A stretch of DNA of 64,000 nt from NCBI RefSeq assembly GCF_963921235.1, contig NC_086108.1, positions 4,216,001-4,280,000 of the forward strand, in the 5' to 3' direction. The stretch comes from Mobula hypostoma. Its lineage: Eukaryota. Each line of letters starts with the position of its first letter. Within the stretch, counting starts at the first letter, position 1. The notes beneath the pieces were generated by a model. The model ran no database searches. It saw only the letters and a program-made list of their open reading frames with translations, and was not told the origin of the DNA. Below, piece after piece: positions 1 through 64,000 of the stretch. The position numbers were made by a program, and so were the translations under genes.

Positions 1-386
1 AGTTTCAGCCCCCCCAGCGGTGGGAATGGATTAATGCTGAGATCTTCCTTCGTGGTAGGCACATTCCAGGTCAGGGAATTTCTGGACTGCTCCAGGGTAG
101 AGACATTCTGGAGTGAACTTCCTTTGGTGAATCCATGTAGTGCCATTATTGAAGCAAAGTGGCCCTGTTTCCCTGGACTACTGCCATCCAACCACAGGCA
201 GATGTAATGCTGGAGAGGGTTCGGGGGGGGGGGCGGGTGCAGTACTGAGCTGCAGAGCAGTGACTCATTTACTGGCCTGACTGTTAGCAATCCCGAGCCA
301 TGAGTTCAAATCCCACCAAGGCCCCTAAATTTTTAAACTTAATGCTCTAAGTAACTTTACTACCAAAGTATATTTATGTTACCCAA

Positions 387-1156
387 ACACGAGGAATTCT
401 GCAGATGCTGGAAATTCAAGCAACACACATCAAAGTTGCTGGTGGAACACAGCAGGCCAGGCAGCATCTCTAGGAAGAGGTACAGTCGACGTTTCCGGTG
501 CTCCTGATGTGGCCTTCTATATATTGGCGAGACCCGACGCAGACTGGGAGATCGTTTTGCTGAACAGCTATGCTCTGTCTGCCAGAGAAAGCAGGATCTC
601 CCAGTGGCCACACATTTTAATTCCACATCCCATTCCCATTCTGACATGTCTATCCATGGCCTCCTCTACTGTAAAGATGAAGCCACACTCAGGTTGGAGG
701 AACAACACCTTATATTCCAACTGGGTAGCCTCCAACCTGATGGCATGAACATTGACTTCTCAAACTTCCGCTAATGTCCCACCTCCCCCTTGTACCCCAT
801 CCGTTATTTATTTATTTACTCATTCTTATTTCTCTCTCTCCTTTTTCTCCCTCTGTCCCTCTCACTATACCCCTTGCCCATCCTCTGAGTTCCCCCCCAC
901 TTTTCCTTCTTCCCGGTCCTCCTGTTCCATGATCCTCTCATATCCCTTTTGCCAATCAACTGTCCAGCTCTTGGCTCCATCCCCCCCCCCCCTGTCTTCT
1001 CCCATCATTTTGGATCTCCCCCTCCCCCCTCCCACTTTCAAATCTCTTACTCACTCTTGCTTCAGTTAGTCCTGACGAAGGGTCTTGGCCCGAAACGTCG
1101 ACTGTACCTCTTCCTAGAGACGCTGCCTGGCCTGCTGCGTTCACCAGCAACTTTGG
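387..1156 (+). mobile_element. Truncated Penelope-like element: inverted terminal-repeat fragment (387-495) + GIY-YIG C-terminus + pseudo-LTR
   Basis: Encodes LYIGETRRRLGDRF..., DLPVATHFNS..., LGSLQPDGMNIDFSNFR. 14-bp TSD TTTATGTTACCCAA at 373-386 and 1157-1170. Confidence 0.85.
1068..1103 (+). ncRNA. Minimal type I hammerhead ribozyme motif in Penelope pseudo-LTR
   Basis: AGTC-CTGACGA-A-GGG(TCTTGG)CCC-GAAA-CG-TC-GACT: stem I AGTC/GACT, core CUGANGA and GAAA, GUC cleavage triplet, palindromic ACGT in place of helix III. Confidence 0.75.
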
Positions 1157-1349
1157 TTTATGTTACCCAATACCATTTTGAGATGTGTTTTCTAGCAGGC
1201 ATTCACAGTAGAACAAAGAATTCCAATACAATCAGTGAAAAACTACACACACTGACAAAAGCAATGTGCAAAAGAAGACAATCTGTGCAAATACAAAAAT
1301 AAGTTAAAAAAAATACTGAAAACATAAGTCTTTTCATCAAAGGTGGATT

Positions 1350-2680
1350 AAATTAAGGTTAGTTTGCCAAATCGAAGGTGGTGACGAATCAATCTACAGG
1401 AGGGAGATTGAAAATGTGGCTGAGTGGTGCCATAACAGCACCCTCTCACTCAATGTCAGTATGACCAAGGAGCTGATTATTGACTTCAGGAAGAGGAAAC
1501 CAGAGGTCCATGAGCCAGTCCTCATCAGAGGGTCAGCAACTTTAAATTCCTCAGTGTTACTATTTCAGGGGACCTGTCCTGGGCCCAGCATGTAAACACC
1601 ATTACAAAGAAAGCACGGCAGCACCTCGACTTCCTCAGCAGTTTGCAAAGATTCAGCACGACATCTAAAGCTTCGACAAACTCCAAACGGTGTGTGCTGG
1701 AGAGTGTATTGACTGGCTGCGTCAGAGTTCAAAGTAAAATTTACTATTGGAGTACAGATATGTCACCACATACAACCCCGAGATCCTTTTTCTGTCTGCA
1801 AACTCTGCAAATCTGCAGAACAGGAACTGTAAACAAGCTGTGCAAATGCAGATAATAAATAAATAGCAATAAATAATGAGTCTGAAATAAGATAAGAGAG
1901 TCCTTAAATGAGTATAGTTACCCCCTTTTGTTCAAGAACCTGAGCAAAAGGCGATAACTTCACTGAGTCGTATGGAAACAACAACACCCTTGAATGGAAG
2001 ATCTTACAAAAAATAGCGGACACAGCCCAGTCCATCACGGGTAAAGCTCACCCCAGCATTGAGCACATCTTTAAAGAGCGTTGTCACAGGAGAGCAGCAT
2101 CCATCATCGGGGACCCCCTCCATGCTTGTCTCTCACCGCTGCCATCAGGTAGAAGGTACAGGAGCCTCAGGACCCAAACCACCAGGTTCAGGGATAGTTA
2201 CTGCTCTTCAAGCAAAAGGGAGAACTTAACTCAACTTCACTCGCCCCATCACTGAAATGTACCCACAACCTATGGACTCACTTTGAAGGGCTCTTCATCT
2301 TATGTTCGTGATATTTATTTATTATTGTTATTATTTTTGTATTTTGTACTTGCACAGCCTGTTGTCTTTTGCATATTGGTTGTTCATCTTAGAACAAGAG
2401 GTACTGCAGACGCTGGAAATCTAGAAAAATGCACACATTGTGCTGGAGGAGCTCAGCAGGTCCTGGTGAAGGGTCTCGGCCCGAAACGTCAACTGTTTAT
2501 TCCCATCCATGGATGCTGCCTGACCTGCTGAGTCCCTCCCGCACTGTATGTGCATTGGCTGTTTGTCCGCCCTGTTGGCTGTGGTCTTTCATTGATTTGT
2601 TTCTTGGATTTGTTGAGCAAAACAAATCGTAGGTTTGTATATGGTGATATATATGTACTTTGATAATAAGTCTACTTTCT
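1350..2680 (+). mobile_element. Decayed Rex1/Babar-type LINE 3' part, interrupted by smaller insertions
   Basis: Frameshifted motifs LSLNVS.TKELIIDFRK, FKFL.V.IS.DLSW.QH, ESVLTGC; 3' region gagcctcaggacc...accaggttcagg. Confidence 0.7.
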
Positions 2681-2730
2681 TCTTCAGGCTCTAAAGTGGG
2701 TCTGTACATTGTGGGATCAGTTCAGTGTTG

Positions 2731-3673
2731 TGGTGAGTGAAGTTATCCACACTGGTTCAGGAGCCTGATGGTTGAGGGGTAATAACTGTTCCTGAACCTG
2801 GTGGTGTGGGACCTGAGGCTCATTGTGGTGAGTGAAGTTATCCACACTGGTTCAGGAGCCTGATGGTTGTGGGGTAATAACTGCTCCTGAACCTGGTGGT
2901 GTGGGACCTGAGGCTCATTGTGGTGAGTGAAGTTATCCACACTGGTTCAGGAGCCTGATGGTTGTGGGGTAATAACTGTTCCTGAACCTGGTGGTGTGGG
3001 ACCTGAGGCTCATTGTGGGGAGTGAAGTTATCCACACTGGTTCAGGAGCCTGACGGTTGTGGGGTAATAACTGTTCCTGAACCTGGTGGTGTGGGACCTG
3101 AGGCTCATTGTGGGGAGTGAAGTTATCCACACTGGTTCAGGAGCCTGATGGTTGTGGGGTAATAACTGTTCCTGAACCTGGTGGTGTGGGACCTGAGGCT
3201 CATTGTGGTGAGTGAAGTTATCCACACTGGTTCAGGAGCCTGATGGTTGTGGGGTAATAACTGTTCCTGAACCTGGTGGTGTGGGACCTGAGGCTCATTG
3301 TGGTGAGTGAAGTTATCCACACTGGTTCAGGAGCCTGATGGTTGAGGGGTAATAACTGTTCCTGAACCTGTTGGTGTGGGACCTGAGGCTCATTGTGGGG
3401 AGTGAAGTTATCCACACTGGTTCAGGAGCCTGATGGTTGTGGGGTAATAACTGTTCCTGAACCTGTTGGTGTGGGACCTGAGGCTCATTGTGGTGAGTGA
3501 AGTTATCCACACTGGTTCAGGAGCCTGATGGTTGTGGGGTAATAACTGTTCCTGAACCTGGTGGTGCGGGACCTGAGGCTCATTGTGCTGAGTGAAGTTA
3601 TCCACACTGGTTCAGGAGCCTGATGGTTGTGGGGTAATAACTGTTCCTGAACCTGTTGGTGTGGGACCTGAGG
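2731..3673. repeat. 95-bp tandem array, 10 copies, derived from a Rex/Babar-type LINE 3' end on the minus strand
   Basis: Unit TGGTGAGTGAAGTTATCCACACTGGTTCAGGAGCC...GGGACCTGAGGCTCATTG starts at 2731, 2826 ... 3586; ORF track repeats with a 95-nt period. Confidence 0.95.
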
Positions 3674-3739
3674 CAGGAGATGGCAGCAGCGAGAAGTAAT
3701 TGATTAAAGCTGATTTTTTTTTTTCTCAAATAAACATCT

Positions 3740-4140
3740 CTAATTGTGGAACAAGGGGTTCTGGGAATGCAGGTCCATAATTCTTTGGAAGTGACATCAT
3801 AGGTAGATAAGGTTGTAAAGAAAGTTTTTGGTGCATTGGCCTTCATAAATCAAAGCATTGAGTACAGGAGATGGGATGTTATGTTGAAATTGTATAGGAC
3901 TTTGGTGAGGCCTAATTTGTAGTATCGTGTGCATTTCTGGTCACCTACCTACAGAAAAGATGTCAGTGATGTTGGAAGAGTGCAGAGAAAATGTACAAGG
4001 ATGTTGCCGAGACTGGAGGACCTGAGGTACAGGGAAAGATTGAACAGGTTGGGATTTTATTCCCTGGAGTGTAAAAGAATGAGGGGAGATTTGATAGAGC
4101 TATACAAAATTATGAGGGGTATAGATAGAGTGAATGCAAA
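3740..4140 (+). mobile_element. CR1 LINE ORF2 3' fragment
   Basis: FWSPTYRKDV...RVQRK.TRMLP.LEDLRYRERLNRLG.YSLE..RMRGDLIE (ORF 3929..4222). Confidence 0.88.
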
Positions 4141-4389
4141 CAGCAATGAGTGTTGGGTGCAGAATTCCCTTAACTGGAACATAAATCACAGGGAACCCAT
4201 TCAGGTCAAAATCAAAAACTAATCACTTAAGGACGAGAAGCAGAATGAAATCATATTCATATAATGAGCACTACGCCAAACGCAGTGACAGTATAAAAAT
4301 AGTCATCAAACAAACCCAAATAATTGTCATTCAGGTGTGTCAAGACCTGCCTCTGCCCAGTGCCCGTCCCCCGTCGCAGGTGCAAAGGG

Positions 4390-5020
4390 CTCATGACGGC
4401 GAGAGGCATGGAGGCCTCCCCCGGAGAGAGAGTTGTGCACCAAGTTGCTGGGAGCTCTGTTCACGTCACAGACGACCTCACCCGGTCCCTCAATATCACC
4501 TCCCTAAACAAGAAGGCGCAGCAATGTCTCCACTTCCTGAGGAGATTGAGGGGGTAGCCCAGAATCGGACTGGTAGTCCCTACAAAGGACTGTGGGAATG
4601 GCCAAGATGACCATAGGGGTCTCCCTACCGTCCATCGGGGACATTTATCAGGAGCACCGCATACGCAGGGTCCTTAGTATTATTAAGGAACCCACCCATC
4701 CATCCGGCATCCTCTTTGACTTTCTACCATCAGGCAGGAGACTCCGATGCATAAAAACAAGAACGGTCAGGATGGGAAACAGTTTCTTCCCTCAGGCCAT
4801 TAGGCTTCTGAACTCCCTGCCTCATCACATCGTTTAGTCTGTCCTGTACCTGACAATATTTAATTTATGCACTTTACTGTGTTTATTTATGTATAATTCA
4901 CCTGTAGATTTTATCCTTACTTTCCTAAGTTATTGTGTGTTGTACGTATGTCTGTGTACAACTGTGTTGTACACCCTGGTTTAGAGAAACGTCTCGTTTG
5001 GGTGTATACATGTACTTAGT
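4390..5020 (+). mobile_element. Rex1/Babar-type LINE 3' fragment
   Basis: KKAQQCLHFLRRLR and LPSGRRLRCIKTRTVRMGNSFFPQAIRLLN (ORFs 4324, 4592). Confidence 0.78.
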
Positions 5021-5694
5021 TAAATAGTCATAGTCATACTTTATTGATCCCGGGGGAAATTGGTTTTTGTTACAGTTGCACCATAAATAATAAATAGTAA
5101 TAAAACCATAAATAGTTAAATAATAATATGTAAATTATGCCAGTAAATTATGAAATAAGTCCAGGACCAGCCTATTGGCTCAGGGTGTCTGACCCTCCAA
5201 GAGAGGAGTTGTAAAGTTCGATGGCCACAGGCAGGAATGACTTCCTATGACGCTCTGTGTTGCATCTCGGTGGAAATGACAGTAAACTTGACTGTGGTCT
5301 AGGTGCTGGTCAATGGGACTTGGCAGGGTAATGGTTTAGCACAGACTTGATGGGCTGAAGGGCCTGTTTCTATGCTCTATGACTTTGTAATAAACCAAGT
5401 GGACGGGGGTGGGGTGCGTTCAGAATGTCTGGGATGAAAAGGGAGATGAGTTGGTTAGCAGAGAAACATTGCTCCTGTGCTGAGTGACACTATGATTGTC
5501 CTTTTGCAAGGAATGTTAATGAACCAGTTGGGCCTTTACAATATGTTAGTTTTATAGTGAGTTATTAATAGCAGAAGTTTATTTTATTAACAAATTCTTC
5601 AACATGCTGCCTGCTGTGCTGTGGTTCAAAGTCGAAAGTAAATGTATTATCAAAGTACGTACATATCACCATGTACAACCCTGAGGTTCATTCA

Positions 5695-6388
5695 CAAACA
5701 GAGAAAATCTGCAGGTGCTGGAAATAAAAGCAACACACACAAAATGCCGGAGGAACTCCACAGGCCACGCAGCATCCATGGGAAAGAGTGAACAGCCAAC
5801 CTTTCGGGCTGAGACCCTTCATCGGAACTGGAGAAAAAAGATGAGGAGTCAGCGTAGGGAGGTGGGGGAGGGGAGGAGGAAGTACAAGGCGGTAGGTGAA
5901 ACCGGCACCGGGGAGGGGTGAAGTGAAGAGCTGGGAAATTGAATGGTGAAAGAGATAACGGGCTGGAGAAGGAGGAATCTGACAGGAGAGGACAGAAGGC
6001 CATGGAAGAAAGGGAGGAGCAGCAGAAGGAGACGATGGGCGGGTAGGAAGATAGGATGAGAGAGGGAAATAGGAATGGTGAGAGAAATGGGAAGGCCATT
6101 ACTGGAAGTTTGAGAAATTAATGTTCATGCCATCAAGTTGGAGCTACTGAGAGGGAATGTAAGGTGTTGCCCATCCAGCCTGAGTGTGGTCTCATCATGG
6201 CAGCAGAGGAGGCCACGGACTGACCTGTCAGACTGGGAATGGGAATGCGAGGTGGAATTAAAACGGGTGGCTGTGGCTGCTGGGAAATCCTGCTTTGTCT
6301 GGCAGATGGACCAAAGGTGCTTCTCCATCCGCCAGAACAGGCGGGATCTCCCAGTGGCCACCCATTTTAATTCCCTTTCCCATTTCTG
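5695..6388 (-). mobile_element. Penelope-like element fragment with short inverted segment (6320-6388)
   Basis: Same pseudo-LTR and GIY-YIG C-terminal sequence as 387-1156, reverse strand; hammerhead core mutated (CCGATGA). Confidence 0.75.
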
Positions 6389-7589
6389 AGATTTGTTGTC
6401 TTGCAGACATTCACAATAAATATAAGAACCACAATCTTGTGTTTTAAATTTTATTTTATTGAGATACAGCTCAGAATAGGCCCTTTGAGCCCCGCCGCCC
6501 AGCAATTTGTGTTTGTCCGTCATGTCTGACGACAACAGGAAACCTGTGCGGGAGAGTTTTTAAAGTGGAAAGGCTGTTGCACTGGGAGAGTTCCACTCTC
6601 TACCTCAGACGTCTGAATCCAGTGGTGTGAACAAGTATCACAAACTGGGGCCTTCCTGGGTGGTAGTGTATGACCATGACATCTTCTGAGCTTTGTCATG
6701 TCCTTCGCTCTCCGCGAAGCGTTGCAGTAATACCGTCCTGGCTGTTGGATCTCATCTGCCCAGTCCGACACAATAGAATCAATGAAAGGCCACCCACAAC
6801 AAGATGCAGTAAATACTGAGAAAATGGAATGAAGAGTCCTTGAAATTGAGTCCATAGTTTCTGGAAACAGTTCAGTGTTGGGGTGAATGAAGTTATATCT
6901 CCTTTGGTTTAAGAGCCTGATGGTTGAGGGGTAATAAATGTTTCTGAACCTGTTGGTGTGGTCCTGAGGCTCCTGCATCTCCTTCCTGATAGATAGATAC
7001 TCTATTGATTCCACAGTAGCATTACAAGTGCACAGATATACAAATATTAGAATAGAAGTAAGAAAGAATTAAAAAAGGTTACCACAAGCAGCCTTCCCCA
7101 GCTATAGGTTGACTCATTATAGCGCCTAATGGCCGAGGGTAAGAATGACGTCATTTGGCGCTCTTTGGAGCAGCGACTGAGACAACAGCCTCCAGTGTGT
7201 CCAGTTTGACTCCTATAACAGAGCCAGCCTTTCTAATCTGTTTATTGAGCCTGTTGTCATCACCCATGGTGATGCCATTGCCCCAGCACACCACCACATA
7301 GAAGATTGTACTGATGACAGCAAATGGGTAGAACATGTGAAGGAGAGGTCCGCATACTCCAATGGACCTCCTGTTTCCTCTGACGGCAGCAGTGTGGGCT
7401 GCATGGTGGGAGTCCTTTATGATGGATGCTGCTTGCTTGTGACAACACTCCTTGTAGATGTGCTCAATGGAAGGGAGGACTTTGCCCATACTGGACTTAC
7501 ACATCAGTCCTGTTAATGAACACCAGATCTAGCATTAGGGAGACTTATAAGTTGGATTTGCTGGTTGTGCCCCCTCTTATTAGTCACTT

Positions 7590-8000
7590 CTGCCCTGGAA
7601 ACAGGGTCGGGCTGTCCAACCTATCAATGCCTCTTGTCATCCAAAACACTTTTATCAAGTCAGCTCTCATCCTCCTTCGCTCCAAAGAGAAAAGGCCCCG
7701 CTCACTCAACCTTTCCTGATAAGACAGGTATTTATTTTATAATTATTATATAATAAATTATATATAATATTATAATTCTGTCTAATCCAGGCAGCATCCT
7801 GGTAAATCTCCTCTGCACCCTCTGTAGAGCTTCCATATCCTTCCTATAATGAGGTGACCAGAACTGAACACAATATTCCAGGTGTGGTCTAACCAGGGTT
7901 TTATACAGCTGCAACGTTACCTCAGGGCTCTTGAACTCAATCCCTGACTTATGAAGGCCAATACATCGTACATCTTCTTGACCACCCTGTCATCTTTCAC
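7590..8000 (-). mobile_element. CR1 LINE ORF2 fragment
   Basis: [41 protein letters not shown] (ORF 7732..7914). Confidence 0.88.
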
Positions 8001-8859
8001 TGCAACTATCTTATACTAAATTGTGCAAAAAAGATATTTCAAGGAACTTCAGAGAAAGAGTTCTGGAGCTCAGGATCAAAACTGGGACCCTAGGTAGGCA
8101 GCTGTTCTACCCACTGCACTACTGTGCTGCTGCTAGCCTAGTCTCTGCCCCTGCCCCTGGGGCAAGAGTTGTGGTGTTAGGAGTCTGAGGGGCAGGGGCT
8201 GCACCTTCCCCTCTCACCTCCCATCTCAGTGAAGAAACTCTGTCGCTGAAAATGGCTGCTGCAGTGCCACTTGCTGCCTCCTACTATTGATTAGAGGCAC
8301 AGTCTCTCCATCCTACCCACCTCCCAGCGCCGAGGGAGTCCCACTCCCGACAAACAACCAGGGCAGTACTGAGGGAGGGCCTCTCTGAACCCTGAACCCC
8401 GGGTTAGGGACTTCTCTCCATTGCCATGGTGATTGATTCCTCAACCAACGTCACTGCCAGTAGCACCTCATCAGCTCTCCCCTCTCTCCCCCTTCCCCTC
8501 TACCCCACCTCTCCTCTTTCCCTCTGACCTCTCTCACTCACCTTCTTTCTCCCGTTTGTTCTGTTCCCCGGCAACACCAGTTTCATATTTGTGTGTGTGT
8601 TTTTTTTGTGGCAGAAAATGTTTCGTTCTCACTTTCTGGAATGTTCCTCCATCTGCAATTAATTTTTTTCCAAGAGAAGAGAAATAATGACAAACTCATT
8701 TTTGGAGCTGTTTTGGAAGTCTGGTCCCCATATGCTTTTCTTTCTCTCCCTTGCTCTCTTTCTATATATATATAATTATATCTTTTTGTCTCTCTCTCTC
8801 TCCCTCTCTGTCTTCCTGTCTTGCTGTCTCAATGCCTTTCTCTCCATCTTCCTGTCTCT

Positions 8860-8946
8860 CTCTCTCCCCCAAACTCCAGGGAGGAGAAAGTCAGTCTGTG
8901 ATCTCCCAGACTCCCACAGACACTCTCTCCACACCCTCTCTCCCTG

Positions 8947-8977
<31 letters not shown>

Positions 8978-9117
8978 TATCCAAACCCCAGGGAGGAGGG
9001 AGTCGGTCTGTGATCTCTCTCTCTCCCTCCCTCCCTCCTTCCCTCCCTCTCCCTCTCTCATACACATCTCCAAACCCAGGGAGGAGATAGTCGGTCTGTG
9101 ATCCTGTGATCTCTCCA

Positions 9118-9154
<37 letters not shown>

Positions 9155-9207
9155 CCTCTCTCTCCCTCTCCCTCTCCCCCTCTCCCTCTCCCTCTCCCTC
9201 TCTCCCT

Positions 9208-9238
<31 letters not shown>

Positions 9239-9330
9239 CCCCTCCCTCCCTCTCCCTCTCCCTCTCTCATACACACCTCCAAACCCCAGGGAGGAGAGAG
9301 TCGGTCTGTGATCCTGCGATCTCTTCATTC

Positions 9331-9361
<31 letters not shown>

Positions 9362-9692
9362 CACCTCCAAACTCCAGGGAGGAGTCAGTCTGTGATCTCC
9401 CAGACTCCCACAGACACTCTCACCACACCCTCTCTCCCTGTCTCTCTCTCTCTCTCACACACCTCCAAACCCCAGGGAGGAGAGAGTCGGTCTGTGATCT
9501 TGTGACCTCTCCATTCCCTCTCTCCCTCTCTCTCTCTCTCACACACACACACATATCCAAACCCCAGGGAGGAGAGAGTCGGTCTGTGACCCTGTGATCT
9601 CTCCATTCCCTCCCTCCCTCTCCCTCTCTCATACACACCTCCAAACCCCAGGGAGGAGAGAGTCGGTCTGTGATCCTGTGATCTCTCCATTC

Positions 9693-9756
<64 letters not shown>

Positions 9757-9892
9757 CCAAACCCCAGGGAGGAGGGAGTCGGTCTGTGACCCTGTGATCT
9801 CTCCATTCCCTCCCTCCCTCTCCCTCTCTCATACACACCTCCAAACCCCAGGGAGGAGAGAGTCGGTCTGTGATCCTGTGATCTCTCCATTC

Positions 9893-9946
<54 letters not shown>

Positions 9947-10080
9947 CCAAACCCCAGGGAGGAGGGAGTCGGTCTGTGACCCTGTGATCTCTCCATTCCC
10001 TCCCTCCCTCTCCCTCTCTCATACACACCTCCAAACCCCAGGGAGGAGAGAGTCGGTCTGTGATCCTGTGATCTCTCCAT

Positions 10081-10164
<84 letters not shown>

Positions 10165-10220
10165 CCAAACCCCAGGGAGGAGGGAGTCAGTCTGTGATCT
10201 GCCACAGACACTCTCTCCAC
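8860..10220. repeat. Compound minisatellite: about 13 copies of a conserved core separated by variable (CT)n/(CA)n microsatellites
   Basis: Core CCAAACCCCAGGGAGGAGAGAGTCGGTCTGTGA recurs at about 8869, 8981, 9070, 9279, 9366, 9465, 9557, 9641, 9757, 9841, 9947, 10031, 10165. Confidence 0.9.
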
Positions 10221-11352
10221 TCCCTTGCCCCTGGGTCTTTCTTTAAGAAAGTGTTTGGGCTGAAACTAGATCTACTGTGATGGGGAGGGAGAGGAGAGCA
10301 CGCCTGGAACCTTGGCTGAGGAGAGAGACTCCACCATCTGCGAGTGATTAGAGTTTGGAAAGCAGCTTGTTTTGAGGAAGCAGCGGACTGGATCCAGAAG
10401 GGGTTGTAGCGAGGCTGCCTGGGATCACGGTGACACCAGCACTTCACTACAAACTCTGCAGTCAAAGGCTGCACATCTGCAGGCAGGATCTTTCACCATT
10501 AAAGGGAAAGGACCACCTGGTTTTTAGAACAAAAATTGCCCAAAATTTACTTTCCAATTTAAATCCAATATTGCTTCCTCATCTAGTTACAAGTCCTTTA
10601 TTATTTGTTACTTCTTCCCAAACTCTGATCTGTTTAAGTGTTGGCTTGATATCCCGAGTGGGGGACACCGTTGCTGAATTTGTGCCCGAGTCGTCTCTTT
10701 AATCAGCTTTGTGGCGCCTGGCTTACAGAGCAGTGATATCATAAAGCACAGCACAGAAACAGGCCCTTCGGCCCATCTAGTCTGTGTCAAAACCATTTAA
10801 CCTCCCATCGACCTGCTGTGGGTCCATACCCCTCCATCCACGTACCCTTCCAAACTTGTCTTAAACTTTGAAATCCAGCTTGCATGCACCTTGCTCTGGC
10901 AGCTTGGTTGACTCTCTCCCCAGCCTCTGAGTGAAGTTTCCCGTCATGTCCCCCTTAAATTTTTCACATTTCACCCTTAACCCGTGATCTCTGGTTGTAC
11001 TGTAGTCCCACTCAACTTCTGTGGAGAAAGCCTGCTTGTATTTATCCTGTCTATATAATTTTGAATACCTTTATCAAATCTCCCCTCATAATTCTGCACT
11101 CCTCTATCAAATCTCCCCGCAATCTTCTACGTTCCAAGGAATAAAGGTCTAACCTATTCAATCTTTTCTTATAACTCAGGTCTTCCAGATTCAACAACAT
11201 CCTTGTAAATTGTCTCTGTACTCTTTCAATTTACTCTTTTATTTACATCTTTCCTGTGGGTAGGTGACCAAAACTGCACACAATACTCCAAATTAGGCCT
11301 CACCAACATCTTATACAACTTCAACATAACATCCCATCTCCTGTACTCAATA

Positions 11353-11595
11353 AACACACATCAAAGTTGCTGGTGAACGCAGCAGGCCAGGCAGCATCTA
11401 TAGGAAGAGGCGCAGTCGACGTTTCAGGCCGAGACCCTTCGTCCCTCACTCTTCCTTCAGTTAGTCCTGACGAAGGGTCTCGGCCTGAAACGTCGACTGC
11501 GCCTCTTCCTATAGATGCTGCCTGGCCTGCTGCGTTCACCAGCAACTTTGATGTATGTTGCTTCAATTTCCAGCATCTGCAGAATTCCTGTTGTT
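11353..11595. mobile_element. Inverted pair of Penelope pseudo-LTR fragments (foldback insertion)
   Basis: 91-bp arms 11353-11443 and 11469-11559 with one mismatch seen, 25-nt spacer; 14-bp TSD TCCTGTACTCAATA at 11339-11352 and 11596-11609. Confidence 0.9.
11463..11498 (+). ncRNA. Minimal hammerhead ribozyme motif (Penelope pseudo-LTR)
   Basis: AGTC-CTGACGA-A-GGGTCTCGGCCT-GAAA-CG-TC-GACT; core intact, stem II closed by a G-U pair. Confidence 0.7.
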
Positions 11596-12594
11596 TCCTG
11601 TACTCAATACTTGGATTTATGAAAGTCCATGTACCAAAGCTTTCTTTATGACCCTATCTACCTGTGACACCACTTTCAAAGAATTATGGATCTGTATTCT
11701 CAGATCCCTTTGTCCTACCACACCCCTCGGTGCCCTACCATTCACTGTGGAAGACCTACCCTGGTTGGTCCTACCAAAGTACAGAACCTCACACTTGTCT
11801 GCATTAAATTCCATCTGCCATTTTTCCAGCTGGTGCAGATCCCTGTGCAAGCTCTGATAGTCTTCCTCACTGTCCACCGCAAATCTTGGTGTCATCTGCA
11901 AATGTGCTGATCCGGTTAACCACATTATCATCCAGATCATTGATACAGATGACAAACCACAATGGACCCAGCACGATCCCTGCGGCACACTGCTAGTTAC
12001 AGGCCTCAAATCAGGGACAACCATCTACAACCACTCTCTGGCTGCTCCTGTGAAGCCAGTGTCTAATCCAATTGACTACCTCATCCTGAATGCCAGCGAG
12101 TCACTTACAGTTTCTACAGACCCAGTTCTGGTCAATGGGATTAGTGCCGATGTTTAGCACAGAGAGAATGTTTCTCTGCTCTTTGACTCTGTGTCATCTA
12201 GGACATAGAAAATCAGACTGCCATCAGGTTTCTGAATGGACACAGTACCATCAGGGAGGAGGTACAGGAGCCTGAAGACACACACTCAATGATTCAGGAA
12301 CAGCTTCTTCCCCAAAAGAACGGACATTGAACCCATGAACACTACCTCACTATTTTTATTTCTGTGTTTGCACTACTAATTTAAATTTTTAAGTAATAGT
12401 ATATATACTGTACATGTATGTATTTCTAATGTAATTTATAGTTTTTATAATGTTTTGCATTGTACTGCTGCCACAAAAAACAACAAATTTCTCCTTATAT
12501 GCCAGTGATATTAAACCTGATTCTGACTCTGACATAGAACAGTACAGCCCACAATATCGTGCCAACCTTTTAACCTACCCTAAGATCACTCTTG

Positions 12595-12970
12595 GATGGC
12601 AGGGTGTAGATATATCTCTATCAAAGGAGATGTAAGGTGCTCCTTCCCTCTGCTAGCCTGCAGGTCACCCTTGGGCAAGGTGTAGTTCCTGCTTCTCCCC
12701 CCCCACCCCCCCCAAGATCAGGGTCACGTGAAGCCATGGGAGCAGGTGGTGGATGGTCGTATGAGCAGCTGGTGCACATCACATCCTGGTTATGTGACCA
12801 CTGACCCCAGGCAGACAATCTCTGAAGAGTATTGATAAGGGCTGGGGTCACCCATCTTGTAAAGACACCGCCCAGAAGAAGGCAATGGCAAACCACTTCT
12901 GTGGAAAAATTTGCCAAGAACAATCATGGCCATGGAAAGATCAAGAACACCATATATCACCACACACAAT
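12595..12970 (+). mobile_element. RTE-related non-autonomous element (SINE-like)
   Basis: GGTCACCCTTGGGCAAGGTGTAG is shared with the 5' region of the RTE LINE at about 57687; GAAGAAGGCAATGGCAAACCACTTCTGT resembles the BovB/RTE-derived SINE motif. Confidence 0.6.
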
Positions 12971-13459
12971 GATAAAGTTCTAACCATCCCCTTCATTTTT
13001 CTATCGACCATGTGCCTATCTAAGATTTTTTTAAATGACCGTAATGTATCTGCCTCCACCACCACCCCATGTATCCAGCGCTCTCTGGGTAAAAAACTTA
13101 ACTCTGACAATCAAGATTGTTTAATGGTACAACGTAAAGGAGAACGAAGTAATTGTTACTCCAGATCCAATGCAGCACAAAAAAACAATAAGATAAAAAC
13201 ACAATAATAAAAATACAATAAATATAAATACCTAAGATAGCTTCTATGCATACAGTAGATTATATACATAAAGAGTTGCTAGGCACAGGAGTGCCTATAC
13301 CTAAGGTGACTGACAGGAAAAGATGAAGTATTGGTGGTTGGGGGTATTGATCAGTCTCACTGCTTGGTGAAACCCCCTCTACTTCCCTCCAATCTGCTTA
13401 AATTGAAGCCCTCACATATGCCCTCTCATATTAAATTGATGCCCTCTCCTACGGTCTGG

Positions 13460-13660
13460 AGATGTTTGAGAGGCTGTCGTAGGGCCTACTTTCTCCGTGC
13501 GCAGTCACGGAGGAGCTTCGATGTGTCCCTGCAGCGGGGAAAGTGCCGGGCAGCAGGGTTCATTCTGGAGTCTCCCTCCACTGGAAGACCAAAGGGTGCC
13601 CTTCGCCGGGTTGATGATCTCCCAACAGCAGTACACGTACCTATGCAGCGTGAGAATCCT
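13460..13660 (-). mobile_element. Possible degenerate Tx1/L1-clade ORF2 C-terminal fragment
   Basis: Minus strand reads CCWEIINPAKGTLWS, resembling the C-terminal motif of Tx1-like elements; recognised by eye only. Confidence 0.35.
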
Positions 13661-13712
13661 CTGTCCGCACTTCTTGCTGCCTTGGTAAAGCTAAATAAAT
13701 ATTACGTGTTCA

Positions 13713-13870
13713 GGCAGCATAGCACGGTGGCGTAACGATTACAACACCAGCGAGCCGGGTTCAGTTCCTCTCACTACCTTTGGGGAGTTTGTTTGTCTGA
13801 CTGTGCCCACGTGGATTTCCTCGGGAGGCTCTGATTTCTTCCCACAGGACGTACGGGTCAGGCTCATTGG
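13713..13870 (+). mobile_element. Degenerate tRNA-derived V-SINE/HE1-like SINE
   Basis: B-box-like GGGTTCAGTTCC and V-domain-like CGTGGATTTCCTCGGGAGGCTCTGATTTCTTCCCAC. Confidence 0.6.
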
Positions 13871-14226
13871 ACCTGAATCGGTATCCGGCTTAACATCACT
13901 TGGATATAGAGTGAAATTTGTTGCTTTGCGGCATCTGTACAGTGCAATACATAATAAAAACGGTAAATTTACAATAGGAAGAAGATATTTTTTTTAAATT
14001 AAATAAGTTGTGCTGAAAAGAGGAGGAAAAAAAGTAGTGAGGTGGTGTTCAAGGGTTCAATGTTCATTCAGAAATCTGATGGCAGAGAGGAAGAAGCTGT
14101 TCCTGAATCGTTGAGTGTGTGCCTTCAAGCTCCTGTACCTCCTCCCTGATGGTACTTTGAGAAGAGCTGACCATACTATATCTGTAACTAAATCAAATTA
14201 AAACATCAAAGACCAGCCAACCCCAG

Positions 14227-14416
14227 CAAAGTTCCCTCTAATTTGTTTAAATAGCTGCTCAGTTGCTCCGAGCAGGAAATTGTTACTCAGCCTGAAAACT
14301 GCGCGGCACTTTAATACTAATGTTATATTCCAGCTGCGTGGCAACAAAGGCTACGTGCGCGGAAGCATTTCAGTTACTGTGCGGCCGTGCACCTGCGCAG
14401 CTTAGAGGGAGCAGTG
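14227..14416. mobile_element. Small hAT-type MITE
   Basis: Imperfect TIRs CAAAGTTCCCTCTAA ... TTAGAGGGAGCAGTG; no clear TSD. Confidence 0.5.
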
Positions 14417-15878
14417 CATCCGCATGCGGTATCTCTTTCTCCCTCTCCCGCCGGGCGGAAGATACAAAAGCTTGGTAGCATGCACCACCGGGCTGAAGGG
14501 CATTGAACAGTCCCCAGTACTATCAGATCAGACTCTTTGCCTCACAGTCTACCTTGTTGTTTGCCTGCACTGCACTTTCTCTGGAGCTGTTATCTGTTAT
14601 CATTTTACCTAGCACTATGGCACGTGGCTGAAAGAAAAATGAAAGGGTTAAATCAATCTTAAAGTCTATATTGAAGAGCCTGCCCTGTGCTGTACAGTTT
14701 TAAGTTGCAAGTTCTATCTATCTCTGCCTTAAGTACACTCAATATTCCATATGAGGTAACAAATCCACAGATTGACCACCCTTTGGCTAATGACATTCCT
14801 GCTCGTCTTTGTCCTAAAGGGATGTCCCTTTATTTTGAGGCTGTACCTCCTGGTCCACTCTGTATAAAAATGCCCCTTTGAAGTTTGGATAGCAAGGAAT
14901 GAGGAACAAGTATTATGCCCTGGTTTCTGTCAGCATAGTGTTGCCTGTCTTTACCCCCCAGAATTGCCCACAGTTCCCCCTGGAGCATGGACAACATGCC
15001 TCAGTGGTCCCTCTGGTGGCGATGACTGGAACTGCGATGGTGAACCAAAAACAGCCTTTTCCACCCCTCACTTCCCAGCTTTTCACCCCCTCCCTCACCC
15101 ACACCCACCTTCCCTCCCACCTATCACCTGCCTGCTCCTCTTGGAGAAAGGCTGTTGGAGGAGATTTGATGGAGGTAGTTTGTATGGGGTTCAGACAGGG
15201 TAGACGGAGGGAAGCTGTATCCATTCTTGGCTCAGGCTTAGTAAGATGGTGAATGTTAGTAAATGCTCAGTGGGTCCGGCAGCGTCTGTGAAGAGAGTAA
15301 ACCAGAGCAATTTCCTGATGAACGGTCTCGGCCCGAAATTCCCACTGTTCATTCCCCTGCATAGATGCTGCCTGACCTGCTGAGTTCCTCCAGTATTTGT
15401 GTGTGTGTGTTGCTCTGGATCTCCAGCATCTGAAGAATCTGTGTCTCTTCTCCCTCCTCACCTGGACCCACCTATCTCCTATCCCTAGCCCCTACCTCAC
15501 CCCTTCCCCTCACCTCTTTATACTACCCATGTCCTGTGTGTTTTTCAGTCCAGTTCAAAGTAAATTTTATTATCAGAATACATATACGTCACCACATACA
15601 ACCCTGAGATTCATTTTCCTGTGGGCATACTCAGCAAATCTGGAGAATAGTAACTACAACAGGATCAATGAATGATCAACTGGAGTGCAGAAGGCAACAA
15701 ACTCTGCAAATGCAAAAATAATTAAATAGCAATAAATAACGAGAACATGTGATAGAGTCCTTAAAGTCAGATCATTGGTTCTAGGACTAAGCAACCGGTT
15801 TAATTTTACGTGGGTTTTTTTTTTTGCATTTCCCATCCCCTCCACCCCAAACTCCTGTGCAGGGAGAGGGCTCCCGCC

Positions 15879-16004
15879 ATGAACAAGCTGAAGCAGAGTC
15901 TACGACGGAAGAAGCAGCCGTATGTGCCTGAAGCGAGCCGCCCGCACCAGTGGCAGTCTGACGAAGAATCGGTGCGCAAGGGCAAGTGTAGCTTCCCAGT
16001 CAGG
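15879..16004 (+). CDS. NUMBL: Numb-like protein, first identifiable coding exon (MNKLKQSLRRKKQPYVPEASRPHQWQSDEESVRKGKCSFPVR); exon starts at 15863
   Basis: Acceptor tgcAG at 15861-62, ATG in ccgccATG context at 15879, donor AGG|gtgagt at 16005, 42 codons, phase 0. Residues QSLRR, VRKG and FPVR resemble NUMBL more than NUMB (QSFRR, VRTG, FPVK). Confidence 0.9.
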
Positions 16005-16124
16005 GTGAGTACCTGGCCGTCTAACTCTGGGGCTGGGAGAACGGCCAAGAGGACTGGGGTATAAAAGCAAGACACGAAGGTTAGCCTTTGTAAGGCATGT
16101 GGAGTACTGTGGGCAGCTTTGACC

Positions 16125-16605
16125 AAAGACCGTAAGATATTGGAACAGAATTGGGCCATTTGGCCCATCGAGTCTACTCTGCCATTTCATCATGGCTGAT
16201 CCATTTTCCCCTCTCAGTCCCAATCTCCTGCCTCCTCCTTCATATCCCTTCATGTTCTGACTAATCAAGAATCTATCGACCTCTGCCTTAAATATACCCA
16301 ATGACTTGGCCTCCACAAAGTCCACAGATTCACCACCCTCTGGCTAAAGAAATTCCTCATTCTCTCTGTTCAGAAAGGATTCACCTCTCTTCTGAGGCTG
16401 TGTCCTCTGGTCTTAGATTCCCCCATCATAGAAAGCATCCCCTTCACATCCACTCTATCGAGGCCTTTCACCATATGATAGGTTTCAATGAGGTCACCCC
16501 CATTCTTCTGAATTCCAGTGCGTAGAGGCCCAGAGCCATCAAACACTCCTCATATGATAAGCCTTTCAATCCCAGAATCGTTTTCGTGAACTTTCTTTGA
16601 ACCCT
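16125..16605 (-). mobile_element. CR1 LINE 3' end
   Basis: VEAKSLGIFKAEVDRFLI (ORF 15900..16325) and CR1 3' UTR just after the first NUMBL coding exon. Confidence 0.82.
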
Positions 16606-16835
16606 GTCTGGGCCCCATGTCTAAGGAAAGAAGTGCTGGTGTTGCAGCGGCTTCAGCGGAAGCTCGTGAGAATGGTCCCGGGACTGGCCTCTTGTCAGCA
16701 GTCATCAGCTTTCAGGAGTCGCCTACTGTCCTAATGAAACTACAGACAGATACAAGGTTTTGTATTGTAGATTGAAAGGGTTAATGCGTGAGGAGCATTT
16801 GATGGCTCTGGGTCTTTACTCACTGATGTTTAAAC

Positions 16836-17564
16836 CAGGGGTCCCCAACCTTTTCTTGCACCGCGGACCGGTTTAATATTGACAATATTCTGGTGGACCG
16901 GCCGACCGGGGGTGGGGGGAGTGTTCAAGTAGGGTTAAACTCACCTCAACATGTCTTTTACGGTTAGGGTTGCCAATTTTCTCACTCCCAAATAAGGGAC
17001 AAAAGTAGCAGTCAAATACCAGGACAGTGTTTACCCCGAGAAAGACTACCATGACCATGAAACCTTGCGTGGGCACCTGTGTGTGCATGCGTGTACCTGC
17101 CGATTTTTTCCACAAATCGGACTTGACTTAATCTTCCTGACTACACAGTACATACATTATTTCTACTTTGTATAGGCTGTGTATTTATCATATCATTCCT
17201 GCTTTTACTATATGTTGGTGTTATTTTAGGTTTTATGTGTTATTTGGAATGATTTGGTAGGTTATTTTTTGGGTCTGGGAACGCTCAAAAATCTTTCCCA
17301 TATAAATTAATGGTAATCGCTTCTTCGCTTTACACCATTTCGGCACAAACGGTTTCATAGGAACGCACTGCATTAGCAGGGGAAATACGGGACAAGGGCG
17401 GTCCCGTAAGGGACAAACCAATTTAGCCCAATATACGGGATGTCCCGGCAAATATGCGACAGTTGGCAACCCTATGTTCAAGTTCAACAGTGCGTGACAG
17501 GGAATGAGGAAAGGTGCAGCTGACTCATATCGGTTCCTCGCGGCCCGGTGGTTGGGGACCGCTG
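16836..17564. mobile_element. hAT (Charlie-like) non-autonomous composite element inserted in a CR1 LINE
   Basis: TIRs CAGGGGTCCCCAACC / GGTTGGGGACCGCTG; 8-bp TSD GTTTAAAC (16828-35) vs GTTTAGAA (17565-72); CR1 sequence resumes across the site. Confidence 0.85.
16930..17474. mobile_element. Nested hAT (Blackjack-like ends TAGGGTT...AACCCTA) element containing a Tigger/pogo-like terminal fragment
   Basis: Perfect 8-bp TSD TGTTCAAG at 16922-29 and 17475-82; inverted motif TAGGGTTGCCAA (16965) / TTGGCAACCCTA (17463-74); multiple CGGGAC-type subterminal motifs. Confidence 0.7.
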
Positions 17565-17620
17565 GTTTAGAAGAATGAGGGGGGAATCTCATTGAACCTA
17601 TCAAATATTGAAAGGCCTCG

Positions 17621-19952
17621 ACAGTGTGGGTGTGGATAGGATGCTTCCTATGGTGGGGGAGTCTAGGACCAGAGGGCACAGATAGAGTGGATGTGGAGAG
17701 GATGTTTCCTATAGTGGGGGAGTCTAGGACCAGAGGGCACAGATAGAGTGGATGTGGAGAGGATGTTTCCTATATTGGGGGAGTCTAGGACCAGAGGGCA
17801 CAGATAGAGTGGATATGGAGAGGATGTTTCCTATAGTGGGGGAGTCTAGGACCAGAGGGCACAGATAGAGTGGATGTGGAGAGGATGTTTCCTATAGTGG
17901 GGGAGTCTAGGACCAGAGGGCACAGATAGAGTGGATGTGGAGAGGATGTCTCCTATAGTGAGGGGGAGTCTAGGACCAGAGGGCACAGATAGAGTGGATA
18001 TGGAGAGGATGTTTCCTATAGTGGGGGAGTCTAGGACCAGAGGGCACAGATAGAGTGGATGTGGAAAGGATGTTTCCTATAGTGGGGGAGTCTAGGACCA
18101 GAGGGCACAGATAGAGTGGATGTGGAGAGGATGTCTCCTATAGTGAGGGGGAGTCTAGGACCAGAGGGCACAGATAGAGTGGATATGGAGAGGATGTTTC
18201 CTATAGTGGGGGAGTCTAGGACCAGAGGGCACAGATAGAGTGGATGTGGAGAGGATGTTTCCTATAGTGGGGGATTCTAGGACCAGAGGGCACAGATAGA
18301 GTGGATGTGGAGAGGACGTTTCCTATATTGGGGGAGTCTAGGACCAGAGGGCACAGATAGAGTGGATGTGGAGAGGATGTCTCCTATAGTGAGGGGGAGT
18401 CTAGGACCAGAGGGCACAGATAGAGTGGATATGGAGAGGGTGTTTCCTGTAGTGGGGGAGTCTAGGATCAGAGGACACAGATAGAGTGGATGTGGAGAGG
18501 ATGTTTCCTATAGTGGGGGAGTCTAGGACCAGAGGGCACAGATAGAGTGGATGTGGAGAGGATGTTTCCTATAGTGGGGGAGTCTAGGACCAGAGGGCAC
18601 AGATAGACTGGATGTGGAGAGGATGTCTCCTATAGTGAGGGGGAGTCTAGGACCAGAGGGCACAGATAGAGTGGATGTGGAGAGGATGTCTCCTATAGTG
18701 GGGGATTCTAGGACCAGAGGGCACAGATAGAGTGGATGTGGAGAGGACGTTTCCTATATTGGGGGAGTCTAGGACCAGAGGGCACAGATAGACTGGATGT
18801 GGAGAGGATGTCTCCTATAGTGAGGGGGAGTCTAGGACCAGAGGGCACAGATAGAGTGGATATGGAGAGGATGTTTCCTGTAGTGGGGGAGTCTAGGATC
18901 AGAGGACACAGATAGAGTGGATGTGGAGAGGATGTTTCCTATAGTGGGGGAGTCTAGGACCAGAGGACACAGATAGAGTGGATATGGAGAGGATGTTTCC
19001 TATAGTGGGGGAGTCTAGGACCAGAGGGCACAGATAGAGTGGATGTGGAGAGGATGTTTCCTATAGTGGGGGAGTCTAGGACCAGAGGGCACAGATAGAG
19101 TGGATGTGGAGAGGATGTCTCCTATAGTGAGGGGGAGTCTAGGACCAGAGGGCACAGATAGAGTGGATATGGAGAGGATGTTTCCTATAGTGGGGGAGTC
19201 TAGGACCAGAGGGCACAGATAGAGTGGATGTGGAGAGGATGTTTCCTATAGTGGGGGAGTCTAGGACCAGAGGGCACAGATAGAGTGGATGTGGAGAGGA
19301 TGTCTCCTATAGTGAGGGGGAGTCTAGGACCAGAGGGCACAGATAGAGTGGATATGGAGAGGATGTTTCCTATAGTGGGGGAGTCTAGGACCAGAGGGCA
19401 CAGATAGAGTGGATGTGGAGAGGATGTTTCCTATAGTGGGGGAGTCTAGGACCAGAGGGCACAGATAGACTGGATGTGGAGAGGATGTTTCCTATAGTGG
19501 GGGAGTCTAGGACCAGAGGGCACAGATAGAGTGGATGTGGAGAGGATGTTTCCTATATTGGGGGAGTCTAGGACCAGAGGGCACAGATAGAGTGGATGTG
19601 GAGAGGATGTTTCCTATAGTGGGGGAGTCTAGGACCAGAGGGCACAGATAGAGTGGATGTGGAGAGGATGTTTCCTATAGTGGGGGAGTCTAGGACCAGA
19701 GGGCACAGATAGACTGGATGTGGAGAGGATGTTTCCTATAGTGGGGGAGTCTAGGACCAGAGGGCACAGATAGAGTGGATGTGGAGAGGATGTTTCCTAT
19801 ATTGGATGGGTCTATGACCAGAGGGCACAGATAGAGTGGATGTGGAGAGGATGTTTACTGTAGTGGGGTAGTCTAGGACCAGGGAGCACAGATAGAGTGG
19901 ATGTGGAGAGGATGTTTCCTATGGTGGGGGAGTCTTGGACCAGAGGGCACAG
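17621..19952 (+). repeat. 61/63-bp tandem array, 38 copies, amplified from CR1 ORF2 coding sequence
   Basis: Unit ATAGAGTGGATGTGGAGAGGATGTTTCCTATAGTGGGGGAGTCTAGGACCAGAGGGCACAG; collinear CR1 sequence on both sides (about 16770-20180). Confidence 0.95.
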
Positions 19953-20387
19953 CCTCAGAATAGAAGGATGTTTTTTTTAGAAAGGGGATGAGGAGGAATT
20001 TCTTTAGCCAGAGAGTGGTGAATCTGTGGAATTCGTTGCCACAGAGGGCTGTGGAGGCCAAGTCATTGGGGAGATTAAAAGGGGAAGTTGACAGGACCTT
20101 GATTAGTCAGAATGTCAAAAATAACGGGGAGAAGGCAGGAGAATGGCGTTAAGAGTGATAATAAATTAGCCATGATGGAGTGGTGAGGCAGGCTCGATTT
20201 GAGGTGAGGTATAGGTACAAAGTAGATCTTGCTTGCAGCAGCATCACAACACCGATGTGTAGATTTATACTGCATGTAAGCAAGCCATTCAGCCCAACTT
20301 CTCCATTCTAACCCCGTTGTCCAATGGGCAAAGCCTAATCTGCCCGCTTTGGGCCCAAAGCCTTTTACAGCTCTCCTGTGCAGCGCA

Positions 20388-20545
20388 CGGCGGTGTGGCG
20401 CTAGAAGAATGGTTTACAGTACAGGTGATCTGGGTTCAATTCCCGCCACTGTCTGTAAGGAGTTTGTACGTTCGCTCCATAACTGTGTGGGTTTCCTCCG
20501 GGTGCTCTGGTTTCCTCCCACAGTCCAAAGACGTGCCAGTTAGTA
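20388..20545 (+). mobile_element. V-SINE/HE1-like SINE, 5' part; 3' part resumes at about 22906-23007 after a CR1 insertion
   Basis: B-box GGGTTCAATTCCC and V-domain TGTGTGGGTTTCCTCCGGGTGCTCTGGTTTCCTCCCACAGTCCAAAGAC. Confidence 0.8.
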
Positions 20546-22905
20546 GACCACGAGACCGTAAGACATAGGAGCAGAATTAGACCATTCATCTCATCAAGTC
20601 TGCTCCACCATCTCATCGTGGCTGATCCCGGATCCCACTCAACCCCACACGCCTGTCTCCTCGCCCATATCCTTTGATACCCTGATTGATCAGGGAACTA
20701 TCAACTTCCAGCAAACGGACTTGGCCTCCACCGGATTCTGTAGCAGAGCGTTCCACAGATTCGCAACTCTCTGGTTATAAAAATTCCTCCTGACCTCGGT
20801 TTTAAAGAGTCGCCCCTCAGTTTTGAGGCTGTGCCCTCTAGTTCTGGATACGCCCACCTTATGAAACATTCTCTCCACATCCAACCTATCTAGTCCTTTC
20901 AACATTCAGTAGGTTTCAATGAGAACTCCAGGAATTTTTCTGAATTCGAGTGAGTACAGGCCCAAAGCTCCTCCTATGTTAACCCCTTCATTCCTGGAGT
21001 CATCCTCATGAACCTCTTCTGGACTCTCTCCAATGACAGCACATCCTTTCTGAGATATGGGGCCCAAAACTCTTGGCAATACTCTGTGCAGCCTGACTAG
21101 TGTTGTATAAAGCCTCAGCATTATCTCCTTGCTCTTATATTCTATTCCTCTTGAAATAAATGCCAACATTGCATTTGCCTTTTTTACCACAGACTCAACC
21201 TGTAAATTAATCTTCTCGGAGTCTTGCACAAGGACTCCCAAGTCCATCTGTACCTCTGATGTTTGAACCTTCTCCCCATTTAGATAATAGTCCGCACTAT
21301 TGTTCCATTTACCAAATTGCATTATCGTACATTTCCCAACGCTGTATTCCATCTGCCAATTTTTTGCTCATTTTTCCAATTTGTCTAAGTCCTGCTGCTT
21401 GTATTGCTTCCTCAGCACTAACTACCCCTCCACCTATCTTCGTATCATCCGCAAAGTTTGCCACAAAGCCATCAATTGCATTATCTGAATCACTGACAAA
21501 CAATGTGAAAAGTAGCGGTCCCAATACTGACCCCTGAGGAACACCACTAGTCACTGGCCCCAACCAGAAAAGGGCCCTTTTATTTCCACTCACTGCCTCC
21601 TGCCTGTCAGCCATTCCTCTATCCATGCCAGTATCTTTCCTGTAATGCGAAGGGGTTTTATCTTGTTAAGCAGCCTCATGTGTTACACATTAACAAAAGC
21701 CTTCTGAAAATCCAAGGAAATGATATCCACTGCCTCTCCTTTGTCCACGCTGTTTGTTACTTCCTCAAAAAACTCTGGTCAGGCAAGATTTCCCTTTACA
21801 GAAACCGTGCTGAATTTGACTTATTTTATCTTTAGTCTCCAAGTACCGCAAAACCTCATCCTTAATAATAGACTCCAGCACTTTCCCAACCAATAAGGTT
21901 GGGTTAATTGGCCTGTAATTTTCCTTCCTCTGCCTTCCAACCTTCTTAAAGAGTGGAGTGACATTTGCAATCTTCCAGTCCTCCAGGACCATGCCAGAAT
22001 CAAGTGATTCTTGAAAGATCATGACCAATCCATCTGTTATCTCTTCAGCAACCTCTCTCAGGACTCTGGGATGCAGTCCGTCTGGTCCAGATGACTTATC
22101 CACCTTAAGACCTTTGAGTTTGCCTAGTACCCTTTCCTTTGTAATAGCAATGGCACTCACTCCTGCTCCCTGACACTCACGGACCTCTGGCACACTGCTA
22201 GTGTCTTCCACAGTGAAGACTGATGCAAAGTCCCTATTAAGTTCATCCGCCATTTCTTTGTCCCCCATTACTACCTCACCAGCATCATTTTCCAGTGGTC
22301 CAATATCATCTCTCACTTCCCTTTTTACTCTTTATATAACTGAAAAAGCTTTTAGTATCCTGCTTTATATTATTGGCTAGTCTGCCCTCATATTTCATCT
22401 TTTCCATTCTGATAGCTTTTTTAGTTGCCTTTTGTTGGATTTTAAAAGCTTCCCAATCATCCAACTTCCCACTCACTTTTGCTACATTATATACCCTTTC
22501 CTTGGCTTTTATGCAGTCCTTAACTTCCCTTGTCAGCCACGGTTGCCTACCATTTGAGAACTACTACGTCTATGGGACATATCTATCCTGCGCTTGGTGA
22601 ACTATTCCCAGAAACTTCAGCCATCTCTGCTCTGCCATCATCCCCACCAGTATCCTCCTCCAATCCACCTGGGCAAGCTCCTCTCTCACGCTTCTGTAAT
22701 TCCCTTTATTCCATTGTAATACTGATACGCCTGACTTATGCTTCTCCCTTTCAAATTGCAGTGTGAATTCAATCATATTATGATCACTGTCTCCTAAGGG
22801 TTCCTTTACGTTAAGCTCCCTAATAAGATCTGGGTTATCACACAACACCCAATCTGAGATGGCCTTTTCCCAAGTAGGCTCAAGCACACGCTGCTCTGAA
22901 AAGCC
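20546..22905 (-). mobile_element. 5'-truncated CR1 LINE (end of endonuclease, RT, tail) with frameshifts
   Basis: EPLGDSDHNMIEF, KSSGPDGLHPRVLREVAEEI, VTSGVPQGSVLGPLLF, FADDTKIGG (ORFs 22570, 21765, 21309, 20906, 20690). Confidence 0.92.
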
Positions 22906-23189
22906 AGGTTAACTGGTCATTGTAGTTGGGTTAAGTCGGGGGAACTCTGGGCGGTGTGGCTCGAAGGGCTGGAAGAGCTTGTTCCACACTGTATCTCAAT
23001 AAATAAATGGATATCCATGTGCTTATCTGGTAGCTTTTAAACATCTTTAATGTACCTGGCAGATTGTTCCAAATACGCACCATCTTTGCCTGAAGAAACT
23101 GCCCCCGTTGCCCATGTTAAATCTCTCACCTCTGATCTTAAACCTCTGCCCTTTTGCTTTGAGTACTCATCCCTGGGAAACGTCTAGGT

Positions 23190-23745
23190 ATTCTACATGA
23201 GCAAGACCCGTCATAGCTTGGGAGACTGCTTCGGCGAGCACCTCCACTCCATCTGCCGCAAGCAGGACTTCCTGGTGGCCAAACATCTTAATTCCCATTC
23301 CTGTTCCAACATGTCAGTCCATATACCAGGAGAAGGCCACCCTCAGGGTGGAGGAGCAACACTTTATATTCTGTCTGGTAGCCTCCAACCTGATGGCATG
23401 AAGATCGATTTCTCCCTCTAGTATCAAATTCCACCCCCTCCCTCTTTTCCCCACTTTAACCTCTTACCTTTTCTCTCCTATCACCCCTCCTCCTTCCCTC
23501 TCCTCTCCTGTCAGATTGCTTCCTCTCCAGCCCTTGACCTTTCCCACCCACCTCCTTCACCTATCGCCTTCTCGCTATCCTCCTCCCCCTCCCCCCCCCA
23601 CCGTTTTATTCTGGAATCTTCTCTCTTCCTTTTCAGTCCTGGTGAAGGGTCTTGCCCAAAATGTCAACTGTTTACTCTTTTCCATAGACGCTGCCTGACC
23701 TGCTGAGTTCCTCCAGCATTTTGTGTGTGTAATCTCACATCTGCA
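23190..23745 (+). mobile_element. Penelope-like element 3' fragment
   Basis: TRHSLGDCFGEHLHSICRKQDFLVAKH...GSLQPDGMKIDFS (ORF 23197) followed by a pseudo-LTR with a degenerate hammerhead. Confidence 0.78.
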
Positions 23746-23869
23746 GACTCTTTATCTAATTAGTTATGAAATCTGTTTCATGTTGGAATGTTGGAAAAAG
23801 ATATTTTATTTACTCAGATTCAGATTCATTTATTTATCAGACATAGGTCAAAGCTTACCTTAGATTCTG

Positions 23870-24520
23870 TGGATGTGAACGGGACACCTTCCCAGGTGCC
23901 AGGATCAGTGACATCCTGAATCGTGTCCACAGCATTTTGGAGAGTGAGGGAGAGCAGCCAGATCTCCTGGACTTATCGGTACCAATGACATAGGAAGGAA
24001 AATCAAAGGGAACCTGAAGAGAGAATTTAGAGAGTTAGGCAGAAATAACAGGGGACAGGAGATGGCAGATGAACTAAGTGAATATTTTGCGTCAGTCTTC
24101 ACTGTGGAAGACACTAGCAGTGTGCCAGATGTTGAAGACTGTGAGGGAAGAGAAGTGGGTGCAGTTACTATTACAAGGGAGAAGGTGCTCAAAAAACTGA
24201 AAGACCTACAGGTACACAAGTCACCCAGACCAGATGAACTGCACCCTAGGGTTCCGAAAGAGGTAGCGGTAGAGATTGTGGAGGCATTAGTAGTGATCCT
24301 TCAAAACTCATTGTACTCTGGCACGGTGCCAGAGGACTGAAAAATTGCAAATGTCACTTCACTGTTTAAGAAAGGAGGAAGGCAGCAGAAAGGAAATTAT
24401 AGACCAGTTAGCCTGACCTCAGTGGTTGAGAAGATGTTGGAGTGAATTGTTAAGGATGAGGTCATAGAGTACTTGGTGACACAGGAGAAAGTCAGCATGA
24501 TTTCCTTCAGGGAAAATTTT
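23870..24520 (+). mobile_element. Internally deleted CR1 LINE (ORF1 esterase fragment joined to ORF2 fragment)
   Basis: PGARI.DI...EGEQP-like ORF1 remnant; MADELSEYFASVFTVED...KSPRPDELHPRV (ORF 24062). Confidence 0.75.
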
Positions 24521-24741
24521 GCCCTAAAATAGCCCCTAACTCTCTTCTCTGTCTGCAGAATCATCCCTGCAAACTCCAAATGAATACAACTACATCTGAG
24601 CCACGATCTCGACAGAGACCGCAGATCAACGCCACCTTGACCACATCAAAAATTTCAACACCACAAAAAAGTTTAAAAGTCAATTTATTATCAAAGTACA
24701 TATATGTGACAGTATGCTACCTTGAGGTTTTTAAAAACTTT

Positions 24742-25265
24742 ATTTATTGAGATAGAGTGTAGTGGTAGGCCCTTCTGGCCTTTCGAGCCGCACCAGCCAG
24801 CAACCCCGAATTAATCCTAGCCCAATCACAGTACGATTTACAATGACAAATTAACCTAACGACCGGTACGCCTTTAGACTGTGGGAGGAAATGGAAGCTT
24901 CCTGGGAAAACCCACGTGGTCACGGGAAGGAACATACAAACTTGCTTAACAGAGGATGCTGGAATTGAACTCTGAACTCCAGTGCCCCGAGCTGGAACAG
25001 CATCTCACTAAATGCTGCGCTCTGCGGTGCCCCACCTCATAGGCAAACAGCCAAGCACCTGCTAGCTTGTACCCCTTCCCCTTCATCTATCTTATTCTGG
25101 CTTCTTCCCCCATTCCTTTCCAGTTACTCCAACTGATGGGCGGCAGGGGGGCGCGGGGGGAGAGCAAGTGACCAGGAACATACAAACTCCTTACAGGCAG
25201 CAATGGGAATTGAACCCAGGTCGCCTGTACTGTAAACCATTGTGCTAACCACTACACTACAGTGC
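24742..25265 (-). mobile_element. Two V-SINE/HE1-like SINE copies or fragments
   Basis: Reverse V-domain (TTTAGACTGTGGGAGGAAA) and B-boxes GGAATTGAACTC / GGGAATTGAACCC. Confidence 0.7.
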
Positions 25266-25441
25266 CAGTCTTTTTTTTTTGCAGGCATTCACAGAAGAAA
25301 TAGAGTAGAATCAATGGAAAGCTACTCACAAAGACCGGCCAGTGTGCAGTTAGGATAGATAGATAAATAAATACCGCTGAGAACACGAGTTGTAGAGTCC
25401 TCGAAAGTGAGTCTGTAGGTTGTGGAATCAGTTCAGTGTTG

Positions 25442-26100
25442 AGGTGAGTGAAGTTATCCACACTGGTTCAGGAGCCTGATGGTTGTGGGGTAATAACTGT
25501 TCCTGAACCTGGTGGTGTGGGACCTGAGGCTCATTGTGGTGAGTGAAGTTATCCACACTGGTTCAGGAGCCCGATGGTTGTGGGGTAATAACTGTTCCTG
25601 AACCTGGTGGTGTGGGACCTGAGGCTCATTGTGGTGAGTGAAGTTATCCACACTGGTTCAGGAGCCCGATGGTTGTGGGGTAATAACTGTTCCTGAACCT
25701 GGTGGTGTGGGACCTGAGGCTCATTGTGGTGAGTGAAGTTATCCACACTGGTTCAGGAGCCTGATGGTTGTGGCGTAATAACTGTTCCTGAACCTGGTGG
25801 TGTGGGACCTGAGGCTCATTGTGGTGAGTGAAGTTATCCACACTGGTTCAGGAGCCTGATGGTTGTGGGGTAATAACTGTTCCTGAACCTGGTGGTGTGG
25901 GACCTGAGGCTCATTGTGGTGAGTGAAGTTATCCACACTGGTTCAGGAGCCTGATGGTTGTGGGGTAATAACTGTTCCTGAACCTGGTGGTGTGGGACCT
26001 GAGGCTCATTATGGTGAGTGAAGTTATCCACACTGGTTTAGGAGCCTGATGGTTGTGGGGTAATAACTGTTCCTGAACCTGGTGGTGTGGGACCTGAGGC
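25442..26100. repeat. 95-bp tandem array, 7 copies, same unit as 2731-3673
   Basis: Unit starts 25442, 25537 ... 26012; runs directly into LINE body sequence at 26101. Confidence 0.95.
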
Positions 26101-26889
26101 TTCTGTACCTCCTGCCCGATGGCAGCAGTGAGAAGTGAACATGGTCTGGGTGGTGGGGGTCCTTCATCACGGATGTTGCTTTCTTGAGTAGATGTGCTGT
26201 GATTTTCTGTGCTCCGTGTTCTAAATTTCAAGATTTACGTCAGTGATCCTAAACCAGGTTCTGATTCTCAGAGACTTTTTATGTTTTGCACTGGTTGGTG
26301 GGTGTCCGTTTTGTCTGACAATGACAAGAGACCAGTGCAGGAGAGTTTTTAAAGTAGAAAAGATGTTGCACTGGGGCATTTCTGCTTTCTTTATCTCAGA
26401 AGTCGGGGTCCAGTGGTATGAACAAGCGTCACAGACTGGGGTCTTCCTTGGTTGCAGTGGATGACCGTCTGTGCCTTGTCATGCCCTTCATTCTCCAGCG
26501 AGCGTTACAGTATCACCTTCCTGGGTGTTGGATCTCACTGTAGATCTGCTGGAGCTGACTTTGCAAACTAGGACAGGCCTGTCTCTCTCACCAGGGTATG
26601 AGGCTGCTGGCTACCCTTGCCTGCTTTAGCCAGCCTGTTGAAGTGGTGTACTGGGGTGTGGCTGCTGCCACATGAGGTCAGTTACTTGGAGCCACAGGTG
26701 AGAGCAGAGTGTCCAGTGGGGGCCAAAGGGTGAGTGAGCTGCCCTGGGATGGACATGACAAGCCGTTTAACTAGAGGTGCTGCCCCTCCCTGGACACCTC
26801 GTACACCCCTTGCACTGAACTGCTGCCGTTAAACAACAAATTTCATGACGTGTCAGTGATAATGAACCTGATTCTGAAGACAAAGTTCA

Positions 26890-27018
26890 TATCAGAGTAC
26901 ATACATGTCAGCATATACAACCTGGAGATTTATTATCAGAGTACATATATGTCAGCATATACAACCTGGAGATTTATTATCAGAGTACATATATGTCAGC
27001 ATATACAACCTGGAGATT
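26890..27018. repeat. 44-bp tandem triplication in a LINE 3' tail
   Basis: ATCAGAGTACATATATGTCAGCATATACAACCTGGAGATTTATT at 26891, 26935, 26979. Confidence 0.88.
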
Positions 27019-27242
27019 AATTTTCTTGTGGGCATACTCAGCAAATCTATAGAATATTAACTATAAAAGGACCAATGAGAGACCGCACCAATTTGGGTGT
27101 TCAATCAGTGTGCAGAAGACAACTGTGCAAATACAAAAATAAACAAATAATAATAATCAATAAATAAACAATAAATATCGAGAACATGAGATGAAGAGTC
27201 CTTGAAAGTGAGCCCATAGGATGTGGGAACATTTCAATGATG

Positions 27243-27710
27243 GGGTGAGTGAAGTTATCCCCTGGGTTCAACAGCCTGATGGTTGAGGGGTAATAACTGT
27301 TCCTGAACCTGGTGGTGTGGGACCTGAGGCTCATTGTGGTGAGTGAAGTTATTCACACTGGTTCAGGAGCCTGATGGTTGAGGGGTAATAACTGTTCCTG
27401 AACCTGGTGGTGTGGGACCTGAGGCTCATTGTGGTGAGTGAAGTTATTCACACTGGTTCAGGAGCCTGATGGTCGTGGGGTAATAACTGTTCCTGAACCT
27501 GGTGGTGTGGGACCTGAGGCTCATTGTGGTGAGTGAAGTTATCCACACTGGTTCAGGAGCCTGATGGTCGTGGGGTAATAACTGTCCCTGAACCTGCTGG
27601 TGTGGGACCTGAGGCTCATTGTGGTGAGTGAAGTTATCCACACTGGTTCAGGAGCCTGATGATTGTGGGGTAATAACTGTTCCTGAACCTGGTGGTGCGA
27701 GTCCTGAGGC
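27243..27710. repeat. 95-bp tandem array, 5 copies (first copy divergent)
   Basis: Unit starts 27243, 27337, 27432, 27527, 27622. Confidence 0.92.
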
Positions 27711-28505
27711 TCCTGTAGCTTTTTCCTGATGGCAGCAGTGGGAAGAGAGCACGGCCTGGGTGGTGGGGGTCTCTGATGGATGCTGCTTTCCTACGACAAA
27801 GTTTCATGTAGATGTGCTCAATGGTTGGGAGGGTTTTACCCGTGATAGAGTGGGCCAGATCCTATTTTGTGTAGGATTTTCCATTCAAGGGCATTGGTGT
27901 TTCCATACCAGGCTGTGATGCAGTCGGTCAATACACTCTCCACCACACATCTATAGAAGTTTGTCAAAGTTTTAGATATCGTACTAAATCTCTGTAAACT
28001 CCTAAGGAAGCAGAGGTGCTGCCGTGCTTTCTCCATAGTTGTACTTACAGGACAGGTCCTCCAAAATGATAAGACTTAATGAATTTAAAGTTGATAACTC
28101 TCTCCAGCTCTGATCCTCCGATGAGGACTGGTTCATGAACCTCTGGTTTCCTCCTCCTGAAGTCAATAATCAGCTCCTGGTCTTGCTGACATTGAGTGAG
28201 AGGTTGTTGTCATGACACCACTCAGCCAGACTTTCAATCTCCCTCCTTTCTGCTGATTTGTCACCAGCTTTGATTCGGCCCACAGCAAACTTGAATATAC
28301 ATTAGAGTTGTGTGGTAAGGGAAAGCGAGTGGAGCAGGGAGCTAAGCACACAGCCTTGTGCACCTGTTTGTCCTGTAGACGGTGTGTCCACCAGCCAGTG
28401 TTTGACACACTGCTGTCAGGGCTGTGTGAAGGAGGGGTTCTACAGGCACGGTGAATCAGAGTGGGGGACTCATTTTAAAATACCTCTTTTTCCTCATCCG
28501 AGCAG

Positions 28506-28580
28506 TACTTGGGCCACATGGAGGTTGAAGAATCCCGTGGAATGCACGTGTGTGAGGAAGCCGTGAAGAAATTCAAAACG
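28506..28580 (+). CDS. NUMBL: Numb-like PTB domain exon (YLGHMEVEESRGMHVCEEAVKKFKT)
   Basis: Pyrimidine tract + gagcAG acceptor, 75 nt, donor ACG|gtgagt, phase 0/0. VEESRGMHVCE..VKK matches NUMBL. Not shown in this frame in the ORF track; read by hand. Confidence 0.92.
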
Positions 28581-28889
28581 GTGAGTGTTTCAGTTCTCCT
28601 GAACCCTGAGGCCATCAGCTCGATCTGTGGAAAAATTAAAATTCCCACTGCAAACCGGCGTTGAGTTTGTGTGGCACAACCCGAAGCGCGTTAATCTTTG
28701 GAGGTTTTCAAGTGTAGTCTCCGCAAAGGTGGGAAGGGACTGACAGAGGATGGGATCCATGGACAGCATCGAGGTACTTAGAGCACCAGCTATGTTTGAG
28801 ACATTTGCTCGAGGGAGACACGGTGGGCCCAAAGTTTCCAGGAGAAGCTGAATCCTCTTCATTACAGAAGAATCCTGGGATTTGACCAG

Positions 28890-29030
28890 ATGGTTTGGCT
28901 TCATAGTGACTTGAGTTCAATTTCTGCCGCTGTCTGTAGGAGTTTGTACATTCTTCCCATAACTGTGTGGGTTTATTCCGGGTGCTCCGGTTTCCTCCCA
29001 CAGTCCAAAGACATCCTGGTTAGGTTTAGT
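28890..29030 (+). mobile_element. V-SINE/HE1-like SINE fragment
   Basis: GAGTTCAATTTC box and GTGGGTTTATTCCGGGTGCTCCGGTTTCCTCCCACAGTCCAAAGAC. Confidence 0.75.
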
Positions 29031-29066
29031 GAGTTCTATTCATGCAATGTTGGCATGGGTAGTATC

Positions 29067-29873
29067 TCCCTCTCTCCTTTTTTTCCTATCTCTACCTATC
29101 CATCTCCTTTCTCCCTTCACTTTCTGTCTGTCCTCTCCCCCATCTCTCCCTCTCCCCACTCTCCCTCCCCCTCCTTTCCCCCCTTCCCCTCCCCCTCCTC
29201 TCCCCCTCCGCTCCCCTTCCCCCTCCCTCTCCTTTCCCTCTCCTCTCCCTCCCCTCTCCCTCCCCCTCCCTCTCCTCCCTCCCCCCTCCCCTTCCTCCCC
29301 CCGCCCCTCTCTCCCCCCTCCCCTCTCCCTCTCCCTCCCCTCCCCTCCCCCCTCCCCCTCCCCTCTCCCTCTCCCCCTCCCCTCTCCCTCTCCCTCTCCC
29401 CCTCCCCTCTCCCTCTCCCCCTCCCTCTCCCTCTCCCTCTCCCCTCTCCCTCTCCCCCTCCCTCCCCCCTCCCTCTCCCTCTCCCCCCTCCCTCTCCCTC
29501 TCCCCCCTCCCTCTCCCCCTCTCCCTCTCCCTCCCCTCTCCCTCTCCCCCTCCCCTCTCCCTCCCCTCTCCCTCTACTTCTCCCCCCTCCCTCTCCTTCT
29601 CCCCCCTCCCTCTCCTTCTCCCCCCCTCTCCTTCTCCCCCTTCCCTCTCCTTCTCCCCTCTTCCTCTCCCTCTCCCCTCTCCCTCTCCCTCTCCCTCCCC
29701 TCTCCCTCTCCCTCCCCTCTCCCTCTCCCCCTCCCCTCTCCCTCTCCCCCCCCCTCTCCCTCTCCCCCCTCCCTCTCCCTCTCCCCCCTCCCTCTCCCTC
29801 TCCCCCTCCCTCTCCCTCTCCCCTCTCCCTCTCCCCCCCTCCCTCTCCCTCCTCTCTCCCTCTCCCTCCCCTC
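29067..29873. repeat. About 800-bp near-pure polypyrimidine tract ((CTCTCC)n-like)
   Basis: Almost no purines on the + strand; produces spurious Pro/Ser/Leu and Gly/Glu/Arg ORFs. Confidence 0.95.
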
Positions 29874-30454
29874 CGAAGAGCTGCTTTGACAGCCTGCCGG
29901 CTCGGTAACCCGTGGCTGACCGGTGATGTGGGGATGAGGCTGAGCTCTGCCCTGCACACAACCTTTACAAATGACTTCCTTTTGCTTTGGGCTGCAGAGA
30001 CTCTGAGAAGGGAGGGAGGAGCTTCGTCAGGCTCGACACTTACCCAGTCTGCTATTGGCCAATTCAGAGCCAGTCGTTTTCTGATTGGCTGAGGAAAGGC
30101 AGACCGGTGCAAGGATGAACATGTGAGTCAACCAATGAAAGAAACGTCTCATTCCCATGATAAGCATCTGGACCACGTGCTCCGGGAATCTGCTACCCAA
30201 AACAGCAGGATTTTTCAATACGAGGGAAGCGAAGCTCCCAGTCAAATGGTCTTCCTTTGGGCAATGGGTCTGACCGACAACCTGTACATCTGCATTCAAC
30301 TCATTTCCTCTCTCCCCTCTTCCACTCTACATTCTCTCCAGATGTTGTACAGCTGTTGTACAATATCTGGCACCAGTTCCCAATAAAAACCCCACGCCTT
30401 TGCCCTCTACTGTGTCTCTCCCCTCTTGGCACTTTCCCCCACACTCCACTATAT

Positions 30455-32955
30455 CCCGCAGTCTTCACTCCTCACTCTCCGCTGTCTTCACCCCTCGCTT
30501 TCCGCAGTCTTCACCCCCTCACTCTCCGCTGTCTTCACCCCTCACTCTCAGTGGTCTCCCTGCTCTCTACTGGCTACCCCCTCACTCTCCGCAGTCTTCC
30601 CCCCTCACTCTCCGCAGTCTTCCCCCCTCACTCTCCGCAGTCTTCCCCCCTCACTCTCCGCAGTCTTCACCCCTCACTCTCCACAGTCTTCACACCTCAC
30701 TCTCCACTGTCTTCCCCCTCACTCTCCGCGGTCTTCAGCCCTTCACTCTCCGCGGTCTTCACCCCCTCACTCTCCACTGTCTTCCCCCCTCACTCTCCAC
30801 AGTCTTCCCCCCTCACTCTCCACTGTCTTCACCCCTCACTCTCCGCTGTCTTCACCCCCTCACTCTCTGCTGTCTTCACCCCTCACTCTCCACGATCTTC
30901 ACCCCTCACTCTCCGCTGTCTTCACCCCTCACTCTCCGCTGTCTTCCCCCTCACTCTCCACGGACTTCACCCCCTCACTCTCCGCTGTCTTCCCCCTCAC
31001 TCTCCGCTGTCTTCCCCCTCACTCTCCGCTGTCTTCACCCCTCACTCTCCGCTGTCTTCCCCCTCACTCTCCGCTGTCTTCACCCCTCACTCTCCGCTGT
31101 CTTCACCCCCTCACTCTCCGCAGTCTTCAGCCCTCACTCTCCGCAGTCTTCACCCCTCACTCTCCGCTGTCTTCACCCCTCACTCTCCGCGGTCTTCACC
31201 CCCTCACTCTCCGCTGTCTTCCCCCTCACTCTCCGCTGTCTTCCCCCTCACTCTCCGCTGTCTTCACCCCTAACTCTCTGCTGTCTTCCCCCTCACTCTC
31301 CGCTGTCTTCCCCCTCACTCTCTGCTGTCTTCACCCCCTCACTCTCCGCAGTCTTCAGCCCTCACTCTCCGCTGTCTTCACCCCTCACTCTCCGCTGTCT
31401 TCACCCCTCACTCTCCGCTGTCTTCACCCCTCACTCTCCGCTGTCTTCCCCCTCACTCTCCGCTGTCTTCACCCCTCACTCTCCGCTGTCTTCCCCCTCA
31501 CTCTCCGCTGTCTTCACCCCCTCACTCTCCGCTGTCTTCACCCCTCACTCTCCGCAGTCTTCAGCCCTCACTCTCCGCAGACTTCACCCCTCACTCTCCG
31601 CAGACTTCACCCCTCACTCTCCGCAGACTTCACCCCTCACTCTCCGCTGTCTTCACCCCTCACTCTCCGCTGTATTCCCCCTCACTCTCTGCGGTCTTCA
31701 CCTCCTCACTCTCTGCGGTCTTCACCTCCTCACTCTCCGCGGTACAGTCTTCCCCCCTCACTCTCCACAGTCTTCCCCCTCACTCTCCACTGTCTTCACC
31801 CCTCACTCTCCGCTGTCTTCACCCCCTCACTCTCCGCTGTCTTTCCCCTCACTCTCCGCTGTCTTCCCCCTCACTCTCCGCTGTCTTCACCCCCTCACTC
31901 TCCGCTGTCTTCCCCCTCACTCTCCGCTGTCTTCCCCCTCACTCTCCGCTGTCTTCACCCCTCACTCTCCGCTGTCTTCCCCCTCACTCTCCGCTGTCTT
32001 CACCCCTCACTCTCCGCTGTCTTCACCCCCTCACTCTCCGCAGTCTTCAGCCCTCACTCTCCGCAGTCTTCACCCCTCACTCTCCGCTGTCTTCACCCCT
32101 CACTCTCCGCGGTCTTCACCCCCTCACTCTCCGCTGTCTTTCCCCTCACTCTCCGCTGTCTTCCCCCTCACTCTCCGCTGTCTTCACCCCTAACTCTCTG
32201 CTGTCTTCCCCCTCACTCTCCGCTGTCTTCCCCCTCACTCTCTGCTGTCTTCACCCCCTCACTCTCCGCTGTCTTCACCCCTCACTCTCCGCAGTCTTCA
32301 GCCCTCACTCTCCGCAGACTTCACCCCTCACTCTCTGCTGTCTTCACCCCTCACTCTCCGCGGTCTTCCCCCTCACTCTCCGCTGTCTTCACCCCTCACT
32401 CTCCGCTGTCTTCCCCCTCACTCTTTGCTGTCTTCACCCCCTCACTCTCCGCTGTCTTCACCCCTCACTCTCCGCTGTCTTCACCCCCTCACTCTCCGCT
32501 GTCTTCACCCCTCACTCTCCGCAGACTTCACAGCCCTCACTCTCCGCAGACTTCACCCCTCACTCTCCGCTGTCTTCACCCCTCACTCTCCGCTGTATTC
32601 CCCCTCACTCTCTGCGGTCTTCACCTCCTCACTCTCCGCGGTCTTCACCCCTTCACTCTCCGCGGTCTTCACCCCCTCACTCTCCGCTGTCTTCCCCCTC
32701 ACTCTCCGCTGTCTTCACCCCTCACTCTCCGCTGTCTTCACCCCTCACACTCTGTGGTCTTCACCCCTCACTCTCCGCAGTCTTCACCCCTCACTCTCTG
32801 CTGTCTTCACTCCTCACTCTCCGCAGACTTCACCCCTCACTCTCCGCAGACTTCACCCCTCACTCTCCACAGTCTTCACCCCTCACTCTCTGATGTCTTC
32901 ACCCCTCACTCTCCGCGGTCTTCACCCCTCACTCTCCGCGGTCTTCACCCGCACT
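30455..32955. repeat. About 23-bp (22-24) minisatellite, roughly 105-110 copies
   Basis: Unit CTCACTCTCCGCTGTCTTCACCC; rare variant CCCTAACTCTCTG recurs at about 31268 and 32188 (920-bp offset). Confidence 0.95.
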
Positions 32956-34309
32956 CTGAGGGTCCCCCTGCGCTTTACCTTCTTCCTCCACTCTCCACCA
33001 TCTCTCTCTCACTCATCGGTCTTCCCCATTCTCAGCCATCCACGGCCCCCTCAGTCTCTGCCATTTCCCCTGCTCTCTGCAATCTTACCCCCCCGCACTT
33101 CACAGCTTTCCCCCAGACCACCATACAACCCACTCTCTGCCCTCTCCTCCCGCTGTCTGCAGTCTCCCCCTCTGTTGAGTTCTCCCTGCTCTGTGTCGTT
33201 CCCCGCCCAGCTCTCTGTGTCTCCCCCTTCTCCCCCCACTCTACCCTCCCCACCCCTCATTCCAAGATTTACCAGCTCCGGTGCTGGTGTGTCGGCCCTC
33301 CAGGCCCCTCTGCTCCTCAGCCAAACTCAGCCACGTTACCGTCTCCAACCCTCACCAAGCAATGCAGATACTGGGAATCTGCCTGCAGTACGGGCAGATT
33401 AGAAACACGCAAGAGGCCAGGCGGCATCTGTAAAGAGAGGAATTCCTGCAGCTTGTCGGGCAGGCGAGCATTCACCAGGACTGGGAACAGGTGAAAAAAG
33501 CACAGAAAGAGGCCATTTGGCCCATTGATTCTGTACTAACCACCAACCTCCCATTTTCACCCGCTTTTTAGTCTCCTCACTTCCCCCCTCGTCCATTCAC
33601 CCACACAACAGGGGCAATTTAGAATATCCAGCCGACACAACCCCACCCCACACGTCTGTGAGACATGGGGGGAAACTGGGGCACTCACGGTCACGGGGAG
33701 AGTGGGAAAGCTCGGTACACGGCGGCCCCAGAGGCTGAGTTTGGACCAGGGTCCCTGGCGATGAGAGGCAGCGGCGGGCGCGGAGCGAGGTAGGGTGGGG
33801 AGGGCTCTGAGGCAGGAGAAGTGAAATGGAGGAGGAGGAGGGAGAGGGACCAAGGGTGGGTCAGGTCAGGAGGAGGCAGGAAGGCAATTGCCTCAGATTC
33901 TGAGGTGCTTTAGAATGAAGATCCGTGATCATTGCTGTGACACAGGGTGAACGTACCCAGGGAGGGGAATAGAACACACAACTTCCTCGCATGGGGAGTG
34001 GGAAACAGGGAGGGGAGGATCCTCACCAGAGGGGGAAGTGGGGTGCTCCCTCCCTTGGGCTGGGGACAATAGGGAAATCCCTCCCTCGAGGAGGGGGAAT
34101 GCGGATCTTGTTCACTTAGGAGGGGTGATTGGGGACCTCCCTTCCTTGGGGAGGAGGCAATAGGGAGCTCCCTTCCTCGGGGTGGAGGGGGAATAGGGAT
34201 ATCTCCCCCTCAGGGAGTGGGAACCTCTCTTTCTTGAGTTGGGGATAATAGGGAGCGATTATCTCCCCCAGGGAAGGTGGCAAGGTGATCCCTGTCTTGT
34301 GGGGGAGGG

Positions 34310-34820
34310 TTTATGGGGAGATCCCTCACTCAGACTGGGGTAATGTGGAGATCCCTCACTCAGAGTGGGATAATGTGGTGATCCCTCACTCGGGCGGGGG
34401 TAATGGGGAGAATGAGATCCCTTGCTCAGGGTGGGGGTAATGAGATCCCTCTTCAGGGTAGGGGTAATGGGGAGATCCCTCCTCAGGGTGGGGGTAATGG
34501 GGAGATCCCTCACTTGGGATAGGGGGTAATGGGGAGATCCCTCCTCAGGGTGGGGGTAATGAGGAGATCCCCCACTCAGGATAGAGGGTAATGGGGAGAT
34601 CCCTCCTCGGGGTGGGGGTAGTGGGGAGATCCCTCCAGGGTGGGGGTAATGGGGAGATCCCTCCTTGGGGTGGGTGTAATGAGGAGATCCCTCCTCGGGG
34701 TGGGGATAATGGGGAGATCCCTCCTCGGGGTGGGTGTAATGAGGAGATCCCTCCTCGGGGTGGGGGTAATGTGGAGATCCCTCCTCAGGGTGGGGGTAAT
34801 GGGGAGATCCCTCCTCAGGG
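34310..34820. repeat. 30-bp G-rich minisatellite, about 17 copies, with more degenerate copies upstream to about 33990
   Basis: Unit GGGGAGATCCCTCCTCGGGGTGGGGGTAAT. Confidence 0.9.
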
Positions 34821-36162
34821 TATGGATCCAAGTTAAAGGAAGAGACTGGTTTAGGGGGAAGTTGCTAGGAAACAGGCCACTCTGCCCGACCAGTCCATGC
34901 TGGTGTTTATGCATCACTTGAGCCTTCTGCCAGCTTCGAGACTGATCAGTGTGAATCTCGATTCTGCTGCTCCTTCACCTGCCTCTCTGGGGCCCCCTTA
35001 ACTTCTCGCCTGCCTCCCGGGGGAGCTCACCCCAGACCCTCTCTTCTGCTTGGGTGCAGGAACTTCTATTATGAGACCGGATAAAGAGATGGGGAGGAAG
35101 TGTGTGGGGATTTTAGGTGGGATTTGTGGGGAAAGGTCAAAGAGGGAGAGGAGGCTGATGTTTGCACAGAAGAGGGGCTGAATAGCTTGTTTTCAGAACA
35201 GTTATGTACTGGGGTTGGGAGGTAGAGTTTGGGGAGATGGTGACGTGGTTGACTGGACAGTAACCTTGCCCCGTGCTGACACCCACATCTGCGCTTTGCC
35301 GCTCTATGGATCTCCCTGCCCCATGTTACAACCCTCGCTTTGGAAGGTGTAGGGTTAGCGTTAACCTCACCCAGCGCTGAGGCCCGGTAGAACAGCCCGA
35401 GGCTGTGAGGGGAGGGGCAACGCTCTCCGCCTTCGCAGTCTAAAGCATCGCTCTTGCCTCATCCCCCTCCCACCCATCTCTCTATGTGACTCGCCCGGGA
35501 GATGAAAAGGATGAAAAGTTCTGAAAATCTTCAGGAATGCAAGAAGGAAATAAAAAGCCATGAAACACGTGCAAAATTAATCCAATATCAGCACTCAAGT
35601 CTTTAGTCTTGTGACGACTAACCACCTAATCCTCTTCCTCCTCTCCCGCTGTCTTCATCAGGTGCTCCACCCCTTCGCTGCTATTAGCTCATTCAGATGC
35701 TCATCAATTGGTTCAGGTTCTCATTCCTGGCTCTTCATTGGATCCATTCTCGTTCCTGGCTTCTCATTTGCTCCCTTGTGGTTGCCCATTGGCAGCTGAA
35801 ATGTAAACTAAATTAGCAAATATGTGATGAAATATCGATACAGAGCTCTCTAAAGCAGGATGTGGGGATGCAGGGAGCAGCATTTATGAGAGAGAGGCAT
35901 CAATAATCCATTCAGAAACTCAGGGAGAACTCAGTCGCCAGGGAGTGGGAAGGATGGGGACCCTGCAGGACACAGATTGAGAGGAACACTAAAGGTTTGT
36001 GAGGAAGCGCAAGGGAGAGGGGAACAGATGGAGATCGTGTTGGGACAGACGAGAAACATTGGAGCGATAGTTGCAAGGAGCATAAATGCCGTCACGCATA
36101 TAATGGGGCCAAATGGCCACTGCACATTCAATCCGGTGAAACTCCTGTTTGATGTTTTACAG

Positions 36163-36237
36163 GCAGGGAAGAAGTCGGTGAAAGCCATCTTATGGGTGTC
36201 GGCTGATGGTCTGAGAGTGGTGGACGATAAGACCAAG
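36163..36237 (+). CDS. NUMBL: Numb-like PTB domain exon (AGKKSVKAILWVSADGLRVVDDKTK)
   Basis: ttttacAG acceptor, 75 nt, AAG|gtacag donor; lies in ORF 35977..36351. KSVK and VDDKTK are NUMBL-type. Confidence 0.93.
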
Positions 36238-37019
36238 GTACAGTTACAGTCCTCCGAGACCCCAGGTGATCCACACTCGCTCCGTGCGTACGGCGTAGAC
36301 TGGGAACTGAAGAATTTAGATGCCCAGACTGTTGCTGTCATAGTCACATGACAGGGAAACCGGGTGTTCGGCCCATCTGGTCTATGCCTGGCAAGACATC
36401 CATTTTAGCCAGTTGCACTGCCCGCATTGGGCCCATCTCCCCGTAAGCCTTTCCTATCCGTGCAAGACCCGTAACAGTGTTGCTGAGCAGAGAGATCCTG
36501 GGGTCCAACCTCATAGCTCCTTGAAAGTGACTACACAGGTCAATAGGGTGGCTAAGAAGGTTTATGGAATACTTGTTTTTATTAGTCGAGAAATTGGGTT
36601 ATAAACACATATAATAGCCTATATACGTGATTGTATGTCCATAAAGTGACACTAGGCACAGGAGTGTGTGTACATAAGGTGCCAAGGCCCCAAGTTCTGC
36701 AGTACCTGAGACGAGGTGAGACTCCAAACGAGACAGAAATCCAAAATGCAACCGCAGACTGAACTAAAGTTGAGTAGATGGTGCAGCACCAAACCTGAGT
36801 TGAGGTGCTCTTTAAATATCCAGATCCCGGCACCAGAACATGAGTGCCAGTCAGCAGAATCTTTAAAGGAGCTGCTGTCCATCCTCCGGAGAATCGGAGC
36901 GTCTAAACCCTGGAAGCTAGCATTTCGGCAGTCTACTGTAACACTTGCCCTATAACTCCGGTTCTCAAGTCCCAGCTTGTTTCAGAACCTCTCGACCTGG
37001 GTCTGAACAGTACTGCTGC

Positions 37020-37745
37020 ACGAAGAGATCTCGGAATCCAAGTTCATAACTCCTTGAAAGTGGTTACACAGGTCGACAAGGTGGTTAAGAAGGCTTCTGG
37101 AATGCTTGCTTTTTATTTGTCGACGCATTGAGTGCAAAGGTCAGGAGGTTATGTTGCAACTTTATAAAACTCTGGTTAGGCCACATCTGAAGTATCCACA
37201 GTTCTGGTCTCTACACTATTGAAGGATGTTGAGGCTTTGGAGAGGGTGCAGGAAAGGTTTACCAGGATGCTGTCTGGTTTAGAGGGCATGTGCTATCACG
37301 AGAGGCTGGATAAACTTGGGTTGTTTTCTCTGGAGCGTCGGAGACTGAGGGGAGATCTGACAGAGGTTTATAAGATTATGAGAGTCAGAGATATAGTTGA
37401 CGGAGAGTAGCTGTTTCCCAGGGTAGAAATGTCTAATACCAGAGGGCATGCATTGAGGGTGAGAGGGGGTAGGATCAAGGGGGATGTGAGGGGTAAGTTT
37501 TTTACTCAGAGAGTGGTGGATGTCTGGAATGTGCTGCCTGGTCTGGTGGTAGAGGCAAATACATTAGAGGTTTTTAAGAGACATTTGGATAGGCACATGG
37601 ATGTGAGGAAGATGGAGGGATATGGACACAGTGTAGGTAGGAGGGATTAGTGTTTGGGTGTTTTTGCTTTGCTCTTTCGCTGGCTTGACGCAACATTGTG
37701 GGCCGAATGGCCTGTTTCTGTGCTGTACTCTTCCATGTTCTATGT
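37020..37745 (+). mobile_element. CR1 LINE 3' end (closely similar copies at about 51850-52050 and 63465-64000)
   Basis: KDVEALERVQERFTRML...RRLRGDL, FFTQRVV..WN.LP (ORFs 37219, 37429); tail ttccatgttctatg. Confidence 0.9.
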
Positions 37746-38559
37746 TATATGGATAAAACAGGAAATGAATACACATCGGTCTTTGCTAATGAGCAAATCT
37801 GCTTCATTGCAAACTTTTTTCAGACTGCAGCCTGTCTCACACAGTGCCCTGTCTGATCCCTTTGCATGGGAGGGAAGGGAGAATTAAATTGGGAAAGAGC
37901 TAAACGTGACTCCAAAAAAAAAGAATATCGATGTGGACGTTTTGCCAAGTCATTGTGGATTTGTGTGAGGTAGAGAACGAAGCCTTCACAAGGCCCTTTG
38001 AGACCTTGTGCACAGAGGACCTTCAGTAATGAGCCAGTTACCAAGGACCCTGTGCAGAATGTCAGCTGAAGGACGGTTCCTTGGGTATTTCAGAAAAACG
38101 AGCTTCAAACTCAAACCAGCTTCCTTGTTACTATTCACAGTAAGAACGTTCAGCGTTGAAGGGAGTCAGGAGAGTGTGGTACTGTGCCAAAGTCTTCAGC
38201 ACCCTAGACTTTTTATATAAATGTTGTTTTTGATGTTTATCTTTTGTCTTCTGCATTAGTGTGTATCCGTAGAAAAGAGCAGGCCAAACATTTTCTTTTC
38301 CAGAATATTAAATGTTAGAGAATTTTTTGCGCTTCGTTAAAGGAAGTAACATATTAAATACCAGACCACATTTCAACTAAAAACTTGATTACTTTGTAGG
38401 TAGACAGTCAGAGTCTGCAGAAGAATTGTGGCAAGTTCTCCAAGATGCTTGGAACAGCCTACCAGCCAAATTTCGTATAAAACTGCACGGCAGTTTCACT
38501 AAGGGGAAAGGTGTGCGCCATGCGAGGTGGCAGCATGTCACAGTAGCTCTGTCCGTTTC

Positions 38560-41500
38560 TTTTAACGTTACTTAGCATGTTTCTTTCATTTCTGTACTGG
38601 CTGGCAATACTGTGAGATAACAATGGGCAGTCATCTCTTTAAGAACATTTTCACCATCTTTCTGGCTCTCAGGGTTTCTTTATTCCATTGAGTGCTTTGA
38701 CTGCAGTAGTGGAGGCAATATTGTATAGACAAGGGAGCAGCTACTAGCAGCTGGAGAGCAACCTTTGTTTGCCCAGCAGAAGCTCGATATCTGGGCGAGC
38801 AGAGACGGAGATACCGAGGCTGCAGATTGGGTAAAAAGTGGGCAACAAGAGACGGGGATATAAACCATATCTCCCGTCTATCATTATGGGGAACGTAAGA
38901 TCGCTGGCAAATAAAATGGGGGAACTAGCCGTACTCACGAGAACACAGAATGAATATTAGGAATGCAGCGTTATGTGTTTCACCGAGACGTGGTTACACG
39001 AACAAATCCCGGATTTCATTGCTGGTGTGAATAGGTTTTCAATGATATGAGCAGACAGTTAATCTACGGTGTGATAAGAGGAAGGGAGGTGGGCTTGCTG
39101 TGCTTGTGAACAGCAGATAGTGTAATCCCAGTCACATTTCCGTGAGAGCGAATCTGCAGTATGCTTGCTGTGAGTTGCGTCTGTGTTATCTACCGCGTGA
39201 GTTCAGCCACGCTGCATTGCCCGTTGTCTATATTCCACCTTCCCAATGCTGCGTGTTAGGTCATACACGTACCATCGTGAGACTCCAGGCTCAACATCCC
39301 AATGCCTTCAGTGCAGTATGGGGAGACTTCAACCATGTTTCTCACTCGACAACCCCTCCCACCTTCGATCAGTTTGTCAAGTGTCATACAAGAGAAAATA
39401 AAACGCTGGATCTCTCCTATGCAAATATTAAAGATGCATACAGCTCCACAGCTCTCCCCCACTTGGAAGATCAGATCACAACCTAGTTCACCTCACGCCC
39501 TTGTATCAGCCCAAAGTACAACGGCTATTTATCACCAAGACAGTAAACAAATGGTCTCCAGAGGCCATCGAGGCCTTGAAAGGCTGCTTTGAGGTTACTG
39601 ACTGGAATGTGCTTTGTGAACCATATGGGAGGACATTAACGGACTTACTGATTCCATCATTGGCTACGTCTACTTCTGTGTGGACACTGTAATATCATCA
39701 AGGACTGTTCACTGCTTCCCTAACAACAAACCATGGGTCACCAGTGACCTAAAGGCTCTTCTCAACCACAAAGAGAGCCTTTAGTGCAGGAGACAGGGAG
39801 GAACTGAAACGTGTGCAGAGGGAGCTGAAGGTGAAGATCAAGGTGGCTGAAGAGGAATACAGGAGAGAGCTGGAGGACAAGCCTGGGCAGAGTAGCCCAC
39901 GGGAGGAGTGGAGAGGCACAAAGAACATCCCTGGCTTCAATCAGCCTCGCTGTAGAACCTCGAAAGCAGCCGTGAGTGGGCTAATGAGTTAAACCAATTC
40001 TTCAATAGGTTTGATAATTGCTCTCCTGGTCACACCCCCTTCAGCACACCAGCTTAGGTGCCAAGGCACCCAATGATCCCTCAGCACCAACGCCTCCATT
40101 CCTCCCTCCTCCCCCTCCAGTTCAACACGTGGGTGAAGAACACAGGCTACCACTGTCTACACCCCCTCCTTGCCCTGCACCTACTATCTACACCTCCACA
40201 TACCAACTGCTCTCGTCCCAATCTTTACCTCCCTCAGCCCCACCTTCTACCAAACGCCCAGTCAACCTTCACTGCTGAGCAGGTGAGAAGGGCTGTGGGG
40301 AAACTCAGACACAGCAACGCATTGAGACCACATGGTGTGAAGCCCAGAGTGCTGGAGGAGTGTGCTGAGCAGCTGTGTGGAGTTCTCCAGTACATTATCA
40401 ATCTAAGTCCAATAAGGGTCAACAGAAAGTCTTGAATGACTACCGTCCAGTGGCCTTGACCTTACACATCATGAAGACCCTAGAGAGGCTGGTCCTGGGT
40501 CACCTCTGATCAGCCTTCAATCCCTGGCCGTTTGCCCACCATGAGCACATTGGAGTCAACGATGCTGCCATCTACCTGCTGAACAGAGCCTACTTCCATT
40601 TGGATAAGCAGGGCAGCACTGTGAGGGTCATGGTTTTTGATTTCTCAAGTGTCTTTATTACCTTACAGCCCTCATTGCTGGGAGAAACGCTCTGTTCAAT
40701 GCAGATTGACATTTCTATTGTATTCTGGATAACAGACTTCCTGACTGGCAGACCATAGTTTGTGCGGCTTCAGAGCTATGTGCCAGACATAGCTCTAAGC
40801 AGCACTGGGACCCCACAGGGGACTGTACTGGCTCCCTTCCTGTTTACCCTGTATACCTCAGACTTTAGATACAGCACTGAGTCATGTCAATGGCAGAAAT
40901 TCTCTGATGACTCAGCAATAGTTGGATGTACAAAGGGAGGACAGGCGGATGAATACAGGGCCCTGGTGGAGGACTTTGTCAAATGGTGCACTCTGAATCA
41001 TCTGCAGCGCACCATCAGTAAGACAAAGGCGATGGTGATGGCCTTTAAGAAGGGGAAGCCTCTGTTGCTCCCTGTTACTACCGATGGTGAGGATGTGGAT
41101 GTGTGAGGACCTACAGGTACCTGGGGGTGCACCTGGATGACAGACTTTGATTGGAGCACCAACACAGAGTCTGTGTACAAGAAGGGCCAGAGTCATCTCT
41201 ACTTCCTGAGGAGACTGAGATCCTTTGGAATATGCAGGCCCCTCCTTCACATGTTCTACCAGTCTGTTGTCACCACTACAATCTTCTATGATGTGGTGTG
41301 CTGGGGCAATGGCATCAACACGGGGTGATGCCAGCAGGCTCAGTAAACTGATTAGGAAGGCTGGACACACTGGAGGCTGTGGTAGAACAAAGGACCCTAC
41401 GGAAAATCCTGGCAATTCTGGACGGTGTCTCTCACCCTCCGCAGGCCACCTTGGCTGAACAGAGGAGCATTTTCCGTAATAGACTACGGCAACTGTGCTG

Positions 41501-41705
41501 CTCCAAAGAGCACTAAACGAGATCATTCTTACCCTCAACCACTAGGCTCTATAATGAGTCAACCTACAGCGGGGAGGAGGTGACCCCTCCTGTTACACTG
41601 TTTGTGGTAACTTATTTTTTATTCTTCCTTACTTCTATTATAATAATTGTATCTCTGTGCACTTGTAATGCTGCTGTGGTACTGTAATTTCCTGTGGGAT
41701 CAATC
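38560..41705 (+). mobile_element. Near full-length decayed Rex1/Babar LINE (APE endonuclease + RT)
   Basis: IIMGNVRSLANK, CFTETWL, GDFNH, NKTLD; RT STGTPQGTVLAPFLFTLYTSDF...QKFSDDSAIVG; many stops and frameshifts. Confidence 0.88.
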
Positions 41706-42039
41706 TAAGAAAACTGTTGAAGTTTTAAAGGCAAAAGGTGGTCACGCCAAACATTGATTTGATTATTTGATTTGCTTTTTTTACTGTTTGCTGCTCTTTA
41801 TAGTATTTTTTATATTTATTTAGATATTTTATATTTTAAAAGCATATTTGCTTTACAGAATTTTTTTACTGTATATAAAGTTGGTGAGGGGAAGGGTGGA
41901 GAAAGAATTAGCCGAGGATGGGTGGATCATCAGGTGAGGAGGAACAGTAGGTAGGTAAGAGAGGGAGGAGGTACAGGAGCCTGAAGATACACACTCAATA
42001 ATTCAGGAACAACTTCTTACATACGGACATACGATATTG

Positions 42040-42810
42040 AATTAAATTAAATTGACTTGTTTCGTACATCCTTCATATACATGAGTGAAAATCTTTACGT
42101 TACATCTCTGTCTAAATGTGAAATTTAAAGTAATTTATAATAAATAGTATGTACAACAGGATAGTCAATATAACATAGAAATACAATTGTATCTGCATGA
42201 ATTAATCAGTCTGATGGCCCGGTGGAAGAAGCTGTCCCGGAGCCTGTTGGTCCTGGTGCTGCGGTGCCATTTCCTGGATGGTAGCAGCTGGTTGGGGTGA
42301 TTTGGGTCCCCAATGATCCTTCGGGCCCTTTTTACACACCTGTCTCTGTAAATATCCTGAATCACGGGAAGTACACGTCTACAGATGCGCTGGGCTGTCT
42401 GCACCACTCTCTGCAGAGTCCTGTGATTGAGGGAAGTACAGTTCCCACACCAGGCAGTGATGCAGCCAGTCAGGATGCTCTCGATTGTGTCCCTGTAGAA
42501 AGTTCTCTGCATATGGGGGCACATTCCAAACTTCTTCAACCGTCTGAAGTTAAAGTGACACTGTTGTGCCTTTTTCACCACACAGCTGGTATGTACAGAC
42601 CACGTGAGGTCCTCAGTGATGTGTATGCCGAGGAACTTAAAGCTGTTCACCCTCTCAGCCCTAGATCCATTGATGTCTATAGGGGTTAGCCTGTCTCCAT
42701 TCCTCCTGTAGTCCACAACCAGCTCCTTTGTTTTTGCGACATTGAGGGAAAGGTTGTTTTCTTGACACCACTGTGTCAGGGTGATGACTTCTTCCCTGTA
42801 GGCTGCCTCA
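42040..42810 (-). mobile_element. Rex1/Babar-type LINE 3' portion
   Basis: ORF 42165..42716: VNSFKFLGIHITEDLTWS...ESILTGCITAW...RTNRLRDSFF. Confidence 0.85.
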
Positions 42811-43021
42811 TTATTAATAGGAGCAGGAGCAGACCATCTGGCCCATCAAGCCTGCTCTGCCTTTCAGTAAGATCATGGCTGATCTGGCCATGGACTCATC
42901 TCCACCTACCTGCCTTTTCCCATAACCCTTAATTCCCTTACTATGCAAAAATCTATCTTAATAGATCTATCTATTTTCAAAATCTACCTTAAATATATTT
43001 ACTGAAGTAGCCTCCACTGCG

Positions 43022-44493
43022 TCATACACAAAATGCTGGGGGAGCTCAGCAGGTCAGGCAGCATCTATGGAGAAAGGCACAGTCAATGTTTTGGGCCGAA
43101 ACCCTTCAGCAAGACTGGAGAGAAAAAAGCTGAGGAGTAGATTTGAAAGGTGGGGATGGGAAGAGAGAAATGCCAGGCGAAGGGTGAACCTTGGAGGGGG
43201 GGAGAGATGAAGCAAAGAGCTAGGAAGTTGATTGGTGAAAGAGACAGAAGGCCATGGAGGAAAGAAAAAAGAGGGGAGGGGGAGAGGAGCACCAGAGGGA
43301 GGCGATGAGCGGGCAAAGAGATAGCATGAGATGGGTCAAGGGGATGGGAAATGGTGAAGGAGGTGTGGAGGTATTACCGGAAGTTTGAGAAATCGATGTT
43401 CATGCCATCAGGTTGGAGGCTACCCAAACAGAATATAAGGTGTTGTTCCTCCAACCTAAATATGGCCTCATCGCAACAGCGGAGGAGGCCATGGATGGAC
43501 ATATTGGAATGGGAATGGGAAGTGGAATTAAAATGGGTGGCCACTGGGAGATCCCACTTGTTCTGGCAGACAGAGCGTAGATGCTCGGTGATGTGATCTC
43601 CCAATCTATGTCGGGTCTCACCGATATACTGGAGGCCACACTGGGAGCACTGGACACAGTATATGACCCCAGCAGACTCACAGGTGAAGTGTCGCCTCAC
43701 CTGGAAGGACTGTTTGTGGCCCTGAATGGTAGTGAGGGAGGAGGTGTAGGGACAGGTGTAGCACTTGTTCCGCCTGCAAGAATAAGTGCCAGGAGGGGGA
43801 TTAGTGGGGAGGGACAAATGGACAAGGGAGTCACGTTGGGAGTGATCCCTCCAGAAAGCAGAAAGTGAGGTGGGGGGGAGGGAAAGATGTGTTTGGTGGT
43901 GGGATCCCATTGGAGATGGCGGAAGTTTTGGAGAATTTTGTGCTGGACAAGGAGGCTGGTAGGGTGATAGGTGAGGACAAGAGGAACCCTATCCCTGGTA
44001 GGGTGGTGGGAGGATGGGGTGAAGGCAGCCTTGCGTGAAATGGAAGAGGTGTGGTTGAGGGCAGAATTGATGGTGGGAGAAGGGAAGCTCCTTTCTTTGA
44101 AAAAGGAGGACATCTCCTTCGTTCTAAAATGAAGAGCCTCATCCTGAGAGCAGATGTGGTAGAGATGGAGGAATTGAGAGAAGGGGATGGCGTTTTTACA
44201 AATAGCATGGTGGGTCGAGGTTATAGTCCTGGTAGCTGTGAGAGTCCGTTGGTTTATAATAGCTATCAGTGGATAAGCTATCTCCGGAGACCCTGGTACT
44301 TGTAAAAACACCATCCCCTTCTTTCACTTCACCTGTGAGTCTGTTGGGGTCATATATCGTGTTCAGTGCTGGTGCTCCCAGTGTGGCCTCTTTCATATCG
44401 GTGAGACCCGACATAAATTGGGAGACCCCTTTGCCAAGCACCTACAATCTGTCTGCCAGAACAAGTGGGATCTCCCAGTGGCCACCCGTTTTA
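43022..44493 (-). mobile_element. Penelope-like element: RT C-terminal region, Cys-rich linker, GIY-YIG endonuclease, pseudo-LTR; inverted (+) segment from about 44300
   Basis: ORF 43374..43910: C..NKCYTCP...FTCESAGVIYCVQCSQCGLQYIGETRHRLGDHITEH; ORF 43697: IPFSQFL, RVPLVLTYHP. Confidence 0.9.
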
Positions 44494-47400
44494 ACATAGT
44501 AACATAAAAAACCTACAGCACAATACTGGCCCATTGGCCCACAATGCTGTGCTGAACATGTCCTTATTTTAGAAATTACCTAGGATTACCCATAGCCCTC
44601 TATTTTTCTAAGCTCCATGTACCCATCCAGGAGTCTCTTAAAAGACCCTATTGTATCCGCCTCCACCACCATCACCAGCAGCCCATTCCACACACTCACC
44701 ACTCTCTGCATAAAAAACTTACCCCTGACATCTCCTCTGTACCTACTTCCAAGCACCTTAAAACTGTGCCCTCTCGTGTTAGCCATTTCAGCCCCGGGAA
44801 AAAACCTCTGACTATCCACACGATCAATGCCTCTCATCATCTTATACGCCTCTATCAGGTCACCTCTCATCCTCCGTCACTCCAAGGAGAAAAGGCCGAG
44901 TTCGCTCAACCTATTCTCATAAGGCATGCTCCCCAATCCAGGAAAAATTTTTGTAAATCTCTGCACCCTTTCTATGGTTTCCACATCCTTCCTATAGTGA
45001 GGTGACCAGAACTGAGCACAGTACTCCAAGGGGTCTGACCAGGGTCCTATGTAGCTGCAACATTACATCTCGGCTCCCAAACTCAATCCCATGGTTGATG
45101 AAGTCCAATGCGCCATATGCCTTATTAACCACAGGTCAACCTGCGTAGCAGTTTTGAGTGTCCTATGGACTTGGACCCCAAGATCCCTCTGATCCTTCAC
45201 ACTGCCAAGAGTTTTACCATTAATGCTATATTCTGCCATTATATTTGATCTACCAAACTGAACCACCTCATACTTATCTGAGTTGAACTCCATCTGCCAC
45301 TTCTCAGCCCAGTTTTGTATCCAATCGATGTCCCGCTGTAACCTCTGACAGCCCTCCATACTATCCACAACACCCCCAACCTTTGTTTCATCAGCAGATT
45401 TACTAACCCATCCCTCCACTTCCTCATCCAAGTCATTTATAAAAATCACAAAGAGAAGGGGTCTCAGAACAAATCCCTGAGGCACACCACTGGTCACCGG
45501 CCTGCACACAGAATTATGACCTGTCTACAACCACTCTTTTCCTAGTCTGGGCAAGCTAGTTCTGGATCCACAAAGCAATGTCCCCTTGGATCCCATGCCT
45601 CCTTACTTTCTCAATAAGCCTTGCATGAGGTACCTTATCAAATGCCTTGCTGGAATCCATATACACTACATCTACTGCTCTACCTTCATCAATGTGTTTA
45701 GTCACATCCTCAAAAAATTCAATCAGGCTCGTAAGGCACGACCTGCCATTCACAAAGCTATGCTGACTATTCTTAATCATATTATGCCTCTCCAAATGTT
45801 CATAAATCCTGCCTCTCAGGATCTTTTCCATCAACTTACCAGCCTCTGAAGTAAGACTCACTGGTCTATAATTTCCTGGGCTATCCCTACTCCCTTTCTT
45901 GAATAAGGAAACAACATCTGCAACCCTCCAATCCTCCAGAACCTCTCCCGTCCTCATTGATGATGCAAATATCATCGCCAGAGGCTCAGCAATCTCTTCC
46001 CTCGCCTTCACATACTTAGAGAATGCCTTGGAGTTTTCTTTAATCCTGCTTGCCAAGGCCTTCTCATGGCCCCTTCTGGCTCTCCTAATTTCATTCTTAA
46101 GCTGCTTCCTGCTAACTTTATAATCTTTTAGATCTCTCTCATTATCTAGTTTTTTGAACCTTTCGTAAGCTGTTCTTCTTGACTAGATTTTCAACAGCCT
46201 TTGTACACCATGGTTCCTGTACCCCACCATCCTTTCCCTGTCTCATTGGAACGTACCTATGCAGAACGCCACGCAAATAACCCCTGAACATTTGCCACAT
46301 TTGCCACATTTCTGAGAGGGAAGATAGGCATTAAAATAGACACATCTCAAACCACCATGGGTCTGAGCGCATCCCTTCTCTATCACCTGCCTATCCTCCC
46401 TCTCGCACTGTCTGTAAGCTTTCTCGATTTGTGAGCCAACCACCCCTTCCTCCGACTCTTCAGTTCGGTTCCCACCCCCCACCAATTCTAGTTTAAACTC
46501 TCCCCAATAGCCTTAGCAAACCTCCCAGCCATGATATTGGTCCCCCTCAGATTCAAGTGCAACCCATCCCTTTTGTACATGTAGCCCCCTGGTAAGCCTC
46601 AGACTCGCTCAGCTCGCCTTCGTCTAAGGGGAGCAGCCTTTGGCCCCGCCAAACTGGGTAATCAAGTTTGTGTGGATGCTGTGTGATGTACCCCACCCCG
46701 CCAAATAATAGACAGTTCACCATATGCGATTTACAGAATACCATTTATGGATCTTACTGGAACTATGTAATTAATAGAGATACAATACAAAAGGAGAAGT
46801 AAAAGGCACCAAACTTATCAGAGTTCAACCACTTCATGCACAACCATTGGAGCTCAATTAACGGGGTCCTGTTTCCACCATTCGATCCCCTCCGACCCCC
46901 TCGACCCGCCGCCTGGGACCAACCACGGTGGTCGACCAGAGCGCGTCCAGCACGTCCTTCCTCTTCGGTTCTCCTCCCAAAACCCTGGGCCTCGGACTCC
47001 CGCTCGGGGTCCGTCCCGTCGCCCAGTTTACAGCATCGCGTCTCCTCCCTCTGTCCCCATCGTGCCTTCTGCCCCAAAGCCCACGAAAACAATAGCTTAC
47101 AGACACACAAGAAAGAATAACATCTATCCCAATTGGTTAGCAAATGAATACTCGATCAGTAATTATAACCCAAACAAGCCGCTATAGAGAAGCACTTTCT
47201 CAGCAGTTAACGTAACAAAGAAGCCAATTTTATTAGCCTTAGCAGTAACATAAAAGAAGAAACCCCTTACATACAGGACACTCCTGCCCCAAAAGAGGTC
47301 CCAATGATCCAGAAATCTGAATCCCTGCCCCCTGCTCCAATCCCTCAGCCACCCATTTATCCTCCACCTCATTCTATTCCTATTCTCACTTTCGCATGGC

Positions 47401-48315
47401 ACAGGCAGTAATCCGGAGATGACTACCTTTGGAGGTCCTGCTTCTCAACTTCCTCCTTCCTAACTCCCTGTAGTCTGCTTTCAGGACCTCCTCCCTTTTC
47501 CTCCCTATGTCGTTGGTACCAATATGTACCACGACCTCTGGCTGTTCTCCTTCCCACTCCAGGCGCGATCAGAAACATCCCGGACCCTGGCACCTACATT
47601 CCATTCATTCCGTTCCGTACATTCATGCAAGCTACGTTCCGTGTTTCTTTCCGGCATCCAAAAAATCGCCTGTCTACACCCCCCATCCCACAACTATAGA
47701 GTCCCCTATCACTGCTGCCATTCTCTTCCTTTCCCTACCCTTCTGAGCCACAGGCCCAGACTCTGTGCCAGAGGCGTGACCACTGTTGCTTCCCCCAGCT
47801 AGGCCAGCTCCCCCAACAGTACTCAAACAGGAGTACTTATTGTTAAGGGGACAGCACAGGGGTACTCTCTAGTGTCTGACTCTTGCCCTTCCCTCTCCTG
47901 ACTGTTACCCAGTTATCTTGTCTCCTCAGGCCCCGGAGTCACTACTTGCCTATAGCTCCTCTCTATCACCTCCTCACTCTCCCTGACCAGACGAAGGTCA
48001 TCGAGCTGCATCTCTAGTTCCCTAACCCGGTCCCTAAGGAGCTGCAACTCGATGTACCTGGTGCAGATGTGGCCTTCCGGGAGGCTGGGAGTCTGCGGGA
48101 CGTTCCACATCTGACACCCAGTACAGGACGCCGGCCTCACACACATTCTTCCTGTTTCTATTCTACACAAGTAAACTACCTTGCCTTGACCCGTTATCGC
48201 TGGGTCCCCGTTGAACCAAAGCCCTCCTACTCTGTCTCCCTCTACTCTGAGCCCGATCTCCTTTTAAACACTTCTCACTGTTCTAACTGGCTGACGTCCA
48301 TGCACTTGCGCAGTC
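44494..48315 (-). mobile_element. CR1 LINE retaining 5' end and ORF1 (zinc finger/coiled coil + esterase) and an internally deleted ORF2
   Basis: CTGCQMW...HICTR.IELQLLRDRVRELEMQLDDL; GFRFLDHWDLFWGR; NYRPVSLTS, KAFDKVPH, VTSGVPQG, RGDLIEAYK. Confidence 0.9.
46580..47271. mobile_element. Solo LTR (692 bp) inserted in CR1 ORF1
   Basis: Starts TGTAG, ends TTACA; 4-bp TSD TACA at 46576-79 and 47272-75; interrupts the CR1 esterase motif LY|KRDGLHLN. Confidence 0.8.
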
Positions 48316-48812
48316 GTGCTTCCCATTCCCATTCCAGTATGTCCATCCATGGCCTCCTCCACGGCCAGGATAAGGTCACTCCTAGGTTGGAGGAACAACA
48401 CCTTATATTTTGTTTGGGTAGCCTCCAACCTGATGGCGTGAACATCGATTTCTCAAACTTCCAGTGATGCCTCCCCCGCCCCCCCACCTTCACCATTTCC
48501 CATCTCCTTGTCCCTCTCTCCTTACCTGCCCATCGCCTCCCTCTGGTGCTCCCCTCTCCCTTTCATCTTTCTTCCATGGCCTTCTGTCTCTTTCACTAAT
48601 CAACTTTCTAGCTCTTTGCTTCATCCCTCCAGCTCCAAGTTTCACCTATCGCCTGGTGTTTTTCTCTCCCCTCCCCCCGACCTTTCAAATCTACTCCTCA
48701 GCTTTTTCCCCCCAGTCCTGCCAAAGGGTTTCGGCTTGAAATTTCTACTGTAGTCTTTTCCATAGATGCTACCTGGCCTGCTGAGTTCCTCCAGCATTTT
48801 GTGTGTGTTGCC
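48316..48812 (+). mobile_element. Continuation of the + strand Penelope arm split by the CR1 insertion
   Basis: Sequence ...CCACCCGTTTTAA at 44493 resumes as ...CTTCCCATTCCCATTCC at about 48318; RLEEQHLIFCLGSLQPDGVNIDFSNF, then pseudo-LTR. Confidence 0.82.
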
Positions 48813-49460
48813 CGAGTTATGCGATTCGCCAGGATTCAGGTCGCCTCACGGTTCAGGTGGAGCTTGTCCCATTGGTACAGCTCCCTCCTTCCTCAATACT
48901 GGTGCGAGTTTGCCATGAATTTAAACCCACTTCTCCCACGTCAATCCTTGAGCCACACATTTAAATCTCTAATCTCCTTAACCCTGTGACAATTTGAATA
49001 TTGCTCAGGTAGTAATCTAGAGATTACCACCTTGTTGGTGCCCCTCCACCATCCGATTTCTGAATGAACATTGAACCCATGAACAGACCTCACTTTTTTA
49101 TTTCTATTTTTGCACTACTTATTTAATTTAACTATTTATGTAGTTACTGTAATTCAGTTTTTAATATGTATTCCATTGTACTGCTGCTGCAAAATATCAA
49201 ATTGCATGACATACAGTATTCCGGTGATACTAAACCAGATTCTGACTGAAAAGTCCACAATCCCCTTCATATTATCTCACTAACCCTCTTTTGCACAATT
49301 TACTTATTTTTGCAACTTTAATTATTACTTTTATATATAGGTCTTGTACTCTACACTTGGTACAATACAACTTTCATGGCCTTACTCTGCTCCCATATCT
49401 TATGGTCTTTTATCTGACAAGTCAGTGGTAATAAACCTTGATTTAGTTTCAGAGGGAATC

Positions 49461-49820
49461 ATTCCCACCCCACCTCCCTCACTGCCAGTTACCTGGATCC
49501 ATCTATCAACTGCCAGCTCCATTCCCATCCCACCTCCCTCGCTGCCAATCAGATGGATCCACCTATCAGCTGTATTCCCACCCCACCTCCCTCACTGCCA
49601 ATCACCTGGATCCACCTATCAACTGCCAGCTCCATTCCCATCCCACCTCCCTCACTGCCAATCACCTGGATCCACCTATCAGCTGTATTCCCACCCCACC
49701 TCCCTCATTGCCAATCACCTGGATCTACCTATCAACTGCCAGCTCCGTTCCCATCCCACCTCCCTCGCTGCCAATCACCTGGATCCACCTATCAGCTGCC
49801 AGCTCCATTCCCACCCCTTC
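49461..49820 (+). repeat. Alternating 60/53-bp tandem array (113-bp higher-order unit) derived from a Penelope 3' region
   Basis: Unit starts 49461, 49521, 49574, 49634, 49687, 49747, 49807; followed by a degenerate pseudo-LTR (CAGTCCTGTTGAAGGGTCT). Confidence 0.85.
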
Positions 49821-50189
49821 CCCTCACCTCTTTTTACAGGCCATCTCCTCCTTTTCTTTCCAGTCCTGTTGAAGGGTCTGGACTCAAATGCCCCTCCACA
49901 GCCTGCCCGGGTTCCTCTGGCTGCTTTCTGTGTTCCTCCAGGTTTGCAGAGTCTGCTGTGGTTCACTTATTGAGAGATGTAGCACTGTCATTCCAACCCA
50001 ATGGGCCCCAGCACCCACGTGGCCAATTCCTGGTACGTCCCTTGGGTGGGCAGGAGGAACTGGAGCACCCAGAGGAAAGCCTCACGGTCACGGGGGAACG
50101 TACACACTCTTTACAATCAGCGGTGGGAATTGAACCGGGGTCGCTGGACATAATGCTAACTGCTGTGCCATCGTGTTCCGTCAGACCTT

Positions 50190-50790
50190 TACCTCCTCCA
50201 GCTCCTTTCATCAGGATTGGATTGGAAGGGGGAAGAGGCCGGAATGAGAAGGTGGGGGGAGAGGGGAAGGAGTACAAGCTGGCAGGTGATAGGTGAGACC
50301 AGGTGAGGGGAAAGGTGGGTGAGTGGGATGAAGTGAGAAGCCGGGAGGGGCTAGGTAGAAAAGGTAAAGGGCTGGACAAGCAGGAGTCTGGAAGTAGGGG
50401 AGAGTGGACCATGGTAAAAAGGAAAGGAGGAGGGGCAACAAGAGGTGATGAGCAGGTGAAGAGTAACCACTCCCCTGTTTTCTCTGTTCTGGTTCCCTCT
50501 CTCCCATGGTCCACTCTTCTCTCTTATCAGGTTCCACCTTCTTCAGCTCTGTATCTCTTCCACCTATCACCTCCCAGCTTCTTACTTCATTCCCCCCTCC
50601 CACTTAGCCTCACTTCTCACCTGCCAGCCTGTCCTCCTTCCCCTCCCCTCCCCCCACCTTATTTTAGCTTTCTCCCCCTTCCTTTCCATCCCTGATGAAG
50701 GGTTTTGGCCCAATGTGTTGACTGTTTATTCCCCTCCATCGATTCTGTCTGAGCTGCTGAGTTCTTCCAGCATTGTGTGTGTGTGTTGTT
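50190..50790. mobile_element. Inverted pair of Penelope 3' fragments just upstream of a NUMBL exon
   Basis: Purine-rich minus arm (about 50195-50460) and pyrimidine-rich plus arm (about 50470-50790) ending CCAGCATTGTGTGTGTGTG. Confidence 0.7.
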
Positions 50791-50874
50791 ACAGGACACA
50801 TCAATTCCAGGACCCGTGGCTCCTGCCTCTTTCTGTTGGCTCACCGACTGATCCGTTCCTCTGTCTCTCCTCAG

Positions 50875-51015
50875 GACCTCATAGTGGATCAGACGATCGA
50901 GAAGGTTTCCTTCTGTGCTCCTGATCGGAACTACGACAAAGCCTTTTCATACATCTGCCGGGATGGCACCACCAGGCGATGGATCTGCCACTGTTTCATG
51001 GCACTAAAGGACTCG
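50875..51015 (+). CDS. NUMBL: Numb-like PTB domain exon ([47 protein letters not shown])
   Basis: Strong pyrimidine tract + tcAG, 141 nt, TCG|gtgagg donor; in ORF 50773..51204. DKAF and ALKDS are NUMBL-type. Confidence 0.95.
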
Positions 51016-52846
51016 GTGAGGGACACCTTCAGCATTCCCACCCTTGTGTTCCGATCCCCTTGTGGTCTGGCTCCCTCCCCCTCCTCCCCCGCGACTGCCC
51101 ACGAGATCCCTGTACTCCCCCAACTCCACTTGGTCACTCCACCTTGCGAGGCAGTGCCTTCAGCTCCCCAGATCCCAAGCTCATTGAATCTGTATAAGGT
51201 TTAAGGAGGAATCTCGGAGATCCTACAAAGGAGGATGTCCCCCTCTTTGCAATCTTTGTCTATTGTTCAACATCTCGATCGTCCACTATCGTGGCAGTAG
51301 ACCATCATGTCTTCTGTGTATTTATTTATTTGGTGATACAGCACAGTGACAGATCTTTCTGGCCAAACAAGCCCGCGCTGTCCATGTGACCAATTAACCC
51401 TTACATCGCCAATGTGACCAATTGACTGCGCTACCCATGTGACCGATTAACCCTTACGTCTTGGAAGCGGGAGGAAATCCCCACAGTCACGGGGGGAACG
51501 TGCAAACTGCTTACAGACAGTGGTGGGATTTGAACCCAGGTCGCTGGCCTACACCATTGTGCCACCCAAGAAATTCAACAGAAAATTGACCTTTCCTTCA
51601 AAGCTACAAGTCTAAAGCGAGACCCAACTTCAAAGAACACTGCCATGGCTTTAAACAGTTCTTGTGTGATAACACTCTTGTGAAGTTATACAGGCTGTCC
51701 CTGGGATACAAGCACCTGGACACCCCATCATATGAGTGAGCTACTGTAATATTATTCAACTGAGAAATCCGACATACATGCACACATTCATTCCTATGAC
51801 CAGCAGGGCCAGCTGCCTCTCTCTCCACTTTCAGTAGTTGTTCTTATCAAAGGGGATGTGAGGGGTAAGTGTTTTACTCAGAGAGTGATGGATGCCTGGA
51901 ATGTGCTGCCTGGTCTGGTGGAAGAGGTAAATACATTAGAGGCTTTTAAGAGACATTTGGAGAGGCACATGGATGTGAGGAAGATGGAGGGATATGGACA
52001 TGGTGTCGGAAGGATGGATTAGTGCTTGGGTGTCCTTTATTTGCTTTTTAGCTTCTATATAACGTTACCGCACAGTACAGGCCCTTTGGCCCATGATATT
52101 GTGCTGCATTTTTAATCTATTCCCAGATCAATCTCACCCGTCCTTCCCATATAGGCCTCCATTTTTCTGCCATCCATGTGCCTCCACCTAAGAGTCTCTT
52201 AAATGTCCCTAATGTACCCACCTCTACCACCACCCCGGCAACGCGTTCCATGCACCCACCACTCTCTGTGTAAAAAAAAACCTGCCTCTGACATCTCCTT
52301 GGTACTTTCTTCCAATCACCTTAAAATTATGCCCCCTCATGTTAGCCTTTCTGCCTTGGGAGAAAGGCGCTGTCTATCCATATGATCTGTGCCTCTTATC
52401 ATCTTGTACACCTCTTTCGAGGCACCTCTCATCCTCCTCTCCATACAGAAACTTGCCAGCCCACTCACCCTGTCTGCCTGGGACACGCTGTCTCAACCAG
52501 GCAGCATCCCGGTAAATCTCCTCTCATTAAACGTTTGTTGACCAATCACAGGAGTGCAGCCGCGTGGCGTACTCCAGACATCCAATCACAGTGTCAAAAC
52601 GGGTTGGGTTTGCAAAAGATGGACATGATGGGCACCCAATCAGGGGAGTGGGTTAGGTTGGTCTGGTATCCAATTATGGGAGAAACCTGGAATGATGGAC
52701 ATGTTGTGCAACCAATCACATGAGTGTAAGGGTGGAACAGTATAATGTCATGTACCTATCCGTCCTGGAAGACCCAATTCTTTTTGCCCGTGTCCCCAAT
52801 TAACCCTTGCTCAAGCACTGATTAATTGTGCTGTGCTGGATTCCAG

Positions 52847-53051
52847 GGGGAGCGATTGAGCCACGCCGTGGGCTGTGCCTTCGCCGCCTGCCTGGAGCGG
52901 AAACAGAAACGGGAGAAGGAATGCGGGGTGACAGCCTCTTTTGATGCAAGCCGGACAAGCTTCACCAGGGAAGGCTCCTTCAGGGTGACGACCGCCTCCC
53001 AGCAGGCCGAGAGGGAAGACAACATGAAGCAGCTGCAGGACAAGAAGAAAG
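52847..53051 (+). CDS. NUMBL: Numb-like exon ending the PTB domain ([68 protein letters not shown] + 1 nt)
   Basis: ttccAG acceptor, 205 nt, AAG|gtgaag donor (phase 1); in ORF 52826..53173. No further exon was recognised before 64000. Confidence 0.92.
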
Positions 53052-53074
53052 GTGAAGGGCTGAGTGGCAAGCTC

Positions 53075-54140
53075 TCCCATCTCCACCCCCACCCCCAACC
53101 TCCCATCCCCGTCACCCTCCATCCCCAACCTCCCATCCACCTCACCCCCGAACCTCCCAGCCCCACCCCCTAAACCTCCCATCCCCCTCACCCACCACCC
53201 CCAACCTCCCATCTCCACCCCCACCCCCAACCTCCCATCCCCGTCACCCTCCATCCCCAACCTCCCATCCCCCTCACCTCCGAACCTCCCAGCCCCACCC
53301 CCTAAACCTCCCATCCCCCTCACCCCCCACCCCCAACCTCCCATCCCCCTCACCCCGACCCTCCCATCCCCACCCCTAACCTCCCATCCCCTCACCCACC
53401 ACCCCCAACCTCCCATCTCCACCCCCACCCCCAACCTCCCATCCCCCTCACCCACCACCCCCAACCTCCCATCTCCACCCCACCCCCAACCTCCCATCCC
53501 CCTCACCCCCCACCCCCAACCTCCCATCCCCCTCACCCACCACCCCCAACCTCCCATCCCCCTCACCCCGACCCTCCCATCCCCACCCCTAACCTCCCAT
53601 CCCCCTCACCCACCACCCCCAACCTCCCATCTCCACCCCCACCCCAAACCTCCCATCCCCACCCTACACCCTCCCATCCCCACCCTACACCCGAACCTCC
53701 CACCCCCACCCCTAAACCTCCAATCCCCCTCACCCACCACCCCAACCTCCCATCTCCACCCCCACCCCCAAACCTCCCATCCCCACCCCACACCCCCAAA
53801 CCTCCCATCCTCACCCCACACCCCACCCTCCCATCCCCACCCTACACCCGAACCTCCCACCCCCACCCCCTAAACCTCCCATTCCCCCACCCCACCTCCT
53901 ACCTCCATCTCCACCCCCCACCTCCCATCCCACCCCACACCCCGAACCTCCCATTCCCCCACCCCCACTCCGACCTCCATCTCCACCCCCCACCTCCCAT
54001 CCCCACCCCACACCCCGAACCTCCCATCCCCCTCACCCTCACCCCCTACCTCCCATCCCCACTCCCCACCTCCAACCTCCCATCCCCACCCCACACCCCC
54101 TACCTCCCATCCTCCTCACCCCACACCCCGAACCTCCCAT
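53075..54140. repeat. C-rich degenerate minisatellite (AACCTCCCATCCCC core) beginning about 22 nt after the exon donor
   Basis: Core recurs every roughly 22-35 nt; produces spurious Pro-rich and GMGG ORFs. Confidence 0.9.
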
Positions 54141-54445
54141 CAAGACTAGGGCCCCTGTGTTCTTTCGGGCCAAGATCATGAATATTTCCAACCAGATCTC
54201 AGAATCAGATTCATTATCATTGATGTATGTTGTGGAATTTTTAATCTTGTGGCAGCAGTACAGTGCCAAGTATATTAAAAAAAACTCTAAGTAAGATTAA
54301 AAAAAGCAATACACAAGGCAAAAATAGAGCAAAATGTGAGGTGGTGTTCATGGGTTCAATGTCCATTCAGAAATGGGATGACAGAAGGGAAGAAGCTGTT
54401 CCTGAATCATTGGGTGTGTGCCTTCAGGTTCCTGTACCTCCTCCC

Positions 54446-55600
54446 TACACAAAAGCATTTGATAAAAGTGAAGCACAATAAGTTATTTGAATATTACAGG
54501 AAACTCTAGATCTAGATTCGAAAGACCTCCGCCTAATCAGAAATCTGTACTGGGAACAAACTGCCGCTGTAAAAATAGATGGAGAAGTGAGTCAGTTTAC
54601 CAAAATCAAGAGAGGCGTTAAACAAGGGTCTGTTTTTTTCCTGATTTGTTTAATGTGTACAGTGAAACAATATTACAAAAAATAAGAGACATCTTGGGAA
54701 TCAAAGTTGGCGGTGAAAACATCAATAATTTCAGATATGCGGATGACACTGTGTTAATTGCAAGTACGGAGGAAGAACTACAAAACTTAATTGATATAGT
54801 TGTTGAAGATAGATAGACCCATTTTTGCACTATTAATTGCAAAAAAGACAGAATGTATGGTGATATCCAAAAAGAAGCCAAATCCTATCTGCAGGCTGAG
54901 GATAAACGGAGAAGGCATAAAACAAGTACAGAACTTTTGCTACTTAGGAAGCTGGGTGACATCAGATGGCAGATGTGACTTGGACATCAAAAGAAGAATG
55001 GGGATGGCAAAAGACACCTTTACAGAATGAAGAGTATACTGACCAACACTAAACTAGGCATGACAACCCACCTCAGAGTACTGAAATGTTACGTTTATCC
55101 AGTTATGTTATATGGCTCAGAATGTTGGACAATATCTAGTAACATGAGGAAACGAATTGAAGCAGCAGAGATGTGGTTTTTGAGGAGGATGCAAAGAATA
55201 TCATGGACGAAACGAATAGTATAGTAGTCATACTTTATTAATCCCGGGGGAAATTGGTTTTCGTTACAGTTGCTCCATAAATAATAAATAGTAATAGAAT
55301 ATCTAACAAGGATGTCATGAACAGAGCAAACACAAAAAGAGAGATAATGTATGAGATCATGAAAAGGCAATGTAACTTCATTGGACATGTGATTAGGAAA
55401 GAGGAGTTAGAATGCACGGTAATTATGGGAAAGATTGAAGGGAAGAAAGCAAGAGGAAGACAAAGACAAATGATGATGGAGACAGCAGCCAAAGAACTGG
55501 AAATGAATACCAAAGAATTGATCCACTTGACCCGAAACAGGATAGTGTGTGGGCCATGGCAGTCAAAGCTCAGACTGGGCATGGCACCTGCTGATGGTGA
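54446..55600 (+). mobile_element. RTE-clade LINE 3' fragment
   Basis: YTKAFDKV, NINNFRYADDTVLIA, KCYVYPVMLYGSECWT, GKIEGKKARGRQR. Confidence 0.85.
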
Positions 55601-56709
55601 CCTCCTCCCTGATGGTAGCAATGAGAAGAGGGTGTGTCCTGGCTGGTGAGATTCCTTAATGATGGATGCTGCCTTCTTGAGGCATTGCCTTTTGAAGGTG
55701 TCCTTGATAGTGGGAAGCTAGTGCCCATGATGGAAGCTCGATGGTGGGGAAGCTTTTGAAGCATCCTTGATGATCTGGAGGCTGGTGCCCATGATGGAGC
55801 TGGCTGAATTTGCAACTTTCTGCAGCTTTTTCTGACCCTGTACATTGTGCCCACAGTCTAGGTGGAGTTACGATGCTTTCCATGGTCTGACTGGGCCCTC
55901 CGTCGGTCAGACTCGACCATGGACGTTGCGTCCTAGCAGTCTAGATACACAAGCAAGGGCAACATGATATGGAAAGCAAGCTGTTGTCCATGTAGCAAGC
56001 TCCCCCTCTCCACGCATCTGGTGAACCCAAAGGAACGGGAGAGACCGATACAGTTTGGTACCAGCAGCATCACGGGAGTTGCCAGTCAGCATTGAACTCA
56101 ATGTCAGACTGCCTTCGGGAATCCAGCTCCAGATTTTTCCCTCCGGGATTACTCCCGAAGCCTTCCGCGTGAGTGGGTATATCGGCAAGGCAGAGGTTTG
56201 AGATCAGAGCTGTCTTTCTCCTAAAGGAGTACCAACCACGGCTGACAAGCCCCATCTGCCTGAAATGACTGGTTTTAAGGTGCCAGTAACCTGCCTTTGC
56301 CCCTTCTCCTGTCAGGTCTGCTGGGCTTAGTAGTTAAAGCACACGTGAAGGCCAGGAGCTTGACTTGATTGTCAGAGGTTATTTGAGTCGCATGCCACTG
56401 GGAGTATTTAATAGGCAGTGGGAGCTTGTCGCCATTACCACCCCTGGCAATAACAACCTTAAGAAACCAAGGTCTACCAAGGTTTCCATGATAGACCTGG
56501 AGAAAGTGGCTAGTCTTTGGTGACATACCAAGTCTTCTCAAACTGCTCATGAACTACGCTGATACGTTCTTTATAATTGCATCAATCTGTTGGGCCCCAG
56601 AGATGTTGGCACCCAGGATTCGATCACAATATTCAATGATATTCCCACTCCCCCAGAACTCAACTGAACCTGCTGTTGCAGCATTGGAGACTGAGGGGTG
56701 ACTTTATAG

Positions 56710-57200
56710 ATGTGCTGACATTGGCGAGGGTTCAGAGGAGGTTCGTGAGGATGATTCAGGGATTAAAAGGGTTATCGTATGAGCAGCAACTGGAATTTAG
56801 AAGAATGATGGGGGGGGGGAATCTCATTGAAACCTATCAAATGTTGAACAGTCTAGATACAGTCGATGTGGAGGATGTTTCCTTTAGTGGGGGAGTTTAG
56901 GACCAGAGGGCACAGCCTCAAAATAGTGGGAAGTCTATTAGCCAGAGATAAGTAAGAATATCTTTAGCCAGGGGGTGGTGAATCTGTGGACTTCGTTGCC
57001 ACAGATGGCTGTGGAGGCCAAGCCATTGGATGTATTTACGACGGAGGTCGATAAGTTCTTGATTAGTCACGGTGTGAAAGGTTATGGGGAGAAGGCAAGA
57101 TAATGGGGTTGAGAGGAAAACGGATCAGCTATGATGAAATGGTGGAATAGACTCGATGGGCAGAATGGCCTAATTCTGCTCCTACACCTTATGGTCTTAT
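56710..57200 (+). mobile_element. CR1 LINE 3' end
   Basis: RVQRRFVRMIQGLKGLSYE; monomer of the 61-bp unit at about 56860-56915; tail cttatggtcttat. Confidence 0.8.
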
Positions 57201-57605
57201 AGATATTGTGAATGTGCACAGTCTCCCCCCCCCCCGCCCCCCAGGGTTCAGGAATCAAGAACTAGAGGGCACGGGTTTAAGGTAAGAGGGGAGCAATTTA
57301 ACGGTAACCTTAGCGGGGAACCTTTTCACCCAGCAGACAGAGGGGGAGCTGCGTGGTCTTGGTCGTAGCGATAACCAGGCCTCCAGTCTCGGCGTTGCCT
57401 GTTCGCCGCCGCCCAGGAGAGAGGCAGAGTTGGTGCGTTTACTGGAGTCTGACTGCAGACTTCTGAAATATTCATGGGCTCAGGTCTTAGACTATGTTTT
57501 GAGTGACACTACGAGGGGTGATTGATAAGTTCGTGGCTGATGGTAGAGGAGTCAATTTTAGAAAACCTAGCACATTCGTTTTTTATCATAGTCCCCTCCT
57601 CACTT

Positions 57606-60600
57606 CTGGGTGTGAGGATAAACTACATCCGGCTGTGGAGCCTTTGCTTTGGGTAATGAGGTTACCATTAACCACAGCTACCTCCGGGTCACCCTTAGGC
57701 AAGGTGTAGCACCTGTCAGCCTCCCTACTTGGGTTACAGTGAAGCCACGGAATGCAGGTGGTGGATGAAGCAGAAGGCACGTTGTGAGTAACACAATCGA
57801 TGGTTCCTGCTTCTCAGACGCTGAGCAGTAGATCCTTTTAATAGGACAATGTTCTGGGTCACTCGTCTTATAAAGACACTGCATCGGAAGCAAGCAAGGG
57901 GAAGCTGCTTCTTGTATTTTATCCCTAGTACAACCATGGTTAATACAGACACAAATGTAAAAGACAACAGCGTAAATGGCAGCCCACTTCCGAATAGTGC
58001 AGACACCTCGCTCGGTACGGGGTATCATGTAAACAGACAGGTGAGCCCGGATCGTCATACCACTACTGTCTGCAAGAACAAGAGACTGCGAATTTCCACT
58101 TGGAATGTTTGAACCCTGCACCAAGCTGGTAAGCTAGAAAACGTAAAATTAGAAATGAAGAGGCTAGAAGTCAGCATCCCAGTGAAATAAGATGGAGAGG
58201 CACTGGAGTATTCTAGCCAGACGACTACAGGATGATATACTCTGCTGGAGATAAACATGAAAAGGGTGTTGCAATCATCTTAGACAAAGAAACATCCAAG
58301 AGCCTGCTAGGATACTGGCATATCTCAGACAGAATGATGCTAATCAAACTAAGAGGACAACAAAACAACATCTCTATCATCCAAGTATATGCACCCACAA
58401 TGGGAAGCTCAGAGGAAGAAATTGATGCCTTCTACCACTCCCGAGACAAAGCACTAGAAGAATGCAAATCACAAGAAGCCATCATAGTCATGGGCGACTT
58501 CAATGCAAAAGTTGATGAGGGAAGAGAAGACCATATTGTTGGAGACCAGGGATTGGGAGAAAGAAATGGAAGAGGAGAAAAGCTTATATCATGGTGTAAA
58601 ACAAACAGTCAGATAATCACCAACACTTGGTTTAGACAACATCCAGGAAGGAACTGGACATGGAGAAGCCCAGATGGGAACAACAAAAATCAAATTGACT
58701 ACATCACAATCAATAACAGATTCAAAAACTTGATAACTCAATCTAAAAGCTACCTTGGAGCAGACCACATACCAGTCATTTGCAAAATGAAAATAAGGAT
58801 GAGAAAATTAAAGAAACCAAAAAGATCAGAACCACTGGATTATCAACAACTACAAAACAACCCTCATCTGAAACAGAATACACAACCGAGGTGAAAAACT
58901 GTTTTCAATTGCTGCAGGATGAAGGAGATAAATCTTCCTGGGACATACTGAAGAAATCCATGGTTGTAGCTGCAAAAGAAACCATCCCATGAAAAGAATG
59001 GAAAAGTAAGAAGAAATGGATAACTGAAGATATAATACAATTGATACAACAAAAACAGAACATCAAACCAAGAGACAGCGAAGAATACAAACAACTTGAT
59101 AAGACAATAAAAAGAAAATGCAGAGAAGCTAAAGACAGATGGCTAAATGAGAAACGCTCAGAGATAGAAATGCTACAAACCCATAACCCTGGAACAAAGT
59201 TGATGCACAGTAAGATCAAAGAACTAACGGGGAAATTACCTTGCTCAGCAAGTGGATGCATCAAGACGGCAGCTTAATTATGAGCAAAGAGGAAATCCTA
59301 AACAGATGGACGGAATATATAAAAGAACTTTTTGAAGACCAAAGAGGAGAAAAACCGAACATCAAGAAGAATCCTGAAGGACCTAGCATTCTAAAATCAG
59401 AAACTCGAGCAGCCATAAATAAAACAAAACATAACAGAGCAACTGGTCCAGACAACATCGCTGTTGAAATGATACTGGCCTTAGAAGATTTTGGAATAGA
59501 GAAAATAACAGAAATAGCAAATGAAATCTATGATCATGGGGAGATACCAGCTGATTTAAGTAAATCAGTGTTCATCACACTTCCAAAGAAAGAGAGAGCA
59601 ACAGAATGCGAGTTACATCGTACAATAAGCCTGATGAGCCACGTGACAAAAATTATTCTCAGAGTAATCATAATGAAAGCAAGACGCTGTATAAAACCAG
59701 AAATCAGTAAAGAACAATCCGGCTTTGTGGAAAACACTGGAACCAGAAATGCGATTTTCATGGTATGGATGATCTGTGAACGAGCCATCCAGGTACAAAA
59801 TGACATCTACCTATGTTTCATCGACTATAAAAAAGCTTTTGACACTGTCAGATGACAAGATCTTCTGGAAATGTTTCAAAATTTTGACATAGATGGGAAA
59901 GATATACGTTTCTTAAGAAACTTATACTGGGACCAGACAGCATCCATCAGAATAGAAGAAGTGAGTGAGTATGTGAATATCATGAGAGGAGTCAGGCAAG
60001 GTTGTGTCTTTTCGCCAGACTTTTTCAACCTGTATAGTGAAAATATCTTGAGAAGTATCAAAGACATCAAAGGATTCACAATTGGAGGCCATAATATAAA
60101 TAACATCAGGTATGCTGATGACATCATACTAATAGCTGACTCAGAAACAAAACTTCAAGAACTACTCACTATAGTGGCAGCAGAAAGTAATCACAGAGGC
60201 CTCTCAATCAACACCAAGAAGACAGAAAGCATGGTCATCTCCAGAAAGACAAACATCCCACAATGTGAACAAGATCGGAAATACAAACATCAAACAAGTC
60301 ACCAAATTCAGATATCTTGGCAGCCTAATAACAAGTAATGGCAGGTGCGACAGGGATATCAAATACAGAATAGCAATGGCGAAAGAAGCCTTCCAAAAAA
60401 TGAAGACCATATTAACAGACAGAAAGATGAGTATGCACACTAAAAACAGAACACTGCAGTGCTACATTTATTCTATCCTGACTTATGGAAGTGAATGCTG
60501 GACCATTTCCCCAGCAATGGAAAAGAGACTAGAAGCAGCTGAATTATAGTTCTACTGGAGAATGTTAAAAATATCATGGACCACACACACATCAAATGAA

Positions 60601-60620
60601 GAAGTTCTCAGAAGAGCCCA
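57606..60620 (+). mobile_element. Near full-length decayed RTE (BovB-like) LINE
   Basis: LRISTWNV, IIQVYAPT, VMGDFNAKV, NQIDYI, RTISLMSH, FIDYKKAFDTV, GVRQGCVFSP, NIRYADD. Confidence 0.92.
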
Positions 60621-60639
60621 AGACACTAGATACTAGAAT

Positions 60640-61190
60640 ACTACAGCACGTTACAGGCCCTTCAGCCCTCGATGTTGTGCTGACCCATATATTCCTTAAA
60701 AAAAAGTACTAAACCCACACTACCCCGTAACCCTCTATTTTTCTTTCATCCATGTGCCTGTCCAAGAGGTTCTTAAATACCCCTAATGTTTTAGCCTCCA
60801 CCACCATCCCTCGCAAGTCATTCCAGGCACCCACAACCCTCTGTGTAAAAAACTTACCCCTGATGTCTCCCCTAAACTTCCCTCCCTTAACTTTGTACAT
60901 ATGCCCTCTGGTGTTTGCTATTCATGCCCTGGGAAACAAGTACTGGCTATCCACCCTATCTATGCCTCTCATAATCTTGTCAACCTCTATCAAGTCCCCT
61001 CTCATCCTTCTATGCTGCAAAGAGAAAAGTCCCAGCTCTGCTAACCTTGCCTCATAAGACTTGTTTTCCAATCCCAGCAACATCCTGGTAAATCTCCTCT
61101 GCACCCTCTCCATAGCTTCCACATCCTTCCTATAATGAGGTGAGCAGAACTGAACACAATACTCAAGTGTGGTTTCACCAGAGATTTGTT
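60640..61190 (-). mobile_element. CR1 LINE 3' end
   Basis: ORFs 60922..61122 and 60709..60900 with CR1 C-terminal motifs. Confidence 0.88.
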
Positions 61191-61271
61191 ATTAGCTTCA
61201 AACTTTCTGCATAATCACTCAAAGAGTTGAACTGCATGTGCATGTAACGACAGCTGTATAACTTGTCTCCT

Positions 61272-61402
61272 TTCAAATCTCTTACTAACTCTTCCTTCAG
61301 TTAGTCCTGACGAAGGGTCTCAGCCTGAAACGTCGACTGTACCTCTTCCTACAGATGCTGCCTGGCCTGCTGCGTTTACCAGCAACTTTGATGTGTGTTG
61401 CT
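61272..61402 (+). mobile_element. Solitary Penelope pseudo-LTR fragment
   Basis: TSD TAACTTGTCTCCT (61259-71) / TAACTCGTCTCCT (61403-15); nearly identical to 1036-1155. Confidence 0.85.
61303..61338 (+). ncRNA. Minimal hammerhead ribozyme motif, sense to the NUMBL pre-mRNA
   Basis: AGTC-CTGACGA-A-GGGTCTCAGCCT-GAAA-CG-TC-GACT. Confidence 0.68.
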
Positions 61403-61999
61403 TAACTCGTCTCCTCCTACCTTAGGCCACAAACTTATCAATCACCCCTGCTGTGGACACTTTCTGGAGGTCCAAGACGCCGACTTCTACAAAGAAGGGA
61501 TCCGTATGCTCCATGACTGCTGGACTAAGTGTGTCAATGTAGGAGGGGACTATGTTGAAAAATAAATGTGCGAGGCTTTCTAAAATTGACTCCTTCTACC
61601 TTAGGCCATGAATGTATCAATCACCCCTGGTATATGCTTTTATCCTATGTGTGCTCTGTGTGCTTTGTGCTGTGTGTAGCTGTTGGTACTGTATTGTGTA
61701 CTTTGGTCCCAGAATAACGCTGTTTCGTTTGGCTGTATTCCTGGGTACTCATGTATAGTTGGGTGACAATTAAACTTGTACTTGATCTTGGTCTTGGTGC
61801 GTATATGGACCAAGATACCAGAGGAAGTGGTTGAGGGAGGTACATTAACAACATTTAACAGGCACTTGTCCAGGTATATGGACAGGAGAAGTTTAGAAAG
61901 TTATGGGCCATACATGGGTAAACAGGACTAGCCAAGGTGGGACTGTTAGTCAGTCTGGACTAGTTAGGCCTTTAAGACCCAGTGATCTGTTGAAATTCA

Positions 62000-62260
62000 G
62001 TGCAGAGTGGGCCCTTCCAGCCCTTCACCCCACGCCAGCCAGCAATCCCCTGATTTAACCCGCTAATCACGGGACAATGACCAATTAACCTACAAACCAG
62101 TACGTCTTTAGACTGTGGGAGGAAACCAGAGCACCCGGAGGAAACCCACACGGTCACGTGGAGCATGTACAAACTCCTGACAGGCAGTGGCGGGATTTTG
62201 AATCCAGGGTCTCCTGTACTGTGAAGCGTTGTGCTAACCACTACGTTACCGCGCCACCCC
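62000..62260 (-). mobile_element. V-SINE/HE1-like SINE (similar copies at about 49965-50175 and 51325-51565)
   Basis: Reverse V-domain GACTGTGGGAGGAAACCAGAGCACCCGGAGGAAACCCACAC and tRNA-like head. Confidence 0.8.
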
Positions 62261-62635
62261 AAGGTTTTATTGAAACCTACTGAAAGACCTGGACAGAGTA
62301 GGCATGGAGAAAAGATTTCCATTGGGAGGAGAGTCTAGGATCTGAGGGCACAATCCACTGGCAGGTGAGACTGGAACTGAGCGACATGGTGTTGAGATTG
62401 GGGGGAGTAGGTTTAGGATGGAGATAAGGAGGAACTGCTTTTCCCAGAGTAATCAGTCCATGGAACTCTCCATCCAGGGAAGCTGGACAGTCCTCGCAGT
62501 GGGTTGTGTACAAAGCTAGGTAGGCAGTTAGAAACACCTTCTCAAAAATCAGAGAGTCAGAAGCTTCCTTCAGAGTTTTTAAATGAGAAAACTTTGTGAA
62601 AAGATACTTTTTCAAGAGCAAATGCCTCCAAAAGA

Positions 62636-63085
62636 ACCATTACCTTGTCTTTGGGTTTGGAGTCTTGTGTGCCTCAATGACCCAGAGCACTATGTTGGCT
62701 GGAGTCGGGGCCTTGTGCTTTGGCTCTTGGTAGGGTCACCCATGCCAAACAGGTCAAAGGGTAGAGGCCAGACTCAGAGTGCTCACCTGTCCTCCAAGTT
62801 CGAGGGTTCAGCTCAGGGCCAACAACCCTGACTGGTCAAACAAAAACAATTGTTGCAGAAACAGCAACGAAGAATCCTGTATCTGCATGTGACAGTATTC
62901 CTGAATCTCTTCCCAGGATATGCATGACTGACAATAGAGAAAACCGAGAGGAAGCTACTGGCGTGATGAAAGAAGGCCTGAACACCAGCCCTAAACTACA
63001 TGGGTCACAATAAAGATGGCCAAGGCCGGACAGAGATGGAGGGCAGTCGTTTCTGCCCTGAACACCAACAGTGTAGCAGGCAGTT
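62636..63085 (+). mobile_element. Probable non-autonomous RTE (Rex3/Expander-like) derivative: 5' UTR joined to 3' end
   Basis: GGTAGGGTCACCCATGCCAAACAGGTC...GGCCAGACT resembles a Rex3-type 5' UTR; 3' part reads like an RTE C-terminus (A..RQRWRAVVSAL). Confidence 0.5.
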
Positions 63086-63464
63086 ATTAAAGGGCAAATG
63101 AGTGAATAGAGATGGATGTCTTTCTACTGTGTCTGCTTCAAGTCGAAATCTGAATTAACCTGCGCAGGAAATGATGTAAAAAAAACAGCTTTCGAACAGA
63201 AAATGATGTTGGTACAAAACAAACAGCTGCCTCTAGGGGCAGAACAAAAGCAGTGGAGGTTACCTCATTAAATATATTCAAAAGTTAGTCAGATTTGTTT
63301 TTTTTTTGCATACAAGGGGAATTGAGGGTTTTGAGGAAGGTGGGGCTGGGTCCATGGACAGATCAGCTATGACCTTATTGAATGGCAGGAGAAGGACAAG
63401 ATGGCTGAATCCTGCACCTGTTTCGTCTGTTCACAGCCTCAGAAGAAAAGAATGGCCTTTTCTC

Positions 63465-64000
63465 ACTGGTCGCCCCGCTATAGGAAGGATGTTGAGGCTT
63501 TGCTGAGGGTCCAGAAGAGGTTTACCAGGAGGCTGCCTGGTTTGGAGGGCATGTGCTATCACGAGAGGCTGGATAAACTTGGGTTGTTTTCTCTGGAGCA
63601 GCAGAGGCTGTGGGGAGATCTGATAGAGGTTTATACGATTACGAGAGGCAGATCGAGTGGACAGAGAGTATCTCTCTCCCAAGGTTGACATATCTAATAC
63701 CAGAGGGCATGCATTGAGGGTGAGAGGGGATAGGTTGAAGGAGGATGTGAGGAGTAAGTTTTTTACTCAGTGAGTGGTGGATGCCTGGAATGTGCTGCCT
63801 GGTCTGGTGGTAGAGGCAAATACATTAGAGGCTTTTAAGAGACATTTCGATAGGAACGTGAATGTGAGGAAGATGGAGGGATAGGGACATGGTGTAGGGA
63901 GGAGGGATTGGTGTTTGGGTGTTTTATATTTTACCTGTTTTGGCACAACATTGTGGGCCGAATGGCCTGTTCCTGGGCTGTACTCTTCTATGTTCTATGA
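63465..64000 (+). mobile_element. CR1 LINE 3' end
   Basis: WSPRYRKDVEALLRVQKRFTRRLPG (ORF 63401); tail ttctatgttctatg. Confidence 0.88.

Follow-up and report, generated by a model that had tools for sequence, protein, structure and literature searches.

Introduction

The closest described relatives of the motifs reported here are the minimal hammerhead ribozymes (min-HHRs) of metazoan Penelope-like elements, or PLEs (Cervera and De la Pena 2014, PMC4209133). These have a U-rich 5' flank, a helix I of 4-5 bp, the consensus CUGANGAH (with one extra base), G10.1 and GAAA, and a palindromic ACGU replacing helix III, with a GUC site; they are mostly found as solo motifs on truncated PLEs, with an opposite-strand partner nearby (PMC4209133). 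All of these traits recur in the window, a 64,000-nucleotide stretch of Mobula hypostoma DNA (NC_086108.1, positions 4,216,001 to 4,280,000). The minimal-hammerhead identity and dimer-type design proposed for the motifs in an initial annotation are supported.

In published tests, PLE hammerhead monomers were inactive and dimers cleaved weakly. The hammerhead of the Anolis Poseidon element cleaves upon protein addition, and a C3G/G8C rescue identified true hammerhead chemistry; insertion in vitro was unaffected in hammerhead mutants, and RNA-seq showed no read starts or ends at the Anolis cut site (PMC11167929). An inverted 5' arm and a one-sided tail are published traits of PLEs, and a Cys zinc-finger-like linker is a mark of the Neptune and Nematis PLEs (PMC8557442).

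Results

Three complete motifs had been annotated in the window, and both the sequence and a descriptor scan place them, with C17 at 1099, 11494 and 61334, where they had been reported. The scan, which covered both strands, returned exactly three matches (copies 1-3, Table 1); in 100 dinucleotide shuffles the mean was 0.01 matches and the maximum one, three matches being reached in 0/100. In each copy, AGTC and CTGACGA are followed by A, 12 nt of the stem II region, GAA, ACGT, C and GACT. All three have the extra A between positions 9 and 10.1 and, without a helix III, the palindromic ACGT at 15.2-16.2; stem I can be extended to 5 bp via a U-G pair.

Table 1. Coordinates and strands of the features located in the window.
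Feature	Position	Strand	Remarks
min-HHR copy 1	1068..1103	+	complete core, G10.1-C11.1; predicted cut after 1099
min-HHR copy 2	11463..11498	+	G10.1-U11.1; predicted cut after 11494; sequestered by own inverted arm
min-HHR copy 3	61303..61338	+	G10.1-U11.1; predicted cut after 61334; downstream of fifth NUMBL coding exon
5'-truncated PLE insertion with copy 1	387..1156		14-bp duplication 373-386 / 1157-1170
Parts of copy 1 insertion			inverted arm 387-498(-) with tail; endonuclease C-terminus 496-771(+); 3' UTR
Short PLE insertion with copy 2	11353..11595		14-bp duplication 11339-11352 / 11596-11609
Parts of copy 2 insertion			inverted arm 11353-11443(-) starting at G5; sense arm 11445-11595 with tail
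Solo PLE tail with copy 3, about 130 bp	61270..61402	+	duplication 61259-61271 / 61403-61415
Decayed min-HHR	2460..2494	+	A6>G; 5'-truncated at stem I; short inverted arm
Decayed min-HHR	5794..5829	-	U4, C15.2, C17 changed; downstream of endonuclease remnant 6102-6370(-)
Decayed min-HHR	15311..15346	+	G10.1 and palindrome changed
Decayed min-HHR	23635..23669	+	A6, G12, C15.2 changed; downstream of endonuclease remnant about 23150-23415
Strongly decayed ninth copy	33446..33482	-	absent from initial annotation
Decayed min-HHR of longest PLE remnant	43081..43116	-	C3, A6, G12, G16.2, C17 changed
Decayed min-HHR	48714..48749	+	A6, G8 and others changed; downstream of endonuclease remnant 48345-48464
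Partial decayed min-HHR	49862..49889	+	
Decayed min-HHR	50688..50723	+	G12, A14, A15.1 and others changed
Frameshifted PLE ORF remnant	43377..44300	-	end of RT, C-x4-C-x2-C linker, GIY-YIG endonuclease
Inverted partner of this ORF remnant	44325-44494		
First five NUMBL coding exons	15879..53056	+	15879-16004, 28506-28580, 36163-36237, 50875-51015, 52847 to about 53050

An Rfam search, which the initial annotation had proposed, was run on the window (E<=5) and contained no hammerhead among its 9 matches, which is the outcome to be anticipated when helix III is lacking. A MIR6020 match at 11400-11512 was rejected as a microRNA (58 bits vs. a cut-off of 118) and corresponds to the copy 2 inverted repeat. 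It is extremely improbable that the likeness to a hammerhead arose by chance within a repeat: the lack of an Rfam match, fold z-scores of only -2.0, -1.2 and -1.3 for copies 1-3, and their membership in one family, so that they represent a single evolutionary event, would be compatible with chance, but the fit to the published consensus is exact, it sits where such a motif should lie within a PLE, and a distant relative identified through its protein shares the architecture. This relative, a PLE family found at three loci (L001-L003) by protein search alone, displays 32-34% identity and carries a min-HHR 177 nt downstream, with stems wholly different from those of the window copies. These three are the only protein-found loci with a complete motif (3/16); L016 has the core without stem I, and a convincing motif is absent from 12 of the 16, including L005, which is 95-99% like L001-L003.

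The Penelope origin suggested by the initial annotation was supported by endonuclease remnants upstream of the motifs, target-site duplications, inverted 5' arms and a one-sided tail. Copies 1-3 each lie in a separate 5'-truncated insertion flanked by a target-site duplication of 13-14 bp (13 bp with one mismatch for the copy 3 tail). Those of copies 1 and 2 combine 5' truncation, an inverted 5' copy and a one-sided tail, the copy 2 insertion containing a 91-bp inverted repeat (99%). Endonuclease remnants were found upstream on the same strand in five of the 12 full or near-full copies (1068, 5829, 23635, 43116 and 48714), and in these the min-HHR follows the end of the endonuclease at a distance of about 260-300 nt. 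Homologues to which the ORF remnant at 43377-44300 could be aligned gave GIY-YIG and weak RVT_1 matches; since none of five PLE peptides from the window had a Pfam match, domains were assigned by means of these homologues (GIY-YIG in 7/7; RVT_1 in 3/7, all RT scores being below the Pfam cut-off). The C-x4-C-x2-C linker preceding the endonuclease is invariant in alignment A1. Judged by their sequences, the window remnant and its homologues match the architecture of an EN+ PLE, RT followed by a C-terminal GIY-YIG; the element is likely a member of the Neptune clade, and the complete motifs are assigned to the min-HHR in its 3' pseudo-LTR.

All eight core-mutated copies of the initial annotation were recovered by BLAST/nhmmer, at 2460, 5829(-), 15313, 23635, 43116(-), 48714, 49862 (partial) and 50688, each with at least one core change, and a ninth was added. 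Both core boxes (CUGANGA and GAAA) plus NUH are complete in 3 of 12 copies. Partial inverted arms are present at 498(-) and 11443(-). A target-site duplication was looked for around the copy at 15313 and none was found; the copy at 2460 has a candidate of 10 bp with one mismatch. No compensatory changes in the stems were seen among window copies or among variants in the contigs of run X1. The three complete copies are near-identical, and hence carry no covariation signal.

The identity of the NUMBL gene was confirmed, its remaining exons lying beyond the window. The annotated scatter of the motifs across this locus was refined: copy 1 lies 14.8 kb and copy 2 4.4 kb upstream of the NUMBL start codon, and only copy 3 of the complete copies is downstream of it. 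No upstream NUMBL exon was found in the window with the N-terminal extensions of three shark/skate isoforms as queries (best E 0.06). The decayed copy at 50688..50723 ends about 150 nt 5' of a NUMBL exon. Nine of the 12 copies are in sense orientation to NUMBL (p=0.15, not significant, and weak at n=12), so that a purge of sense copies is not visible.

The summed depth of the family was about 1.1e7, compared to 26-53 in the unique flank; summed depth is no true copy number, and suggests related copies genome-wide on the order of 10^5. The U11.1 variant accounts for 43.5% of contig depth vs. 7-14% at other CpGs; mere CpG decay was therefore rejected, and G10.1-U11.1 is a propagated subfamily variant. 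Nine of the 12 variants listed at 1076-1105 in the run X1 contigs are CpG transitions. Such transitions also hit the core, at G8 (7.4%) and G12 (11.5%), indicating that dead copies decay without sparing it. Other families enter the alignment at 1068 (791 contigs) and exit at 1105 (579 contigs). Young-vs-old identity was 0.78 for the motif, against 0.36 for the 5' flank and 0.48 for the 3' flank nearest to it; the block at 1119-1140 reached 0.85, matching the motif in conservation, which is therefore no privilege of the latter. CpG decay was lower in X15, whose RNA nature is a guess, and this is not taken as a sign of expression. The contigs carry no RNA ends, and raw-read runs X21 and X22 contributed 1 and 0 reads. 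A motif pattern scan of viral contigs gave 0 matches.

Discussion

The initial annotation had proposed that the window copies could self-cleave as dimers. This is not supported for these particular copies. The predicted monomer fold is inactive, the core pairing with CGUC, and the double hammerhead (-16.7, -11.5 and -11.5 kcal/mol) lies above the cofold minimum (-35.9, -30.3 and -25.2 kcal/mol), so that inactive folds would be favoured by 14-19 kcal/mol; nearest-neighbour energies omit the tertiary core and thereby understate the active fold. The complete copies are also solo and far apart (about 10 and 50 kb), with none in tandem and no full-length element or tandem pair of their family seen in the window, and copy 2 is predicted to be locked in its 91-bp hairpin. 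By analogy with published PLE hammerheads, any activity would be low or protein-dependent.

We consider it very improbable that intronic sense copies are active in vivo, pairing in cis or trans with near-identical copies or helped by a PLE protein, so that NUMBL would be cut along with other pre-mRNAs. Three complete cores, all sense to NUMBL, the abundance of related copies suggested by summed depth, and protein-dependent cleavage in Anolis would favour such activity; the preference for inactive folds, the sequestration of copy 2, the behaviour of published monomers and dimers, the missing read ends at the Anolis cut site and the absence of an antisense bias (weak at n=12) speak against it. 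The broader notion, that intact sense intronic copies with cis/trans partners or PLE protein constitute a genome-wide source of intronic RNA cleavage, with the U11.1 subfamily as a tuned-down form, is very improbable.

The motifs are very probably minimal type-I hammerheads of the 3' pseudo-LTR in 5'-truncated copies of a highly amplified PLE, likely of the Neptune clade, and these solo copies are likely inert passengers. As in published relatives, an intact element transcribed in tandem may bring two motifs together through stem I and the ACGU palindrome; alternatively, the element's protein may help to fold the hammerhead. Motifs paired or folded in this manner would cut after GUC. Selection would act on the motif only in such intact source elements, while inserted copies would decay chiefly at CpGs, core included.

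A different explanation is that the motif persists in source elements for reasons other than cleavage, either because the hairpin has a structural role or binds protein, or simply as a passenger. Insertions extend 57-100 nt beyond the predicted cut site, which means that no cut had been made in the 3' motif of their templates; Poseidon insertion in vitro is indifferent to hammerhead mutations, Naiad PLEs thrive without canonical hammerheads, and 2/12 copies begin at stem I, with several contig joints returning to 1068/1069. This explanation is unlikely, as distant families have entirely different stems and yet retain the catalytic boxes, the extra base and the palindrome, and the Poseidon rescue demonstrates hammerhead chemistry. 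The reading as PLE hammerheads, inert once inserted, is preferred.

This ray family joins a class described in many animals since 2014, and as such matters little. What it offers is scale: the family is young, its copies are very numerous, and the 10.1-11.1 pair exists in two amplified variants, which makes it good material for asking whether PLE hammerheads cut in vivo, and why; it is not special to NUMBL or to the window.

Neither U11.1 nor the extra A could be retained as a new feature, both being present in published PLE min-HHRs. The viroid precedent invoked by the initial annotation stands: the CChMVd plus-strand hammerhead (extra A10) has its extra A between A9 and G10.1, as here, but it belongs to a viroid, has loop-loop contacts and is no relative, serving as a precedent only for the additional base (PMC3705267); an extra base is also standard in PLE min-HHRs (PMC4209133). 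In the part of the PMC4209133 alignment considered, the ACGU-C end is the same as in the Ixodes, sea urchin, fugu and lamprey rows, G10.1-U11.1 also occurs in the cichlid, Latimeria and Xenopus rows, and there is no shark or ray row; two of the paper's supplement files make no mention of shark, skate, Callorhinchus or Leucoraja. Helix II is short here (4 bp) compared to 7-8 bp in Schistosoma.

Animal non-LTR retrozymes likewise carry Type I hammerheads from PLE pLTRs (Li et al. 2026, bioRxiv 10.64898/2026.07.22.740005), and were present in the only chondrichthyan genome sampled there. Retrozymes are defined as tandem arrays with a hammerhead per unit, whereas the window copies are dispersed solos, two or more adjacent units that each hold a complete hammerhead being found nowhere in the window. 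The Anolis Poseidon element (PAc; Frangieh et al. 2024, PMC11167929) belongs to the Penelope/Poseidon clade, whereas the window element has the Neptune/Nematis Cys linker; as here, its hammerhead lies in the pLTR, and its internal RT start gives an optional tail at one insertion end, like that of the window copies (PMC11167929).

Hammerhead motifs in the NUMBL locus

Both strands were searched with a type I hammerhead descriptor having a relaxed helix III, as the initial annotation had proposed, and the only matches were the three complete motifs that it had placed, at coordinates which agree with the sequence as read. When the window was dinucleotide-shuffled 100 times, the descriptor matched 0.01 times per shuffle on average (maximum 1); as the three motifs are copies of one repeat, this shows a hammerhead motif above background and not three separate origins. 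BLAST and nhmmer recovered all eight decayed copies already named, together with one unnamed decayed copy and two partial inverted arms of the repeat, and each decayed copy carries at least one core change. An Rfam scan of the window at E<=5 gave nine matches, hammerhead among none.

Coordinates of hammerhead copies and other features in the window
Feature	Position (strand)	C3	C17	Target-site duplication
Copy 1	1068-1103 (+)	1072	1099	373/1157, 14 bp
Copy 2	11463-11498 (+)	11467	11494	11339/11596, 14 bp
Copy 3	61303-61338 (+)	61307	61334	61259/61403, 13 bp, one mismatch
Copies beginning at stem I's first bases	2460; 15311
Further decayed copy	33482 (-)
Partial inverted arms	498 (-); 11443 (-)
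Conserved block 3' of motif	1119-1140
Inverted repeat	11353-11559
Longest Penelope-like remnant	43020-44494
Frameshifted ORF end of this remnant	43377-44300 (-)
NUMBL start codon	15879
95-bp tandem arrays	2633-3787; 25344-26213; 27144-27823
61/63-bp tandem array	17533-19915
tRNA-like match	25195-25266 (-)
Putative endonuclease and RT frames	58217-60546 (+)
Presumed CR1-like fragments	20909-22908; 45066-46182

Five exons in the window encode NUMBL residues 1-209; the peptide is identical to the numb-like protein of Mobula hypostoma (P0069), and per exon it shares 86-100% identity with the five further shark and ray proteins compared, making a Mobula-type ray the likely host. Copy 3 lies downstream of the fifth coding exon, with later exons outside the window, and is therefore an intronic copy in sense orientation. 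For copies 1 and 2, which precede the start codon, an intronic position is likely: the exon with the start codon follows a splice-acceptor-like end, but no upstream NUMBL exon was found in the window. Sense orientation was seen in 9 of 12 hammerhead copies (p=0.15).

Among the other repeats, the 95-bp arrays are ~98% identical to one another and the 61/63-bp array has ~40 units in a higher-order pattern. The tRNA-like match (30.9 bits, barely over the Rfam cut-off) is probably a SINE head. The putative endonuclease and RT frames are long and frameshifted; judged by eye, they resemble a non-LTR (LINE) element.

The carrier element

The Penelope origin claimed initially was borne out by endonuclease remnants, target-site duplications, inverted 5' arms and one-sided tails. 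Of the 12 full or near-full copies, 5 have an endonuclease remnant upstream on their own strand, and the duplications mark the three complete copies as separate insertions. An inverted 5' arm and a tail confined to one of the arms are present in copies 1 and 2, a combination described as a signature of Penelope-like elements (PLEs) (PMC8557442, PMC11167929).

The 164-aa C-terminal peptide of the frameshifted ORF end had 21 homologues among 140 candidates, the best of them from rays (72-80% identity). Pfam found GIY-YIG in 7/7 scanned homologues and RVT_1 in 3/7, the latter all under the cut-off, and a C-x4-C-x2-C linker is invariant across the alignment. We infer that the carrier belongs to the Neptune clade, because such a linker is given as a trait of Neptune and Nematis (PMC8557442) and the vertebrate groups of a 2026 preprint are given as Neptune and Poseidon (bioRxiv 10.64898/2026.07.22.740005). 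Five ray gene models (P0003, P0004, P0009, P0014, P0018) include the endonuclease peptide under host names (mucin-2, DIPK1C, CHID1, others), probably by annotation read-through into repeats.

Copies across the ray genome

Four public runs were aligned to window positions 860-1200 at 80% likeness. In the assembled run X1, 63,415 contigs matched, and summed depth over the motif (~0.6-1.2e7, compared to 26-53 in unique flank), which is not a copy number and leaves some differences uncounted, suggests some 10^5 related copies. The raw-read runs X21 and X22 gave one and no matching reads, too few to test anything; that X15 is an RNA run is a guess.

Positions are given in the usual hammerhead numbering, and the roles of G8 and G12 are likewise standard knowledge. 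Among the 12 X1 variants listed at 1076-1105 (counted from 3% upward, with four further rows), nine are CpG transitions, eight of them at 7-14%. In dead copies the core is not clearly spared from decay, since G8 (7.4%) and G12 (11.5%) show such transitions like their neighbours. The core conservation across genome-wide copies that had been put forward as a test was thus not seen within the family; its lack would be expected if selection acts on source elements only. C11.1>U stands at 43.5%, far above the other CpG transitions, and U11.1 is therefore the mark of an amplified subfamily that likely includes copies 2 and 3.

The motif is retained between families, as indicated by contig joints (791 contigs join the alignment at 1068 and 579 depart at 1105) and by young-versus-old identity in the window: 586/753 in the motif, 140/386 upstream and 152/315 just downstream. 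The block at 1119-1140 is equally conserved (394/462), so the motif is not the sole constrained part. Between subfamilies this 22-nt block scores 0.85 and the hammerhead 0.78; it is a candidate protein-binding or RT-start signal. Six of the 12 contig joints listed (eight more exist) return to 1068 or 1069; together with the two of 12 window copies that begin at stem I, this hints at a preference for the hairpin's outer edge in 5' truncation or at tandem junctions. Some of these joints would be short tandem pairs, natural candidates for dimers.

Predicted folding and mechanism

In the predicted 38-nt monomer fold of all three copies, core GACG pairs with CGUC, which would be an inactive form. 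The double hammerhead of copies 1, 2 and 3 was predicted at -16.7, -11.5 and -11.5 compared to cofold minima of -35.9, -30.3 and -25.2 kcal/mol, energies that leave the tertiary core out of account. In 146-nt context folds the motif of copy 3 is disrupted and copy 1 retains the inactive hairpin; copy 2 is predicted to be enclosed in a 91-bp hairpin. The corresponding inverted repeat (91 bp, 99%) would, if transcribed, give long double-stranded RNA, and has a weak MIR6020 score in Rfam.

Gaps of 10.4 and 49.8 kb separate the complete copies. The insertions run 57-100 nt beyond the cut site, and their templates were therefore uncut at this motif. Any hammerhead function would likely lie in tandem transcripts of source PLEs, the window copies being likely passengers.

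Metazoan PLE minimal hammerheads are described as lacking helix III, and that of Schistosoma as uncleaved in the monomer and weakly cleaved in dimers (PMC4209133). For Anolis Poseidon, cleavage is reported to need protein, hammerhead mutants to leave in vitro insertion unaffected, and no RNA-seq read ends to fall at the cut site (PMC11167929).

Distant relatives in metagenomes

Searching metagenome contigs by protein alone yielded 16 loci. Three of them (L001-L003) form one family, 98-99% identical in DNA among themselves and 32-34% identical to the query in protein. Each has a complete minimal hammerhead (at 2781, 2781 and 2392) downstream of a distant Neptune-like ORF, 177 nt past the protein match (0.02 hits in shuffles). 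Its stems differ, and it has the extra A, G10.1-U11.1, a palindrome of AUAU and a GUA-like AUA site. In L016 a hammerhead core is present but stem I is missing. No convincing motif was seen in the remaining 12 loci, several of which have >1.3 kb of 3' sequence and one of which (L005) belongs to the family of L001-L003.

Comparison with known hammerheads

No publication dealing with the present ray family was found in the mostly open-access literature searched; supplements to the 2026 preprint may name it, and shark and skate terms are absent from two supplement files of PMC4209133. Retrozymes with hammerheads are reported from one chondrichthyan (bioRxiv 10.64898/2026.07.22.740005), but the ray copies differ in having no tandem array and are therefore not a retrozyme. 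The published PLE consensus comprises a U-rich flank, CUGANGAH, G..C and GAAAN-palindrome-NUH (PMC4209133). The three complete ray copies match it at every base, two of them having G-U at 11.1, as also in published cichlid, Latimeria and Xenopus rows (PMC4209133). The extra A, initially likened to a viroid hammerhead, was confirmed for CChMVd (PMC3705267) and is described as a general trait of PLE minimal hammerheads (PMC4209133). The ray family is a known kind of hammerhead, and the initial identification was correct.

What the first reader, a model, noticed from the sequence alone, without database searches (positions are those of the whole stretch)
2731..27710. One 95-bp LINE-derived unit with an identical novel junction is amplified in three different LINE copies
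Seen: arrays at 2731-3673 (10x), 25442-26100 (7x) and 27243-27710 (5x) share the junction GAGGCT-CATTG-TGGTGAGTGAAG. The unamplified monomer (about 6880-6975) and the array exits at 26101 and 27711 instead continue GAGGCT(C/T)CTG. Host flanks differ, and the first unit of array 3 is divergent while inner units are homogeneous. Inference: independent slippage should not recreate the same junction, so the array probably spread by gene conversion into paralogous LINE copies or by retrotransposition of an array-bearing element.
Basis: partly seen in the sequence, partly recalled or inferred. Interest (0 to 1): 0.7.

Follow-up and report, generated by a model that had tools for sequence, protein, structure and literature searches.

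The report
LINE-born minisatellite copied into sister LINEs
A 95-base tandem repeat that arose once from the end of a jumping gene in a ray has most likely been copied by DNA repair into neighbouring, older copies of the same jumping gene, a clear vertebrate example of a repeat-spreading process already described in maize and flies.

Summary
Observation confirmed: three arrays (10, 7, 5 units) in a Numb-family locus of a ray; 19 of 19 junctions share GAGGCTCATT, and the three array consensuses are identical while host flanks are 69-88% alike. The unit is the last 26 codons of a LINE ORF2, its stop and a little 3' UTR. Array 3 has host-type letters only at the start of unit 1 and the end of unit 5, as if one host monomer was opened and donor units were copied in. 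The junction is in read-derived contigs of 3 of 3 organisms with data. It is rare here (roughly 30-60 copies, under 0.1% of family depth) and at least 7-fold commoner in one other organism. So it is neither an artefact nor the LINE consensus, but it is not private to this window. The same LINE segment also yields 70- and 48-bp arrays at microhomologies, apparently independently. Best reading: single origin, spread by non-allelic gene conversion or circle re-integration, then local expansion (0.7). Close precedents: maize CRM1TR, Drosophila Rsp-like.

The parts
2731..3674 (-). Array 1: 10 units of the 95-bp LINE-derived minisatellite (LINE sense is the minus strand)
2689..2730 (-). Array 1 host, 3' UTR stub (homology ends here, no LINE tail); 37/42 identical to array 2 host, 29/42 to array 3 host
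3675..3697 (-). Array 1 host, ORF2-side stub: 18 nt replaced by a 5-nt inverted piece, then truncated
25442..26100 (-). Array 2: 7 units; both edge units are array-type up to the unit boundary
25363..25441 (-). Array 2 host 3' UTR; of the majority type among family contigs at least 90% alike
   Evidence: loose ends before 26013
26101..26190 (-). Array 2 host, ORF2 C-terminal remnant with native exit
27243..27712 (-). Array 3: 5 units; host-type letters in unit 1 positions 1-45 and unit 5 positions 77-81; inferred opening point within unit positions 46-76
26890..27242 (-). Array 3 host 3' UTR and tail, with a private 44-bp triplication; closer to the array-less copy at 2247-2322 (65/76) than to array 2's host (55/76)
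27713..28280 (-). Array 3 host, decayed ORF2 C-terminal region (stops, frameshifts)
6807..6990 (-). Array-less paralogous copy (monomer 84.8% identical to the unit), same orientation as the arrays
1366..2673 (+). Array-less paralogous copy in the opposite orientation, whose tail abuts array 1's host
25822..25916 (+). Consensus-type unit: predicted single long hairpin whose base lies at the unit ends (RNA z -4.15, DNA z -2.05)
15879..53000 (+). Numb-family gene, approximate span of the coding exons seen (about 15.9k, 28.5k, 36.2k, 50.9k, 52.9k); arrays 2 and 3 lie in the intron between 16.0k and 28.5k, array 1 about 12 kb upstream

Best explanation
A one-off tandem duplication of 95 bp at the ORF2/3' UTR boundary of a very abundant ray LINE made a junction with one extra A and no real microhomology. 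The array persisted in several ray lineages. Because each unit is homologous to every LINE copy, a break inside the matching segment of another copy can be repaired from an array (synthesis-dependent strand annealing, i.e. non-allelic gene conversion) or can take up a circle excised from an array. Either route leaves the recipient's own flanks and splits its monomer between the first and last unit, as in array 3. Each array then grows and turns over locally by unequal exchange or slippage. Shown: shared junction, identical consensuses, divergent hosts, split-host edges in array 3, sharing of variants between adjacent units, junction in other organisms. Inferred: the repair event, its direction, donor and date. 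Conversion and circle uptake cannot be told apart here (my guess 60:40).
For: 19/19 junctions alike. Array consensuses differ at 0 of 89 positions; mean inner-unit distance between arrays 1.9-3.7%, against entry flanks 37/42, 29/42, 32/42 and exit 66/80. Array 3 against array 2: 35/156 flank differences, 7/267 in inner units (Fisher p 1e-10; worst single unit p 3e-5). Differences are confined to positions 1-45 of unit 1 (8/45 vs 0/44, p 0.006) and the end of unit 5 (3/13 vs 1/76, p 0.009); both cut points were chosen after seeing the data. T at unit position 81 in unit 5 is shared with both array-less copies. Informative sites in the 42-nt entry: 4 group A1+A2, 2 group A3 with an array-less copy, 1 conflicts. 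Controls: the private 44-bp triplication has host-type units, and 70-bp arrays at other ray loci carry locus-specific units. Junction depth in the probable source run is 300 against 10.1 for a single-locus contig, so the window's 19 junctions may be a third to two thirds of those in the genome, which fits short-range exchange. Precedents: PMC3648361, PMC7403614, PMC4384637.
Against: No empty allele of any of the three sites was seen, and no read spans an array. The split-host signature is clear only in array 3; hosts 1 and 2 are related (37/42) and could descend from one array-bearing ancestor with later homogenisation. Contig depth is not a copy number, 129 joints were not shown, and short junction contigs may be missed, so 'mostly local' is soft. 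One other organism holds many more junctions with point variants and a diverged form, so an old, large source elsewhere is possible. Conversion between sequences 12-25% apart is inefficient (general knowledge), although a 31-bp identical stretch is available at the inferred break. Two other copies in the window were not converted.
Confidence: 0.7

Rival explanations
1. An ancestral LINE master carried the duplication and spread it by retrotransposition. The three hosts inherited it, and later exchange between arrays kept only the interiors alike.
For: Hosts 1 and 2 share 4 informative sites. The junction is shared by 3 of 3 organisms with data and is abundant in one. All three arrays have the same orientation.
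Against: Array 3's host groups with an array-less copy in its 3' UTR. Host 1 lacks the LINE tail. The junction is about 300 of 433,000 summed depth in the probable source run. It still needs inter-array conversion to explain identical consensuses.
Confidence: 0.12
2. RNA-mediated homing: the unit is cut out or circularised as a hairpin RNA, copied into multimeric cDNA by a LINE reverse transcriptase, and recombined into homologous LINE copies.
For: The unit folds as one long hairpin closed at the unit ends (plus-strand RNA -40.4 kcal/mol, z -4.15; 1 of 600 background windows as stable). The junction's A and the array-typical T45 each add a pair, and array-less copies do not fold this way. A unit-only donor would leave host flanks intact. 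The plus strand is the Numb pre-mRNA strand for arrays 2 and 3.
Against: Variants are not depleted at paired sites (7 of 16 break a pair, 6.6 expected). The LINE-sense RNA folds only modestly (z -2.12; 475 of 1200 background folds as stable). As DNA, 58 of 600 windows fold as well. No RNA run was laid. DNA-level repair explains the same pattern.
Confidence: 0.08
3. Independent, structure-guided slippage recreated the same junction in each copy (fold-back at the hairpin base supplying the extra A).
For: The extra A is the complement of the next base at the hairpin's base. The segment is a duplication hot spot, with go-back joints of 33, 36, 45, 48, 64, 68, 70, 93 and 95 nt among those shown. 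The 70-bp junction recurs at several loci.
Against: Independent arrays should have host-type units, but array 3's inner units match arrays 1 and 2, not its own edges. Array 3's unit 1 does not form the hairpin (z -0.13). With array 2 removed in silico, the closing stem at the unit ends was not the predicted fold. The recurrent 48- and 70-bp joints have 5- and 8-bp microhomology; this one has none.
Confidence: 0.06
4. Assembly or consensus artefact: paralogous LINE copies were threaded through one collapsed array.
For: No spanning read was examined. Contigs built from short words cannot phase edges with interiors. The supporting run may be the assembly's own source.
Against: The junction is in contigs of the probable source run at depth 300, more than 19 single copies need, and in two other organisms. 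Each array has its own variants, shared between adjacent units. The arrays are under 1 kb.
Confidence: 0.04

Closest known systems
Maize CRM1TR, retrotransposon-derived tandem repeats (Sharma et al. 2013, PMC3648361; passages and section 13 read)
   Same: Tandem repeat made from part of a retrotransposon, a junction without simple direct repeats, the same repeat at two neighbouring loci; the authors propose transfer by intrachromosomal gene conversion, possibly by recombination with a CRM1 copy.
   Different: LTR element, centromeric, loci 1.4 Mb apart, transfer proposed only. Here a non-LTR element, an intronic setting, three hosts within 25 kb, and a recipient monomer visibly split around the donor units.
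Drosophila Rsp-like satellite spreading into 1.688 clusters (Sproul et al. 2020, PMC7403614; passages and section 12 read)
   Same: A rare junction forms once and is shared by clusters at different loci; spread uses homology to an abundant repeat; interlocus conversion and eccDNA re-integration are the two candidate routes; first and last repeats together make one monomer.
   Different: Two unrelated satellites joined by microhomology. Here the array colonises its own parent LINE family, and no eccDNA data exist.
ISX elements of Drosophila miranda (Ellison and Bachtrog 2015, PMC4384637; passages read)
   Same: [quoted passage not shown]
   Different: Point-mutation haplotype under selection, shown with population data. 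Here a copy-number-changing array with no sign of function and no population data.
Transposon-derived minisatellites and satellites generally (review PMC9659126; passages read)
   Same: LINE ORF2/3' UTR segments are a known source of tandem repeats (chicken CR1-derived HinfI, cetacean L1-derived satellite).
   Different: The passages seen do not describe transfer of an array into other copies of the parent element.

Membership tests
Transposon-derived minisatellite | Head-to-tail units homologous to part of a dispersed element, in register with the element's flanks | tested here: met
   the unit is the ORF2 C-terminus, stop and start of the 3' UTR, with native sequence on both sides.
Transposon-derived minisatellite | Parent is a LINE (reverse-transcriptase ORF2) | tested here: inconclusive
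   No reverse-transcriptase domain in the three hosts; the 75-aa remnant has no Pfam hit. It is 44% identical (E 2e-14) to a longer relative at 42168-42845 that hits PF09004. The label Rex1/Babar- or L2-like is recalled, not tested.
Non-allelic gene conversion between transposon copies | Patch of near-identity between paralogues with sharp edges inside divergent flanks | tested here: met
   7/267 against 35/156 differences, p 1e-10.
Non-allelic gene conversion between transposon copies | Discordant relationships of patch and flank | tested here: met
   Array 3's flank groups with an array-less copy (65/76 against 55/76; 2 informative sites), its inner units with arrays 1 and 2. Few sites; no tree was built.
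Non-allelic gene conversion between transposon copies | Unconverted (empty) allele at the same site in other individuals or species | not testable with these tools
   No genome held; contigs break inside this high-copy repeat.
eccDNA re-integration | First and last units complement each other to one host monomer | tested here: met
   Array 3: host letters at positions 1-45 and 77-81, no overlap. Conversion predicts the same.
eccDNA re-integration | Circles of unit multiples exist | not testable with these tools
   Needs circle sequencing.
Array-bearing LINE subfamily spread by retrotransposition | Flanks of the copies as alike as their arrays, with an intact 3' tail | tested here: not met
   Flanks 69-88% alike against 96-98% for inner units; host 1 has no tail.
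Array-bearing LINE subfamily spread by retrotransposition | Junction is a regular part of the family | tested here: not met
   About 300 of 433,000 summed depth in the probable source run; the share may be higher in organism E.
Microhomology-driven recurrent slippage | Short direct repeat at both breakpoints and host-specific units | tested here: not met
   The 95-bp junction has one extra A between native ends (sequence) and non-host units; the 48- and 70-bp forms of the same segment do meet it.

The most novel reading that the evidence does not exclude
A self-spreading, 'homing' minisatellite: a hairpin-forming 95-bp unit born from a LINE uses the very many decayed copies of its parent as landing pads, travelling as a DNA circle or a reverse-transcribed RNA multimer without encoding anything. 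It has stayed local in this species but has spread widely in at least one related ray. It would be a selfish element whose only machinery is homology to a resident transposon family.
Probability: 0.12. Interest if true: 0.75.

Novelty: new variant of a known kind. Interest (0 to 1): 0.42.

Why it matters
How a tandem repeat born at one locus seeds new loci is an open step in satellite evolution, and is usually argued from large arrays whose recipients cannot be recognised. Here donor, recipient and opening point can be read at base level in a vertebrate intron, beside arrays from the same segment that arose independently by microhomology. Species differ at least 7-fold in junction depth, so rays may offer a natural series from a local minisatellite to an amplified family. 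There is no evidence of function for the host gene, and the process itself has precedents, which limits the score.

Tried and rejected
No whole genome is held, so the genome-wide junction count could not be run. Junction 22-mer in metagenome and viral contigs: 0 hits each, uninformative for a vertebrate repeat. Run X23 (raw reads, another organism): 0 reads laid, no test; the cross-run count of the joined form was not given. Protein search with the 66-aa frame across two junctions: no candidate at similar length; 9 of 15 longer candidates passed, and 0 of 9 carry the 95-bp junction peptides; such a frame has stops every 67 codons, so this is weak. The junction makes an ATG in frame with the last 26 ORF2 codons; rejected as functional because three junction variants in organism E destroy it and nothing supports translation. 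Selection on the hairpin: not supported. Array 1 as a recent copy of array 2 with its flank: unlikely (5 of 42 differences; p 0.001-0.015 at 2-3.5% expected). Ten literature searches listed no paper on this repeat in rays; the library lacks most subscription journals and repeat databases, and no supplements were read, so a prior description is not excluded.
Full report
Setting. The window is vertebrate DNA with coding exons of a Numb-family gene on the plus strand at about 15.9, 28.5, 36.2, 50.9 and 52.9 kb (one exon matches solved Numb and Numb-like structures, best E 4.5e-11). The LINE studied here matches predicted proteins of Hypanus sabinus, Mobula hypostoma and Mobula birostris, so the organism is most likely a stingray or devil ray; earlier notes of the scan say the same. 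No whole genome is held. Arrays 2 and 3 lie in the intron between 16.0 and 28.5 kb; array 1 lies about 12 kb upstream of the first exon seen.

Observation. Three period-95 arrays exist as described. All 19 of 19 junctions match the junction 18-mer within one mismatch, against 0.15 expected by chance. On the minus strand the unit encodes the last 26 residues of a LINE ORF2, the stop and a few bases of 3' UTR. The remnant is 44% identical to a longer relative at 42168-42845 that hits PF09004. The clade name (Rex1/Babar- or L2-like) is from memory and was not tested. Read directly from the sequence, the junction is the native exit up to GAGGCTC, one extra A, then the native entry from TTGTGG. Alternatively it is a 2-bp TC overlap followed by a 3-bp loss. 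Neither is likely to recur by plain slippage.

Units against hosts. The majority consensuses of the three arrays differ at 0 of 89 positions; inner units differ between arrays by 1.9-3.7% on average. The 42 bases before the arrays are 37/42 (1 vs 2), 29/42 (1 vs 3) and 32/42 (2 vs 3) identical, and the exits of 2 and 3 are 66/80. Over 76 bases, array 3's 3' UTR is closer to the array-less copy at 2247-2322 (65/76) than to array 2's host (55/76). In the 42-base block 4 informative sites group hosts 1 and 2, 2 group host 3 with that array-less copy and 1 conflicts. Array 3 against array 2 has 35 differences in 156 flank positions and 7 in 267 inner-unit positions (p 1e-10). In array 3 the host-type letters lie in positions 1-45 of unit 1 (8/45 against 0/44) and at positions 77-81 of unit 5 (3/13 against 1/76); these cut points were chosen after looking. 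T81 is shared with both array-less copies. The two host parts do not overlap, so one monomer opened between positions 46 and 76 and filled with donor units explains both edges. Arrays 1 and 2 are array-type almost to their boundaries. Host 1 is a stub without LINE tail, with 18 nt of its exit replaced by a 5-nt inverted piece. Variants are often shared by adjacent units, which points to local growth after seeding.

Reads and other organisms. Of 23 runs listed, 18 hold half or more of the words of 25300-25570, under ten organism labels. I laid 4 runs on 26006-26605, which holds one unit and the native exit. The joint that goes back 95 bases appears in all 3 contig sets: depth 279.2 (4 contigs) in X1, the probable source, 348 (3) in X6 (organism B) and 1750.8 (13) in X10 (organism E). 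A related 93-base joint adds 20.8 in X1 and 537.4 in X10. The fourth run gave no reads. A single-locus contig in X1 has depth 10.1 and other listed contigs 4.1-8.2, so the junction is present in roughly 30-60 copies, of which the window holds 19. Summed family depth at the exit is about 433,000, so the junction is under 0.1% of the family. The tool warns that depth is not a copy number, and 129 joints were not shown, so these are orders of magnitude. Organism B has what looks like the orthologous exit flank (203 bp, 7 differences, depth 2) and a similar junction depth. In organism E the junction is the consensus of the loose ends at the unit end (73 contigs, agreement 0.45); it occurs with several single-base variants at depth 190-613 and in a diverged form (9 differences in 80, depth 73.7). 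Unit-to-flank depth there is about four times that of X1. The junction is therefore real, older than this species, and much more amplified in at least one relative. No contig spans an array, so the edge structure of array 3 rests on the assembly.

A control from the same segment. One search also shows other go-back joints, notably 48 bp (5-bp microhomology; depth 810 in X1) and 70 bp (8-bp microhomology at 26045 and 26115; loose ends in 75 contigs in X1 and 151 in X10). A protein search with the frame across two 95-bp junctions returned 9 of 15 candidates, all ray gene models made largely or partly of arrays with a 70-residue period, i.e. three 70-bp units. None of the 9 has the 95-bp junction peptides. 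Most of those arrays share one junction, but their units differ between loci (one locus has LSP in 7 of 7 motifs, another LTP, LAP or PAP, the rest mostly PTP). That is what independent microhomology slippage predicts. It shows that a shared junction is not by itself proof of spread, and that the 95-bp arrays are different because their units do not follow their hosts. The 44-bp triplication in host 3's own tail also has host-type units.

Structure. The consensus unit folds as one long hairpin closed at the unit ends: plus-strand RNA z -4.15, DNA z -2.05. Array-less copies and array 3's first unit do not (DNA z 0.39, -0.23, -0.13). One of 600 background windows folds as well as RNA, 58 of 600 as DNA. 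The junction's A and T45 each add a pair; T45 is the minority letter in the family, about a quarter of depth in X1. But 7 of 16 variants break a pair where 6.6 are expected, and with array 2 removed in silico the closing stem is not predicted. The hairpin may make the unit break-prone (inference); there is no sign that it is selected.

Mechanism and rivals. Most likely (0.7): one origin, then homology-directed copying into neighbouring LINE remnants by non-allelic gene conversion or uptake of an excised circle, then local expansion. Rivals: inheritance from an array-bearing master plus later homogenisation (0.12), RNA/cDNA-mediated homing (0.08), independent structure-guided recurrence (0.06), artefact (0.04). 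The case is strong for array 3 and weaker for arrays 1 and 2, whose hosts are related.

Prior knowledge. Sharma et al. (PMC3648361; passages and section 13) describe a retrotransposon-derived repeat at two loci and propose transfer by intrachromosomal conversion with a parent copy. Sproul et al. (PMC7403614; passages and section 12) describe a once-formed junction shared among clusters, spread by conversion or eccDNA, with complementary first and last repeats. Ellison and Bachtrog (PMC4384637; passages) show sideways spread of variants among transposon copies, correlated between neighbours. A review (PMC9659126; passages) lists LINE-derived satellites. PMC10620051 (passages) reports more tandem repeats on small shark chromosomes, and PMC4820808 (passages) describes locus-restricted repeats. 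Ten searches listed nothing on this repeat in rays. No supplements were read, and repeat databases were not available.

Verdict. It works like CRM1TR and Rsp-like spread; the new aspect is an array colonising dispersed copies of its own parent LINE with a readable recipient. New variant of a known kind, interest 0.42.

Noticed in passing
window 17626-19952: 38-unit, 61-bp minisatellite from the 3' end of a CR1-type LINE (name recalled) in the same intron; first unit and the two units before the last are divergent, interior close to other copies' sequence, periodic 63-bp variants; one locus in the window, four array-less copies of the unit segment. May be a second imported array.
   Followed up: partly
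proteins P0001-P0007: Gene models of Hypanus sabinus and two Mobula species, including one named 'mucin-2-like', consist almost wholly of translated 70-bp LINE-derived arrays; probably annotation artefacts.
   Followed up: partly
proteins P0008, P0009: UBE2Z models of Mobula birostris and Mobula hypostoma both end in the same translated 70-bp array after the same residue: an orthologous array, possibly exonised.
   Followed up: no
window 26890-27022: Private triplication of 44 bp in the tail of array 3's host LINE; five paralogous tails in the window have one copy.
   Followed up: yes
window 3675-3697: Array 1's exit has 18 nt replaced by a 5-nt inverted piece and ends after about 20 more bases; the other end of its host abuts the tail of an opposite-strand copy of the same family.
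   Followed up: partly
run X10 (organism E): The unit region has about four times more depth relative to its flank than in X1 or X6, with many junction variants: a possible large 95-bp satellite family in that organism.
   Followed up: partly
window 8869-10159, 30456-32957, 34313-34821, 49460-49817, 53083-54141: Further minisatellites (84/200, 23, 30, 53/60 and 30-76 bp periods); no second array elsewhere in the window for those tested.
   Followed up: partly
window 58217-60338 (minus strand): Long LINE remnant with endonuclease-like and reverse-transcriptase frames (RVT_1 hit), RTE-like by recall.
   Followed up: no
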